Made by a program: the position numbers and the translations under genes
Source of the DNA: a virus
Reading direction: 5' to 3' (one strand)
IMG/VR virus record: IMGVR_UViG_3300045988_100479
Span: 1 to 32,831 of that record
DNA: 32,831 nt
The notes under the pieces: generated by a model
The model's database searches: none
Seen by the model: only the letters and a program-made list of their open reading frames with translations
What the model was told of the DNA's origin: nothing
In this document: in pieces, positions 1 through 32,831 of the stretch
How positions within the stretch are numbered: position 1 is the stretch's first letter
Layout of the letters: each line of letters opens with the position of its first letter

Positions 1-55
1 TCACTGTGCGCACTTTTGTGCTCCAACAATTTCAATTATAGGCAAGAAGTTTCAA
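1..55. repeat. Terminal direct repeat copy 1 (identical to 32777..32831); likely k=55 circular-assembly overlap
   Basis: Exact 55-nt identity between the window start and end was read directly from the sequence. Confidence 0.9.
6..21. promoter_or_regulatory. Operator-like palindromes GTGCGCAC (6..13) and GCAC-N4-GTGC (10..21) in the cro/cI switch region
   Basis: Overlapping dyad symmetries between the divergent promoters. The same sequence recurs at 32782..32797 because of the terminal repeat. Confidence 0.4.
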
Positions 56-62
56 ATTGCAA
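35..62 (-). promoter_or_regulatory. Candidate early promoter for cro-like gene: -35 TTGCAA (57..62), 16-bp spacer, -10 TATAAT (35..40) on minus strand
   Basis: Sigma70-like hexamers with correct spacing upstream of the cro-like gene. The gene continues across the circular junction; its RBS AAGGGGGTGAG is at 32760..32770. Confidence 0.45.
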
Positions 63-104
63 TAGGTTTTTCTAAAAATGTAAAAACTTACTTTTATTTT
101 TTGC

Positions 105-130
105 ACACTTTAGTGTTTACAGTGAACACT
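105..130. promoter_or_regulatory. Operator-like dyads ACACTTTAGTGT (105..116) and AGTGTT-N7-AACACT (112..130) overlapping the cI promoter -35
   Basis: Repeated ACACT/AGTGT half-sites in inverted orientation within the switch intergenic region. Confidence 0.4.
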
Positions 131-145
131 CATAGATTATATAAT
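116..145 (+). promoter_or_regulatory. Candidate promoter for cI-like repressor/integrase operon: -35 TTTACA (116..121), 18-bp spacer, -10 TATAAT (140..145)
   Basis: Perfect -10 hexamer and near-consensus -35 about 55 bp upstream of the ATG at 202. RBS AAAGGAG lies at 184..190. Confidence 0.45.
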
Positions 146-201
146 TACCTTAGCAAACGTGGTGGTACCAACGTTTAGCAGGGAAAGGAGTCGAAATTTG
201 G

Positions 202-510
202 ATGGCATTTACTGACAACTTGCAGTCTCTTATGAGCGCAAAAGGGATATCCCGTCGAAAATTGGCGAAAGAGTGCGGCATAAGCCCCAGCGCGGTGAAC
301 AGCTGGTTCAACCGTAGCGCCGAGAACATCAGCCTGCAAACACTGAAGAAGCTGTCGGAATACTTCGGCATAAGCATCGAGGAGCTTGTCCACGGTACGA
401 AGACGCGGCACGAGCTGGTATTCACAAGCGACGCATACACGGAAGAAGAGCTCGCGCAGATTAAGCAATTCGCGCACTTTTTAATAGGACAACGAGAAAG
501 GAATGATTGA
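202..510 (+). CDS. XRE-family HTH transcriptional regulator (cI-like repressor, no peptidase domain)
   Basis: 102 aa. The HTH segment SRRKLAKECGISPSAVNSWFN is typical of XRE/Cro-C1 family. ATG at 202 has RBS AAAGGAG. It is divergent from the cro-like gene and its stop overlaps the int RBS. Confidence 0.7.
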   Translation: MAFTDNLQSLMSAKGISRRKLAKECGISPSAVNSWFNRSAENISLQTLKKLSEYFGISIEELVHGTKTRHELVFTSDAYTEEELAQIKQFAHFLIGQRERND

Positions 511-513
511 TGA

Positions 514-2016
514 ATGGCATACGCAATGTATCTGCGCAAGTCACGCGCAGACGAGGAACTTGGATACGAGAACACACTTGAGAGACACGAGGAAATGCTG
601 CGCAACCTCGCGGCGCAGACTGGAATACACGTAGACGAATCGCATATATACAGGGAGATTGTCTCGGGTGAGAGCATAGAGGCCCGCCCGCAGATGCAAA
701 GGCTGCTGAAGGCGGTCGAGATGGGGCTATACACTGGCGTCCTTTGCATCGAGCTTGAACGCCTTAGCCGTGGGGACGGAGCAGACCAGCAGCGCATTTT
801 GAAGGCTTTTCAATTTTCAGACACGAAGATAATCACGCTGACGAAGACCTACGACCTTGCGGGAGACGATTCATTCGACGAGGAATTCTTCGAATTCGGG
901 CTTTTCATGAGCCGCCGCGAGTACAAGATGATAAAAAAGCGCCTGTATCGCGGAAGGATTCAGGCGCAGAAGGAAGGTTATTTCATTGGGTCGCGCCCTC
1001 CATATGGGTACGACAAGAAGAGAATCGGCAAGGGCTATGTCCTGGTGCCGAACGAGAACGCCGAAGTGGTGAGATACATCTTCCGGAGATATGCGCAGCG
1101 TGAGACTGCGGCCAACATCCTGCACGACCTCAACAATATGGCCATCCCGACCGTGACTGGCACGAAGTGGACGGCCTACGCTATCCGCGAGGTCATCAAG
1201 AATCAGACATACATCGGCAAGATAAACACCAAGACGGTGAGGTGCGAGAAGTCAATCAAGGACGGGAAGGTCGTTCAAAGGTGGCTCAACAACTACGAAC
1301 CTGTGACGGTTGATGGAAAGCACGAGCCGATAGTGGACGAGGATTTGTTCTGGAAGTGCCAGGAAGTCCGCGACAGCAAGAAGACCAGAACGAGGTCAGA
1401 CCAGACGCTGAAGAACCCATTCGCGTCGATAATGTTCTGCAGCGTGTGCGGTAAGACGATGCGTAGAACCCACTACGATTATAAGGGTGAAAGAACGTTT
1501 TACTACGGATGTCAAACGTCACGCTGCGAGACGAAGAACACATTCACGCACGTCGTATATGACATGGTGATTGACGAACTCAAGAAGGAACTGGAACGCC
1601 AGCATGTCATGCTAGCCGATTACGACACATCGCCAGAGCATGACGCGAGAAAAGACGAACTCGAGATGCTCAGGGCAGAACTCGGCAAGAAGTCGATGAT
1701 GCTTGAGCGGGCATGCGAAGCATACGAGACTGGAATCTACGACCGCCAGACGTATTTGGAGCGCGTGCAGAAGGTCAACGCCGCGAGGGCTGAGCTTAAG
1801 GCAAGGGTCGAGGAACTTGAAGTGAGCATCGATGAAAGCGAGGAAAGGCACCAAAAGGCCGTGCCGATTCTCACGAGGGTTGTCGAGGAAATGCACACCT
1901 TGGAGCCGAAGGAGCAGAACGACCTGCTCAAGATGATTGTCGATAGAATCGAATACGAAAAGACTGAGTCGGGAGCCGCGATTGAACCAACGCTCCGAAT
2001 CAGTCTCAAAATATAA
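514..2016 (+). CDS. int: Large serine recombinase (phage integrase)
   Basis: 500 aa. It has an N-terminal resolvase-type catalytic domain (YLRKSRAD...QMQRLL...ELERLSRGD), a recombinase domain, a Cys zinc ribbon (CSVCGKTM...YYGCQ) and a C-terminal coiled-coil. Confidence 0.9.
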   Translation: MAYAMYLRKSRADEELGYENTLERHEEMLRNLAAQTGIHVDESHIYREIVSGESIEARPQMQRLLKAVEMGLYTGVLCIELERLSRGDGADQQRILKAFQFSDTKIITLTKTYDLAGDDSFDEEFFEFGLFMSRREYKMIKKRLYRGRIQAQKEGYFIGSRPPYGYDKKRIGKGYVLVPNENAEVVRYIFRRYAQRETAANILHDLNNMAIPTVTGTKWTAYAIREVIKNQTYIGKINTKTVRCEKSIKDGKVVQRWLNNYEPVTVDGKHEPIVDEDLFWKCQEVRDSKKTRTRSDQTLKNPFASIMFCSVCGKTMRRTHYDYKGERTFYYGCQTSRCETKNTFTHVVYDMVIDELKKELERQHVMLADYDTSPEHDARKDELEMLRAELGKKSMMLERACEAYETGIYDRQTYLERVQKVNAARAELKARVEELEVSIDESEERHQKAVPILTRVVEEMHTLEPKEQNDLLKMIVDRIEYEKTESGAAIEPTLRISLKI

Positions 2017-2027
2017 GTCTCTCCACC

Positions 2028-2063
2028 ATCATGAAGGCATGCATTTATGCACCCCTCCATGAT
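2028..2063. other. Candidate attP core: imperfect 17-bp inverted repeats flanking a central TT (ATCATGAAGGCATGCAT-TT-ATGCACCCCTCCATGAT)
   Basis: The arms match at 14 of 17 positions around the dinucleotide 2045..2046. The site lies 12 bp downstream of the int stop codon. Serine integrases use short imperfect palindromic att sites with a central crossover dinucleotide. Confidence 0.35.
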
Positions 2064-2113
2064 TCCAGAAACACAAGATGTTGAGGGCGCATCAATAGGT
2101 ATACACAACATAT

Positions 2114-2144
2114 GGGGGGAAACCGCTTGGTTTCCCCCTTTTTT
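2114..2144 (+). terminator. Rho-independent terminator after int (stem GGGGGAAACC/GGTTTCCCCC, loop GCTT, then TTTTTT)
   Basis: Perfect 10-bp stem followed by a T6 run on the + strand. It sits between the convergent int and tail-fibre genes. Confidence 0.8.
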
Positions 2145-2229
2145 GCGCTAAATGCCCCTACACCCACTAGGGCCTGCCATTTCTAACGCCTTAGAACGCC
2201 CCACAGCAAGCCGTCTACCATGGGAAACG

Positions 2230-3984
2230 CTAGGCGTTTCTCTTCCACATGTACACGGCCAGATACGGCGGCATGTTGTTGTGCGCCTTGCCGCCGCCCG
2301 CGTACATCGTCTGGACGTTGCCGCCATAGCCTTTCTTGTCTTGCGCTTGCACCGTCATATAAGGCGTTGCGTTGCCCGCCGCGTTGAGGTTGTCAATCTC
2401 GTGGTTGTGTCGCGGCATTTCGTCAGCCGTCAGCGTGTGCGCGACTTCGCCGCCCGTGCTCCCGCCCTCGTATGTCGAATCGGCTCCAAGAAGGAAGCGC
2501 CCGCCGATGCGCTCCCACGTCCCGCCGAACAATGCAGCGGGATTCGCGTCGGTCACGCTCAGGTAGATTGCCCCGACCGGGTAGGCTCCCTGAGCCGTGA
2601 GCCATGCCGAATCGCCGAGTTGCAGAACGTCAGATTGGCTCGGCAGGCAGTTCACGCCGACGCTCGACTTCTTTGTGTCGATGAAGAACGCGGGGATGCC
2701 CTTTCCGAGCGTGAGGTTGTACTCGGTCGATTCAAGCTTGTCCGCGATGGTCACAACGAAGTCGTAGGCGGAATCCCTGTCGCACGTCACCGTGGATTGG
2801 ATGGAATCGGCCAGCTCGATTGACGCCCCATAGCTCGAATCCGAAACCTTCTTGAACTTCGCCGTGATGGTGACGGAGTTCTTGCCATTCAAATACGAGT
2901 AGCGGGCGCTCGCCGTGATGTACGTCTCCGGCTCGAAGTTGTTCAGGCGGTGAAGGTCGATGACGGCAGTCGGTGCGCCGTAGTCGTCAACCGTCACCTG
3001 CACGGATTTGCTAGCGGTTAACCCGCGGCTGTCCTTTGCAGTGACGGTCAGCGCCTGCGAATACGAAACGTCAACAGCTCCGAGCGAGACGGCCCCCGCA
3101 GCCGTCACAGTCTTCGTCACCCCGCCGAAGGCGATGGCATAGCTCGCGATGGTCGCGCCCTTCTTCGCCGTCGCAGCTGGAATCGTCACGGTCAACGCTG
3201 AGTGGTTCTGGATGATTCGGGACTTGTCTCCAGTCACGGCCACCGTGGAGGCATTGGTGTCCTCATACGTGACGGCCCCAAGTTCGGGCGCCGCATTAAC
3301 GACGTTCATCTTCCTTTCGGCCCGCGAGTAGTAGGCCGTGCCGTCGATGGTAGTTTTCAGAACGTATGCGACCTTGAGCGTCTGAGAGTTCCTGCTTGCG
3401 TTGCGCAGGGTCGTCCGCTCCGAGTCGGTGAGCCGCATCTCATAAGAGCCGCCCGCGCCGCTTATCGCTCCGGCCCTCGTGATGCTCCCGCCCGCGAACT
3501 CGATTGAAACGTCGCACGCGAAGCTAGACGGGTTGTTGTAGGTGAGCGTCGGGTCGGTCTCGTCCGTGAAGTCGTTGGCGGTCACGATGGTCGCGTTTCT
3601 GGCTATCCTGTCGAGCGAGATGGAGCCAGATGCCGTGATGCTCCCGACCTTCTTGCCGTCAATCGTGGCGTTGATGTTGAACGTGTCGATAAGTTGCGCG
3701 GTCTTCGTGCCGTCGGAGTCATGCGCGACCCTGTGGACGGTCGTGCCGAGAAGGACGGTGCCGCCCTTCTGGTTGATGGCCCCAGAAGTGTAGCCCTGCG
3801 AGACACCTCCGACTGAGCAGGTGTTCGTGCGCGAAGCGATGCTCAGCGAGTACGCGGAGCCGATGACGAGCGTGTGTTTGACCGTCACGTCGGAGTAGTT
3901 CCCAGCGGCGTTCTGAACCGCGCTCCAGTCCGCCCGAAGCGTGTAGCCGCGATAAACGCCTGTGATGCTGCCACTTGATGCCAT
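2230..3984 (-). CDS. Tail fibre / receptor-binding protein with C-terminal phage tail-collar-like domain
   Basis: 584 aa. The C-terminal motif GGEVAHTLTADEMPRHNH...NNMPPYLAVYMWKR resembles the phage tail collar domain (H-x-H, MPPY). It is the last gene of the tail module. Confidence 0.6.
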   Translation of the reverse strand: MASSGSITGVYRGYTLRADWSAVQNAAGNYSDVTVKHTLVIGSAYSLSIASRTNTCSVGGVSQGYTSGAINQKGGTVLLGTTVHRVAHDSDGTKTAQLIDTFNINATIDGKKVGSITASGSISLDRIARNATIVTANDFTDETDPTLTYNNPSSFACDVSIEFAGGSITRAGAISGAGGSYEMRLTDSERTTLRNASRNSQTLKVAYVLKTTIDGTAYYSRAERKMNVVNAAPELGAVTYEDTNASTVAVTGDKSRIIQNHSALTVTIPAATAKKGATIASYAIAFGGVTKTVTAAGAVSLGAVDVSYSQALTVTAKDSRGLTASKSVQVTVDDYGAPTAVIDLHRLNNFEPETYITASARYSYLNGKNSVTITAKFKKVSDSSYGASIELADSIQSTVTCDRDSAYDFVVTIADKLESTEYNLTLGKGIPAFFIDTKKSSVGVNCLPSQSDVLQLGDSAWLTAQGAYPVGAIYLSVTDANPAALFGGTWERIGGRFLLGADSTYEGGSTGGEVAHTLTADEMPRHNHEIDNLNAAGNATPYMTVQAQDKKGYGGNVQTMYAGGGKAHNNMPPYLAVYMWKRNA

Positions 3985-3999
3985 TGCTCTCCCTCCTTC

Positions 4000-5646
4000 C
4001 TATGCCAGCGCTACGAAAGCAATGCCAGTGCTTGCGTCCGTCTTGATTGGTACCATCTTCATCAGGCCGCCCACCGCGAGCGAGCTATCTACGTAGCCGT
4101 TCGCCATGTAGAACACTCCATCCGTCACGCCGTAGGTCGGGTTGCCCTGCGCGTCGTACCCGACAAGGCCCTGCGAAGCGTTGATTTCGATGCGCGAGCC
4201 GTCGTTGGCCCACATGCGCAGTCCGTCCTTGTCGAGCTGCCCCAGAAGCGAGCCGCCCGCAGAGCGAACCTCCATCACGCCGTTTCCGTTTTCAGTCCCT
4301 CCGAGCTTCAGCGTGCCGCCCTTGATTAGGTCTGCCACGAAGTTGATGACGTTGATGTGCTGCATGTTCATCGTGCCGTCGATGCCCCAAGCGCTCTCGA
4401 AAGTCCCAGCGATTCCGTTGCGCGAGAACGCGATTCCGTGGTCGTTTATCATGATTACGTTGTGCGCTTCCTCCTTCGGCAGCGTGTCGAGCACAAGGAT
4501 TTTCGAGCCGTCATAGATGACGTAGGAAGCACCCATCGACTGCGTGATGCTCTGCGTCACCGTGTCGGCGACCCCTTGAATTGCGTTGCTGACAGTGCTC
4601 TGCGCGGCGCTCTGTGCGGACGATTGAAGCGACCCCGCAAGCCCGCTCAGCGTCTTCGTGAAGTTCCCGAACTCAAGTTCGGTGTACTTCCCGAGGATGC
4701 AGTCATACGTGAAGCCGATGACGCTTGTCTGTATGTGGACGCCCAATCGCTCGTCGATGACCTCCACCGTATCACCGATGTCTGTCACTCGCTCCATGTC
4801 TGCCTTGAGCGTGTAATTGACCTTCGGCATGCAATTTTTGTTGACGTAATCCTGCGCCTGCCGTCTCAGGTCATCGACAAGGGCCTTGCGGTAGGCCGTC
4901 TCGTCGTTGCCGTAATCTTCCTTCTTGATGTCTGATTGCGAGAACGAGACGGTCTTGGTATATGGAATCGGCCACTTCTGCTCGCTCTCGACGTAGATTG
5001 ACGCGCCCGCGTTCTGGTCGTTGAGAAGGATGCCATCCGCACCGACTGGCAGCAGCTTCGTAACGACGCTGCTCCAATCCTCCTCGCACGTCAGCTCCTT
5101 GAGGTTCTTCCTGTACCTGACGGTCACGCCGTTGTCTGCCCCGATTGACTGGCGAAGCTCGATGCGGAAGTTGTCGCGCACCAGATGGCCGCCCCAGCGC
5201 TCGACGACCGTCTGGACTGCCTCGTATAGGGACTTCCGGACGCAGCGGAATGAGCCAATCGTCTGCACGTCGGAGATTGTGGCGAACTCGCTCCTCGGCT
5301 CCGTTGCTTCGTTCAGGTGGTCGAGCGCCTGGTTGGCGGTCATGTCCACGACGTACGAATCCGAGATGAGGTAGTTCTTTGAATCGTAGAAGACGTGCCA
5401 CGCCTTCAGCGAGACCTTGGTGCTCTTCTTGGTCACGCCCGAGATGCGGAAAGCCTGCGCACCCTGCGGCGTGTCGGCCACGACTATCCGCCCGCTCGTC
5501 AGGTAGTCGGCGTAACTCGTGCTCGCTTCCAAATCGAGGTAGTAGTCCCCGTTGTCCTTCTTGGTGACCTTTGCCTTCGTCGGCAGAAGGACTACATCGC
5601 CGTTGCTTGCAAAGTCCTTGTCGGTGCTTTGAAATACCCGAATCAT
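4000..5646 (-). CDS. Phage minor structural protein (putative anti-receptor / tail-associated protein)
   Basis: 548 aa. The N-terminal region resembles siphovirus 'minor structural protein N-terminal region' family members. ATG at 5646 has RBS GGGAGGG. Confidence 0.5.
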   Translation of the reverse strand: MIRVFQSTDKDFASNGDVVLLPTKAKVTKKDNGDYYLDLEASTSYADYLTSGRIVVADTPQGAQAFRISGVTKKSTKVSLKAWHVFYDSKNYLISDSYVVDMTANQALDHLNEATEPRSEFATISDVQTIGSFRCVRKSLYEAVQTVVERWGGHLVRDNFRIELRQSIGADNGVTVRYRKNLKELTCEEDWSSVVTKLLPVGADGILLNDQNAGASIYVESEQKWPIPYTKTVSFSQSDIKKEDYGNDETAYRKALVDDLRRQAQDYVNKNCMPKVNYTLKADMERVTDIGDTVEVIDERLGVHIQTSVIGFTYDCILGKYTELEFGNFTKTLSGLAGSLQSSAQSAAQSTVSNAIQGVADTVTQSITQSMGASYVIYDGSKILVLDTLPKEEAHNVIMINDHGIAFSRNGIAGTFESAWGIDGTMNMQHINVINFVADLIKGGTLKLGGTENGNGVMEVRSAGGSLLGQLDKDGLRMWANDGSRIEINASQGLVGYDAQGNPTYGVTDGVFYMANGYVDSSLAVGGLMKMVPIKTDASTGIAFVALA

Positions 5647-5666
5647 TCAATCCCTCCCAATGTATC

Positions 5667-5700
5667 AAAAAGGGGGGGCGCATGTGCACCCCCCCCAGAA
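5667..5700 (-). terminator. Intrinsic terminator (G7/C8 stem, about 10-nt loop, T5 on minus strand) after the XkdX-like gene
   Basis: AAAAAGGGGGGGCGCATGTGCACCCCCCCC read on the plus strand. On the minus strand the hairpin is followed by UUUUU. Confidence 0.6.
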
Positions 5701-5717
5701 TAGCCGCCTTCGGCCTG

Positions 5718-5837
5718 TCACAGCTCGATGCCGTAAATGTCCTTGTACGCGGCCTTCGTCGCGTCCTTGTACTTTGCTGGGACGCTATCGAAAGTGCGAA
5801 GCCCCTTGAAAATCAAACGCGCGTAGATGTATCCCAT
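5718..5837 (-). CDS. XkdX-like small phage protein (39 aa), not in the ORF table
   Basis: Translation is MGYIYARLIFKGLRTFDSVPAKYKDATKAAYKDIYGIEL. Its size, position in the tail-fibre region and the C-terminal YK..Y..ITG-like pattern resemble the XkdX family. Confidence 0.4.
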   Translation of the reverse strand: MGYIYARLIFKGLRTFDSVPAKYKDATKAAYKDIYGIEL

Positions 5838-5840
5838 GAT

Positions 5841-6161
5841 TTACGCCCCCTCGACGATTCCTGCCACGGCTTCCTGAAGCTCGCTGATTTGCTCGGCGTT
5901 GATTTCGACCTGGTCCTTCACTCGGCTGGTGAAATGGGCGACGACGTTCTCGCCGTCAGTCTCGGCCCTTGCTGAGACGGGGACGAGATGCTGCACCGTG
6001 GCTCCGTCGAAAGCCGCGCCCTTCAGGTTGTTCTCGGTGAACTCGGAGCGGATGGCGTCAAGCTCCGCGAATGTCTTCACCACCGCCACGCAGTCGAGCG
6101 CGGTGCTCGAGTCCGTGAAGTCGATGGTCTTGCCGTTTCCGAACCTCATCGTCTTTGCCAT
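5841..6161 (-). CDS. Hypothetical tail-module protein
   Basis: 106-aa ORF packed tightly between tail genes; no recognisable motif. Confidence 0.4.
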   Translation of the reverse strand: MAKTMRFGNGKTIDFTDSSTALDCVAVVKTFAELDAIRSEFTENNLKGAAFDGATVQHLVPVSARAETDGENVVAHFTSRVKDQVEINAEQISELQEAVAGIVEGA

Positions 6162-6173
6162 TGTTTTCTCTCC

Positions 6174-7403
6174 TTACCAAAGCGGAATCGTCACAATCGC
6201 CCACGAACTCGTGGCTGATTGAGCTTGGTAGCTGTGCATGCTGACATCGCCGTTTTTCCCGACGAAAATGCCAGCGCAGGCGTTCTCGGAATAATTGTAC
6301 ACCGGCGCGTAGAAGTCCATCTGCGGACGGTAGCCAAAGGGCAGTGTGCCTGCCTTCCACCAGCTCGTGCCGAGCTTGCCAACATGAGCTCGGACGTAGA
6401 GCACGCTGTGCCGCTTCGTGTAGTAGACGCTCCAATCTTTCGAAGAGTACAACTCGTGCCACGTGTCGGTCTCGCCTACCGCCCTCGCAAGCTTCCTAAT
6501 CTCGGCTGAAACCGTGGTGTCGGTCGAGTTGCCATCGGAAATGGCGTCTCCCTTGGCGATTGCAGCCGTCGCCCTGCGCAAAAGGCCGTTGACCACCATG
6601 TAGTCTCCGTCAGCGTACGCATGCGACGCCATGGCCGTTGATTCGACCAGCTCCGTGCGCACGATTGTCGACACGTTGGCCTTGTCCTCGGGGGCTGGTG
6701 TCCAATCACTCGGCTTGGTGCCGCGCTCAAGCATGGGCAAGGCGATGGACAGCTTCGCGCCAACGGAAGTCCGCCAAACGAGAATATTTTCAGTCGTGCT
6801 CCCAACGGTGCTGCTGAGCTTGTATGCGACCGTGCAGCGCGTCCAGTCGGAGACGGTGCTTCCATTTGCGATGAAAGTCGCAGTACCGTTTGCCGATGCA
6901 TTTTGCGTGGTAGTTCCGTTTACCGTCACGGCAGTTCTTAGAACGGGCGTGCAGCCGTCGGGGCCTTCGAAGTTCGTGTAGCACCCACCGATGCCCTTGA
7001 ACCAGAAGCTAGCCGTGTACACCGCACCGGCAGTGCCGGTGCCATGCAACTGCCACTTCACTACTGACACATCTTTATTTCCTGCCGTGTTGTCGAATGA
7101 CAGCACCGTGCAGTCGGTTCCGCCCACTGTCTCGGTGGAGCAGGTCGCTGTAGATTCCTTAAATACCGCGCCAGAAAAGTCCCTCGACCCGCGCAGAAGG
7201 TTCCGCCCGCCGATTTCGAAAGTGTCAAAGTCGGCGCCGTCCTTGCCGTTTGTGACGTTGAAGTTCGACTTCCTCCCGTCGGTTAGAGTCACCGTGTATG
7301 TATCGACCAGCCCGTTGGTGGCCGTCTTGTCGATGGACTTGATGCTCGAGCCAGGCTCGCCCTTCAGCATCATCACTTTGACATGCTCGTCTATTTTTGC
7401 CAT
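6174..7403 (-). CDS. Putative tail fibre / receptor-binding protein (collagen-like G-x-x N-terminal segment)
   Basis: 409 aa. The N-terminus KGEPGSSIKSID...NGKDGADF is collagen-like and the C-terminal half is rich in Trp, Tyr and Gly. RBS AAAGGGGTGA. Lies downstream of Dit. Confidence 0.4.
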   Translation of the reverse strand: MAKIDEHVKVMMLKGEPGSSIKSIDKTATNGLVDTYTVTLTDGRKSNFNVTNGKDGADFDTFEIGGRNLLRGSRDFSGAVFKESTATCSTETVGGTDCTVLSFDNTAGNKDVSVVKWQLHGTGTAGAVYTASFWFKGIGGCYTNFEGPDGCTPVLRTAVTVNGTTTQNASANGTATFIANGSTVSDWTRCTVAYKLSSTVGSTTENILVWRTSVGAKLSIALPMLERGTKPSDWTPAPEDKANVSTIVRTELVESTAMASHAYADGDYMVVNGLLRRATAAIAKGDAISDGNSTDTTVSAEIRKLARAVGETDTWHELYSSKDWSVYYTKRHSVLYVRAHVGKLGTSWWKAGTLPFGYRPQMDFYAPVYNYSENACAGIFVGKNGDVSMHSYQAQSATSSWAIVTIPLW

Positions 7404-7420
7404 TCAGTAATCACCCCTTT

Positions 7421-7783
7421 TTAAAATGTAACGTCCTGCATGAGTTCGAGCACCCCGCGCATGACCGTGAACACGTCCCCGTTGCACCCGATTTCCAAAT
7501 CATAGAAGTACTTGCCAGGCTTGGCGTTTGCCGTGTCGCCCGGGGCAACCCGCACGGCGTATGCGCCTGGCCCCATCTTCGAGATGCCGTCCGAGAGGGA
7601 CTTCTGGAAAAGGAATCGGGCGTCGCTGCGGTTGGACTTGCAGGTGAAATAGGCCCGCTCCAAGTCCTGCCCGAATGGCGCTCCCTCATCGTCGAAGACC
7701 TGAATGCCGAAGGAAAGGGTGTCTCCGCGCGACATGCGGATGTACTTGTCCTCCATTGTGAAATTCGTCCGCATCACAGCCAC
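7421..7783 (-). CDS. Hypothetical tail protein
   Basis: 120 aa, overlaps the Dit stop by 10 nt. No recognisable motif. Confidence 0.4.
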   Translation of the reverse strand: MAVMRTNFTMEDKYIRMSRGDTLSFGIQVFDDEGAPFGQDLERAYFTCKSNRSDARFLFQKSLSDGISKMGPGAYAVRVAPGDTANAKPGKYFYDLEIGCNGDVFTVMRGVLELMQDVTF

Positions 7784-8469
7784 CTCGAATAGTCTTCTAC
7801 CGTGATTCCGGTAACGTCCCCGCTACATGATATTACGTTCTCCCCGACATTCAGGCGCACGTCTGAGTAGTCGCCAGAGACGGAGCGGTTCATGAGCGCG
7901 TCGCCGTGGCGGGCGTTCATTTCCTCTGCGTCAATCGTGATGTAGCCATCGCCGATTGCCATGGTCAGCACCGTTACAGAGTTGATTGCCAGCTCGACGC
8001 TGCCGCTGCCGTACACTGTGACTGTCGGCCTTGAGGAGACGTTGCCGCGGTTCCGCAGCGTGACCGACTTCTGCCCCACGGCTTCGAAGACCCTGTCAAC
8101 CGCGTCATACTTGAATGGCTGCACGTGCATCTTCACCTTGGCCGTTCGGAACCTCACCAGGCGCTCGAAGTCGATTTGGTCGAGTATCTGGTATCGGTAA
8201 TACTTGTCGCGTTCGTTGCTGAAGACGACCTCGCCCTCGGAATCGAAGAAGGCGATTGCATCGTCAATGTCGAAGTCACCATGGAGGCCGATGCTGACCT
8301 CCTTGTCATACGCCGCATAACCCAGCTTCGTGACTATGTCGCCGTCGCGCCCGTCGATTTCCTCGATTGACGTGCGCACCTTCGGCTTGGTAATCGGCGG
8401 AAGCGACTGGATGATAAGCCCCTTGACGTTGGTGCTCTTCTCGCCGTTGAGTTCGATGTAGTTAATCAT
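7774..8469 (-). CDS. Distal tail protein (Dit)
   Basis: 231 aa, immediately downstream of the tape measure gene, which is the typical siphovirus Dit position. Confidence 0.65.
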   Translation of the reverse strand: MINYIELNGEKSTNVKGLIIQSLPPITKPKVRTSIEEIDGRDGDIVTKLGYAAYDKEVSIGLHGDFDIDDAIAFFDSEGEVVFSNERDKYYRYQILDQIDFERLVRFRTAKVKMHVQPFKYDAVDRVFEAVGQKSVTLRNRGNVSSRPTVTVYGSGSVELAINSVTVLTMAIGDGYITIDAEEMNARHGDALMNRSVSGDYSDVRLNVGENVISCSGDVTGITVEDYSRWL

Positions 8470-8484
8470 GTAAACACCTCCTAT

Positions 8485-8511
8485 TCGCGTAAATTACGCG
8501 TAATTACGCGT
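8485..8511. repeat. Tandem/inverted TTACGCGTAA repeats including the 16-bp perfect palindrome ACGCGTAATTACGCGT (8496..8511) between TMP stop and Dit start
   Basis: Read directly as CGCGTAAATTACGCGTAATTACGCGTAAATCGC. The unit TTACGCGTAA is itself palindromic. Confidence 0.7.
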
Positions 8512-11059
8512 AAATCGCATTCGTGACCGTGCGCTCGACGAACTTCCCAGCCACCTCGTCATCGAGCACGATGTGGACGCGCTCAAGGGCTTCGACAACC
8601 GCGCCGACGATTCCGTCATATCCGCCGAATCCGGCGCCAGCCGATTGGTAGGCGGCCGAGGTCATCGTGCCATCAATCGAGAAAGCCGAGGCGTCTGGCA
8701 TGGCGTCCTGCATCTGGCGCGTGACGTTGCCCATCTCGCTCTCGAAGCCCTCGCCGATTCCCTGGGCGATGTACTTGCCGACCTGGTCGCGGAAGAGACG
8801 CGAGGGCGAGTGGATGCCGAGGGCGTTCTTCATGCCGTCCAGGATGCCGCTCGCAAAGCCGCTGACCTTGTCGGCCAGCCAGCCAGCGGCGCCGCTGATG
8901 CCGTTCCAGATTCCGTGCACGATGTCGGAGCCGATGCTGAGAATGCGTCCTGGCAGCGATGCCAGCCCGTTGACCACCGCGTCGAACATGCGCCGTGCGC
9001 CCTCCGCGCCCCTGCTCGCCATCTGCCCAGCCCACGCGCCGAGCGACGAGATTATCTTGGTCAGGAAGGCCACGATGCGCCCTGGCAGTTGCGAGATGAA
9101 CTTGATGATGTTGGTCAGGAACTTCGAGCCAGCACTCACGGCGTTGGACGCCATGCTTGATGCCCAGCCAACGACGTTTGAGATTACGTTGCCAAGGAAG
9201 CTCGCGACGTTCGCAGGAAGGTTCTGGACGAAGTTCACGACGTTGCTTACGAACTGCGAGCCAGCGCTCGCGGCATTCGATGCCATGCTCGAAACCCACC
9301 CGGTGACCGTTGTGATGACGCTGCTGAGCCAGTCGGAGAACATCTGCGGGAGCTGGCTGATGGTGGTGCCGAGGTTCGTGAAGAAGCCCCCGATTGCCTG
9401 AATCGCGTTGCCTACGAACTCCTGGATGCCCTGCCACGCACTGGTGACCGCGTTTCGGAAGCCCTCGTTCGTGTTCCAGAGCACGACGATTGCGGCGACT
9501 AGACCAGCGACCAGTCCGATGACCAGCCCGATTGGGGACGCGAGCTGCGCGGCGTTGAGAAGCCGCTGCGCTATTGTCATCCCCTCGGTCGCGGTCTTCC
9601 AGCTCTTGAAGGCCGTGACCAGCGCCTCGACCTTCTGCGCGACCATGATGGTGCCCAGGGCGGCAGCGATTCCGGCCAGCATCGGGGCTATCGTCGGAAG
9701 ATTGTCCTTAAGCCACGAGATGCCGTCCTTGATGACCGGGACGATTGCGGAAACGCCGTCGCTGACCGTGCTGATGAAGTCCGTGACGTTCTCGCTCCCG
9801 ATGGAATCGTAAATCTGCATGAGGCCGTCCGTCACAGTCGCTTCGAGGTTGCCCATGGCGCCCTCGAAAGTCTCCGTGGAAGTGGCGGCCTGCTGGGCGG
9901 CGTCCGTGAAGCCCAAGTCCATGATTGCCTGGTTGAACTCGTCAGCCGTGATTTGGCCCTGGGCCATGGCGTCGCGGAAGTTGCCCGTGTAAGCGCCGTT
10001 CTTAAGTAGCGCTTCTTGCAGCTGACCAGACGCGCCGGGAATCGCATCGGCCATCTGGTTCCAGTTTTCCGTCGTTAGCTTTCCAGCGCCCGCCGTCTGC
10101 GTGAGAACCATGGCCACGGACTTGAAGGTGTCGGCGTTTCCGCCAGCGACGGCGTTCAGATTGCCTGCGGCCTGCGTCAGACCCGTGTAGTCCTGGATGC
10201 CGTTTGCCGCCAGCTGCGCGGTCGTGTTGGAAACCGTGTCGAGGTCGTAGACCGTCTGGTCTGCGTACGTCTTCATGTCGTCCTTGGCCTTGGCTATTGT
10301 CGAGTCGTCGTAGCCCGCAAAGCTCATGGTGGACTCGAACTTCTTGAGCGCGTCCGAGCTGCTGATTGCCTCGCCAGCAAGGCTCTGCACGCCGTTTATT
10401 GCGGATTGAATCACGCTGCCAGCGAGGTTTGCGATAGCGCCCTTCAGGACGGTGAACCCGCCCTCTGCGCTCCGCGCCTTCTCTCCTGCGTCCTCGACTG
10501 ACTCGCCGAGCTTGTCGCTTGAGTTGGCTGACTTGCCCATCTGGGATTCGAGGTCTTGGATTTCGCTCTTGGTCTTGTTGATGTCCGTCTGAGCGTTGTT
10601 CATCTGCGTGCGCAAGCGCGACATGGCGTTGGCGTTCGAGTCCTGCGCCGTGGTGCTCTTGTCCACGTCCTTGGCGAGCTGCGCGACCACTGCGGCCTGC
10701 GCCTTGTACTCGGCGGAGGACGTGCCCAGCTCCTGCCCGATGCGTTCGAGCTTGACCTGCTCCTCCTCGTATGACTTGACGAGCTTGTCGTGCTTCTGCG
10801 AGTTCGTCGCATACTCGGCGCCCATCTTTGCGTACTGGGCCTGGAGCACCGAGAGTTTCGACTTCTGCTCATCGAGCCGATGGGTCAACGCCGTCTGCTT
10901 GGCAGTCAGTGCCTCGATGCTCGTGTCGTTCTTGTCGTACTGCGAGGACACGAGCTTCAGCTCGGACGAGACCTCTTTCAGATTCTGCGTGATGTTGCGC
11001 AGAGCTGCTCGGTACTCGCTCTCGCCCGTCAGCTTGACCGCGCCACCAAAACTTGCCAT
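8504..11059 (-). CDS. Tail tape measure protein
   Basis: About 851 aa with coiled-coils, Ala/Gly-rich hydrophobic segments and internal roughly 40-aa tandem repeats. The listed start at 11074 is GTG. ATG at 11059 (MASFGG) with RBS GGGGGTGA is the more likely start. Confidence 0.85.
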   Translation of the reverse strand: MASFGGAVKLTGESEYRAALRNITQNLKEVSSELKLVSSQYDKNDTSIEALTAKQTALTHRLDEQKSKLSVLQAQYAKMGAEYATNSQKHDKLVKSYEEEQVKLERIGQELGTSSAEYKAQAAVVAQLAKDVDKSTTAQDSNANAMSRLRTQMNNAQTDINKTKSEIQDLESQMGKSANSSDKLGESVEDAGEKARSAEGGFTVLKGAIANLAGSVIQSAINGVQSLAGEAISSSDALKKFESTMSFAGYDDSTIAKAKDDMKTYADQTVYDLDTVSNTTAQLAANGIQDYTGLTQAAGNLNAVAGGNADTFKSVAMVLTQTAGAGKLTTENWNQMADAIPGASGQLQEALLKNGAYTGNFRDAMAQGQITADEFNQAIMDLGFTDAAQQAATSTETFEGAMGNLEATVTDGLMQIYDSIGSENVTDFISTVSDGVSAIVPVIKDGISWLKDNLPTIAPMLAGIAAALGTIMVAQKVEALVTAFKSWKTATEGMTIAQRLLNAAQLASPIGLVIGLVAGLVAAIVVLWNTNEGFRNAVTSAWQGIQEFVGNAIQAIGGFFTNLGTTISQLPQMFSDWLSSVITTVTGWVSSMASNAASAGSQFVSNVVNFVQNLPANVASFLGNVISNVVGWASSMASNAVSAGSKFLTNIIKFISQLPGRIVAFLTKIISSLGAWAGQMASRGAEGARRMFDAVVNGLASLPGRILSIGSDIVHGIWNGISGAAGWLADKVSGFASGILDGMKNALGIHSPSRLFRDQVGKYIAQGIGEGFESEMGNVTRQMQDAMPDASAFSIDGTMTSAAYQSAGAGFGGYDGIVGAVVEALERVHIVLDDEVAGKFVERTVTNAIYA

Positions 11060-11074
11060 TTTAATCACCCCCAC

Positions 11075-11088
11075 GTTTCACGTGAAAC
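11075..11088. promoter_or_regulatory. Perfect 14-bp palindrome GTTTCACGTGAAAC, copy 1 of 3, 16 bp upstream of the TMP ATG
   Basis: Exact palindrome. Identical copies are at 15173..15186 and 28201..28214. Confidence 0.6.
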
Positions 11089-11089
11089 A

Positions 11090-11682
11090 TCAAAACCATT
11101 CCTCGTCGCTCATGGACTGAGCTTCGAGCTTGGCGTAGGTCGTGCCGTTCGCCCTCAGCTGCGTCTCGGTATCGAAAGTGTCCTTGTACGCTTGGTAAAG
11201 CGCCCGAAACCGTCTGAGCGTGAGTCTCCCGACCTCCTTGTCGGACGAAAGCCCCAGCCGCGTCCGACCCATGAAGTAGTACCACGCGAAGTTGATGGTC
11301 GGGTCGTAATCAAAGATTACGTCTCCGTCGTGGACTATGCGTTTTTTGAATCATCCTCGGTTGAGTCGATGACGCTCTTCTGCACCTTGTCCGTCACGGA
11401 CTCAAGCCCGACCTCGGTGAGGATGCGCGCAACCTTGCGATGCGTGAGCGGCTTCTCGTCGGTGCCGTTCTCGTCGTTGTCGATGTCGATGCCCTCGTTT
11501 ATCATCTGCGTTGCTCCGAAAACCAGAGCCTTGATGTTAGGCTCGCCATCGTCAGGCTCAACCAGCTTGCCCCACGCCTCGATGCTGCCATACTCGTCCT
11601 GGATTGCCTCCATGACGTTGAGGTCGAAGGCGAGCTTGTACGTCTTGTCCCTGTATTCGATTTCCTGCAACTTGCTTTTCAT
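11090..11682 (-). CDS. Tail assembly chaperone: G-like product 11335..11682, and G-T-like fusion by -1 frameshift extending to 11090
   Basis: The 115-aa ORF lies between the major tail and TMP genes. The slippery heptamer A_AAA_AAC sits 2 codons before its stop. The -1 frame continues through listed ORF 11090..11272. Confidence 0.6.
11341..11347 (-). promoter_or_regulatory. Programmed -1 ribosomal frameshift slippery site AAAAAAC (read on minus strand)
   Basis: Plus-strand GTTTTTT is AAAAAAC on the mRNA. In the zero frame it reads tcA AAA AAC gca TAG. The -1 frame is open for about 85 codons to 11090. Confidence 0.55.
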
Positions 11683-11704
11683 GTAGTTTCTTCCCCCTTA
11701 AAAC

Positions 11705-11734
11705 AATGGGCCACGGCGATTGCCATGACCCATT
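11705..11734 (-). terminator. Imperfect hairpin/attenuator downstream of the major tail protein gene
   Basis: On the minus strand: AATGGGTCATGGC-AATC-GCCGTGGCCCATT followed by GTTTT. The stem has about 10 to 12 bp with 2 mismatches. Confidence 0.35.
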
Positions 11735-11759
11735 TTCGCACATCTTTTAGGCAACGCCG

Positions 11760-12332
11760 TTACTTGCCAGGCGTCTTGAGCTTGTCCTTCACCCAGGTGA
11801 CAGCCGCGTCCTTGGTGTCGAAGGTCTGAGCGGCAGACCAATTGCCATTCGCGAGCGAGGATGCGGTGCCCTCGATTTCTGGAGTCTTGAAGTCCACCTT
11901 CTCGCCCTTCGTCTCGTCCTCCTGGCTAGGCTCTGAGAACTTCACCTTGTAGAGGAACTCGCCCTTGTACTTCAGAGCGCCGTTGACCATCTTAGTGATG
12001 ACGCGGCCCAGGCCGACGTAGGGGGCGACGTCGTTGGCGTTGCGTACCATCTCGCCCTTGTTGTCCGGTCCTTCACTGACGGTGTGGCCGAGGATGGGCG
12101 CGAAGACCGTGTCATCATCATCCGCGATGCCGAGCGTCACGCTGGCGCTGTTGAAGCTCTTGTCGGACTCCGCAAGAGCGTCCTCGGCATAGAGCGTCGC
12201 GTCGTTGTTCGTGACGGAGACCTTGCAGGAGACCGCCTTGCCGAAGGTCTTGGCGCCATCATAGGCCGCTGCCCCGTCCTCGGACTCGGTGAGCTTTCCC
12301 CACCACAGGTTTGTAAGTCCAATCTTTGCCAT
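11760..12332 (-). CDS. Major tail protein
   Basis: 190 aa from ATG at 12332 (MAKIGLTNLWWGKL, resembling the N-terminus of phi13-family major tail proteins). RBS AAGAGGGG. The listed ORF is N-terminally over-extended. Confidence 0.75.
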   Translation of the reverse strand: MAKIGLTNLWWGKLTESEDGAAAYDGAKTFGKAVSCKVSVTNNDATLYAEDALAESDKSFNSASVTLGIADDDDTVFAPILGHTVSEGPDNKGEMVRNANDVAPYVGLGRVITKMVNGALKYKGEFLYKVKFSEPSQEDETKGEKVDFKTPEIEGTASSLANGNWSAAQTFDTKDAAVTWVKDKLKTPGK

Positions 12333-12334
12333 GG

Positions 12335-12682
12335 TTAAACCCCTCTTTCCTTTGCGAAACTGAGCGTCACGTGGAAATATCCTGTGTCGCTCTCGTACAT
12401 GTCCCCGGAAGAGCGGGACGGCTGCCACGTCCAGCCCGCATCTTCGAGAACCTTCTTGACTGCTTCGACGAGCGCCGCGTGGTTGCCCTTGCTGTAAACG
12501 TCGAAGTCGTAGTAGGTGACGTACCCAAGCAGAGAGTCGTCCCCTGCATACGAGCTGTCGTCATATTCGCGGCTGAAAATGACGTATGGCTCGCCGTGGC
12601 CATCGTAGGTCATGAAGCGGACTGGCACCTCTTTGCCGTTGACGGTGAAGCCGTCAAAAATCTGAACGATTTCAGCGTTCAT
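12335..12682 (-). CDS. Tail completion / tail terminator protein (putative)
   Basis: 115 aa, placed between the HK97 gp10-like gene and the major tail gene. Confidence 0.45.
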   Translation of the reverse strand: MNAEIVQIFDGFTVNGKEVPVRFMTYDGHGEPYVIFSREYDDSSYAGDDSLLGYVTYYDFDVYSKGNHAALVEAVKKVLEDAGWTWQPSRSSGDMYESDTGYFHVTLSFAKERGV

Positions 12683-12686
12683 CGGC

Positions 12687-13106
12687 TCACCCCTTCGGCA
12701 GGTATTTGTCCTGCACCTTCATCATCGCCGCTTCGATTTGGCCCTTCTTGAAGCTCCTGCGCATGAACGGGTGACGTGGGTACGGCGAATTGCTGCGCCC
12801 ATACTCGAAAAGGTTGCAGACCAGCGGCGCGGGCGTCCTCTTCCCTTCCTCGTTCTCGAAGTACCCATAGAAAGCGACCTTGGTGTTGCGCCCCCCGTCC
12901 GACGGCGTGTAGTAAGGTCGCGTAATCTTCAGGCAACGCATGATGCCAGAGCTATGGAAGCTCGCCGGGACGTTGGCTTTGACGTTGGCTAGAACCGTCT
13001 TCGCGCCCTCATGCGTCATTTCCTCAAGCATCTTCTGTGTGTTGACGTTCAGCTCTTCGAACGTCTTCATGAGTTCGGTCGGCAATTCGACATCCATCAT
13101 TGCCAT
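12687..13106 (-). CDS. HK97 gp10-like tail component / neck protein
   Basis: 139 aa at the conserved neck-gene position. Confidence 0.5.
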   Translation of the reverse strand: MAMMDVELPTELMKTFEELNVNTQKMLEEMTHEGAKTVLANVKANVPASFHSSGIMRCLKITRPYYTPSDGGRNTKVAFYGYFENEEGKRTPAPLVCNLFEYGRSNSPYPRHPFMRRSFKKGQIEAAMMKVQDKYLPKG

Positions 13107-13435
13107 CAGTGCGTCACCTCCTTCGCCTGAATCTCAAGCTCGACGTTGGCATAATCGACGTTGTTGAGATACTGAATCTCGTAGCGCCTTCCGTCGAAAA
13201 GAACCACCATGTCGCGGTCGATTTTGGTTGTAGGCGGGTAGCGAATCGTGAAGTTCGTCGTTGCCGCCTCGAAGCTCGTGCCGCTCTTGATGAGCGTGTA
13301 CCCGCGAGTCGTTCGCACGCTCGCGTAGGCTTCGAGTACCGGCTCGTCAACCGTGGTCGGGAACCCCTCCGCGTCGTGCCCAACCTTCGGCTTGACAATC
13401 TGGATGCGGTGGTCGTACTTGCCGGCGTTAAACAT
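13106..13435 (-). CDS. Head-tail joining (head closure) protein
   Basis: 109 aa at the conserved position between the connector and the tail-completion gene. Confidence 0.55.
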   Translation of the reverse strand: MFNAGKYDHRIQIVKPKVGHDAEGFPTTVDEPVLEAYASVRTTRGYTLIKSGTSFEAATTNFTIRYPPTTKIDRDMVVLFDGRRYEIQYLNNVDYANVELEIQAKEVTH

Positions 13436-13751
13436 CGTGCATCACCGACGGCAGAAGGTTCACGGAGTGCATGTCGAGGATGCTCTGCACCGTCTGATTG
13501 ACGTTCGCGGAGTCAACGTACAGCGCCCGATTGTCGTACATGTCTTGGCAAAGCACCAAGAGCACCGGGACGAGGTCCTGGGACCCGTCAAGCTGCGCGG
13601 TCGTGAGTCCCGTGTACTTGCACATGTAGGCCGTAGCCGCGCCGATAATCGTATTGAGGAACCCTTCCTCGGAAGGCGTCACCTCGCCGACCCGCAGGAA
13701 TTCCGCAAGGTCGGCAGAGGTGACCTTCGAGACTTTCTCAATCTGGTTCAT
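13428..13751 (-). CDS. Head-tail connector protein (gp6-like)
   Basis: 107 aa immediately downstream of the capsid gene. RBS GGGGGG. Sequence pattern is typical of gp6-like connector proteins. Confidence 0.6.
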   Translation of the reverse strand: MNQIEKVSKVTSADLAEFLRVGEVTPSEEGFLNTIIGAATAYMCKYTGLTTAQLDGSQDLVPVLLVLCQDMYDNRALYVDSANVNQTVQSILDMHSVNLLPSVMHDV

Positions 13752-13761
13752 CTAATCCCCC

Positions 13762-13899
13762 CTACTCTTGGGGATTCGCGTCCCCAGACTTCTTGGTGCT
13801 CCTGCCGCGCTTTGGCTTGACTTCCTCGATGTAGCCAGCCTTTGTGAGGTCGGCCACAAGTTCGGCGTCATCAATCTCTCGCGTCTCGCCCTCGTGCAT
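13762..13899 (-). CDS. Possible small ORF (45 aa) between capsid and connector genes
   Basis: ATG at 13899 to TAG at 13762 (MHEGETREIDDAELVADLTKAGYIEEVKPKRGRSTKKSGDANPQE). No clear RBS. Confidence 0.2.
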   Translation of the reverse strand: MHEGETREIDDAELVADLTKAGYIEEVKPKRGRSTKKSGDANPQE

Positions 13900-13930
13900 G
13901 GAGATTGCGCCGCTGAAGGACTTGAGCGCC

Positions 13931-15112
13931 TTATGCATTTGCCATCACAAGCTTGGAAAGCTTCTGGGCGTCCTGCACCTTGGCGTCGAACTCGAACCAA
14001 GAGATGACGCCGGTCGCATGCTCGTCAACGTACTTCTCACGAAGAACCTGCGTGGTGATGTTCTCCGAGAACTTCGTCGCGAGTCCGGTCATATCGCCGT
14101 AGTAGATGACAGTAGCGCCCTTCGCCATGTTAGGCATGTTGTCGGAAACATAGACCGGCTTGCCGAGAAGCACGGTACCGAAAGGCGAAGAGATGTCATC
14201 GTTGAGAAGGTAATGTCCGTCCGAACCCTTCAGGAGTCGGAGCGCCGTACGGGTAGCGGGGGACATAATCCAAATCGCGTTGTTCTGGTAAACATCCTTG
14301 ATGGAGTCCTTCAGCTTCACGACCTCATCGGACGTGATTGCGGTACCAGCGGCAGTGGTAACGGAGTTGGTGAGCTTGGAAAGGCCATCGACCTTGTTGC
14401 TCGTGCCGATGAGCAGTTCGTGCTCGATGAAGCGCGCGATGTCCTCGCCCATCTGATTGACAATGAAGGAGACGATGTCGAACTGGGAGTTGTTAATCAG
14501 GCTGTTGCTAATCTTGGAAAGCGCACCCGCGAGGAAGCCGTCAAGCTCGATGTTGGTGAACTCTCCGTTGGAAGAGGTCAGCGGCGTAAACTCGGTTGCA
14601 TACGCGACGTTGATGCCACCGCTGGTGGTGTCGTAGTACGGAATCTGAAGCTTTCCCTTTACGTTGTACTTCTGAGAGCGCTGAAGCACGGGGGAAACGT
14701 CGTAGACCTTCTTGATAATCTGCTGAGAGATTGTGGACGGGATGACAGCTCCGTTGTCGGTCTTGGTCAGCTCGCCCGCACGCTCGTGGACGATGCGGCC
14801 ACGGATGTAGTTCTCGAAGGCGCGGGTGTCCTGCTGCTCCTGAGTCGGCTTCTGCTCGCTACCAGCTGGCATAGGCTCCTGCTTCGGCTGCTTGTCCTTG
14901 GAGTCGTCAAGCTCGTCGCCAATCTTGAGCGCTTCCTTGATGCGCTTCACGTCGTCGCGAATCTCGGCCAGCTCTGCGGCCTCGTCCTCGGTAAGCTCGC
15001 GCTTGTTGACCTCGGCGTCGGCCAGAATCTTCTCGGCCTTCTCAATCTTGTCGTTCTTCAGCTCCATGAGGTTCTTGTAGCTCAGGGAGCGGGTGTGGAA
15101 AATCTTCTGCAT
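13931..15112 (-). CDS. Major capsid protein, HK97 family
   Basis: 393 aa with a delta-domain-like N-terminal coiled-coil followed by an HK97-fold capsid region. The ATG at 15112 follows the prohead protease gene. Confidence 0.9.
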   Translation of the reverse strand: MQKIFHTRSLSYKNLMELKNDKIEKAEKILADAEVNKRELTEDEAAELAEIRDDVKRIKEALKIGDELDDSKDKQPKQEPMPAGSEQKPTQEQQDTRAFENYIRGRIVHERAGELTKTDNGAVIPSTISQQIIKKVYDVSPVLQRSQKYNVKGKLQIPYYDTTSGGINVAYATEFTPLTSSNGEFTNIELDGFLAGALSKISNSLINNSQFDIVSFIVNQMGEDIARFIEHELLIGTSNKVDGLSKLTNSVTTAAGTAITSDEVVKLKDSIKDVYQNNAIWIMSPATRTALRLLKGSDGHYLLNDDISSPFGTVLLGKPVYVSDNMPNMAKGATVIYYGDMTGLATKFSENITTQVLREKYVDEHATGVISWFEFDAKVQDAQKLSKLVMANA

Positions 15113-15114
15113 TG

Positions 15115-15747
15115 TTAGCCCTCCTTCATCTCGGCGATAATCGCCTCGTACTTGCTGTAATCGATTTGCTTGGTTTCACGTGAAACATCGTCGGGCTTGT
15201 CCTCCCGCGTCTCGCGTGAAACGTCGTTTTCGTCATCGTCGGCGTCGAACACGTCGGAGACAAAAACCCTGTCCTCGGAATCCTCGCTGCGGGCCATGAT
15301 GAGCGTGCCGTCGTAGGCTGGCACCTTTGAGCGGTCGAGGATTGAGACCTCCTCGAGGTCGAGGTCGTTCACCTCGCGGGTGAGCATGCCGTTCTCGACG
15401 CCGTTCTTCACGTCGCGGTCATAGAAGCCGAAGGACCAGCCCACCAGGTCGCCGCGCTTCGCCATCTCCATGACGTCCTTGTCGGTGATGGTGCACTTCG
15501 CTCTGAGTCCGATGTTGTCCTCGGCAAGCTCGAGATTGCCCTGCTTTGTGCTGCCTAGGTCGCGCTGCCAGTCGTGGTTGAGCAGGACGTGGACGTCGTC
15601 GTTTCGCTTCAGGGCACGCGCGAACGCGCCCTTCTTGATTCGTTCGATGAACTTCCCCATGCGGGAGAGCATCGGCTTGCTGTTCCGCTCGACTGCGTTG
15701 ACGTAGCCCTCGATTTCGACCGAGTCTTCACGAATGTTAATCTGCAT
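15115..15747 (-). CDS. Prohead protease (HK97-type)
   Basis: Motifs GYVNAVERNS and LLNHD. ATG at 15747 has a strong RBS GGGGGGTGAAATCA. The listed 15771 start is TTG. The C-terminus carries a DVSRET repeat encoded by the palindrome at 15173..15186. Confidence 0.8.
   Translation of the reverse strand: MQINIREDSVEIEGYVNAVERNSKPMLSRMGKFIERIKKGAFARALKRNDDVHVLLNHDWQRDLGSTKQGNLELAEDNIGLRAKCTITDKDVMEMAKRGDLVGWSFGFYDRDVKNGVENGMLTREVNDLDLEEVSILDRSKVPAYDGTLIMARSEDSEDRVFVSDVFDADDDENDVSRETREDKPDDVSRETKQIDYSKYEAIIAEMKEG
15173..15186. promoter_or_regulatory. Perfect 14-bp palindrome GTTTCACGTGAAAC, copy 2 of 3, inside the prohead protease 3' end and 60 bp upstream of the capsid ATG; half-site GTGAAAC at 15216..15222
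   Basis: Exact sequence identity with copies 1 and 3. Confidence 0.6.
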
Positions 15748-16969
15748 TGATTTCACCCCCCTGCGCCTCAATTGCGCCGCCAGAATCCGAAATGCCAGCC
15801 ACCTTGGTCGAGCCCGTGTTAGGGGTGTACGTCTCGCCGGTGGCGGTGTCGAAGAGAACCGAGCCGAGTCCTAGGTCGATGAGGTCAAGCCCATGAATCT
15901 CGTTCATGTTCTCGTTGCGGCGCATTTCGTTAATCGTCATTATGCCACAGTCTTTGGCAAGCTTGTACGTCTCGTATCGCTCCTTCAGGCTCGCCTTGAT
16001 AATCTCGCGGCTGTCGAAGGCGAAGAAGTAATTTCGCTTCTCGCGCTCCAGAAGAAGGTCGCGGTTGAGCGCCGTCTCGAAGGCACGCACGATGGGGTAG
16101 ATTGCGAACTTCCACGTCTCCTCGAAGTTGTCCCTGATATGGAAGATGCCGTTGATTTCCTCGGCCATCGTACGCTTGTTCTCGTCCAGCTGCATTTCCG
16201 TCGATGTGCTGCTTGCTTCCTGAAATTCCAGGCCGTTGTTGAGCACCACGACGTTTTCCTCAGAATTGCCGTAGAGGTTAGACCAGGCGCTCTTCAGCGC
16301 GTCGATTTCCTCTTGGCCAAGCTTGCGTTGCGACTTCAGGAATCCCCGCTTGTTTCCGCCAGCCTTCACAAGCCCCAGCTGGTACATGAGCGTCTGGTAT
16401 CCAGTCTCCAGAGCCTTCGCGACCTCGACGGTAAGGCCGACGCCAGAAGCGCCGTCCTTGGTGTTGCGAAGAATCTTGATGAACTCGAAGGGCTTGAAGG
16501 TGTTAGCGCCCACGATGATGTCGTATGACTTGTGAATCGGGTCGGAGTTGATGTTGATGCTCACGGCGTCGCACGCCACGTAAAACAAGCCAGTCACGTC
16601 GTTCCTGCTGCGTTCGATGTAGCAATAGCCGCCCTTGCCCATCAGGTAGTCCTCGACCATTGCCTTCTTGAGCTGGAAGCCGTCCAGCGTGTCGCCCGTG
16701 TCACCGTTGAGCAGCTTCGTTCGCTGGTCGTTTTCCACCTCTTCGACAACGCCCTTCTTGGTGCGGTACAAGCGAACGGGCATGCAAGCCACTGCGCTCG
16801 TTATGAAGTCAACCGCGCCAGATACTGCGGGGAGCATCATCGCCTTGTCTCTGTCGATAGGCTCGTTGCTGAGCAACGCCCGCAGGAGCACGTCGTTCAC
16901 CGTGCCATCGTTGCCGATGACGTTCTCGGCGGAGCGGTTGCGCTCCCGCCAATCGCTGAGCCATCCCAT
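15737..16969 (-). CDS. Portal protein (HK97 family)
   Basis: 410 aa immediately downstream of the large terminase; ATG at 16969. Confidence 0.9.
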   Translation of the reverse strand: MGWLSDWRERNRSAENVIGNDGTVNDVLLRALLSNEPIDRDKAMMLPAVSGAVDFITSAVACMPVRLYRTKKGVVEEVENDQRTKLLNGDTGDTLDGFQLKKAMVEDYLMGKGGYCYIERSRNDVTGLFYVACDAVSININSDPIHKSYDIIVGANTFKPFEFIKILRNTKDGASGVGLTVEVAKALETGYQTLMYQLGLVKAGGNKRGFLKSQRKLGQEEIDALKSAWSNLYGNSEENVVVLNNGLEFQEASSTSTEMQLDENKRTMAEEINGIFHIRDNFEETWKFAIYPIVRAFETALNRDLLLEREKRNYFFAFDSREIIKASLKERYETYKLAKDCGIMTINEMRRNENMNEIHGLDLIDLGLGSVLFDTATGETYTPNTGSTKVAGISDSGGAIEAQGGEINAD

Positions 16970-16981
16970 GTAATCACCCCT

Positions 16982-18676
16982 TTATATGACCTGGACCGTG
17001 AAGTCAGGCATTTGATTGAAAACAACGTCCTGTTGGAGCAAATATACCGCGTTTATCAGGGCAACAACCATATCGACCTTGCCCTTGCTCCGCTTCTTGT
17101 GGACGTACATGTTGCGGTTCGTGTCATAAGAGCAGCGGGCGTTCTGGAAGTTGATTTCGAGCAACTTGTTGTCTGTGTATTCGAACTCGCCGCAAAGAAT
17201 CTTCTCCTTGAGCAACTTCGTCGGCGGATGGAGCACGCTCGAATGCTGCCTGATTTCGACGGTGTTGTAGCCCGCTCCTTCCAGCTTCTGCGCGGTGCTG
17301 AGAGCGTTCCAGCGGTCGTAGCCGATTGCCTGGACCTGCACGCCGTACTTTTCCTCGATGCCGAGGATGAAGTCCTCGACAACCTTGTAATCAATTACAC
17401 GGTCACCGCAGGCGACGCACTTCCCGTCCCTGACGAACTCGTTGTAGTCGATTTTCTCGTATGCGTTCTTCTCGTTGATGCGGCCCTCTGGCACGAAGGC
17501 GAAAACATCGGCGAGGATGTTGCCGTCATCATCGGCGGCGACCATAGCGACCGCCGTGTTGTCGTTCGTCTCCGAAAGGTCCAGCCCAAGATACACGACG
17601 CGCCCGCGCCAGTCGATGTTCGCAACCTTGCACGCCTGCACGTCGGCAACGTCGATGAAAGTCTCCGTGCCCTGTCCCTGATAGATGATGTTGCAGTGCT
17701 TCGTTAAAAAGTTCTCGCGTGCCGATTCGACCGCGATTGCGTAGGCCCGCTTCTTCTTCAAGTCCTCCCAAATTTCGGGAATCTCCAAGCTGACGGGGTT
17801 GGACTGGCGCATGACCAAATCGTCCGTCATCCAGTCCTTCGTATCGTCTGGCTCGTAGAGCAAGGCGAACAGCGTGTCATCCTCGGCGATGCCGTCCAGA
17901 ACCTTCTTGGCGTATGCCACCTCATCCTCGAATGGGTTGTCAATCGTCGGGTACTTGGTCGAGATGATGAAGCCGAGCTTGTTGAGGATGTTGAGCTGGC
18001 CCGACTTCATGGCTTCGACGGCGTAGCTCGTGGGAAGCGCACCGACCTCGTCCGCGCAGAAGGCGCTTGGAAGTCGGCCATCCATTCGCGAGGTCGAATA
18101 GCTCAGAGGGACGTATGTCGAACTCTTAGGCCTGAACGTGATGCAGTCGCGGAGAATCTTGAAGCGCTTGTCTCCCTTGTACTCGTACACAAGCGGGGAC
18201 GAGCGCAGCGTCTGCGATATGGCTTCGCGAATCTGCCTAGACAACGCCCCGTCTGGCGCGACCGAGAAGAATTCCGCGAATCTCGGCTCTGTCAGCATGA
18301 GGATGATGAAGATGGTTGCCACCGTGTACGTCTTGAAGTTCTTGCGGGCGATTTCCAGCAACCCGATTTCGTAGCGCCGCTTCTCAGGATTGTCGCGGTA
18401 GACGGTACACAGAACAGCCGTGTAGAGCAGCCATTGGTAGCCCGTCGTGCATTCGTAGAGCGTCTGCCCAGCCTTCAGGCCCTTCGGCATTATGAGCAGC
18501 TTCAAGATTGACTCGACCTGGCGAATCTTCTCTTCGCTGACGAAGAACTTTTCACTCTTGCCGTCGCAAACGTCCATCCAAAGGCGCATCTGCTTTTTTA
18601 CGTAGCGCGGTGTGGTGTCCGCGTCTATCGCAAGCTCGCAGTACTCATATCCCCTATTCCTCGCCATCGCTGTCAC
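16982..18676 (-). CDS. terL: Terminase large subunit
   Basis: 564 aa with ATPase and nuclease halves typical of the Terminase_1 family. The listed start is GTG. An alternative ATG lies at 18667 (MARNRGYEY). Confidence 0.9.
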   Translation of the reverse strand: MTAMARNRGYEYCELAIDADTTPRYVKKQMRLWMDVCDGKSEKFFVSEEKIRQVESILKLLIMPKGLKAGQTLYECTTGYQWLLYTAVLCTVYRDNPEKRRYEIGLLEIARKNFKTYTVATIFIILMLTEPRFAEFFSVAPDGALSRQIREAISQTLRSSPLVYEYKGDKRFKILRDCITFRPKSSTYVPLSYSTSRMDGRLPSAFCADEVGALPTSYAVEAMKSGQLNILNKLGFIISTKYPTIDNPFEDEVAYAKKVLDGIAEDDTLFALLYEPDDTKDWMTDDLVMRQSNPVSLEIPEIWEDLKKKRAYAIAVESARENFLTKHCNIIYQGQGTETFIDVADVQACKVANIDWRGRVVYLGLDLSETNDNTAVAMVAADDDGNILADVFAFVPEGRINEKNAYEKIDYNEFVRDGKCVACGDRVIDYKVVEDFILGIEEKYGVQVQAIGYDRWNALSTAQKLEGAGYNTVEIRQHSSVLHPPTKLLKEKILCGEFEYTDNKLLEINFQNARCSYDTNRNMYVHKKRSKGKVDMVVALINAVYLLQQDVVFNQMPDFTVQVI

Positions 18677-19025
18677 AGTTGATTATCGCCATGAGCGGGT
18701 CGTAGTCGGAATCGCGTTCCTCGTCCTCCTTGGCGAATCCCTTGATGATTTTCATGAGCGTGGTCACAGTGCGGTTCGCGCTGTCCGTGGTCTTGTTGTA
18801 CTCGGTCACTGCGGGGTTCACGTAGATGTTCGCGCGACCCTTCACGTATTCCTTCGTTACGAGCGTGCCATTCTCCTTGATTGCCTTTTCCAGCTCGGAA
18901 AGGTTGCTGAGCTGCACCTGATACCGCTTGAAAGTGGTCACGAAAAAGAAGTTGGTTTGAACGCCAGTCTCCTCCGCTATTCTAATAATTTCCTGAGCTT
19001 GTTCGTTAAGGCTGAGCTTGTTCAT
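18654..19025 (-). CDS. terS: Terminase small subunit (P27 family)
   Basis: 123 aa. FVTTFKRYQVQLSNLSELEKAIKENG...NPAVTEYNK resembles P27-family small terminases. The ATG overlaps the MTase stop (TAATG). Confidence 0.75.
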   Translation of the reverse strand: MNKLSLNEQAQEIIRIAEETGVQTNFFFVTTFKRYQVQLSNLSELEKAIKENGTLVTKEYVKGRANIYVNPAVTEYNKTTDSANRTVTTLMKIIKGFAKEDEERDSDYDPLMAIINCDSDGEE

Positions 19026-20323
19026 TAGTTAATCCTCTCCGCTTTCTCTCCCGTGAATTGCTCCCAACGGTAAATGATTGCGTCCGCATATCTGGGGTCT
19101 AGTTCCATCGTATAGCAGGTGCGGTCTAGCTGCTCGCATGCAATCAGGGTCGAGCCTGAGCCGCCGAAGAAGTCGATTACATTATCTTTCGGCTTCGATG
19201 AATTGTTTATTAGAATCGACATCAACCGCACGGGCTTCATAGTCGGGTGCAGCCCGCTCCTTGTCGGTTTATCCTCATGGATTACCGTTGTCGGCATCGT
19301 ATCCGCCAGAATTTCCTCGAGCATCTTCCGCATTTGCTCTTTGGTCATCTTGTCGAGGTCTAATTGGTCCTCGAAAACCGTCGTTTGCTTTCGGTCGTTG
19401 ATGAAGTAGTGCCTTGCTCCCGCTTTCCAGCCGTAAATGCATGGCTCGTGTTTCCACTGGTAGTCCTGCCGCCCTAGAACCAGCGCGTTCTTCACCCAGA
19501 TTAGAATTTGCTTGACCTGACCGCCAGCATCGATTAGCGCGTCTCTGAAAACGTGCCCGATGGAATCGGCATGCCATACATAATACGCGCCGCCCTCCTT
19601 TAGGACTCTGAGCATTTGCGTATAGAACGCCTTGAGGAACGAATAGAAATCCTCGTCTGACATTTCGTCGTTCGCAATCATCAGGCCATCGGTGCGTCGG
19701 TGCCTTTTCTTGGCTTCCTCTGGATTTTCGATGCCGATTGCCACGTTATAAGGCGGGTCGGTCACGCACAAGTCCATGATTGCGCAGTCCGTCAGCTTGT
19801 CAACGTCCGCTGCACTTGTCGAGTCTCCAACCATCAGGCGGTGTCTGCCTAATCGGTATATTTCTCCTGTTTTTGATTTCGGCTCGGCTGGAAGTTCCTG
19901 CTCGTAGTCGTCCCCTTCGATGTTCATGTCGCTGAGGTCGATTCCGCCGAAGTCGATGTCGAACCCGAACTCGCCCATGTCGATTTCGCCGATGCCCTCA
20001 AGCTCGATGCCAAGCTTCGCCATGTCCCACTGGGCAAGCTCTCCCGTTTTATTGTCTGCAAGCCTGAATGCCTTCACCTGCTCTGGTGTCAAATCGTCCG
20101 CCACGATGACGGGAACCTGATTCATCCCAAGCTTGTGCGCCGCCTTCAGGCGCGTGTGCCCGTTGATGATTACGTTCTCGCCGTCGACGACGATGGGAAC
20201 CTTGAAACCGAACTCCTTGATGCTCGCGGCCACCGCATCCACCGCGTTGTCGTTCAATCGCGGGTTGTTCGCGTACGGAATCAGCGAATCGACGTCCATG
20301 TAGGTTACTTTTGTCTTCTCCAT
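19025..20323 (-). CDS. ParB-like nuclease domain fused to a beta-class N6-adenine DNA methyltransferase
   Basis: N-terminal ParB/Srx motif (YANNPR...GHTRLKAA). DPPYN (motif IV) precedes FFGGSGST (motif I), which is the beta-class order. Confidence 0.85.
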   Translation of the reverse strand: MEKTKVTYMDVDSLIPYANNPRLNDNAVDAVAASIKEFGFKVPIVVDGENVIINGHTRLKAAHKLGMNQVPVIVADDLTPEQVKAFRLADNKTGELAQWDMAKLGIELEGIGEIDMGEFGFDIDFGGIDLSDMNIEGDDYEQELPAEPKSKTGEIYRLGRHRLMVGDSTSAADVDKLTDCAIMDLCVTDPPYNVAIGIENPEEAKKRHRRTDGLMIANDEMSDEDFYSFLKAFYTQMLRVLKEGGAYYVWHADSIGHVFRDALIDAGGQVKQILIWVKNALVLGRQDYQWKHEPCIYGWKAGARHYFINDRKQTTVFEDQLDLDKMTKEQMRKMLEEILADTMPTTVIHEDKPTRSGLHPTMKPVRLMSILINNSSKPKDNVIDFFGGSGSTLIACEQLDRTCYTMELDPRYADAIIYRWEQFTGEKAERIN

Positions 20324-20606
20324 GCCTTGAAATCTCCCTTCTCTATACGTTCGGGGGCGCTATGTGGGGAACGTCCGAAAGAATCCCCGATAATCGCCAT
20401 TATTGAATGTTAATCGCAGTTTTTGACCAATAAACCGCTGTTTTCCAAAAAAGCCCTGCGCTTTAGAAATTTAGCGTTTAGAGGGGGCGTGTTAGATAGC
20501 ACTTCGCGCTCAGTTTTCAACACCTTGGGTAGGGGGGGGATTGTTGAAAAGTCTTCCACATTGTTGAAAACTCCCATAGGCCACGTGGTGCCCGATGTCT
20601 GTCAAT
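20324..20606. other. 283-bp AT-richer noncoding region with direct and inverted repeats; candidate cos/packaging initiation site and/or late promoter
   Basis: ATTGTTGAAAA repeated directly at 20540..20550 and 20560..20570, with the inverted copy GTTTTCAACACC at 20513..20524. It is positioned between the HNH gene and the ParB-MTase, terS and terL genes. Confidence 0.4.
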
Positions 20607-20990
20607 CTACCGCGCATCCCCCGTAATCCTGCGCAGCGCGAGCCCTCTCAGGTATCCCTTTGACAGCTCGCCATCGTCAGCCATCCTGTGGTGCGCCCTG
20701 CACAGGCACACGAGGTTGTCGTCATCTATCAGACCGTCCGGGTCTTCCCTGAGCTTGTCTATGTGGTGGACCTCCAGCCCCTCGGTCGTGACCTTCCCCT
20801 GGTCCCTGCACACCTCGCACAGCCAGTGCGCGTCGCTCCTTACCTGGAGGCTCTTCCTCTTCCATCGTGCCGTGAACCTGAGCCTGTCCGCTCCCGTCCT
20901 CTCGTACCTGTAGGCTGGCTTCTTCCTCGGGCAAGGCTCGTCGTATGCGTGCATCTTCCCGCACCTGCTACATGCCCTGTATGCTCCCAT
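20607..20990 (-). CDS. HNH endonuclease (terminase-associated)
   Basis: 127 aa from ATG 20990. Cys/His-rich HNH motif LEVHHIDKLRED...NLVCLCRAHHRM plus CxxC pairs. The listed ORF is over-extended into the endolysin gene. Confidence 0.8.
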   Translation of the reverse strand: MGAYRACSRCGKMHAYDEPCPRKKPAYRYERTGADRLRFTARWKRKSLQVRSDAHWLCEVCRDQGKVTTEGLEVHHIDKLREDPDGLIDDDNLVCLCRAHHRMADDGELSKGYLRGLALRRITGDAR

Positions 20991-21070
20991 GTGCGTCCCC
21001 CCTTCAATCGGCAGCGGGCCCCGACGACTAGGTGGGACCCGCTTTGTTGTCTTGCTTGGTTGTCTTGCGC

Positions 21071-22036
21071 CTACACCTTCAGTGCGCCGGACGAGTCGGA
21101 GGCCACGCCATACTGCATCTCGCCGCTGTCGCCGAAGGCATACCACTTGCCGCCGATGCTCTGCACGTCAGCCGCGTGCATCGCTCCCGTCTTTGGGTCC
21201 ATGTAGTACCACTCCCCGCCGTCGTTCACCCAGCCGGTGGCCATCGCGCCGGAATCGGTGAGGTAGTACCACTTGCCGCCGACCTTCTGCCATCCGGTCA
21301 GCATCCAGCCGTCGGCGTCGAAGAGGTACCACTTGCCGCCGATATGCTCCCAGCCGCCCCTGGTATAGCTGCCGTCAGCTTGCCTGTACCACCAACGGCC
21401 ATCCTGCTGAATCCAGCCGGTCGGCTGGCCGCTTGCCGCGCCCACGTAGCTCGCCCAACCGTCGGCGTCCATATAGGCCTTGTCGAGGTCCAGGTTCCCG
21501 GAGTATCCGTCGAGCCTGCCGTGGCTGGAGTACTGGCGAATGGCGCAGTCGTAGGCCCCCTCGTTCCAAGGGCTGTCCTGGTAGCCTGTGGCGTCGTTGT
21601 TGGCGTACTGCGCGACCCATGCGCCGCACTCGAGGGCCTGGGCAACGTCCCACGGGAAGGCGCTGGCCGAAGCGTAGATGAGCGGCTTGACTCCAGTCCT
21701 GTCGATGACCCTCTGGACCAGCTCCCTGAGGTAGTCGGTGTTGCCCCACGCGGCGTTCTGCATGCTCTCCCAGTCGATGCACGGAAGGCCCACGCCGAAG
21801 TAGTTGGCGCAGTTGTCCACGAAGAAGTCGGCCTCCGCCGTGGCCCCAGCCCCGTTCACGTAATGGTAGAAGCCGAACGGCTTGCCCAGGGCGATTGCCT
21901 GCTGGACGTGAGGGTCGCAGGCGGCCGAGACGTAGCCCACGCCCTGCGTCGCCTTGATGATTGCAAAGTCACACGGAACCTGCGCGAGGTCTAGGTCCTC
22001 CTGCCATCCGCTGATGTCGATTCCCTGCATCGTCAT
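21071..22036 (-). CDS. Endolysin: GH25 muramidase with C-terminal cell-wall-binding (choline-binding-like) repeats
   Basis: N-terminal GIDISGWQ...IIKATQG is the GH25 signature. The C-terminus has more than 5 repeats of GW..(D)GGKWYY. Confidence 0.9.
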   Translation of the reverse strand: MTMQGIDISGWQEDLDLAQVPCDFAIIKATQGVGYVSAACDPHVQQAIALGKPFGFYHYVNGAGATAEADFFVDNCANYFGVGLPCIDWESMQNAAWGNTDYLRELVQRVIDRTGVKPLIYASASAFPWDVAQALECGAWVAQYANNDATGYQDSPWNEGAYDCAIRQYSSHGRLDGYSGNLDLDKAYMDADGWASYVGAASGQPTGWIQQDGRWWYRQADGSYTRGGWEHIGGKWYLFDADGWMLTGWQKVGGKWYYLTDSGAMATGWVNDGGEWYYMDPKTGAMHAADVQSIGGKWYAFGDSGEMQYGVASDSSGALKV

Positions 22037-22263
22037 GCCTCATCAGTCCCTTCTGGTACCTGCTTAGACGTTGCCGCGCTCACTCCAATGAGCGCACCGA
22101 TGAGAACACCGGCCGCGTTGAGCGTGAGCACGATTGCGTCGGCGTTCGGAATTCCCCACGCCGGGAATACCGCGCCGATGAAAGTCGCGACTGCCGGGCA
22201 TGCGATAAGCCCGAGCCACTTCAACACGTGGTACAGCTTGTCATTGATGATGTAGTCTTTCAT
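22033..22263 (-). CDS. Holin
   Basis: 76 aa with two predicted transmembrane helices and a charged C-terminus. Overlaps the endolysin start (ATGA). Confidence 0.7.
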   Translation of the reverse strand: MKDYIINDKLYHVLKWLGLIACPAVATFIGAVFPAWGIPNADAIVLTLNAAGVLIGALIGVSAATSKQVPEGTDEA

Positions 22264-22275
22264 CTTTCAATCCTC

Positions 22276-22698
22276 CTAATCGTCAATCGTCGGCAGCGCC
22301 ATCATCTCGTCGTGAAGCGTCGTGGCGATGCCGTTTCCTCCCAGACTGTGATAGCTCTGATAGGTGCGCTCCATGACTTCCTTGTCCAACGTCGAAGCGT
22401 GGCCGTCGCGCACTGCCTGGTGATGGGTTCGCATGAGCTCGCTCCGGAGCAGCGCCCGCAAGGCCGACTTGAAAAGCTCGTTCTCCTCGGCCGCCTTCTC
22501 CTTCTCGACGCGGCGGTTCGAAAGCATCACGCCCAGAAGGGCGACGACTGCCGCGACCGAGTAGATTGCGAACTGCGAATCGAGTTCAGTATTTGACACG
22601 GCCGTTGCCGTCGCTGCCAGCGTGCAGGGGATGCACACCCACAGAAGCTTTTCCCAGAATCCCTGCACTGCCGCCCTTTTCCGATTGGTCTTTTGCAC
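22276..22698 (-). CDS. Membrane protein of the lysis cassette (second holin/antiholin-like?)
   Basis: Two N-terminal hydrophobic helices and a soluble C-terminal domain. The listed start is GTG. A TATAAT lies at 22706..22711 on the minus strand and an intrinsic terminator lies just upstream. Confidence 0.4.
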   Translation of the reverse strand: MQKTNRKRAAVQGFWEKLLWVCIPCTLAATATAVSNTELDSQFAIYSVAAVVALLGVMLSNRRVEKEKAAEENELFKSALRALLRSELMRTHHQAVRDGHASTLDKEVMERTYQSYHSLGGNGIATTLHDEMMALPTIDD

Positions 22699-22743
22699 TC
22701 CCTTGATTATACGGCACCATGAGCGGGAATTGCGGGAACGATG

Positions 22744-22770
22744 AAAAGGGCCACCGTCTTCTGGTGGCCC
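22744..22770 (-). terminator. Intrinsic terminator (GGGCCACC/GGTGGCCC stem) after gene 22794..22988
   Basis: 8-bp GC stem, 7-nt loop, followed by UUUU on the minus strand. Confidence 0.7.
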
Positions 22771-22793
22771 CGCTGCCGTTCATCGCCTGAGTC

Positions 22794-22988
22794 TTAGAGA
22801 ATCTCCAACGCGATGTCGCAAGCCCTCTCGTATGTGATGCCGCAGAACTCCGCGAATGCCTCGGTCGCGTTCCTTGCGGCTTCCTTGGTGCCGTTCTCGA
22901 ACTTGTAATCGTAGACGGCTTCAACCATCTTGCCGTAGAGCTGGAGCTTCTTCGCGAACTTCTTGGTGTCCTTATTTGTGTCCTTCAT
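22794..22988 (-). CDS. Hypothetical small protein (cassette gene)
   Basis: 64 aa. ATG follows RBS AAAGGACC and the conserved cassette 5' element. Its own terminator is downstream. Confidence 0.5.
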   Translation of the reverse strand: MKDTNKDTKKFAKKLQLYGKMVEAVYDYKFENGTKEAARNATEAFAEFCGITYERACDIALEIL

Positions 22989-22995
22989 TGTTGGT

Positions 22996-23102
22996 CCTTT
23001 CTCTCTCCCTCACTTGCTGATAGCAGTATACACCTATACGCACGTTACCACGGCGAGAACCTGAGGTTTCTCAAAATGAAAAAGCCCCCATTTCTGGGGG
23101 CC
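22996..23102 (-). promoter_or_regulatory. Cassette element A: conserved 5' leader/promoter-like block (core AGTATACAC 23025..23033 with TGCT-N3-AGCA dyad) plus the upstream gene's terminator (23078..23102)
   Basis: About 85% identical over roughly 107 bp to element C (26428..26535). Confidence 0.55.
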
Positions 23103-23126
23103 TTCTGGCTGCATCTCCTTTGGCTT

Positions 23127-23354
23127 TTACAGCTCTTCTGCCTTTAGGAGCTTGACTCCGAGGAAGTCGAGTTCGTAGTTGCACACCGTCTCCCTGTCGA
23201 GCCTCTTGATGTAGCAGAGGAAGTTGTGGTACCTGCGGCCATCGACGGTTCCGCCGTCCGCCACGCACACGAGCCCGTCCTCTGGCTGGCAGCCGATGTC
23301 GTATGGGCGCAGGCGCATTCCGTACTTGCACAGGTAAAACACGTTGATTTCCAT
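23127..23354 (-). CDS. Hypothetical small protein (cassette gene)
   Basis: 75 aa from ATG 23354 (MEINVFYL...). The listed ORF is over-extended through conserved element B. Confidence 0.5.
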   Translation of the reverse strand: MEINVFYLCKYGMRLRPYDIGCQPEDGLVCVADGGTVDGRRYHNFLCYIKRLDRETVCNYELDFLGVKLLKAEEL

Positions 23355-23481
23355 TGCCTTTCCTTTCTCTCTCTTTCCGCTCTTGCTATAGCAAAGTATA
23401 CACCCATAACGTACAGGCGCACACGAGAATCTGAAAAATCTTCCGCACGAAAAGGGGCACCGCCTCAATCTGCGATGCCCC
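23355..23481 (-). promoter_or_regulatory. Cassette element B: core AGTATACAC (23395..23403), perfect 12-bp palindrome TTGCTATAGCAA (23383..23394), GAGAATCTGAAAAA box, and terminator hairpin (23450..23481)
   Basis: Shares the motif with elements A, C, D and E. The hairpin GGGGCACCGC/GCGATGCCCC is followed by UUUU on the minus strand. Confidence 0.55.
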
Positions 23482-23486
23482 ATGCT

Positions 23487-23669
23487 CTACTCTGCCGAGC
23501 GCTCCAGGTCCGCCCGGATTAGCCCCTTGATGTAGCCCTGCTTGCTCGGAACGCTGTCGAGCTTCTCCAGGACGTCCCCGTCGGTGCGGCGGTTCAACTT
23601 CAGATGAACCTGCCGCGTGTTCGCCTTGTCGTACTTGTAACCGGCCTTGAGCTGCGCTTCAGTAGCCAT
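23487..23669 (-). CDS. Ribbon-helix-helix (CopG/Arc/MetJ-like) DNA-binding protein
   Basis: 60 aa. TRQVHLKLNRRTDGDVLEKLDSVPSKQGYIKGLIRADL fits the beta-strand/helix/helix RHH pattern. Confidence 0.5.
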   Translation of the reverse strand: MATEAQLKAGYKYDKANTRQVHLKLNRRTDGDVLEKLDSVPSKQGYIKGLIRADLERSAE

Positions 23670-23670
23670 A

Positions 23671-23949
23671 TCAAATCACCTCCACCTTCTCCAGGGCGCC
23701 CGACAGCCACATGGCCATCGCCGCCGTTATCGTCACCATCACCGCTCGGTCGAACTCCGCATCTGTCACGCACCTTTGGTCGCGCCGCTTGGCATCCGGC
23801 GTGGCCCCTACTGGCTGGACCATAGCAGTCCTGATGGTGTCCAGGGACCTCGCGAGCGCGTCCTTGTCAGCCTGAGAGAATCCGCCGCGCCACCCCGTGA
23901 AGGTGAGCATCGCCTCGAGCGTCGGGTTTAGACTAAATTTCTGGAACAT
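23671..23949 (-). CDS. Hypothetical protein
   Basis: 92 aa from ATG 23949; the listed ORF is over-extended. Confidence 0.45.
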   Translation of the reverse strand: MFQKFSLNPTLEAMLTFTGWRGGFSQADKDALARSLDTIRTAMVQPVGATPDAKRRDQRCVTDAEFDRAVMVTITAAMAMWLSGALEKVEVI

Positions 23950-24361
23950 CGCAGCCACCCCCCTCGATGACCTCCGCGCCGCACTCAGGGCAGTAGCTTG
24001 GCGGGAAGTCGGAGTCATTGACGCACTCGTCTCCGCATGACAGCACCCACAGCTGGCCCGCCTCCTCGCACCCGTACGAGCCGCAGTGCGTCTTGTGCTC
24101 GACCACGTAGCACGTCGGTCGGTCTATCAGGTCGGCAAGACGGTTGTGAAGCTCCTCGTAGTCTCCAGGGTGCATGTGCTCTGCTGGGAAGCATCCGAGA
24201 ACGGCATTGTGAATCTGGCTGTAATCGGCCTCGTCTCCAATGCTCGCGTCTATGAAGAGTCCTTCCATCACCCACTCTTTGCTGGCTGCGTATGTGTCAG
24301 AAGGCAGCTCTCGTAGCTTCGCCGCCACCTCTCTGCGCTTCTTGTCGCTAGTGAATGCCAT
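23933..24361 (-). CDS. Hypothetical protein with C-terminal zinc-ribbon (CPECG...CD)
   Basis: 142 aa from ATG 24361 (MAFTSDKK...); Cys pairs at the C-terminus. Confidence 0.5.
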   Translation of the reverse strand: MAFTSDKKRREVAAKLRELPSDTYAASKEWVMEGLFIDASIGDEADYSQIHNAVLGCFPAEHMHPGDYEELHNRLADLIDRPTCYVVEHKTHCGSYGCEEAGQLWVLSCGDECVNDSDFPPSYCPECGAEVIEGGGCDVPEI

Positions 24362-24534
24362 TAGAAGAAGCCTCCCCACTTGAGAATCGCGAAGTTGACC
24401 GCGACCCCAACCATGGTCATCCAGACGTTGTATGGCCCCTGCTCCTCGCCGTGGTGGACGGCGCTCAGCGTGATGTTGATTAGGTACATGACCAGCACCA
24501 CCATCTGCGGGACCCCGATGCTCAACTCGACCAT
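24361..24534 (-). CDS. Small two-helix membrane protein (57 aa), not in the ORF table
   Basis: Translation is MVELSIGVPQMVVLVMYLINITLSAVHHGEEQGPYNVWMTMVGVAVNFAILKWGGFF. Its ATG overlaps the upstream stop (TGATG) and its stop overlaps the downstream start (TAATG), indicating translational coupling. Confidence 0.4.
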   Translation of the reverse strand: MVELSIGVPQMVVLVMYLINITLSAVHHGEEQGPYNVWMTMVGVAVNFAILKWGGFF

Positions 24535-25019
24535 CACCGACCGCCTTCCTCTTCGTCCACCAGCAGGAACCCGACCTCCGCCAGCCTCTTGCGCAGACCG
24601 TCAAGCTCCGCCTCGGCTCGCTCGGCCCTCTCGCGCAGCTCCGCCACCTCGGCAACCGCCTCGTCGCGCTCGCGCGTGAGCCTTTCAACCTTTTCGTTGA
24701 CCTCGGCTGCCAGCGCGTCCTTGCCTCGCGGCGCGATTAGGTCTGCCAGCACCTCGGGGAGCGTGGAGTCCTGGTTCTTGCCCCACCATGGGTTGAGGGC
24801 GGTCACGACCTGCGCGAGGGGTGTCTCGCAGCCCTTGCGCCCAGGCTTCGAGCAGGCCAGCAGCTCCGCCACGACCTCGTGCCTAACCTTGTCCCCAGGG
24901 TCGCGCAGCTCTCCCCTGGCCCTCGGCTTGCAGGTCATGCCGTTCGGCACGGCCCGGCCAAGGCCAATGGCCGACGGCAGCTTGTCCTGGCTTATCCTCA
25001 TCTTCACGAACTCGCTCAT
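24534..25019 (-). CDS. Hypothetical protein with C-terminal coiled-coil
   Basis: 161 aa from ATG 25019 (MSEFVKMRIS...). It forms an ATGA overlap with the upstream gene. Confidence 0.5.
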   Translation of the reverse strand: MSEFVKMRISQDKLPSAIGLGRAVPNGMTCKPRARGELRDPGDKVRHEVVAELLACSKPGRKGCETPLAQVVTALNPWWGKNQDSTLPEVLADLIAPRGKDALAAEVNEKVERLTRERDEAVAEVAELRERAERAEAELDGLRKRLAEVGFLLVDEEEGGR

Positions 25020-25378
25020 CGTGTGACCATCCTCTCCGCATCGGAGCTCCAAGGCGTGCGCGGCCGCGATGGGGTGTGGGCGATGCATGCCGGGCTGACG
25101 TGGGCGTCGCATCCCTCGGTGAAGGCGTTCACCTTCGCCGCGCCTCCTGCGTACAGAGTGGTTGACCTGACCGTGAATTCCATGCCGTCCTCCACGTCCC
25201 ACACCGTGTCGCCCACGTGGATGGGCGCCCCGTCCGCGTCCTTGGGCAGCTCCACCATCTCCGCGTCGATGCGGTCGGCTAGGACGCGCAGCTCGTCACA
25301 TGCTCCCAAGTCACATCCTTCCCAGTCAGCTTCGGATTCGTCACACCACTTGCGCAACTCGTCGCTAATCTTCGTCAT
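25016..25378 (-). CDS. Hypothetical protein
   Basis: 120 aa from ATG 25378 (MTKISDELRKW...). Confidence 0.4.
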   Translation of the reverse strand: MTKISDELRKWCDESEADWEGCDLGACDELRVLADRIDAEMVELPKDADGAPIHVGDTVWDVEDGMEFTVRSTTLYAGGAAKVNAFTEGCDAHVSPACIAHTPSRPRTPWSSDAERMVTR

Positions 25379-25613
25379 CTTCGACCACCTTCCTGACCAT
25401 CCTCTTCGCCATGTGCCAGCACTCCCTGGCCTTGCTGAGGTCCTTCCACTCGTCGTCCTTGAGTCCGGCCCTGTCGAGGTACTTGAGCGCCGAGCCTGCC
25501 GCGAAGTAGATTGCCATTGCCGGAGATATGGCGTACATCGCATCGATGCACTCGATGCCCTCACTGGCGTAGTGGCTTGGGTGCTCGACCCCGTCCATCG
25601 AGTCGTCTGACAT
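25365..25613 (-). CDS. Hypothetical protein (possibly DUF3310-like)
   Basis: 82 aa. The PSHYASEGIECIDAMY pattern resembles small phage DUF3310 proteins. This is a tentative recognition. Confidence 0.45.
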   Translation of the reverse strand: MSDDSMDGVEHPSHYASEGIECIDAMYAISPAMAIYFAAGSALKYLDRAGLKDDEWKDLSKARECWHMAKRMVRKVVEDDED

Positions 25614-25627
25614 CGCCCCTCACCCCC

Positions 25628-25747
25628 TCAGCGTCCGTTGTTCTTCGTCGCACCGACTAGGAATGCGACGCACACCACGAGAAGCATGATTACGTCCCCG
25701 ATGTTCGTCTGGGGGCTTAACGGGTGTGGGATAAGTGCTTGAAGCAT
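25628..25747 (-). CDS. Possible small hydrophobic peptide (39 aa), not in the ORF table
   Basis: Translation is MLQALIPHPLSPQTNIGDVIMLLVVCVAFLVGATKNNGR. It is preceded by AAAGGAAACGAAG and a hairpin at 25773..25794. Confidence 0.2.
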   Translation of the reverse strand: MLQALIPHPLSPQTNIGDVIMLLVVCVAFLVGATKNNGR

Positions 25748-25807
25748 CTTCGTTTCCTTTCTCTTGTTTGGGGGAGCGGTTTCGCCCCCGCTCCGTGGGC
25801 CGCTGGC

Positions 25808-25987
25808 TTACCTGTTCTCGTTGACCGCCGCGTCGTAGCCTTCTGCGTATGCCTTGACCATGGAGGGCGTGCGGTAGACGAGGTTTGCGAGGGAGCCACG
25901 CTCGACTGCCCTATCTACGCCATCACGGTTGACGATGTATGCGCCCATCCTGTGACCCCTGTTGTATGCCTTCTCGATGTTGCTCAT
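25808..25987 (-). CDS. Hypothetical small protein (cassette gene)
   Basis: 59 aa from ATG 25987 (MSNIEKAYNRG...). The upstream 5' leader is about 170 nt and carries element E. Confidence 0.45.
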   Translation of the reverse strand: MSNIEKAYNRGHRMGAYIVNRDGVDRAVERGSLANLVYRTPSMVKAYAEGYDAAVNENR

Positions 25988-26184
25988 TGCCGTTTCCTTT
26001 CTCTCTCTGAGGAATCGCATTTACGGCCTGTGTCTCGATGGTATATGCCGTCTGACCTTTCCTCTTCGTATATTAGTATACACTAACAACGCCCGAGATG
26101 GAAGCGCTTTCGTAAGAGATTCGCGCGGTAATTTATTCCGTGGGAAATTCTTCCGCACAAGAAAAAGGCCCCATCTCTGGGGCC
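25988..26184 (-). promoter_or_regulatory. Cassette element E: long leader with core AGTATACAC (26075..26083) and terminator hairpin GGCCCCA/TGGGGCC (26162..26184)
   Basis: Shares the AGTATACAC core and the CTTCCGCACxAAAAAGG box with element B. Confidence 0.5.
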
Positions 26185-26215
26185 CTGTCCTACCTTACGA
26201 AATTTTTCGGTTCCC

Positions 26216-26419
26216 TTACGCTGCTGCGTGCTTGCTCCACAGGTCTGAATAGATTTTGTCGCTTTCTTCTTCCGAGACGCGCCCGTCGATAATCTCGAAC
26301 CCACAGTCACGGAAAATCTCGCCTTCTGCCGTGTTCCAAGTCTTGTCAATTGCGTTGATGATTGCGCTGGTGCTAAGGCCGTTCATGAGCTTCATGAAGT
26401 TGTCGCGGCTTGCCTTCAT
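26216..26419 (-). CDS. Hypothetical small acidic protein (cassette gene)
   Basis: 67 aa; ATG 26419 directly downstream of element C. Confidence 0.5.
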   Translation of the reverse strand: MKASRDNFMKLMNGLSTSAIINAIDKTWNTAEGEIFRDCGFEIIDGRVSEEESDKIYSDLWSKHAAA

Positions 26420-26427
26420 TTTGGTTT

Positions 26428-26535
26428 CCTTTCTCTCTCCCTCACTTGCTGATAGCAGTATACACCTATGGCGACCTTATGCGCGCGGGAACCTGAGGTT
26501 TTTCAAAATAAAAAAGGCCCCCATTTCTGGGGGCC
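26428..26535 (-). promoter_or_regulatory. Cassette element C: near-identical copy of element A (core AGTATACAC 26457..26465) plus terminator GGCCCCCA/TGGGGGCC (26505..26535)
   Basis: The first 42 bp and the last roughly 45 bp are identical or nearly identical to element A, separated by a 20-bp variable segment. Confidence 0.55.
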
Positions 26536-26540
26536 TCGCC

Positions 26541-26726
26541 CTACCTTACGAAGAGCGCCTTGTAGCCCTCAATCGCATCTAGAAGGAACCACGTTGCCAC
26601 GTCGTATTCCTCCTTGTCGGATTCCGTCATGTCTCCGACCTTTCCACTCCAGTGGAACCGTGAGCCTTCGTAAAGGAGAACCTCATCGTCGGGCTGGAAG
26701 TCAGTGTCGAAGATTGTATTTGCCAT
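26541..26726 (-). CDS. Hypothetical small acidic protein (cassette gene)
   Basis: 61 aa, Asp/Glu-rich; ATG 26726 downstream of element D. Confidence 0.5.
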   Translation of the reverse strand: MANTIFDTDFQPDDEVLLYEGSRFHWSGKVGDMTESDKEEYDVATWFLLDAIEGYKALFVR

Positions 26727-26815
26727 TGTCGTTCCTTTCTCTCATTGCCTTACTTGCTGTAGCAAAGTATACACCTATGGCGAGCGGTTGCAGGCGAGAA
26801 TCTGAAAAACATTGC
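26727..26815 (-). promoter_or_regulatory. Cassette element D: core AGTATACAC (26766..26774), dyad TTGCTGTAGCAA (26754..26765), GAGAATCTGAAAAA box
   Basis: Same subtype as element B. Confidence 0.5.
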
Positions 26816-26844
26816 CCGATATATGAGCGCGGCCTATTTACTAT

Positions 26845-26894
26845 TTTCGTGACCTCACGAAATATGAGCGTGGCCCCCAGCATGGTGAGGGCCA
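26845..26894 (-). promoter_or_regulatory. Hairpin GTGGCCC-N12-GGGCCAC (26869..26894) and palindrome TTCGTGA-CC-TCACGAA (26845..26860) downstream of the sigma-like gene
   Basis: Direct dyad symmetries; a possible terminator/operator ahead of the first cassette. Confidence 0.35.
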
Positions 26895-26931
26895 CAGGCG
26901 AGAGAAAGGTGCGGCGCTCGATGGGCCGCGG

Positions 26932-27237
26932 CTAGATTGTACCACGGAGGAACCTGCGCAGTTGCTTCGCTGGCGAAGTCCTCTCGTAATGCATCCGTCT
27001 CGCTATCGTCTCCCAGCTCTTCCCCTCCAGGAACCGCATGACGGCGATTGCCCTGACTCTCGCGTCTGGGATTGCAGCGATGAAGGCCATGACCTCCAGC
27101 CTTGCGGCTTCGACCGCCCGTGCCTGCCTGTCAATCGCCCTCAGAACGTCCTCGCTGCTCTCTTCGGCTGCGACCCTGCGGAGCGCGTCCAGCTCCGCCT
27201 TGAGATGCACGGCCTGCGAAAGCTCGCGCTCGGTCAC
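26932..27237 (-). CDS. Sigma-70 region-4-like HTH transcriptional regulator (ArpU/RinA/DUF1492-like phage activator)
   Basis: The C-terminal segment VRAIAVMRFLEGKSWETIARRMHYERTSPAKQLRRFL resembles sigma region 4. A probable GTG start at 27237 overlaps the dnaC-like stop (GTGA). The listed ORF is over-extended, and its 27324 start is also GTG. Confidence 0.5.
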   Translation of the reverse strand: MTERELSQAVHLKAELDALRRVAAEESSEDVLRAIDRQARAVEAARLEVMAFIAAIPDARVRAIAVMRFLEGKSWETIARRMHYERTSPAKQLRRFLRGTI

Positions 27238-28073
27238 AGCCCCAGAAGCTCCTTGGCTGCTGCTGTCCGTGCTGCGTAGTCCGAACGTCGGCGGTCTTGT
27301 CCGTTGAAGGCCACGGGGACGCACATGTCCATGATGCGGCTGTAGATTCGCTGCTCGCCGAGTCCGTCAGCGCTCATGAGGTCGCGTGGGTTGATGTTCG
27401 TCGTCACTATCAGCGGCAGCTTGGAGCGGTAGCGGGCGTCGATGACTGCCGTCACCTGCTCCGTCATGTACTCGGTGCGGCGCTCTGTGGCGAAGTCATC
27501 GATTATGAGCAGGTCAAACTTCTGCAGACTGTCGATGTACTCCTGCTTCCCCGAGAACCCGTTCTGCAGCTTGTTGACTATTCGCTGGAAGTTGGTCATG
27601 AGACACGGCGTTCCGCTCTCAATGAGCGCGTTAGCTATGCACGCGGCCGCGAAGCTCTTCCCGCTGCCGACGTTTCCGTAGAGCATGAGGCCCGTGCCGT
27701 TCTCCAGCATCTGCGGGAACTTCTCGACGTACCGCCTCATGGCCGCCATGGTCTTGGCGTCCTTGCCGTCATCGTTGGCGAAGGTCCACTCCCTCATCTC
27801 CGAGTCGGGGAAGCCGGTGCGGCGCATCCTGTCCACGCGTTGCATCCTCTCGCGCGTGCGCTCGTCCTCCTTCCTGCGCTCCTCATCCTCGACCTCGCAC
27901 TTGCACATACAGTAGGGCTTGATTACCCTGCCGCCGAACTCCACCTCGCACTGCTTGGGAGTGTGGCACTTTCCGCAGTAGAGCAGGCCGTCCTTGATGT
28001 AGTCGCCCGCCTGCGGCTTCGCGTTCATGTCTGCTGCCTTTGCCAGTCCCTCGATTATTCCATTCATGTTCAT
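27234..28073 (-). CDS. DnaC/IstB-like AAA+ helicase loader
   Basis: Walker A LYGNVGSGKSF, Walker B DLLIIDDFATE, and an N-terminal Cys-rich segment. Confidence 0.85.
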   Translation of the reverse strand: MNMNGIIEGLAKAADMNAKPQAGDYIKDGLLYCGKCHTPKQCEVEFGGRVIKPYCMCKCEVEDEERRKEDERTRERMQRVDRMRRTGFPDSEMREWTFANDDGKDAKTMAAMRRYVEKFPQMLENGTGLMLYGNVGSGKSFAAACIANALIESGTPCLMTNFQRIVNKLQNGFSGKQEYIDSLQKFDLLIIDDFATERRTEYMTEQVTAVIDARYRSKLPLIVTTNINPRDLMSADGLGEQRIYSRIMDMCVPVAFNGQDRRRSDYAARTAAAKELLGL

Positions 28074-28088
28074 GATTTTCCTTCCTCT

Positions 28089-28835
28089 CTATCGCGTTGT
28101 CGGCGCGTACTTTCCAAGTCCGAGAACCTTGTCTAGCTCCTCGTCTCCGCTGCTCTGGTAGTAGTAATCTGCATCTACCTTCTTGCTGAATCCGCTTGAT
28201 GTTTCACGTGAAACGCCGACTTTGTTTCCGTCCCTGTCACGTCGCGCCCAGTTCCGAATCGTTGCTAGGTGGTTCTTGTAGCTCTTCCCGCTTGATGCCA
28301 TGTAGGAGCTGAGCCTTTCGATTCTCTCTTCCCAGTCCGTGGGAAACTCAGTTTTGAGCTTCTGCACGTCTGAATCTGTGAGAAGAACGTTGGAGTACTC
28401 GCCGAACTTGTGGCGCGTCTCTATCTTCTCTCTAGTGTTTTTCTCTAGCTTATCTACATCTATAGTATGGGTGCTCATTTTGGGTACACCCCCCATACCC
28501 ATTTTGGGTACGCCCCCCTGTTCATTTTGGGTACACCACTGCGCATTTTGGGTACCCCGTACCGCCCTGTAGTCCACGAGCAGCACACCAGCCTTCACGT
28601 GCTCGCGTCTCTCAATGAGTCCGTCCGCACATAGCGTGTCCAGGTTCCGTGATACAGTGCTCTTCGACACTTGGCACCACGCTGCCAAATATGAGCGCGA
28701 CCCCGTGAACCACGAGTCTCCATCCTGCGAGAATCCGTAGATTACCGCGTAGATTATCAACGCGTTCCCGCTTAGGTGCAGCTCGTTCACCATGAATGCC
28801 TGAATGTTCACGTATGAGTCGGATTTTACTTCCAT
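28089..28835 (-). CDS. Replication initiator (winged-helix N-terminal domain, DnaD-like C-terminus) containing origin iterons
   Basis: ATG 28835 has RBS AGGGGAG. The HTH region is YLAAWCQVSKSTVSRNLDTLCADGLIER. Four iterons lie inside the coding region. The listed GTG start at 28868 falls inside a 13-bp-stem hairpin. Confidence 0.65.
   Translation of the reverse strand: MEVKSDSYVNIQAFMVNELHLSGNALIIYAVIYGFSQDGDSWFTGSRSYLAAWCQVSKSTVSRNLDTLCADGLIERREHVKAGVLLVDYRAVRGTQNAQWCTQNEQGGVPKMGMGGVPKMSTHTIDVDKLEKNTREKIETRHKFGEYSNVLLTDSDVQKLKTEFPTDWEERIERLSSYMASSGKSYKNHLATIRNWARRDRDGNKVGVSRETSSGFSKKVDADYYYQSSGDEELDKVLGLGKYAPTTR
28201..28214. promoter_or_regulatory. Perfect 14-bp palindrome GTTTCACGTGAAAC, copy 3 of 3, inside the initiator gene 3' end and about 130 bp upstream of dnaC-like
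   Basis: Exact identity with copies at 11075 and 15173; it encodes VSRET. Confidence 0.6.
28476..28555. repeat. Iteron array: four direct repeats of CATTTTGGGTAC at 28476, 28500, 28523 and 28544 (spacing 24, 23, 21 bp); putative replication origin
   Basis: Read directly from the sequence. The repeats are embedded in the initiator ORF and encode VPKM or TQN depending on phase. Confidence 0.7.
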
Positions 28836-28857
28836 TCTTCCAGCTCCCCTAAGCGAA

Positions 28858-28900
28858 AGCCCCATCACAGGTAACGGCTGTGATGGGGCTTTCTATTTTT
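28858..28900 (+). terminator. Strong hairpin (13-bp perfect stem AGCCCCATCACAG/CTGTGATGGGGCT, 7-nt loop) followed by TTCTATTTTT on the plus strand
   Basis: The U-tract is on the plus strand although both flanking genes are minus-strand. It may be a bidirectional terminator or an ori-associated structure. Confidence 0.4.
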
Positions 28901-28966
28901 TCATGCCGTGAAGGCTTGAAAACTATGTCATGCAAGGCCGTTACCCTCGCTTCCCAAATTATAGCA

Positions 28967-29308
28967 TCAAGACTCCTCGATGTTGATGTGATTCATGTAC
29001 GCCATGAGCTTCTTCTTCATCTTGTACTCGGCAGTCTTGAAGCCCTTGCAGTCCTCAACGACCACCTTTCCGGCGCGGTAGTAGACGAAGTCTGCCACAT
29101 AGCTCATGCCACGGTACTTCACGCCGTCGCACTCGAAGCTTGGCAGAATCTCGAAGGGCACCTGGAGGCGCAAGTGCTGAATCTTGCCCGCTTCCTCCAT
29201 TGCGCGGAGCTTGGCATACCGCTTGGCCTCCTTGGCGCTGTCGAACTCGATGCCGTCAATCGTAGTCTTTTTTGCGTGGTACTTACTTCCCCGTGCTGCC
29301 AAAGCCAT
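28967..29308 (-). CDS. DUF1064-like putative PD-(D/E)XK nuclease
   Basis: 113 aa from ATG 29308. KYHAKKTTIDGIEFDSAKEAKRY resembles DUF1064. VADFVYY...VVEDCKG fits the D...E.K signature. Confidence 0.45.
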   Translation of the reverse strand: MALAARGSKYHAKKTTIDGIEFDSAKEAKRYAKLRAMEEAGKIQHLRLQVPFEILPSFECDGVKYRGMSYVADFVYYRAGKVVVEDCKGFKTAEYKMKKKLMAYMNHINIEES

Positions 29309-29702
29309 CACCTCCCCTCTCGGAATCGTCGAGCTTGTCAACGACGTCAAAATCCACGTACTCGCAGGGCATGATTACCAGCTGCGTGATTTTGTCGTAC
29401 CGCTCGATTTTGTAAGGCTTGTCCCCGTGATTGTAGAGCTTCACCTTGATGGAGCCGGTATATCCCTCGTCGATGACGCCCTCGGACGTGATGCCGAACC
29501 CAACGTTGAGTCCAGACCTGCTCTTGAGCATTCCGACGTGGCCGTGCGGAAGCTGGATGTGGACGCCCGTGTCGATGATGCGCGTGCCCCTCGCTGGAAC
29601 CACCGCATCGATTGGCGAGCGCAGGTCTGCCCCCGCGTCCGTCGCGTGCGCCCTGACTGGCATGAACGCGCCCACGTCAAGCTTGATTTTCATTGACTTC
29701 AT
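29283..29702 (-). CDS. dut: dUTP diphosphatase (dUTPase)
   Basis: Motifs AGADL, GVIDEGYTG and C-terminal RGGDGFGSTG. Confidence 0.9.
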   Translation of the reverse strand: MKSMKIKLDVGAFMPVRAHATDAGADLRSPIDAVVPARGTRIIDTGVHIQLPHGHVGMLKSRSGLNVGFGITSEGVIDEGYTGSIKVKLYNHGDKPYKIERYDKITQLVIMPCEYVDFDVVDKLDDSERGGDGFGSTGK

Positions 29703-29913
29703 CCCTCCCGAAGCTGTATCTTGCGTACCTTGTGGCCTGCCCGAAGCGGTTCTTGCCGTGCTCCCGCTCCGTGTGCAGGTCGTGGCCGTCCTCCTTCAGC
29801 TCAAAGATGACAGCCGCGAGCCTTGTGACTCCCAGGTCCTTGAATGCGTCCAGCGGCGTTATGCTGCCGAACTCGCGTATGTAGTCGAGGACCATCTGCT
29901 TTTGACTTGCCAT
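29677..29913 (-). CDS. Winged-helix DNA-binding protein (HTH_39-like)
   Basis: 78 aa. LGVTRLAAVIFELKEDGHDLHTE resembles the phage HTH_39 family. Confidence 0.45.
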   Translation of the reverse strand: MASQKQMVLDYIREFGSITPLDAFKDLGVTRLAAVIFELKEDGHDLHTEREHGKNRFGQATRYARYSFGRDEVNENQA

Positions 29914-29930
29914 TGCTTGCCCCCCTCTCT

Positions 29931-30245
29931 CTAAACGTAGTTCCTCCCGATTCGCTTCATCCAGTCATCGAGCGACCAGCCGTAGTACTCCATCGCGCGT
30001 CGCTGCGACACCTCTTGCAGGTACGTCTCGAACGGGCGGTTGAAGTGAACCGCATAATCGCTCATGTTGTGGGCTTCTGGCGGCAGGAACACATAAAGCC
30101 CGTACTCGATTGACTTCTGGCGGTTCGGGCCGTGAAAGACCTCGTGCCGCACGAGCCACGGCTCGCGCTCGTCGAACCAGCGAATCAAGACCCCGTGCCG
30201 CTCGTCGTACCACTCGCCGCAGCCGAGAACGCTGTGCTCCTTCAT
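29931..30245 (-). CDS. Hypothetical protein
   Basis: 105 aa from ATG 30245 (MKEHSVLGCGEWY...). It forms an ATGA overlap with the NinB-like stop. The listed ORF is over-extended. Confidence 0.45.
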   Translation of the reverse strand: MKEHSVLGCGEWYDERHGVLIRWFDEREPWLVRHEVFHGPNRQKSIEYGLYVFLPPEAHNMSDYAVHFNRPFETYLQEVSQRRAMEYYGWSLDDWMKRIGRNYV

Positions 30246-30712
30246 CCTTCGCCCTCCACGTACCTCAGGCGTGCGATTTCCTCGCGAGTCAGAACCGATA
30301 TGCCATGCGCCTCGCATTCCTCTCGCGCCCCGTCGATGAGGCGCGAGAACTCCGACGAGTCCATGTGCGAGGAGCCCTTGTAGATGCGATAGTGCGTGAA
30401 CTCGCGACCGCCAGCGAACCCCGAGCCGATTTCCTCGAAGTATCGGAAGTACCCGGAAACGTCAATGTCGGAACGAACGCTCACGACCTCGTATGGCGCG
30501 TGCTCCTTGAGCATCCTGAAGTGAAGCTCCGAGGTCGGTATCCTCAAGACCCTGCCCAGCTGGTTGAGCATCGACCAATAGTAGGCGTTCTGCGTGAGCG
30601 TCCGCTTCCTGCGGCGCTCCTTGATTTCGTACAGACGTTCCTTACCGTCGTGCGGCTGCTCGAAAAGCCAATGGATTATCTCCTCAGCCGTGCCAATCAT
30701 GCCGCCAATCAT
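30242..30712 (-). CDS. NinB/Orf-family recombination protein (putative)
   Basis: 156 aa. TLTQNAYYWSMLNQL resembles the lambda NinB motif SLDQNRKLWACLGDV. Confidence 0.5.
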   Translation of the reverse strand: MIGGMIGTAEEIIHWLFEQPHDGKERLYEIKERRRKRTLTQNAYYWSMLNQLGRVLRIPTSELHFRMLKEHAPYEVVSVRSDIDVSGYFRYFEEIGSGFAGGREFTHYRIYKGSSHMDSSEFSRLIDGAREECEAHGISVLTREEIARLRYVEGEG

Positions 30713-30771
30713 CCCGCGTCACCTCCTTTCATGTGAGAGGCGGGACGCCCTGGAGCGCCCCGCCGATTAGG

Positions 30772-31176
30772 TTAAAACGGGATGTCATCGTCGTAGACGG
30801 CCTGGGGGACGGCGGTCGGCTGATACTGGCTCGGCTGCTCCTGCTGCGGCCTGCGGTTCTGCATCAGCTCGACGTCGTTGGCGATGATGTCCACCTTCGA
30901 GTGCTTCTGCCCGTCCTTCTCCCAGCTCGAATAGTGGAGCTTGCCCGCGATTGCGACCTTCATGCCCTTGGCGAGGATGTCGCTCAGGGCCGTCGCGCGG
31001 TTGCCGAACGTCACGCACTCGAAGAAGTTGGGCACGTCCTCCCACTGCCCTGCAGCGTTCTTGCGGCGGTCGTTGACCGCGATTCCGAAGCTCAGAACAG
31101 GCGTCCCTCCCTGAGTTGCCCGAAGCTCCGGGTCGCGTGTCAAATTTCCCGTGACTGAAACTTGGTTGATGCTCAT
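30772..31176 (-). CDS. ssb: Single-stranded DNA-binding protein
   Basis: OB-fold N-terminus, Gln/Pro-rich linker and acidic C-terminal tail DDDIPF. Confidence 0.9.
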   Translation of the reverse strand: MSINQVSVTGNLTRDPELRATQGGTPVLSFGIAVNDRRKNAAGQWEDVPNFFECVTFGNRATALSDILAKGMKVAIAGKLHYSSWEKDGQKHSKVDIIANDVELMQNRRPQQEQPSQYQPTAVPQAVYDDDIPF

Positions 31177-31403
31177 TATTCGCCATCCTCCTTGGTAAGC
31201 TCTGCAAGCTTCTCGGCGTATGCGTTCCCAATGATGTAGCTGAGGATGTCGCTGGTGGTCTCGTCGCTCCAGACGAGATATTTTCCAGTCCAGCCAAGGC
31301 TCGCCCTGTTGAGCAGAACGTCCCTGACCATTGCCAGGTCGAATTTCGCCTTCAGCAGATTTTCGAATTCAGTTCTCGTGACTTGTACCGTGTTCTCGTT
31401 CAT
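31176..31403 (-). CDS. Hypothetical protein
   Basis: 75 aa; its stop overlaps the ssb start. Confidence 0.45.
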   Translation of the reverse strand: MNENTVQVTRTEFENLLKAKFDLAMVRDVLLNRASLGWTGKYLVWSDETTSDILSYIIGNAYAEKLAELTKEDGE

Positions 31404-31420
31404 TTTTCTTTCCCCTCTCT

Positions 31421-31927
31421 CTATTTTTCGGTTGCAAATACGAACGCCCTGCGACCCTTTGAATCGTTGTAGATGCTCAGCCCCGTTATCTGGCCGCTCT
31501 CGATTCTGACCTTCTCGCAGCGGAACTTGTCATAACAGGCGTGGCGCCCGTTCTTCCCCTGCTTGATGTTGCACTTCTCGGAAGGCACCCAGATGAAAGG
31601 CGACGTGTAAAGCTCGCGCCCGATGCCGAGCATGAATCCGGCACGCTTGAACGCGTCCGAAGCCCTGCCCTTCTCGGCCTCCATGTTCGAAGGCGTCCCG
31701 TTCGACTGCTTGCCAATCCACTGGCGCTTCTGCTCGTCCCACACCTCAATGGTGCAGAACAGCTCGCCATTGATGCTCTGGTAGCTGTCGCGCCAACCCA
31801 TGACGCCAAACGTCTCGTCAAGAATGCGCATGTCGCAGCGGCTGTCCTTGTAAAGCAGGAGCGACACGCCCTTCTGGCTGCATTGAGCCACGCGCACCTC
31901 TATCTCGTCTGCCCTCAGCTCCCGCAT
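31421..31927 (-). CDS. Rad52/22-family single-strand annealing protein (Sak-like)
   Basis: FGVMGW and EKGRASDAFKRAGFMLGIGRELY match Rad52 FGYNGW and [27 protein letters not shown]. Confidence 0.65.
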   Translation of the reverse strand: MRELRADEIEVRVAQCSQKGVSLLLYKDSRCDMRILDETFGVMGWRDSYQSINGELFCTIEVWDEQKRQWIGKQSNGTPSNMEAEKGRASDAFKRAGFMLGIGRELYTSPFIWVPSEKCNIKQGKNGRHACYDKFRCEKVRIESGQITGLSIYNDSKGRRAFVFATEK

Positions 31928-31928
31928 G

Positions 31929-32411
31929 TCACTTCACCTGTAGGCTCTCGTTGGTTACGATTTCGGCGTGCTCAACCTCGCGACCGTCTGCCAGAGCCTC
32001 CTTGATTGCCGTGCGATTGGGCACAGGCTCCTTGAATGTCAGCAAGTCGTCGGCGTGCTCCTGCGCCCACGCGACGAAGCAGTCATCGACCTGGACGGCC
32101 TTCGACTTGCGGTAGCTGCAACGCACCTTGGGCGATTCGAACTTCTCTCCCCTCAGCGCGTACGCGAGAAGGTTCTTGATGCGCTCGGCCTTGTTCTCAA
32201 CGGCCTTGCGGCGCTGGGCGAGGTTCGCTTCCTCTTCCTTCATCGCCTTTGCCTCGGCGATGAGGTTCTTGTAAAAGCAGCCGATGTTCTCGACCTTCTT
32301 GGTGCGCTCCATCTGAAGCTCGTCGAAGCGCTGCTCGTCCTCAATCTCGCCCGTCTCCATATCGACAAGTGCCAGTATGGAATCGTCGATTTCGTAGATG
32401 CTCATACCCAT
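31929..32411 (-). CDS. Siphovirus Gp157-family protein
   Basis: 160 aa with the coiled-coil and charge pattern of Sipho_Gp157, which is usually encoded next to an SSAP. Confidence 0.7.
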   Translation of the reverse strand: MGMSIYEIDDSILALVDMETGEIEDEQRFDELQMERTKKVENIGCFYKNLIAEAKAMKEEEANLAQRRKAVENKAERIKNLLAYALRGEKFESPKVRCSYRKSKAVQVDDCFVAWAQEHADDLLTFKEPVPNRTAIKEALADGREVEHAEIVTNESLQVK

Positions 32412-32542
32412 GTCGTTGCCCCTTTCTCTTTTATTTCATCCAACTCTTCCTTGGAATAAAAAACGTCCTTGCCTTCGAAGAGCTTGTTAATCAAGTCATA
32501 CAGAGCTTGCATGTGCTCCTTCGTCGGGTTGCCCCTCTCCAT
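32402..32542 (-). CDS. Possible small protein (46 aa)
   Basis: ATG 32542 (MERGNPTKEHMQALYDLINKLFEGKD...). Weak RBS GGTGA; overlaps the cro-like 3' end. Confidence 0.25.
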   Translation of the reverse strand: MERGNPTKEHMQALYDLINKLFEGKDVFYSKEELDEIKEKGATTWV

Positions 32543-32756
32543 AATCGTCACCGTCCCCGAAAAGATAATCCAGCGTGTAGGACGCGCCGTTGCGCCCCTC
32601 AAGCTCAGACTGGAGCGCCATCATCTCGCCGAGTCTCCACTGGCGCTTGCCGTTCAACAGCCTCCACAGCGTGGGGTACTTGACTCCGATTGCGTCCGCC
32701 GTCTCCGAGTTCGTGAGTCCGGCGCGTGCGATTTCAGCCTTCAGATTCTTATACAT
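32496..32756 (-). CDS. Cro-like XRE HTH regulator
   Basis: 86 aa. The HTH segment is GLTNSETADAIGVKYPTLWRLLNGKRQ. RBS AAGGGGGTGAG. It is divergent from the cI-like gene across the circular junction. Confidence 0.7.
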   Translation of the reverse strand: MYKNLKAEIARAGLTNSETADAIGVKYPTLWRLLNGKRQWRLGEMMALQSELEGRNGASYTLDYLFGDGDDYGEGQPDEGAHASSV

Positions 32757-32776
32757 ACACTCACCCCCTTATGTGC

Positions 32777-32831
32777 TCACTGTGCGCACTTTTGTGCTCC
32801 AACAATTTCAATTATAGGCAAGAAGTTTCAA
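32777..32831. repeat. Terminal direct repeat copy 2 (identical to 1..55)
   Basis: Exact 55-nt identity with 1..55. Confidence 0.9.

Follow-up and report, generated by a model that had tools for sequence, protein, structure and literature searches.

Why should a perfect palindrome of 14 bp be present three times, twice within coding sequence, in a single viral genome? The window – the whole stretch of DNA analysed, 32,831 nucleotides in length – is a complete circular genome of 32,776 bp, that of a temperate human-gut siphophage of the cos type. An independent ENA contig is likewise circular at 32,776 bp, and several contigs end at the presumed cos site. A motif search of the whole window returned exact GTTTCACGTGAAAC at 11075-11088, 15173-15186 and 28201-28214, together with a copy carrying two mismatches (GTCTCGCGTGAAAC, 12/14) at 15209-15222. 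The first-pass annotation had reported the three exact copies at these positions and argued that they were not due to chance; both statements hold. A Markov model predicts ~1e-4 exact copies per window, and the four matches with no more than two mismatches compare with 0.09 expected, a count of four being reached in 0 of 100 shuffles. The gene contexts assigned to the three sites were also confirmed on checking, while the supposed half-site at 15216-15222, although a match does lie there, proved to belong to a second full site, now decayed, of which it is the right arm. The sites, labelled parS for reasons given below, and the features around them are:

11074..11089, read on the minus strand as TGTTTCACGTGAAACg: parS-1, 15/16 to the parS consensus
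8504..11059, minus strand: tape-measure protein gene (851 aa), directly downstream of parS-1
15172..15187, read on the minus strand as TGTTTCACGTGAAACc: parS-2, 15/16, encoding VSRET
15209..15222, read on the minus strand as GTTTCACGCGAGAC: decayed partner of parS-2, 12/14, encoding a second VSRET
15115..15771, minus strand: prohead serine protease (Peptidase_S78) gene, carrying parS-2 and its decayed partner
28200..28215, read on the minus strand as cGTTTCACGTGAAACA: parS-3, 15/16, encoding VSRET
28089..28868, minus strand: replication-initiator gene (HTH_36), carrying parS-3 and the putative iterons
27234..28073, minus strand: DnaC/IstB-like helicase-loader gene, downstream of the initiator
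28472..28558, no strand assigned: four direct repeats of about 19 nt (TGCxCATTTTGGGTACxCC) with 21-24 bp spacing, inside the initiator gene

The identity of the palindrome points to an answer. Across bacteria, TGTTTCACGTGAAACA is the near-universal chromosomal parS consensus and is bound by ParB; TGTTNCACGTGAAACA is the parS of B. subtilis and C. glutamicum, and that of M. smegmatis is GTTTCACGTGAAAC, exactly the 14-mer. Each exact copy in the window has the perfect 14-bp core and 15 of the 16 bases of TGTTTCACGTGAAACA, and all three fall within the definition of parS as a 16-bp palindrome that matches TGTTNCACGTGAAACA and has GTTTCACGTGAAAC as its core. Judged by its sequence, the palindrome forms the core of parS, the "centromere" of bacterial chromosomes. 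This match makes host ParB the likely reader of the sites, rather than a Cro, cI or RHH protein of the phage, on the assumption that ParB and ParA are present in the host; chromosomal par systems are listed in both the Firmicutes and the Actinobacteria covered by a review (PMC7022226). The DNA sequence is the same as in the chromosomal ParABS systems of B. subtilis, C. glutamicum, M. smegmatis and others, where parS sites are also often within coding sequence and cluster by the replication origin. The window sites differ in belonging to a viral replicon, in numbering three or four over 33 kb and in being polymorphic among close relatives.

The settings of the three sites are distinct. parS-1 occupies the gap between the tail-chaperone stop and the tape-measure RBS: it adjoins the stop codon TGA (11092-11090) and ends 15 nt ahead of the tape-measure ATG (11059, minus strand). 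A parS is present at the same junction in other members of the lineage (L013, L014, L017-L019, L029, L042 and L353, among others). In relatives that have no site the junction is minimal, about 20 nt, and the palindrome therefore represents an insertion of about 16-18 bp. parS-2 lies within the acidic linker at the C terminus of the S78 prohead protease, at the 3′ end of the gene and about 60 nt ahead of the capsid ATG (15112). Its partner, decayed in the window, is intact in most close relatives; in L002-L011, L013, L016 and L030 it is a perfect 14-mer situated 36 or 45 bp from the other copy.

A variable linker in the replication initiator's C-terminal half contains parS-3, which is upstream of the DnaC-like gene and about 110 nt short of the initiator stop codon. 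Among 19 relatives found via the initiator, 15 have the site with at most one mismatch, and its 14-mer core is better conserved than the flanks. The four direct repeats form a putative iteron-type phage origin; parS-3 is about 260 bp from them, the other sites being 13-16 kb off. The iteron region and the N-terminal HTH of the initiator are exchanged among relatives as one module, a homology breakpoint recurs near 28,427, and the site is retained in relatives whose N-terminal HTH has been swapped.

Sixteen reconstructed relatives carry 0-4 sites each, solely at the same three positions, with at least one site in 15 of the 16. The first-pass annotation took absence of the 14-mer from syntenic positions in closely related phages as grounds for refutation, and the outcome is mixed: the 14-mer is syntenic in many relatives and absent from others, and the virulent relative Lactobacillus phage c5 has no such site. 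Some close relatives lack the site at one or all positions, a polymorphism from which it follows that the sites are not essential. Both coding sites fall in hypervariable protein linkers; with the remaining one at an intergenic junction, all three occupy positions that the phage can tolerate. Each coding site encodes the peptide VSRET, and the suggestion that selection on the DNA forced it into two unrelated proteins is borne out: parS-free relatives have unrelated linker sequence there, and conservation of the 14-mer is 0.974 compared with 0.775 and 0.894 for the flanks.

The sites extend well beyond this lineage. Among 118 unrelated viral loci with the 14-mer, the full 16-mer is present at 112 of 157 sites (about 6% would be expected by chance), and 21 of the loci have two or more sites. 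The genes that house them encode terminase, S78 protease, phi29-like DNA polymerase, tail-knob protein and amidase. At least 120 viral contigs, from 45 unrelated clusters whose GC content ranges from 26% to 73%, contain perfect parS sites in tandem pairs.

Two further genes bear on how such sites might be used:

19025..20323, minus strand: ParB_N (CTPase-fold) domain fused to an N6/N4 DNA methyltransferase, the sole ParB-like gene of the genome
514..2016, plus strand: large serine recombinase (integrase or resolvase), after an HTH_3 repressor gene at 202-510

Pfam searches of the full gene lists detected neither ParA nor a ParB with a DNA-binding HTH (HTH_ParB) among all predicted genes. A self-encoded parABS of the P1, N15 or mycobacteriophage type was rejected on these grounds. 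The ParB_N-methylase aligns solely to the N-terminal fold of Noc/ParB, with no match beyond it and no HTH, and reads GHTR where the GERR motif is expected; the methylase module is exchanged among relatives independently of the presence of sites.

Neither the GTDB species genomes, in which the best integrase match was 39%, nor 61 metagenome loci yielded an integrated copy, and about 360 protein clusters (homologues of the integrase, portal and lysin) were never on contigs >45 kb. In 24 of 24 human-gut metagenome contigs the integrase has phage DNA on both sides, in random permutation; that collection does have contigs of 128-141 kb with distant integrases. Distant integrases are also present in Clostridia MAGs. 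As to the host, the only hints are MAG labels naming Olsenella sp. and Senegalimassilia sp. (Coriobacteriia). Given circular assemblies and no integrated copies, an episomal phase is plausible. Circular contigs may equally stem from lytic replication or virion DNA.

On balance we think it probable, from sequence, that the sites are a form of centromere mimicry: a phage without partition proteins would carry host-type parS and borrow the segregation machinery of its host. On recognising the sites, host ParB dimers would form closed, CTP-dependent clamps and slide out along the adjacent phage DNA; given the spacings of 4.1, 13.0 and 15.7 kb, spreading could reach the whole 32.8-kb circle. The resulting partition complexes would tie phage DNA to host ParA and/or SMC, so that unintegrated genomes would be positioned and passed to both daughters (or to the spore, if the host sporulates) instead of being diluted out. 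The benefit would fall in a non-lytic episomal phase, be it the establishment of lysogeny, pseudolysogeny or a plasmid-like prophage state. Counting against mimicry, the phage encodes a serine recombinase and a repressor, and an ordinary integrated lysogen needs no partition.

To our knowledge, the use of host chromosome segregation machinery by a phage has previously been shown only for Bacillus phage phi29. The phi29 genome has five parS sites, and Spo0J has been implicated in segregating it into the prespore (Meijer et al. 2005, as relayed in PMC2731898). The window phage resembles phi29 in carrying several copies of the host chromosomal parS without a ParB of its own; exploitation of a host segregation protein to carry unintegrated DNA along with the chromosome is a feature of phi29 that the sequence suggests for the window phage. 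The two nonetheless differ. phi29, a small podovirus that is protein-primed and formally lytic, infects a spore former; Spo0A boxes at its early promoters suppress the lytic cycle and its genome is entrapped in the prespore, whereas the window phage is a 32.8-kb cos siphovirus of the human gut with a repressor and a serine recombinase, its host possibly a non-sporulating member of the Coriobacteriia. Its sites have perfect consensus cores and are found in coding linkers, one of them beside the putative iteron origin.

With P1 ParAB-parS, N15 SopAB and mycobacteriophage parABS the window phage would share a purpose – stable extrachromosomal inheritance via a ParB-centromere complex – but each of those phages brings its own ParA, ParB and private centromere, whereas this one encodes neither protein and uses the centromere sequence of its host. 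A mobile element stabilised by the partition system of another replicon has a parallel in SGI1, which is reported (PMC10954446) to stabilise itself through the parABS system of an IncC plasmid; SGI1 is an integrative mobilisable island exploiting a helper plasmid, whereas here a phage would exploit the system of the chromosome. A bolder version, which we advance tentatively and as possible rather than probable, is that this lineage, abundant in the human gut, is non-integrating: a low-copy circular episome that parasitises host ParABS/SMC by centromere mimicry without partition genes of its own, the serine recombinase acting mainly in multimer resolution. More generally, and just as tentatively, host-type parS sites, many of them tandem pairs within coding linkers, could represent a common phage strategy that has gone unrecognised in many bacterial phyla.

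Host ParB might instead be bound in order to remove it. During lytic growth hundreds of replicated genomes with 3-4 sites each would titrate the limited host ParB from the chromosomal origin, and the phage would gain from the disturbance of segregation, SMC loading or ParA-DnaA control, or else its DNA would be condensed into a ParB-rich replication/packaging body. We hold this reading to be unlikely. The evidence for parS identity serves this reading equally, two sites are within the late operon, apparently lytic phi29-like contigs contain perfect sites, and tandem high-affinity pairs are common among viral contigs. However, phi29, the sole studied case, showed prespore segregation and not takeover (PMC2731898), and no phage gene is suggestive of ParA or DnaA targeting. 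Titration would moreover gain little, because parB is non-essential in most Gram-positive bacteria and its phenotypes are mild (PMC7022226).

Improbable too is a role in an integrated prophage, where ParB/SMC loaded locally would silence or insulate the late and replication genes (as a roadblock) or reshape the chromosome. Of the readings considered, this is the nearest to the "roadblock" idea of the first-pass annotation. According to a review (PMC7022226), ParB-parS complexes are able to load SMC and to repress promoters in their vicinity, and the phage does possess a repressor and a serine recombinase. Against this stands the lack of any integrated copy in the GTDB species genomes, the 61 metagenome loci and the ~360 protein clusters. 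Placed ectopically and far from the origin, parS sites tend to upset the organisation of the chromosome, and the same sites are found in phi29-like phages, a group not known to integrate.

The reader had originally been sought within the phage, among Cro-like, cI-like, RHH or winged-helix proteins, and the function in an operator or late-promoter element. The genome encodes several HTH proteins (cI-like HTH_3, HTH_39, the HTH_36 initiator), and a perfect palindrome repeated in one genome would suit an operator or roadblock for a dimeric regulator of this kind, Cro-like proteins included. We consider this very unlikely, and neither proposal is borne out: the sequence is that of the host centromere, the 16-mer recurs in many unrelated phage contigs, with 45 unrelated viral clusters having other regulators, and a search of the whole window placed no copy in the immunity region (repressor/cro intergenic). 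The likely binding sites of the initiator are different sequences, the iterons, and the relatives with a swapped HTH keep the palindrome.

That the sites act through base-pairing – as an RNA stem-loop in translation coupling or mRNA processing, or as a DNA cruciform, the arms GTTTC/GAAAC mattering and the centre forming a loop – we likewise give little credence. Site 1 with its flanks does fold at -9.3 kcal/mol (z = -2.8), and AT-rich distant relatives keep the arms and not the centre. The two coding sites, in contrast, fold no better than shuffles (z = 0.0 and -1.3), and no U-tract lies 3′ of any of the three sites. With folding energies of -4.2 to -9.3 kcal/mol, the earlier description of a poor RNA hairpin and a symmetric site for a dimeric DNA-binding protein stands. 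Just outside the stem, T and A are conserved both in the lineage and in the 118 unrelated loci (outward position 1 is A at 83% in the latter) and the CACGTG centre is kept within the lineage, which fits a protein site. The palindromes of the AT-rich distant relatives, GTTTC-N5-GAAAC without the CACGTG centre, are at the same junctions: the variants GTTTC-AAATA-GAAAC or GTTTC-AATA-GAAAC occur at the chaperone/tape-measure junction and the protease 3′ end, a hint that something besides ParB can use these positions.

Least probable of all is a restriction-modification or methylation target, or a short recombination linker shared between phages: the phage encodes an orphan-type methyltransferase and a Rad52-like annealing protein, and the sites had been judged to lie at module boundaries, but CACGTG occurs 10 times against 10-13 expected, half-sites outside the full sites are neither enriched nor avoided, relatives exchange the methylase module irrespective of the sites, and comparison with the 16 relatives places 0, 0 and 2 of 306 breakpoint ends at the three sites, so that the boundary idea fails as well. 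One other motif, TGTCGAA, counted as a test for Spo0A boxes, is in excess (15 versus 5.7±2.5 expected); its copies are scattered through coding sequence, and the excess is probably codon bias (TTC GAC).

The palindrome is present in the window as three exact copies and a fourth, degenerate one:

Copies of the palindrome in the window
11075-11088, site 1 (parS-1): exact copy of the 14-mer GTTTCACGTGAAAC
15173-15186, site 2 (parS-2): exact copy of the 14-mer GTTTCACGTGAAAC
15209-15222: fourth, degenerate copy with two mismatches
28201-28214, site 3 (parS-3): exact copy of the 14-mer GTTTCACGTGAAAC

Under a Markov model ∼1e-4 exact copies are expected; with up to two mismatches allowed, the four matches compare with an expectation of 0.09, and four were reached in none of 100 shuffles. 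A scan of the window bore out every detail of what the first-pass annotation had reported of the three copies and their positions. Nearly all genes of the window are on the minus strand. Site 1 abuts the TGA stop of a small tail-chaperone ORF and ends 15 nt before the tape-measure ATG (11059). The 3′ end of the S78 prohead protease gene holds site 2 together with the degenerate copy, and the capsid ATG follows after ∼60 nt; site 3 lies in the HTH_36 replication-initiator gene, ∼110 nt before its stop and upstream of the DnaC-like loader. The recurrence of the peptide VSRET at both coding sites follows from the palindrome sequence itself: one of its frames contains TGA, one encodes FHVK and one encodes the polar VSRET, and it is this last frame that suits an acidic linker.

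Judged by its sequence, TGTTTCACGTGAAACA is the consensus of parS: the chromosomal centromere at which ParB (Spo0J in B. subtilis) nucleates. A search of the full-text literature with the 16-mer returned ParB/parS papers only, one of which used the exact string to locate parS in gut bacteria. A review table (PMC7022226) gives the parS consensus as TGTTNCACGTGAAACA for B. subtilis and C. glutamicum, GTTTCACGTGAAAC for M. smegmatis and AGTTTCACGTGAAACT for S. pneumoniae. On the gene strand the three sites of the window read TGTTTCACGTGAAACg, TGTTTCACGTGAAACc and cGTTTCACGTGAAACA, each of which agrees with the parS consensus at 15 of 16 bases. We regard it as very probable that the motif in the window is a host-type parS.

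The first-pass annotation had preferred a different reader, namely a phage-encoded regulator of the Cro-like, cI-like, RHH or winged-helix type. This explanation is disfavored: the sites are identical to the host centromere, the palindrome recurs in unrelated phages, and the immunity region is without any copy. An RNA hairpin or terminator is a weak candidate in this lineage; AT-rich distant relatives do keep the arms with a changed centre (GTTTC-AAATA-GAAAC type) at the equivalent junction and protease 3′ end, but the folding energies are low, from −4.2 to −9.3 kcal/mol (z-scores of the coding sites, 0.0 and −1.3), and there is no U-tract. A restriction-modification motif, which the same annotation had named as an alternative that would undo its reading, was rejected, with CACGTG and its half-sites occurring at the expected frequency in the window.

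The recurrence of parS in unrelated viruses was assessed by scanning IMG/VR for the 14-mer, which gave at least 120 matches, with flank composition and a scan for tandem pairs serving as internal controls. Among the matches listed, 118 loci are unrelated to the window: 112 of their 157 sites are the complete 16-mer, as against ∼6% if flanks were random, the outward flanking positions are 83% A, and 21 of the 118 loci carry two or more sites. Perfect parS cores are thus common in unrelated viral contigs (L117-L352), and they are often found inside bona fide phage genes, including those for a terminase, an S78 protease, an amidase, phi29-like protein-primed DNA polymerases and a phi29 gp9-like tail knob. 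The tandem-pair scan sought two perfect cores 8-38 nt apart in IMG/VR, for which the chance expectation is near zero; such pairs are present in at least 120 viral contigs belonging to at least 45 sequence clusters and ranging in GC from 26% to 73%. Centre-to-centre spacing peaks at 24, 26, 34 and 42 bp among the matches listed. The lineage of the window is just one of the at least 45 clusters.

Closer relatives were sought in IMG/VR and metagenomes with the protease, initiator and integrase as queries. Many were found in the human gut, 80-90% identical to the window over most of the genome. At syntenic positions in related phages the 14-mer recurs in part: parS-like sites number 0-4 per genome and occupy three positions only, with at least one in 15 of 16 reconstructed genomes. 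However, the sites are polymorphic and lacking in some relatives, and their presence varies even among phages whose integrases are 92-97% identical. The first-pass annotation also placed the sites at module boundaries; as recombination linkers they were rejected, since the homology breakpoints fall elsewhere.

The C-terminal linker of the protease, a hypervariable acidic stretch, reads GDAEPPETRDDGQQQEPQQEPQQE in relatives without parS as against DEHDVSRETREDKPDDVSRETKQE in others, and in most close relatives it holds two perfect cores 36 or 45 bp apart. The ‘half-site’ previously noted in this gene is thus real, but is the decayed partner of a full site. In the C-terminal linker of the initiator a site with at most one mismatch is found in 15 of 19 relatives, among them relatives with a replaced N-terminal HTH domain; where the site is lacking, the linker reads KDRQSHSQQSRRAREN. 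Mean major-allele frequency at the initiator site is 0.974 in the core, as against 0.775 (left) and 0.894 (right) in the flanks. The chaperone/tape-measure junction is minimal where it lacks a site (EEWF-stop, ∼20 nt, ATG), whereas in genomes with a site the palindrome is inserted between the stop and the RBS. Variant palindromes were observed in further relatives:

Variant palindromes at the chaperone/tape-measure junction and the protease 3′ end
L067, L072, L074, L075 (e.g. L072:8066, 11656); L057:2245; L059:6545: AT-rich distant relatives, parS arms with another centre (ATGTTTCAAATAGAAACAT, ATGTTTCAAAAAGAAACGG, ATGTTTCAATAGAAACTG)
Other relatives, same positions: parS variants TGTTCCACGTGGAACA and TGTTCTACGTGGAACA

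The ends of the window are identical (a 55-bp terminal direct repeat, 1-55 = 32777-32831), which shows the assembly to be circular and the genome, of 32,776 bp, to be complete. The same circle is represented independently in ENA by a 32,895-bp contig (32,776 plus a 119-base overlap) whose proteins are identical to those of the window. By gene content the phage is a temperate cos-type siphovirus:

Genes and repeats of the window
HTH_3 repressor, large serine recombinase, Cro-like gene
Gp157, Rad52-like protein, SSB, dUTPase
HTH_36 initiator, DnaC-like loader
28472-28558: four iteron-like direct repeats TGCxCATTTTGGGTACxCC with 21-24 bp spacing, inside the initiator gene
Holin, GH25 lysin with cell-wall-binding repeats, HNH
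ParB_N-methyltransferase fusion
TerS, TerL, portal, S78 protease, HK97 capsid, tail genes, tape measure

Megablast with 24 kb of the window gave no match to cultured phages. By protein, c5 and LL-Ku, two cos phages of L. delbrueckii, come nearest; gene order is shared, TerL identity to c5 is 72%, and c5 contains no parS. The gap that separates HNH from the ParB_N-methylase (∼20,324-20,606) probably contains the cos site: it is here that several relatives' contigs in IMG/VR start, and the annotated cos site of c5 is at the equivalent place, between HNH and the ParB-like gene. The iteron stretch and the N-terminal HTH of the initiator are swapped as one module in relatives (breakpoint near 28,427), as expected of an origin paired with its initiator specificity; the origin is putative.

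The phage encodes neither ParA nor a ParB that has a DNA-binding domain. The sole ParB-like gene (19025-20323) encodes a ParB N-terminal fold fused to a methyltransferase; this fold aligns to the Noc/ParB residues that precede the HTH, with GHTR for GERR. Such fusions are common in phages generally. Across relatives (L002-L081) conservation of the ParB_N domain exceeds 90%, while the C-terminal methyltransferase has been repeatedly exchanged for unrelated ones. As a reader or recruit of the sites the fusion was rejected: it is present in relatives both with and without sites, its methylase is swapped independently, and it has no HTH. To our knowledge, host chromosomal ParB is the only protein class specific for the parS sequence, and we infer that it is the reader of the window sites.

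The sites may serve to recruit host ParB for inheritance or positioning of the phage DNA, a proposal that we favor with some reserve. In this scheme the sites would nucleate ParB dimers, which would close into CTP clamps and then spread; neighbouring sites are separated by 4.1, 13.0 and 15.7 kb around the circle, distances at which spreading could reach the entire genome. Contact of these complexes with ParA and/or SMC would then let phage DNA segregate together with the chromosome. Site parS-3 is ∼260 bp from the iteron-like repeats, and its place beside a putative origin fits, by analogy, the location of parS next to oriC. The phi29 precedent and the lack of sightings of this lineage in an integrated state, both described below, accord with the proposal as well. 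That the sites instead act as a ParB sponge during lytic growth seems to us improbable.

A role for the sites in an integrated prophage is disfavored because no integrated copies were found in the metagenome contigs and GTDB genomes surveyed: although a repressor and recombinase are encoded, the lineage was never seen integrated. Homologues of integrase, portal and lysin (∼360 listed clusters) are on contigs of at most 45 kb only. In human-gut metagenomes, contigs carrying an integrase of at least 54% identity are all 39.7 kb or shorter, and the integrase sits at random positions, bordered left and right by phage DNA in 24 of 24; the same metagenome collection has distant integrases on contigs of 128-141 kb. 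In GTDB species genomes the integrase had no match above 39% identity (relatives at up to 39% are in Clostridia MAGs), and these genomes yielded no host and no attB. Human-gut metagenomes contain the lineage in abundance, with hundreds of cluster members (L353-L394 among the loci), circularly permuted contig starts and no case of host DNA beside the serine recombinase. The absence of an integrated form fits an abundant episomal or replicative form, but is no proof of a plasmid-like prophage; virion DNA would give contigs that break at the presumed cos site, and several in IMG/VR do. The only organism labels obtained, from exact-cluster look-ups and three homology searches, were those of Senegalimassilia and Olsenella MAGs. 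These labels are weak since they rest on binning, and they hint at a host that is possibly non-sporulating and of the Coriobacteriia.

The element in the window is a canonical parS, and its use by a phage is already known from phi29, which contains five parS sites and in which Spo0J has been implicated in segregating the genome into the prespore (PMC2731898). Phage phi29 is a precedent in that it likewise carries host parS. In contrast to phi29, the phage described here is a temperate cos siphovirus of the human gut, its host is possibly non-sporulating, and it has perfect cores inside coding linkers, one of which lies next to a putative origin. It does not belong with phages that encode their own parABS (P1, N15, mycobacteriophage), having neither ParA nor ParB. 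A precedent for a mobile element using the par system of another replicon is SGI1, which is reported to exploit that of the IncC plasmid (PMC10954446). Within the incomplete coverage of our literature search, phi29 and the SGI1/IncC analogue were the only cases bearing on phage-borne host parS, and no paper was found on host-type parS as a general feature of phage genomes. The at least 120 contigs and at least 45 clusters suggest that phage-borne parS is a much larger kind than has been recognised, and that the phi29 case (2005) is one example of a general strategy, uncatalogued in the literature searched.

If host ParB loads on these sites, then a common human-gut phage is inherited via the host centromere, with neither integration nor partition genes. 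This would provide a compact route to persistence (pseudolysogeny, carrier state, plasmid-prophage), for which mechanistic explanations are hard to find. Such phages would escape prophage predictors and lifestyle classifiers, which are keyed to integrases or parAB. Variants of parS could also mark host range, because phages of ParB-less hosts should not carry sites. Synonymous recoding of VSRET removes a site and leaves the proteins unchanged.

Two further features of the window were noted. The 5′ end of the initiator gene (28855-28893) contains a perfect inverted repeat of 16 nt around a 7-nt spacer (GAAAGCCCCATCACAG / CTGTGATGGGGCTTTC), which might serve in regulation or terminate the gene upstream. 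The heptamer TGTCGAA of the Spo0A box, a box also present in phi29, occurs 15 times, as against 5.7±2.5 expected from dinucleotide shuffles; the copies are scattered in coding sequence (e.g. 2473, 7091, 8268 and 28663), with 11 of 15 on the plus strand, and codon bias (TTC GAC on the gene strand) is a more probable cause of the excess than regulation.

Follow-up and report, generated by a model that had tools for sequence, protein, structure and literature searches.

Repeated terminator and promoter-like blocks in the accessory region of a temperate gut siphophage

Between the gene for a putative transcription regulator (here Reg) and the lysis and packaging genes of a temperate siphophage, a similar noncoding block recurs upstream of small genes. 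What is this block, and does a phage factor or the host RNA polymerase read it? The window, that is, the whole stretch of 32,831 nucleotides analysed, is a complete circular genome (~32.8 kb) of human-gut metagenome origin. The phage has an HK97-type capsid, and a putative recombination module is encoded near 31.4-32.4 kb. The stretch from the regulator gene to the lysis/packaging genes is a hyperplastic accessory region. We estimate a probability of about 0.6 that this region is composed of composite blocks (terminator, A/T tract, sigma-A-type promoter and leader), each driving a small gene or a short operon. All features given below lie on the minus strand.

The five ORFs start at 22988, 23354, 25987, 26419 and 26726 and encode 64, 75, 59, 67 and 61 amino acids, respectively, in agreement with the starts and sizes (59-75 aa) in an earlier note on this DNA. 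The invariant core described there, GTGTATACT (plus-strand form AGTATACAC), has exactly five copies in 32.8 kb. Each lies on the minus strand, between 23025 and 26774, upstream of one of the five ORFs, against 0.04 copies expected; five copies were reached in 0 of 100 shuffles. The conserved RBS region was likewise recovered before all five ORFs as the GA-rich AGAGAAAGGAA. In blocks A, B, D and E the order is terminator, A/T tract, promoter-like site, short GA-rich leader with RBS, one gene for a protein of 61-75 aa and a further terminator. Sequence identity is 81% within each of the pairs A/D (over 57 nt) and B/E (over 111 nt). The consensus promoter of the blocks is TTGCAA-N16-TATACT with an upstream A/T tract, the 14-nt -10 region (TATAGGTGTATACT) is near-invariant, and the initially transcribed sequence CAGCAAGTGAGGG is strongly conserved.

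Block A (26727..26815) has a TTCTCGC box (26794-26800), a -35-like CTGCAA (26788-26793), a 16-nt spacer, the -10 TATACT (26766-26771, in the core at 26766-26774), the dyad TTGCT-AC-AGCAA (26754-26765) and an RBS (26732-26743). Block B (26420..26537) has a terminator (26514-26537) with T tract, TTCCCGC (26485-26491), TATACT (26457-26462), the dyad TGCT-ATC-AGCA (26447-26457) and an RBS. Block E (22989..23104) has a terminator (23084-23104), TTCTCGC (23053-23059) and the core (23025-23033); its dyad and RBS are the same as those of block B. In A, B and E the TTCYCGC 7-mer lies 22 nt upstream of TATACT. Block D (23355..23481) contains a terminator (23454-23481), the core (23395-23403), an RBS and TTGCTATAGCAA (23383-23394), which is indeed a perfect 12-bp palindrome. 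Block C (25988..26186) has a terminator (26165-26186) and the core (26075-26083), followed by a leader of ~90 nt (25988-26074) that is near-invariant and ends in the RBS. It has no dyad, so that the inverted repeat attributed to every block is limited in the window to A, B, D and E.

Because block C heads an operon (23487..25987) of gC1 and eight more genes, the array is not five insulated cassettes; it consists of two cassettes, one nine-gene operon and two further cassettes. Stable hairpins of -18.6 to -24 kcal/mol, each with a T tract, stand behind the genes that end at 26541, 26216, 23487, 23127 and 22794, the last of them at 22744..22770 (-18.6 kcal/mol, then TTTT). The proposal that each gene is insulated by its own terminator fits these five ends and fails for gC1, whose hairpin (25773-25794) lacks a T tract.

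Searching for the block motif in related phages, as had been suggested, yielded 60 copies in 28 genomes (27 of close relatives), with 1 to 5 blocks per phage. All 60 lie on the regulator-gene strand and are confined to the interval between the regulator and the lysis/packaging (late) genes. A terminator hairpin with T tract is directly upstream in 35 of 54 distinct blocks. Position and orientation of the blocks are kept, and the genes behind them are highly variable, which bears out the idea of repeated, moron-like terminator-promoter-RBS-ORF units with accessory genes. The ends of orthologous segments (26413-26424, 26507-26513, 25978-25995, 23076-23083 and 22745-22771) coincide with block edges, and two of the genes, gB and gD, sit in different slots, behind different blocks, in different phages. 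From these breakpoints we infer recombination at the blocks, whose ~60-110 nt of conserved sequence may provide the homology by which cassettes are inserted, deleted and swapped.

The cargo is diverse. gA (26541..26726) encodes a strongly acidic 61-aa orphan (pI 4.1, net charge -9) present in about half of the relatives; its predicted structure (AF2 pLDDT 69) found no match in a fold search. gB (26216..26419) encodes a mildly acidic 67-aa orphan (pI 4.75, net -4) that only 2 of 33 relatives carry, each at a different slot. With pI values of 5.3, 6.2 and 9.2 for the other three first-gene products, the strong acidity ascribed to several of these proteins applies to that of gA only. In the block C operon, gC1 (25808-25987; 59 aa) is followed by a gene for a 39-aa membrane peptide, a DUF3310 gene (25365-25613), five orphan genes and gC9 (23487-23669; 60 aa), a conserved core gene. 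The RHH fold assigned earlier to gC9 found no support in HMM or PDB searches, and the label traces solely to the name that one depositor gave an 82%-identical homologue. gD (23127..23354; 75 aa) has a DarA_C domain (Pfam PF18789; E 9.5e-8, 32.9 bits, cutoff 27) and occurs at 57-72% identity in about half of the relatives, and gE (22794..22988) encodes a 64-aa orphan found in 0 of 33 relatives. Behind the blocks of 34 phages we counted ~38 first-gene families, mostly orphan; the few with Pfam matches are pentapeptide repeat, DarA_C, DUF3310, MazG and DUF families. Of the anti-defence role once proposed for the cargo, the DarA_C (defence-against-restriction A) domain of gD gives a weak hint.

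The phage's early lytic promoter (35..62), located between the divergent repressor and cro-like genes, served as an internal comparison. It reads TTGCAA (57-62), N16, TATAAT (35-40); at the same site relatives have TTGCAA-N17-(GGGTG)TATAGT, and the TATGGGTG before it agrees with the block sequence TATAGGTGTATACT at 12/14 positions. GTGTATAAT is also present upstream of the phage tRNA-Trp gene in relatives of regulator group 2. The early promoter has to be active before the first phage protein is made. Because the block copies the style of this promoter, host RNA polymerase most likely needs no phage factor to read it. Host-type is meant here by comparison with the phage's own early promoter only. 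The core had also been said to look like an extended -10, but GTG stands immediately before TATACT, outside the canonical TGn register; this departure also counts against the host-type reading.

Reg (26932..27237), the final conserved gene in the early/replication operon, encodes a basic protein of 101 aa (pI 10.3) that combines a helical hairpin with a sigma-region-4-like HTH at the C-terminus. The hairpin after it (26869..26896; -19.7 kcal/mol, tail GCTCATATTTCG) has no T tract, so read-through past Reg is likely. In profile searches it matched two families of phage transcription regulators, phrog_36 (E 2.4e-7) and phrog_248 (E 1.1e-4); similarity to sigma-70 region 4 (Sigma70_r4_2/ECF) stayed below threshold, and local Foldseek matches of its model (AF2 pLDDT 90) to sigma region 4 were not significant. 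HMM searches gave no significant match to the ArpU, RinA or DUF1492 families. Reg resembles the small basic late activators of the Ltr superfamily and is a candidate Ltr-type late activator. Its likelier target, judged from sequence, is promoter F (22699..22743), a candidate late promoter with a poor -35, the tandem repeat TTCCCGC-AA-TTCCCGC (22723-22738), N11 and TATAAT (22706-22711). Downstream lie a phrog_4105 gene and those for holin, lysin, HNH and terminase. Phages of both regulator groups carry a single TCCCGCAAWTCCC-N13-TATAAT each; promoter F immediately precedes the late genes in every relative, and its tandem repeat is unique and invariant.

One hypothesis of the earlier note was that the sigma-like factor drives a dedicated regulon. 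The blocks would then be middle or late promoters at which Reg docks at a box upstream of or replacing the -35 (TTCYCGC in group-1 phages, TTCGGCGTGTCG in those of group 2) and replaces or assists sigma region 4, much like MotA/AsiA in T4. Middle promoters of T4 that depend on MotA/AsiA combine a good -10 with a phage-specific box in place of the -35. The group-2 blocks fit this best, as none has a -35-like hexamer and the conserved TTCGGCGTGTCG box stands in its place, which is how a factor-dependent promoter would look; most group-1 blocks, unlike MotA/AsiA promoters, retain a -35-like TTGCAA, and no MotA or AsiA homologue was found. Three of the four dyad-type window blocks have a poor -35 (GCGCAT, GTGCGC, CGTGGT), and all 60 blocks are downstream of Reg, as its targets would be; these points tell against host-type promoters. 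In favour of the regulon, too, several blocks have no recognizable -35, one block is nearly always within ~130 nt of the Reg stop codon, and the 7-nt repeats bound by Ltr activators lie just distal to the activator gene. TTCYCGC in A, B and E also resembles the TTCCCGC repeats of promoter F at a similar distance, but it is not rare in the window (26 copies against 15.9 expected), is conserved only moderately and differs among blocks of one phage. The Reg HTH is almost unchanged between groups 1 and 2, whereas their block boxes are unrelated in both sequence and position and promoter F is conserved in both. HTH-deleted Reg variants retain intact blocks, although such genomes may simply be defective, and the block -35 and 14-nt -10 region recur in the early promoter. 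We therefore regard a Reg-dependent regulon as unlikely.

That the start-site dyad, ACTTG(CT)..(AG)CAAGT, is an operator for a phage repressor such as gC9, which would keep a subset of cassettes off at some stage, is more doubtful still. In 11 of 27 distinct blocks (~40%), including all four dyad-type window blocks, a dyad with a stem of 4 to 7 bp overlaps the -10/+1 region, several of these dyads are improbable in shuffles, and gC9 is a core gene with a block nearly always directly downstream. However, stems in the other 16 blocks are at chance level, the -10 hexamer itself supplies three of the five left-arm bases, and the right arm CAGCAAG is constant whether or not the varying left arm pairs with it, which means that compensatory changes are missing; gC9, moreover, is only a putative RHH protein. 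A lambda PR'/qut-like arrangement, in which transcripts from constitutive block promoters end at the next terminator until a phage antiterminator modifies RNA polymerase at a conserved promoter-proximal sequence and it reads into the late genes, seems very improbable. A ~200-nt unit with a strong promoter and a strong terminator does lie immediately before the late genes, and CAGCAAGTGAGGG and the block C leader are highly conserved, but profile searches detected no Q-like or N-like protein, the late genes have their own conserved promoter F in every relative, and block number varies from 1 to 5 per phage.

The regulatory logic, previously thought not to be obvious from known families, matches three of them (PMC2839356, PMC4122927, PMC3753634). 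Like the promoter-early stem-loops (PeSLs) of T4-type phages (Arbiol et al. 2010, PMC2839356; Comeau et al. 2014, PMC4122927), the blocks combine in one intergenic motif the upstream stop codon, an A/T-rich stretch, a promoter resembling those of host sigma-70, a terminator stem-loop, and the Shine-Dalgarno sequence plus start codon of the ORFan that follows; both cluster in a hyperplastic region, and junctions of indels or replacements between close relatives fall in the motif. PeSLs occur in ~50 copies in T4-like myoviruses, the blocks in 1-5 copies in a ~33-kb temperate siphophage whose SD-using, ~57% GC, human-gut setting differs from the host type of PeSL phages. The stem-loop is always upstream of the promoter in the blocks but between or over the hexamers in PeSLs, and the blocks have in addition a conserved leader and the 14-nt invariant -10 region. 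The two share no sequence homology; PeSLs have experimentally proven activity and mini-circles, the blocks a predicted activity. Like morons of lambdoid and other temperate phages (a concept used e.g. in PMC7067206), the cassettes carry a single accessory gene with its own promoter and terminator, inserted between conserved modules in some genomes and missing from close relatives; classical morons are unrelated insertions with their own signals, whereas the cassettes share one block in tandem at one locus. The Ltr superfamily (RinA, ArpU, LtrA with Sigma70_r4, LtrB with DUF1492, and LtrC) acts through 7-nt direct repeats (Quiles-Puchalt et al. 2013, PMC3753634). Reg is likewise small and basic with a sigma-region-4-like C-terminal domain, its gene closes the early operon, ahead of the genes for lysis and packaging, and promoter F has a poor -35 and tandem 7-nt direct repeats. 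Unlike in Ltr systems, these repeats lie ~4 kb from the regulator gene, past the cassettes, rather than immediately distal to it, and the lysis genes precede the terminase genes.

On the preferred reading, each block would combine four parts: an intrinsic terminator, which belongs to the unit upstream; an A/T-rich tract; a promoter of the host-sigma-A type (TTGCAA-N16-TATACT, the -10 region being near-invariant) used by host RNA polymerase without a phage factor; and a purine-rich leader of ~30 nt with a consensus Shine-Dalgarno sequence. It would drive one small accessory gene or, at block C, a short operon. The terminators would insulate the units and keep early and accessory transcription from the late genes, which Reg may activate at promoter F through the tandem 7-nt repeats. 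The cargo would serve early or middle accessory functions, possibly including counter-defence. The array is a real member of the known PeSL/moron-like architecture.

The motif GTGTATACT occurs five times in the window, at 23025, 23395, 26075, 26457 and 26766, always on the minus strand, whereas 0.04 copies were expected. The copies lie in five blocks, A to E, upstream of the ORFs starting at 26726, 26419, 25987, 23354 and 22988, the first genes of which we call gA, gB, gC1, gD and gE. Upstream alignment and a repeat search paired block A with block D (81% over 57 nt) and block B with block E (81% over 111 nt). Blocks B, D and E open with a G+C-rich hairpin and a T tract; block A is preceded instead by the hairpin of the regulator gene, which has no T tract. 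The hairpins of the window (−18.6 to −24 kcal/mol, z-scores −2.9 to −4.3) were well beyond shuffled controls. In A, B, D and E there follow an A/T-rich stretch, the heptamer TTCYCGC (TTCTCGT in block D), a variable hexamer at the −35 position, a 16-nt spacer and TATACT. The sequence on the 5' side of TATACT is ATAGGTG in A, B and E and ATGGGTG in D. A short dyad borrows the last bases of the TATACT hexamer and is followed by CAGCAAG, and each of these four blocks ends with a purine-rich leader bearing AGAGAAAGGAA and then ATG. Block C is unlike the others, with no dyad and a leader of about 90 nt. The hairpin after its first gene has no T tract, and eight further genes continue to 23487. The array of five cassettes described in the earlier note thus stands as far as its repeated blocks are concerned, which are real and far beyond chance, but not as five equivalent insulated units, since C is an operon without the dyad. 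Between the regulator stop codon and block A lies an 18-nt direct repeat, GGCCRCGCTCATATWTCG (minus strand), at 26817-26834 and 26858-26875, 41 nt apart; a similar sequence, CTCATATTTG, follows a hairpin at 28696-28714 inside the DnaD-like gene.

The first 55 bp of the window are repeated exactly at 32777-32831 as a direct repeat, which shows that the assembly, of about 32.8 kb, is circular and complete. The plus strand encodes an XRE-type repressor (202-510) and a large serine recombinase (serine integrase, 514-2016), and all other genes run in one direction on the minus strand. They begin with a cro-like gene and recombination/SSB/dUTPase genes and continue with a DnaD-like protein (28868-28089), a DnaC/IstB-like ATPase (28073-27234), the 101-aa regulator (27237-26932) and the cassette region; beyond it lie phrog_4105, a Dp-1 holin, a GH25/choline-binding lysin, HNH, ParB-methylase, TerL and then the genes for head and tail. 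The genetic switch straddles the circle junction and is made up of the plus-strand repressor and integrase, the minus-strand cro-like gene and the operator-like repeats GTGAGCACA/GTGCGCAC. The lysis cassette (phrog_4105 membrane protein, Dp-1 holin, GH25 lysin with choline-binding repeats) is upstream of the HNH/methylase/terminase genes (21071-22698 versus 16982-18676); phage lysis cassettes are normally placed after the tail genes.

TerL shares 72% identity with TerL of Lactobacillus delbrueckii phages. Among GenBank phages, megablast with 12.8 kb of the window gave no match and thus no DNA-level relative, and tblastn with the regulator gave none either. Scans of genome contigs with the regulator protein and then with the block pattern were both empty, and no species-representative genome carried the phage. 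Human-gut metagenomes hold hundreds of relatives, every one a free contig of 32-36 kb, and neither an integrase-based metagenome scan nor cluster look-ups revealed an integrated copy. A repressor and a serine integrase are encoded, yet the several hundred related contigs are all at most about 36 kb and without bacterial flanks. As relatives we used 33 IMG/VR loci encoding a regulator homologue, which fall into group 1 (27 loci, regulator identity 78-96%) and group 2 (6 loci, about 55%).

A first IMG/VR motif scan with the dyad pattern returned mostly chance or unrelated matches, with L007 and L009 the only relatives. With a block profile, 1-5 copies were detected in nearly every group-1 locus. 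Every copy shares the strand of the regulator and sits between it and the phrog_4105/holin genes; the 10 kb upstream contained none. The earlier note had suggested searching for the motif in related phages, and there the blocks do recur: a relaxed core identified 60 of them in 28 genomes. A terminator hairpin with a T tract lies directly upstream in 35 of 54 distinct blocks. Thirty distinct blocks gave the consensus ttttttattt.gAaaaattTccGattCtCgCtTGCaac-N9-TATAGGTGTATACT-N6-CAGCAAGtG.gggagagAgagaaaGGAA, which amounts to a −35-like hexamer TTGCAA, 16 nt and TATACT; upstream of the box and the −35 stands an A/T-rich tract (consensus TTTTTTATTTTGAAAAA). Blocks of group 2 read ATAGGTGTATAGT and have a different upstream box, TTCGGCGTGTCG, nearer the −10 and without a −35-like hexamer. 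Four unrelated phage contigs of lower GC content in the same collection (L002, L005, L006 and L010) contain AATAGGTG before TTGACA-N17-TATACT promoters, with a GGAGG RBS after. On this evidence TAGGTGTATACT may represent a type of promoter that recurs in Firmicutes phages of the gut.

The dyad proved less general than the blocks themselves. Of 27 distinct blocks, no more than 11 have a stem of at least 4 bp. The right arm is always CAGCAAG, the left arm consists of the bases that happen to come after TATACT, and no compensatory change was seen, so a general conserved RNA hairpin or operator was rejected. A transcript starting about 7 nt after the hexamer would leave the left arm outside the RNA; at most, therefore, the dyad could act as an operator at the level of DNA, and only in some of the blocks. 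The leader of block C (25988-26074, minus strand, containing ACGGCACATACCATCGAGAGACAGGCCGT) is nearly invariant over its roughly 90 nt in at least 17 relatives, including L015, L016, L019, L022-L030, L034, L038 and L045. It is more conserved than the adjoining genes, and the gene behind it varies between phages. Folding of this leader gave no evidence of a structured element (12 predicted pairs, one compensatory pair, almost no variation, z = −1.5), and an Rfam scan of the whole window, leader included, found no family above threshold.

Gene content behind the blocks is variable; the core consists of DnaC, the regulator, the 60-aa gC9 (23487-23669, last gene of the C operon), phrog_4105, holin, lysin and HNH. 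The ribbon-helix-helix identity proposed for gC9 found no confirmation: neither the single sequence nor a profile matched anything in Pfam, NCBIfam or PDB, and the label is supported solely by the depositor's name on a homologue. About half of the relatives have gA, and about half have gD; gB occurs in 2 of 33 and gE in none, and most genes of the C operon are present in few or no relatives. The first ORFs behind all blocks form about 38 families in 34 genomes, in which singletons prevail and many products are acidic. Segments orthologous between the window and its relatives stop at the RBS/start codon of a block or at its terminator, with ends at 26413-26424, 26507-26513, 25978-25995, 23076-23083 and 22745-22771. 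The same gene was also found behind different blocks in different phages. The gB gene lies behind the regulator in L038 and behind gC9 in L029, and a relative of gD lies behind the regulator in L019 and behind gC9 in the window. In 6 of 33 related contigs (L042-L047) the regulator gene itself is disrupted. L045 and L046 have a clean in-frame deletion of residues 22-95, by which the whole helix-turn-helix (HTH) is lost, and in L044 the 5' half of the gene is joined directly to a block. These contigs could represent defective genomes, or recombination at the blocks could have produced them.

The earlier note had also taken several of the products to be strongly acidic, as DNA mimics or anti-defence proteins would be. 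This applies to the 61-aa product of the ORF at 26726 (pI 4.1) and does not extend to the other four, with pI values of 4.75-9.2. In comparison with known Acr, Ocr, Ard and other anti-restriction proteins, the only match was that of gD to DarA_C. DarA is an anti-restriction protein of phage P1 whose biochemistry is obscure. The products of gA, gB, gC1 and gE had no match in Pfam, PHROG or NCBIfam, no homologue of gA was found outside this phage family, and a Foldseek search with the gA model (pLDDT 69) matched no known fold. A weak, below-cutoff likeness to ribosome modulation factor was observed for gC1 (25808-25987, minus strand, 59 aa; NCBIfam NF011162 E 9e-4, Pfam RMF E 0.011). Pfam matches among the first-ORF families were limited to pentapeptide repeat with DUF5758, DUF7659, DarA_C, DUF3310 and MazG. 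The first of these is the first group-2 cassette (L036 10891-11724, also in L039), whose 277-aa product combines a pentapeptide-repeat protein with DUF5758 in one fusion. Because pentapeptide-repeat proteins are known DNA mimics, it is a candidate for an anti-defence or anti-gyrase-type function. An anti-defence role for some cassettes is a reasonable guess.

The regulator is a basic protein of 101 aa (pI 10.3), and its gene closes the conserved early set ahead of the late genes. It matched phrog_36 and phrog_248, which are PHROG regulator/activator families. Likeness to sigma-70 region 4 and ECF sigma factors was sub-threshold only (Pfam Sigma70_r4_2, E 0.023, below cutoff), and family-profile searches returned no ArpU or DUF1492 match. 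In the AF2 model (pLDDT 90) a long hairpin of helices precedes an HTH made of three helices. Foldseek with this model found nothing significant; its weak local matches included many sigma region 4 structures, such as sigma-E region 4 on −35 DNA (1.9 Å, 40 residues). PDB sequence searches with the regulator and gC9, as single sequences and with a profile, gave nothing meaningful. Members of the late-activator (Ltr) superfamily are small and basic and include a Sigma70_r4 family and the DUF1492 family of about 100 aa (PMC3753634). Their genes come last in the early transcript, and the late promoter contains the 7-nt direct repeats through which they act (PMC3753634). Like them, the regulator is small and basic and is encoded upstream of the late operon, and the candidate late promoter has 7-nt direct repeats; in these traits it fits the description of this superfamily. 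This candidate, promoter F, reads TTCCCGC-AA-TTCCCGC-N11-TATAAT (22706-22738, minus strand) and lies directly upstream of phrog_4105-holin-lysin-HNH-terminase. The pattern TCCCGCAAWTCCC-N13-TATAAT is present in exactly one copy per phage in both groups, and promoter F is a candidate binding site of the Ltr-like regulator.

Which polymerase or activator reads the blocks was judged by internal comparison with the phage's own early promoter. In the window the early promoter, between the divergent repressor and cro-like genes, is TTGCAA-N16-TATAAT. In relatives the pattern is TTGCAA-N17-TATAGT preceded by TATGGGTG, which agrees with the block sequence TATAGGTGTATACT at 12 of 14 positions. The element GTGTATAAT is also found upstream of the phage tRNA-Trp gene in group 2, about 70 nt upstream in L036. 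This tRNA-Trp (CCA) gene lies just downstream of the regulator (L036 10637-10709, L037 10838-10909, L039 10457-10528); the window has no tRNA. Because the blocks match the early promoter, which must fire before any phage protein is made, we favour the reading that they would be host-polymerase promoters in the phage's own 'house style'. Several observations count against it. Not every block has a recognisable −35; among those without one are B, D and E in the window and the whole of group 2. GTG abuts the TATACT hexamer, and a generic sigma-70 scan of the window did not call the blocks. A host extended −10 (TGn) would not readily explain this GTG, since the register does not fit.

The earlier note had proposed that the sigma-like regulator drives the blocks as one regulon, or that they are repressed through the dyad; such a regulon would be of moderate interest if it exists. 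Blocks A, B and E do have a single upstream TTCYCGC that resembles the repeat of promoter F, but the heptamer is common in this genome (26 copies, 15.9 expected) and taken alone is not significant as a specific regulator box. Moreover, between groups 1 and 2 the regulator's HTH (…SWETIARRxHYERTSPAKxLRR…) hardly differs, yet the upstream boxes of their blocks are unrelated. We therefore consider such a regulon unlikely, and because the HTH is constant while the block boxes are not, promoter F rather than the blocks is more probably the regulator's target. A further reading, which we regard as somewhat less likely still, would make the blocks, rather than plain host promoters, a −35-less temporal class with an unusual 14-nt −10 region (TATAGGTGTATA[C/G]T) and a lineage-specific upstream box, read by a sigma-4-only regulator through sigma appropriation. 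One small protein would then switch on freely exchangeable counter-defence cassettes, and the blocks would double as recombination joints between phages.

In anatomy and evolutionary behaviour the pattern agrees with that described for the promoter-early stem-loops (PeSLs) of T4-type phages (PMC2839356, PMC4122927). Like PeSLs, the blocks have an A/T-rich tract upstream of the −35 and a stable stem-loop within the motif (35 of 54 distinct blocks), they stand directly upstream of ORFans in a hyperplastic region, and indel and replacement junctions between relatives cluster at their edges. A host sigma-70-type promoter within the motif is a candidate trait: the consensus TTGCAA-N16-TATACT matches the phage's early promoter, but three blocks of the window have a weak −35 and the generic sigma-70 scan did not call them. 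Like morons, gA, gB, gD and gE have their own predicted promoter and terminator and are missing from close relatives. The finding is real and conserved across a large gut-phage family. The blocks are a lineage-specific instance of a known architecture, namely PeSL/moron-like composite terminator-promoter cassettes in a hyperplastic region, and the adjoining putative Ltr-like late activator more probably controls a promoter other than the blocks.

As a sequence tag, the block (TATAGGTGTATACT ... CAGCAAG ... GAGAAAGGAA) marks accessory-gene slots in hundreds of metagenomic genomes and yields about 40 families of small orphans, of which several are very acidic, as a screening list for anti-defence and host-takeover functions. 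Promoter F, with its tandem 7-nt repeats, is a predicted clean test system for an Ltr-type late activator of an uncultured gut phage. If the PeSL-like reading is right, modular shuffling of this type would reach beyond the T4-like myoviruses of Gram-negative bacteria, and accessory cassettes that share a terminator-promoter-RBS block and use it as a recombination joint would also exist in widespread small temperate siphophages of the human gut.
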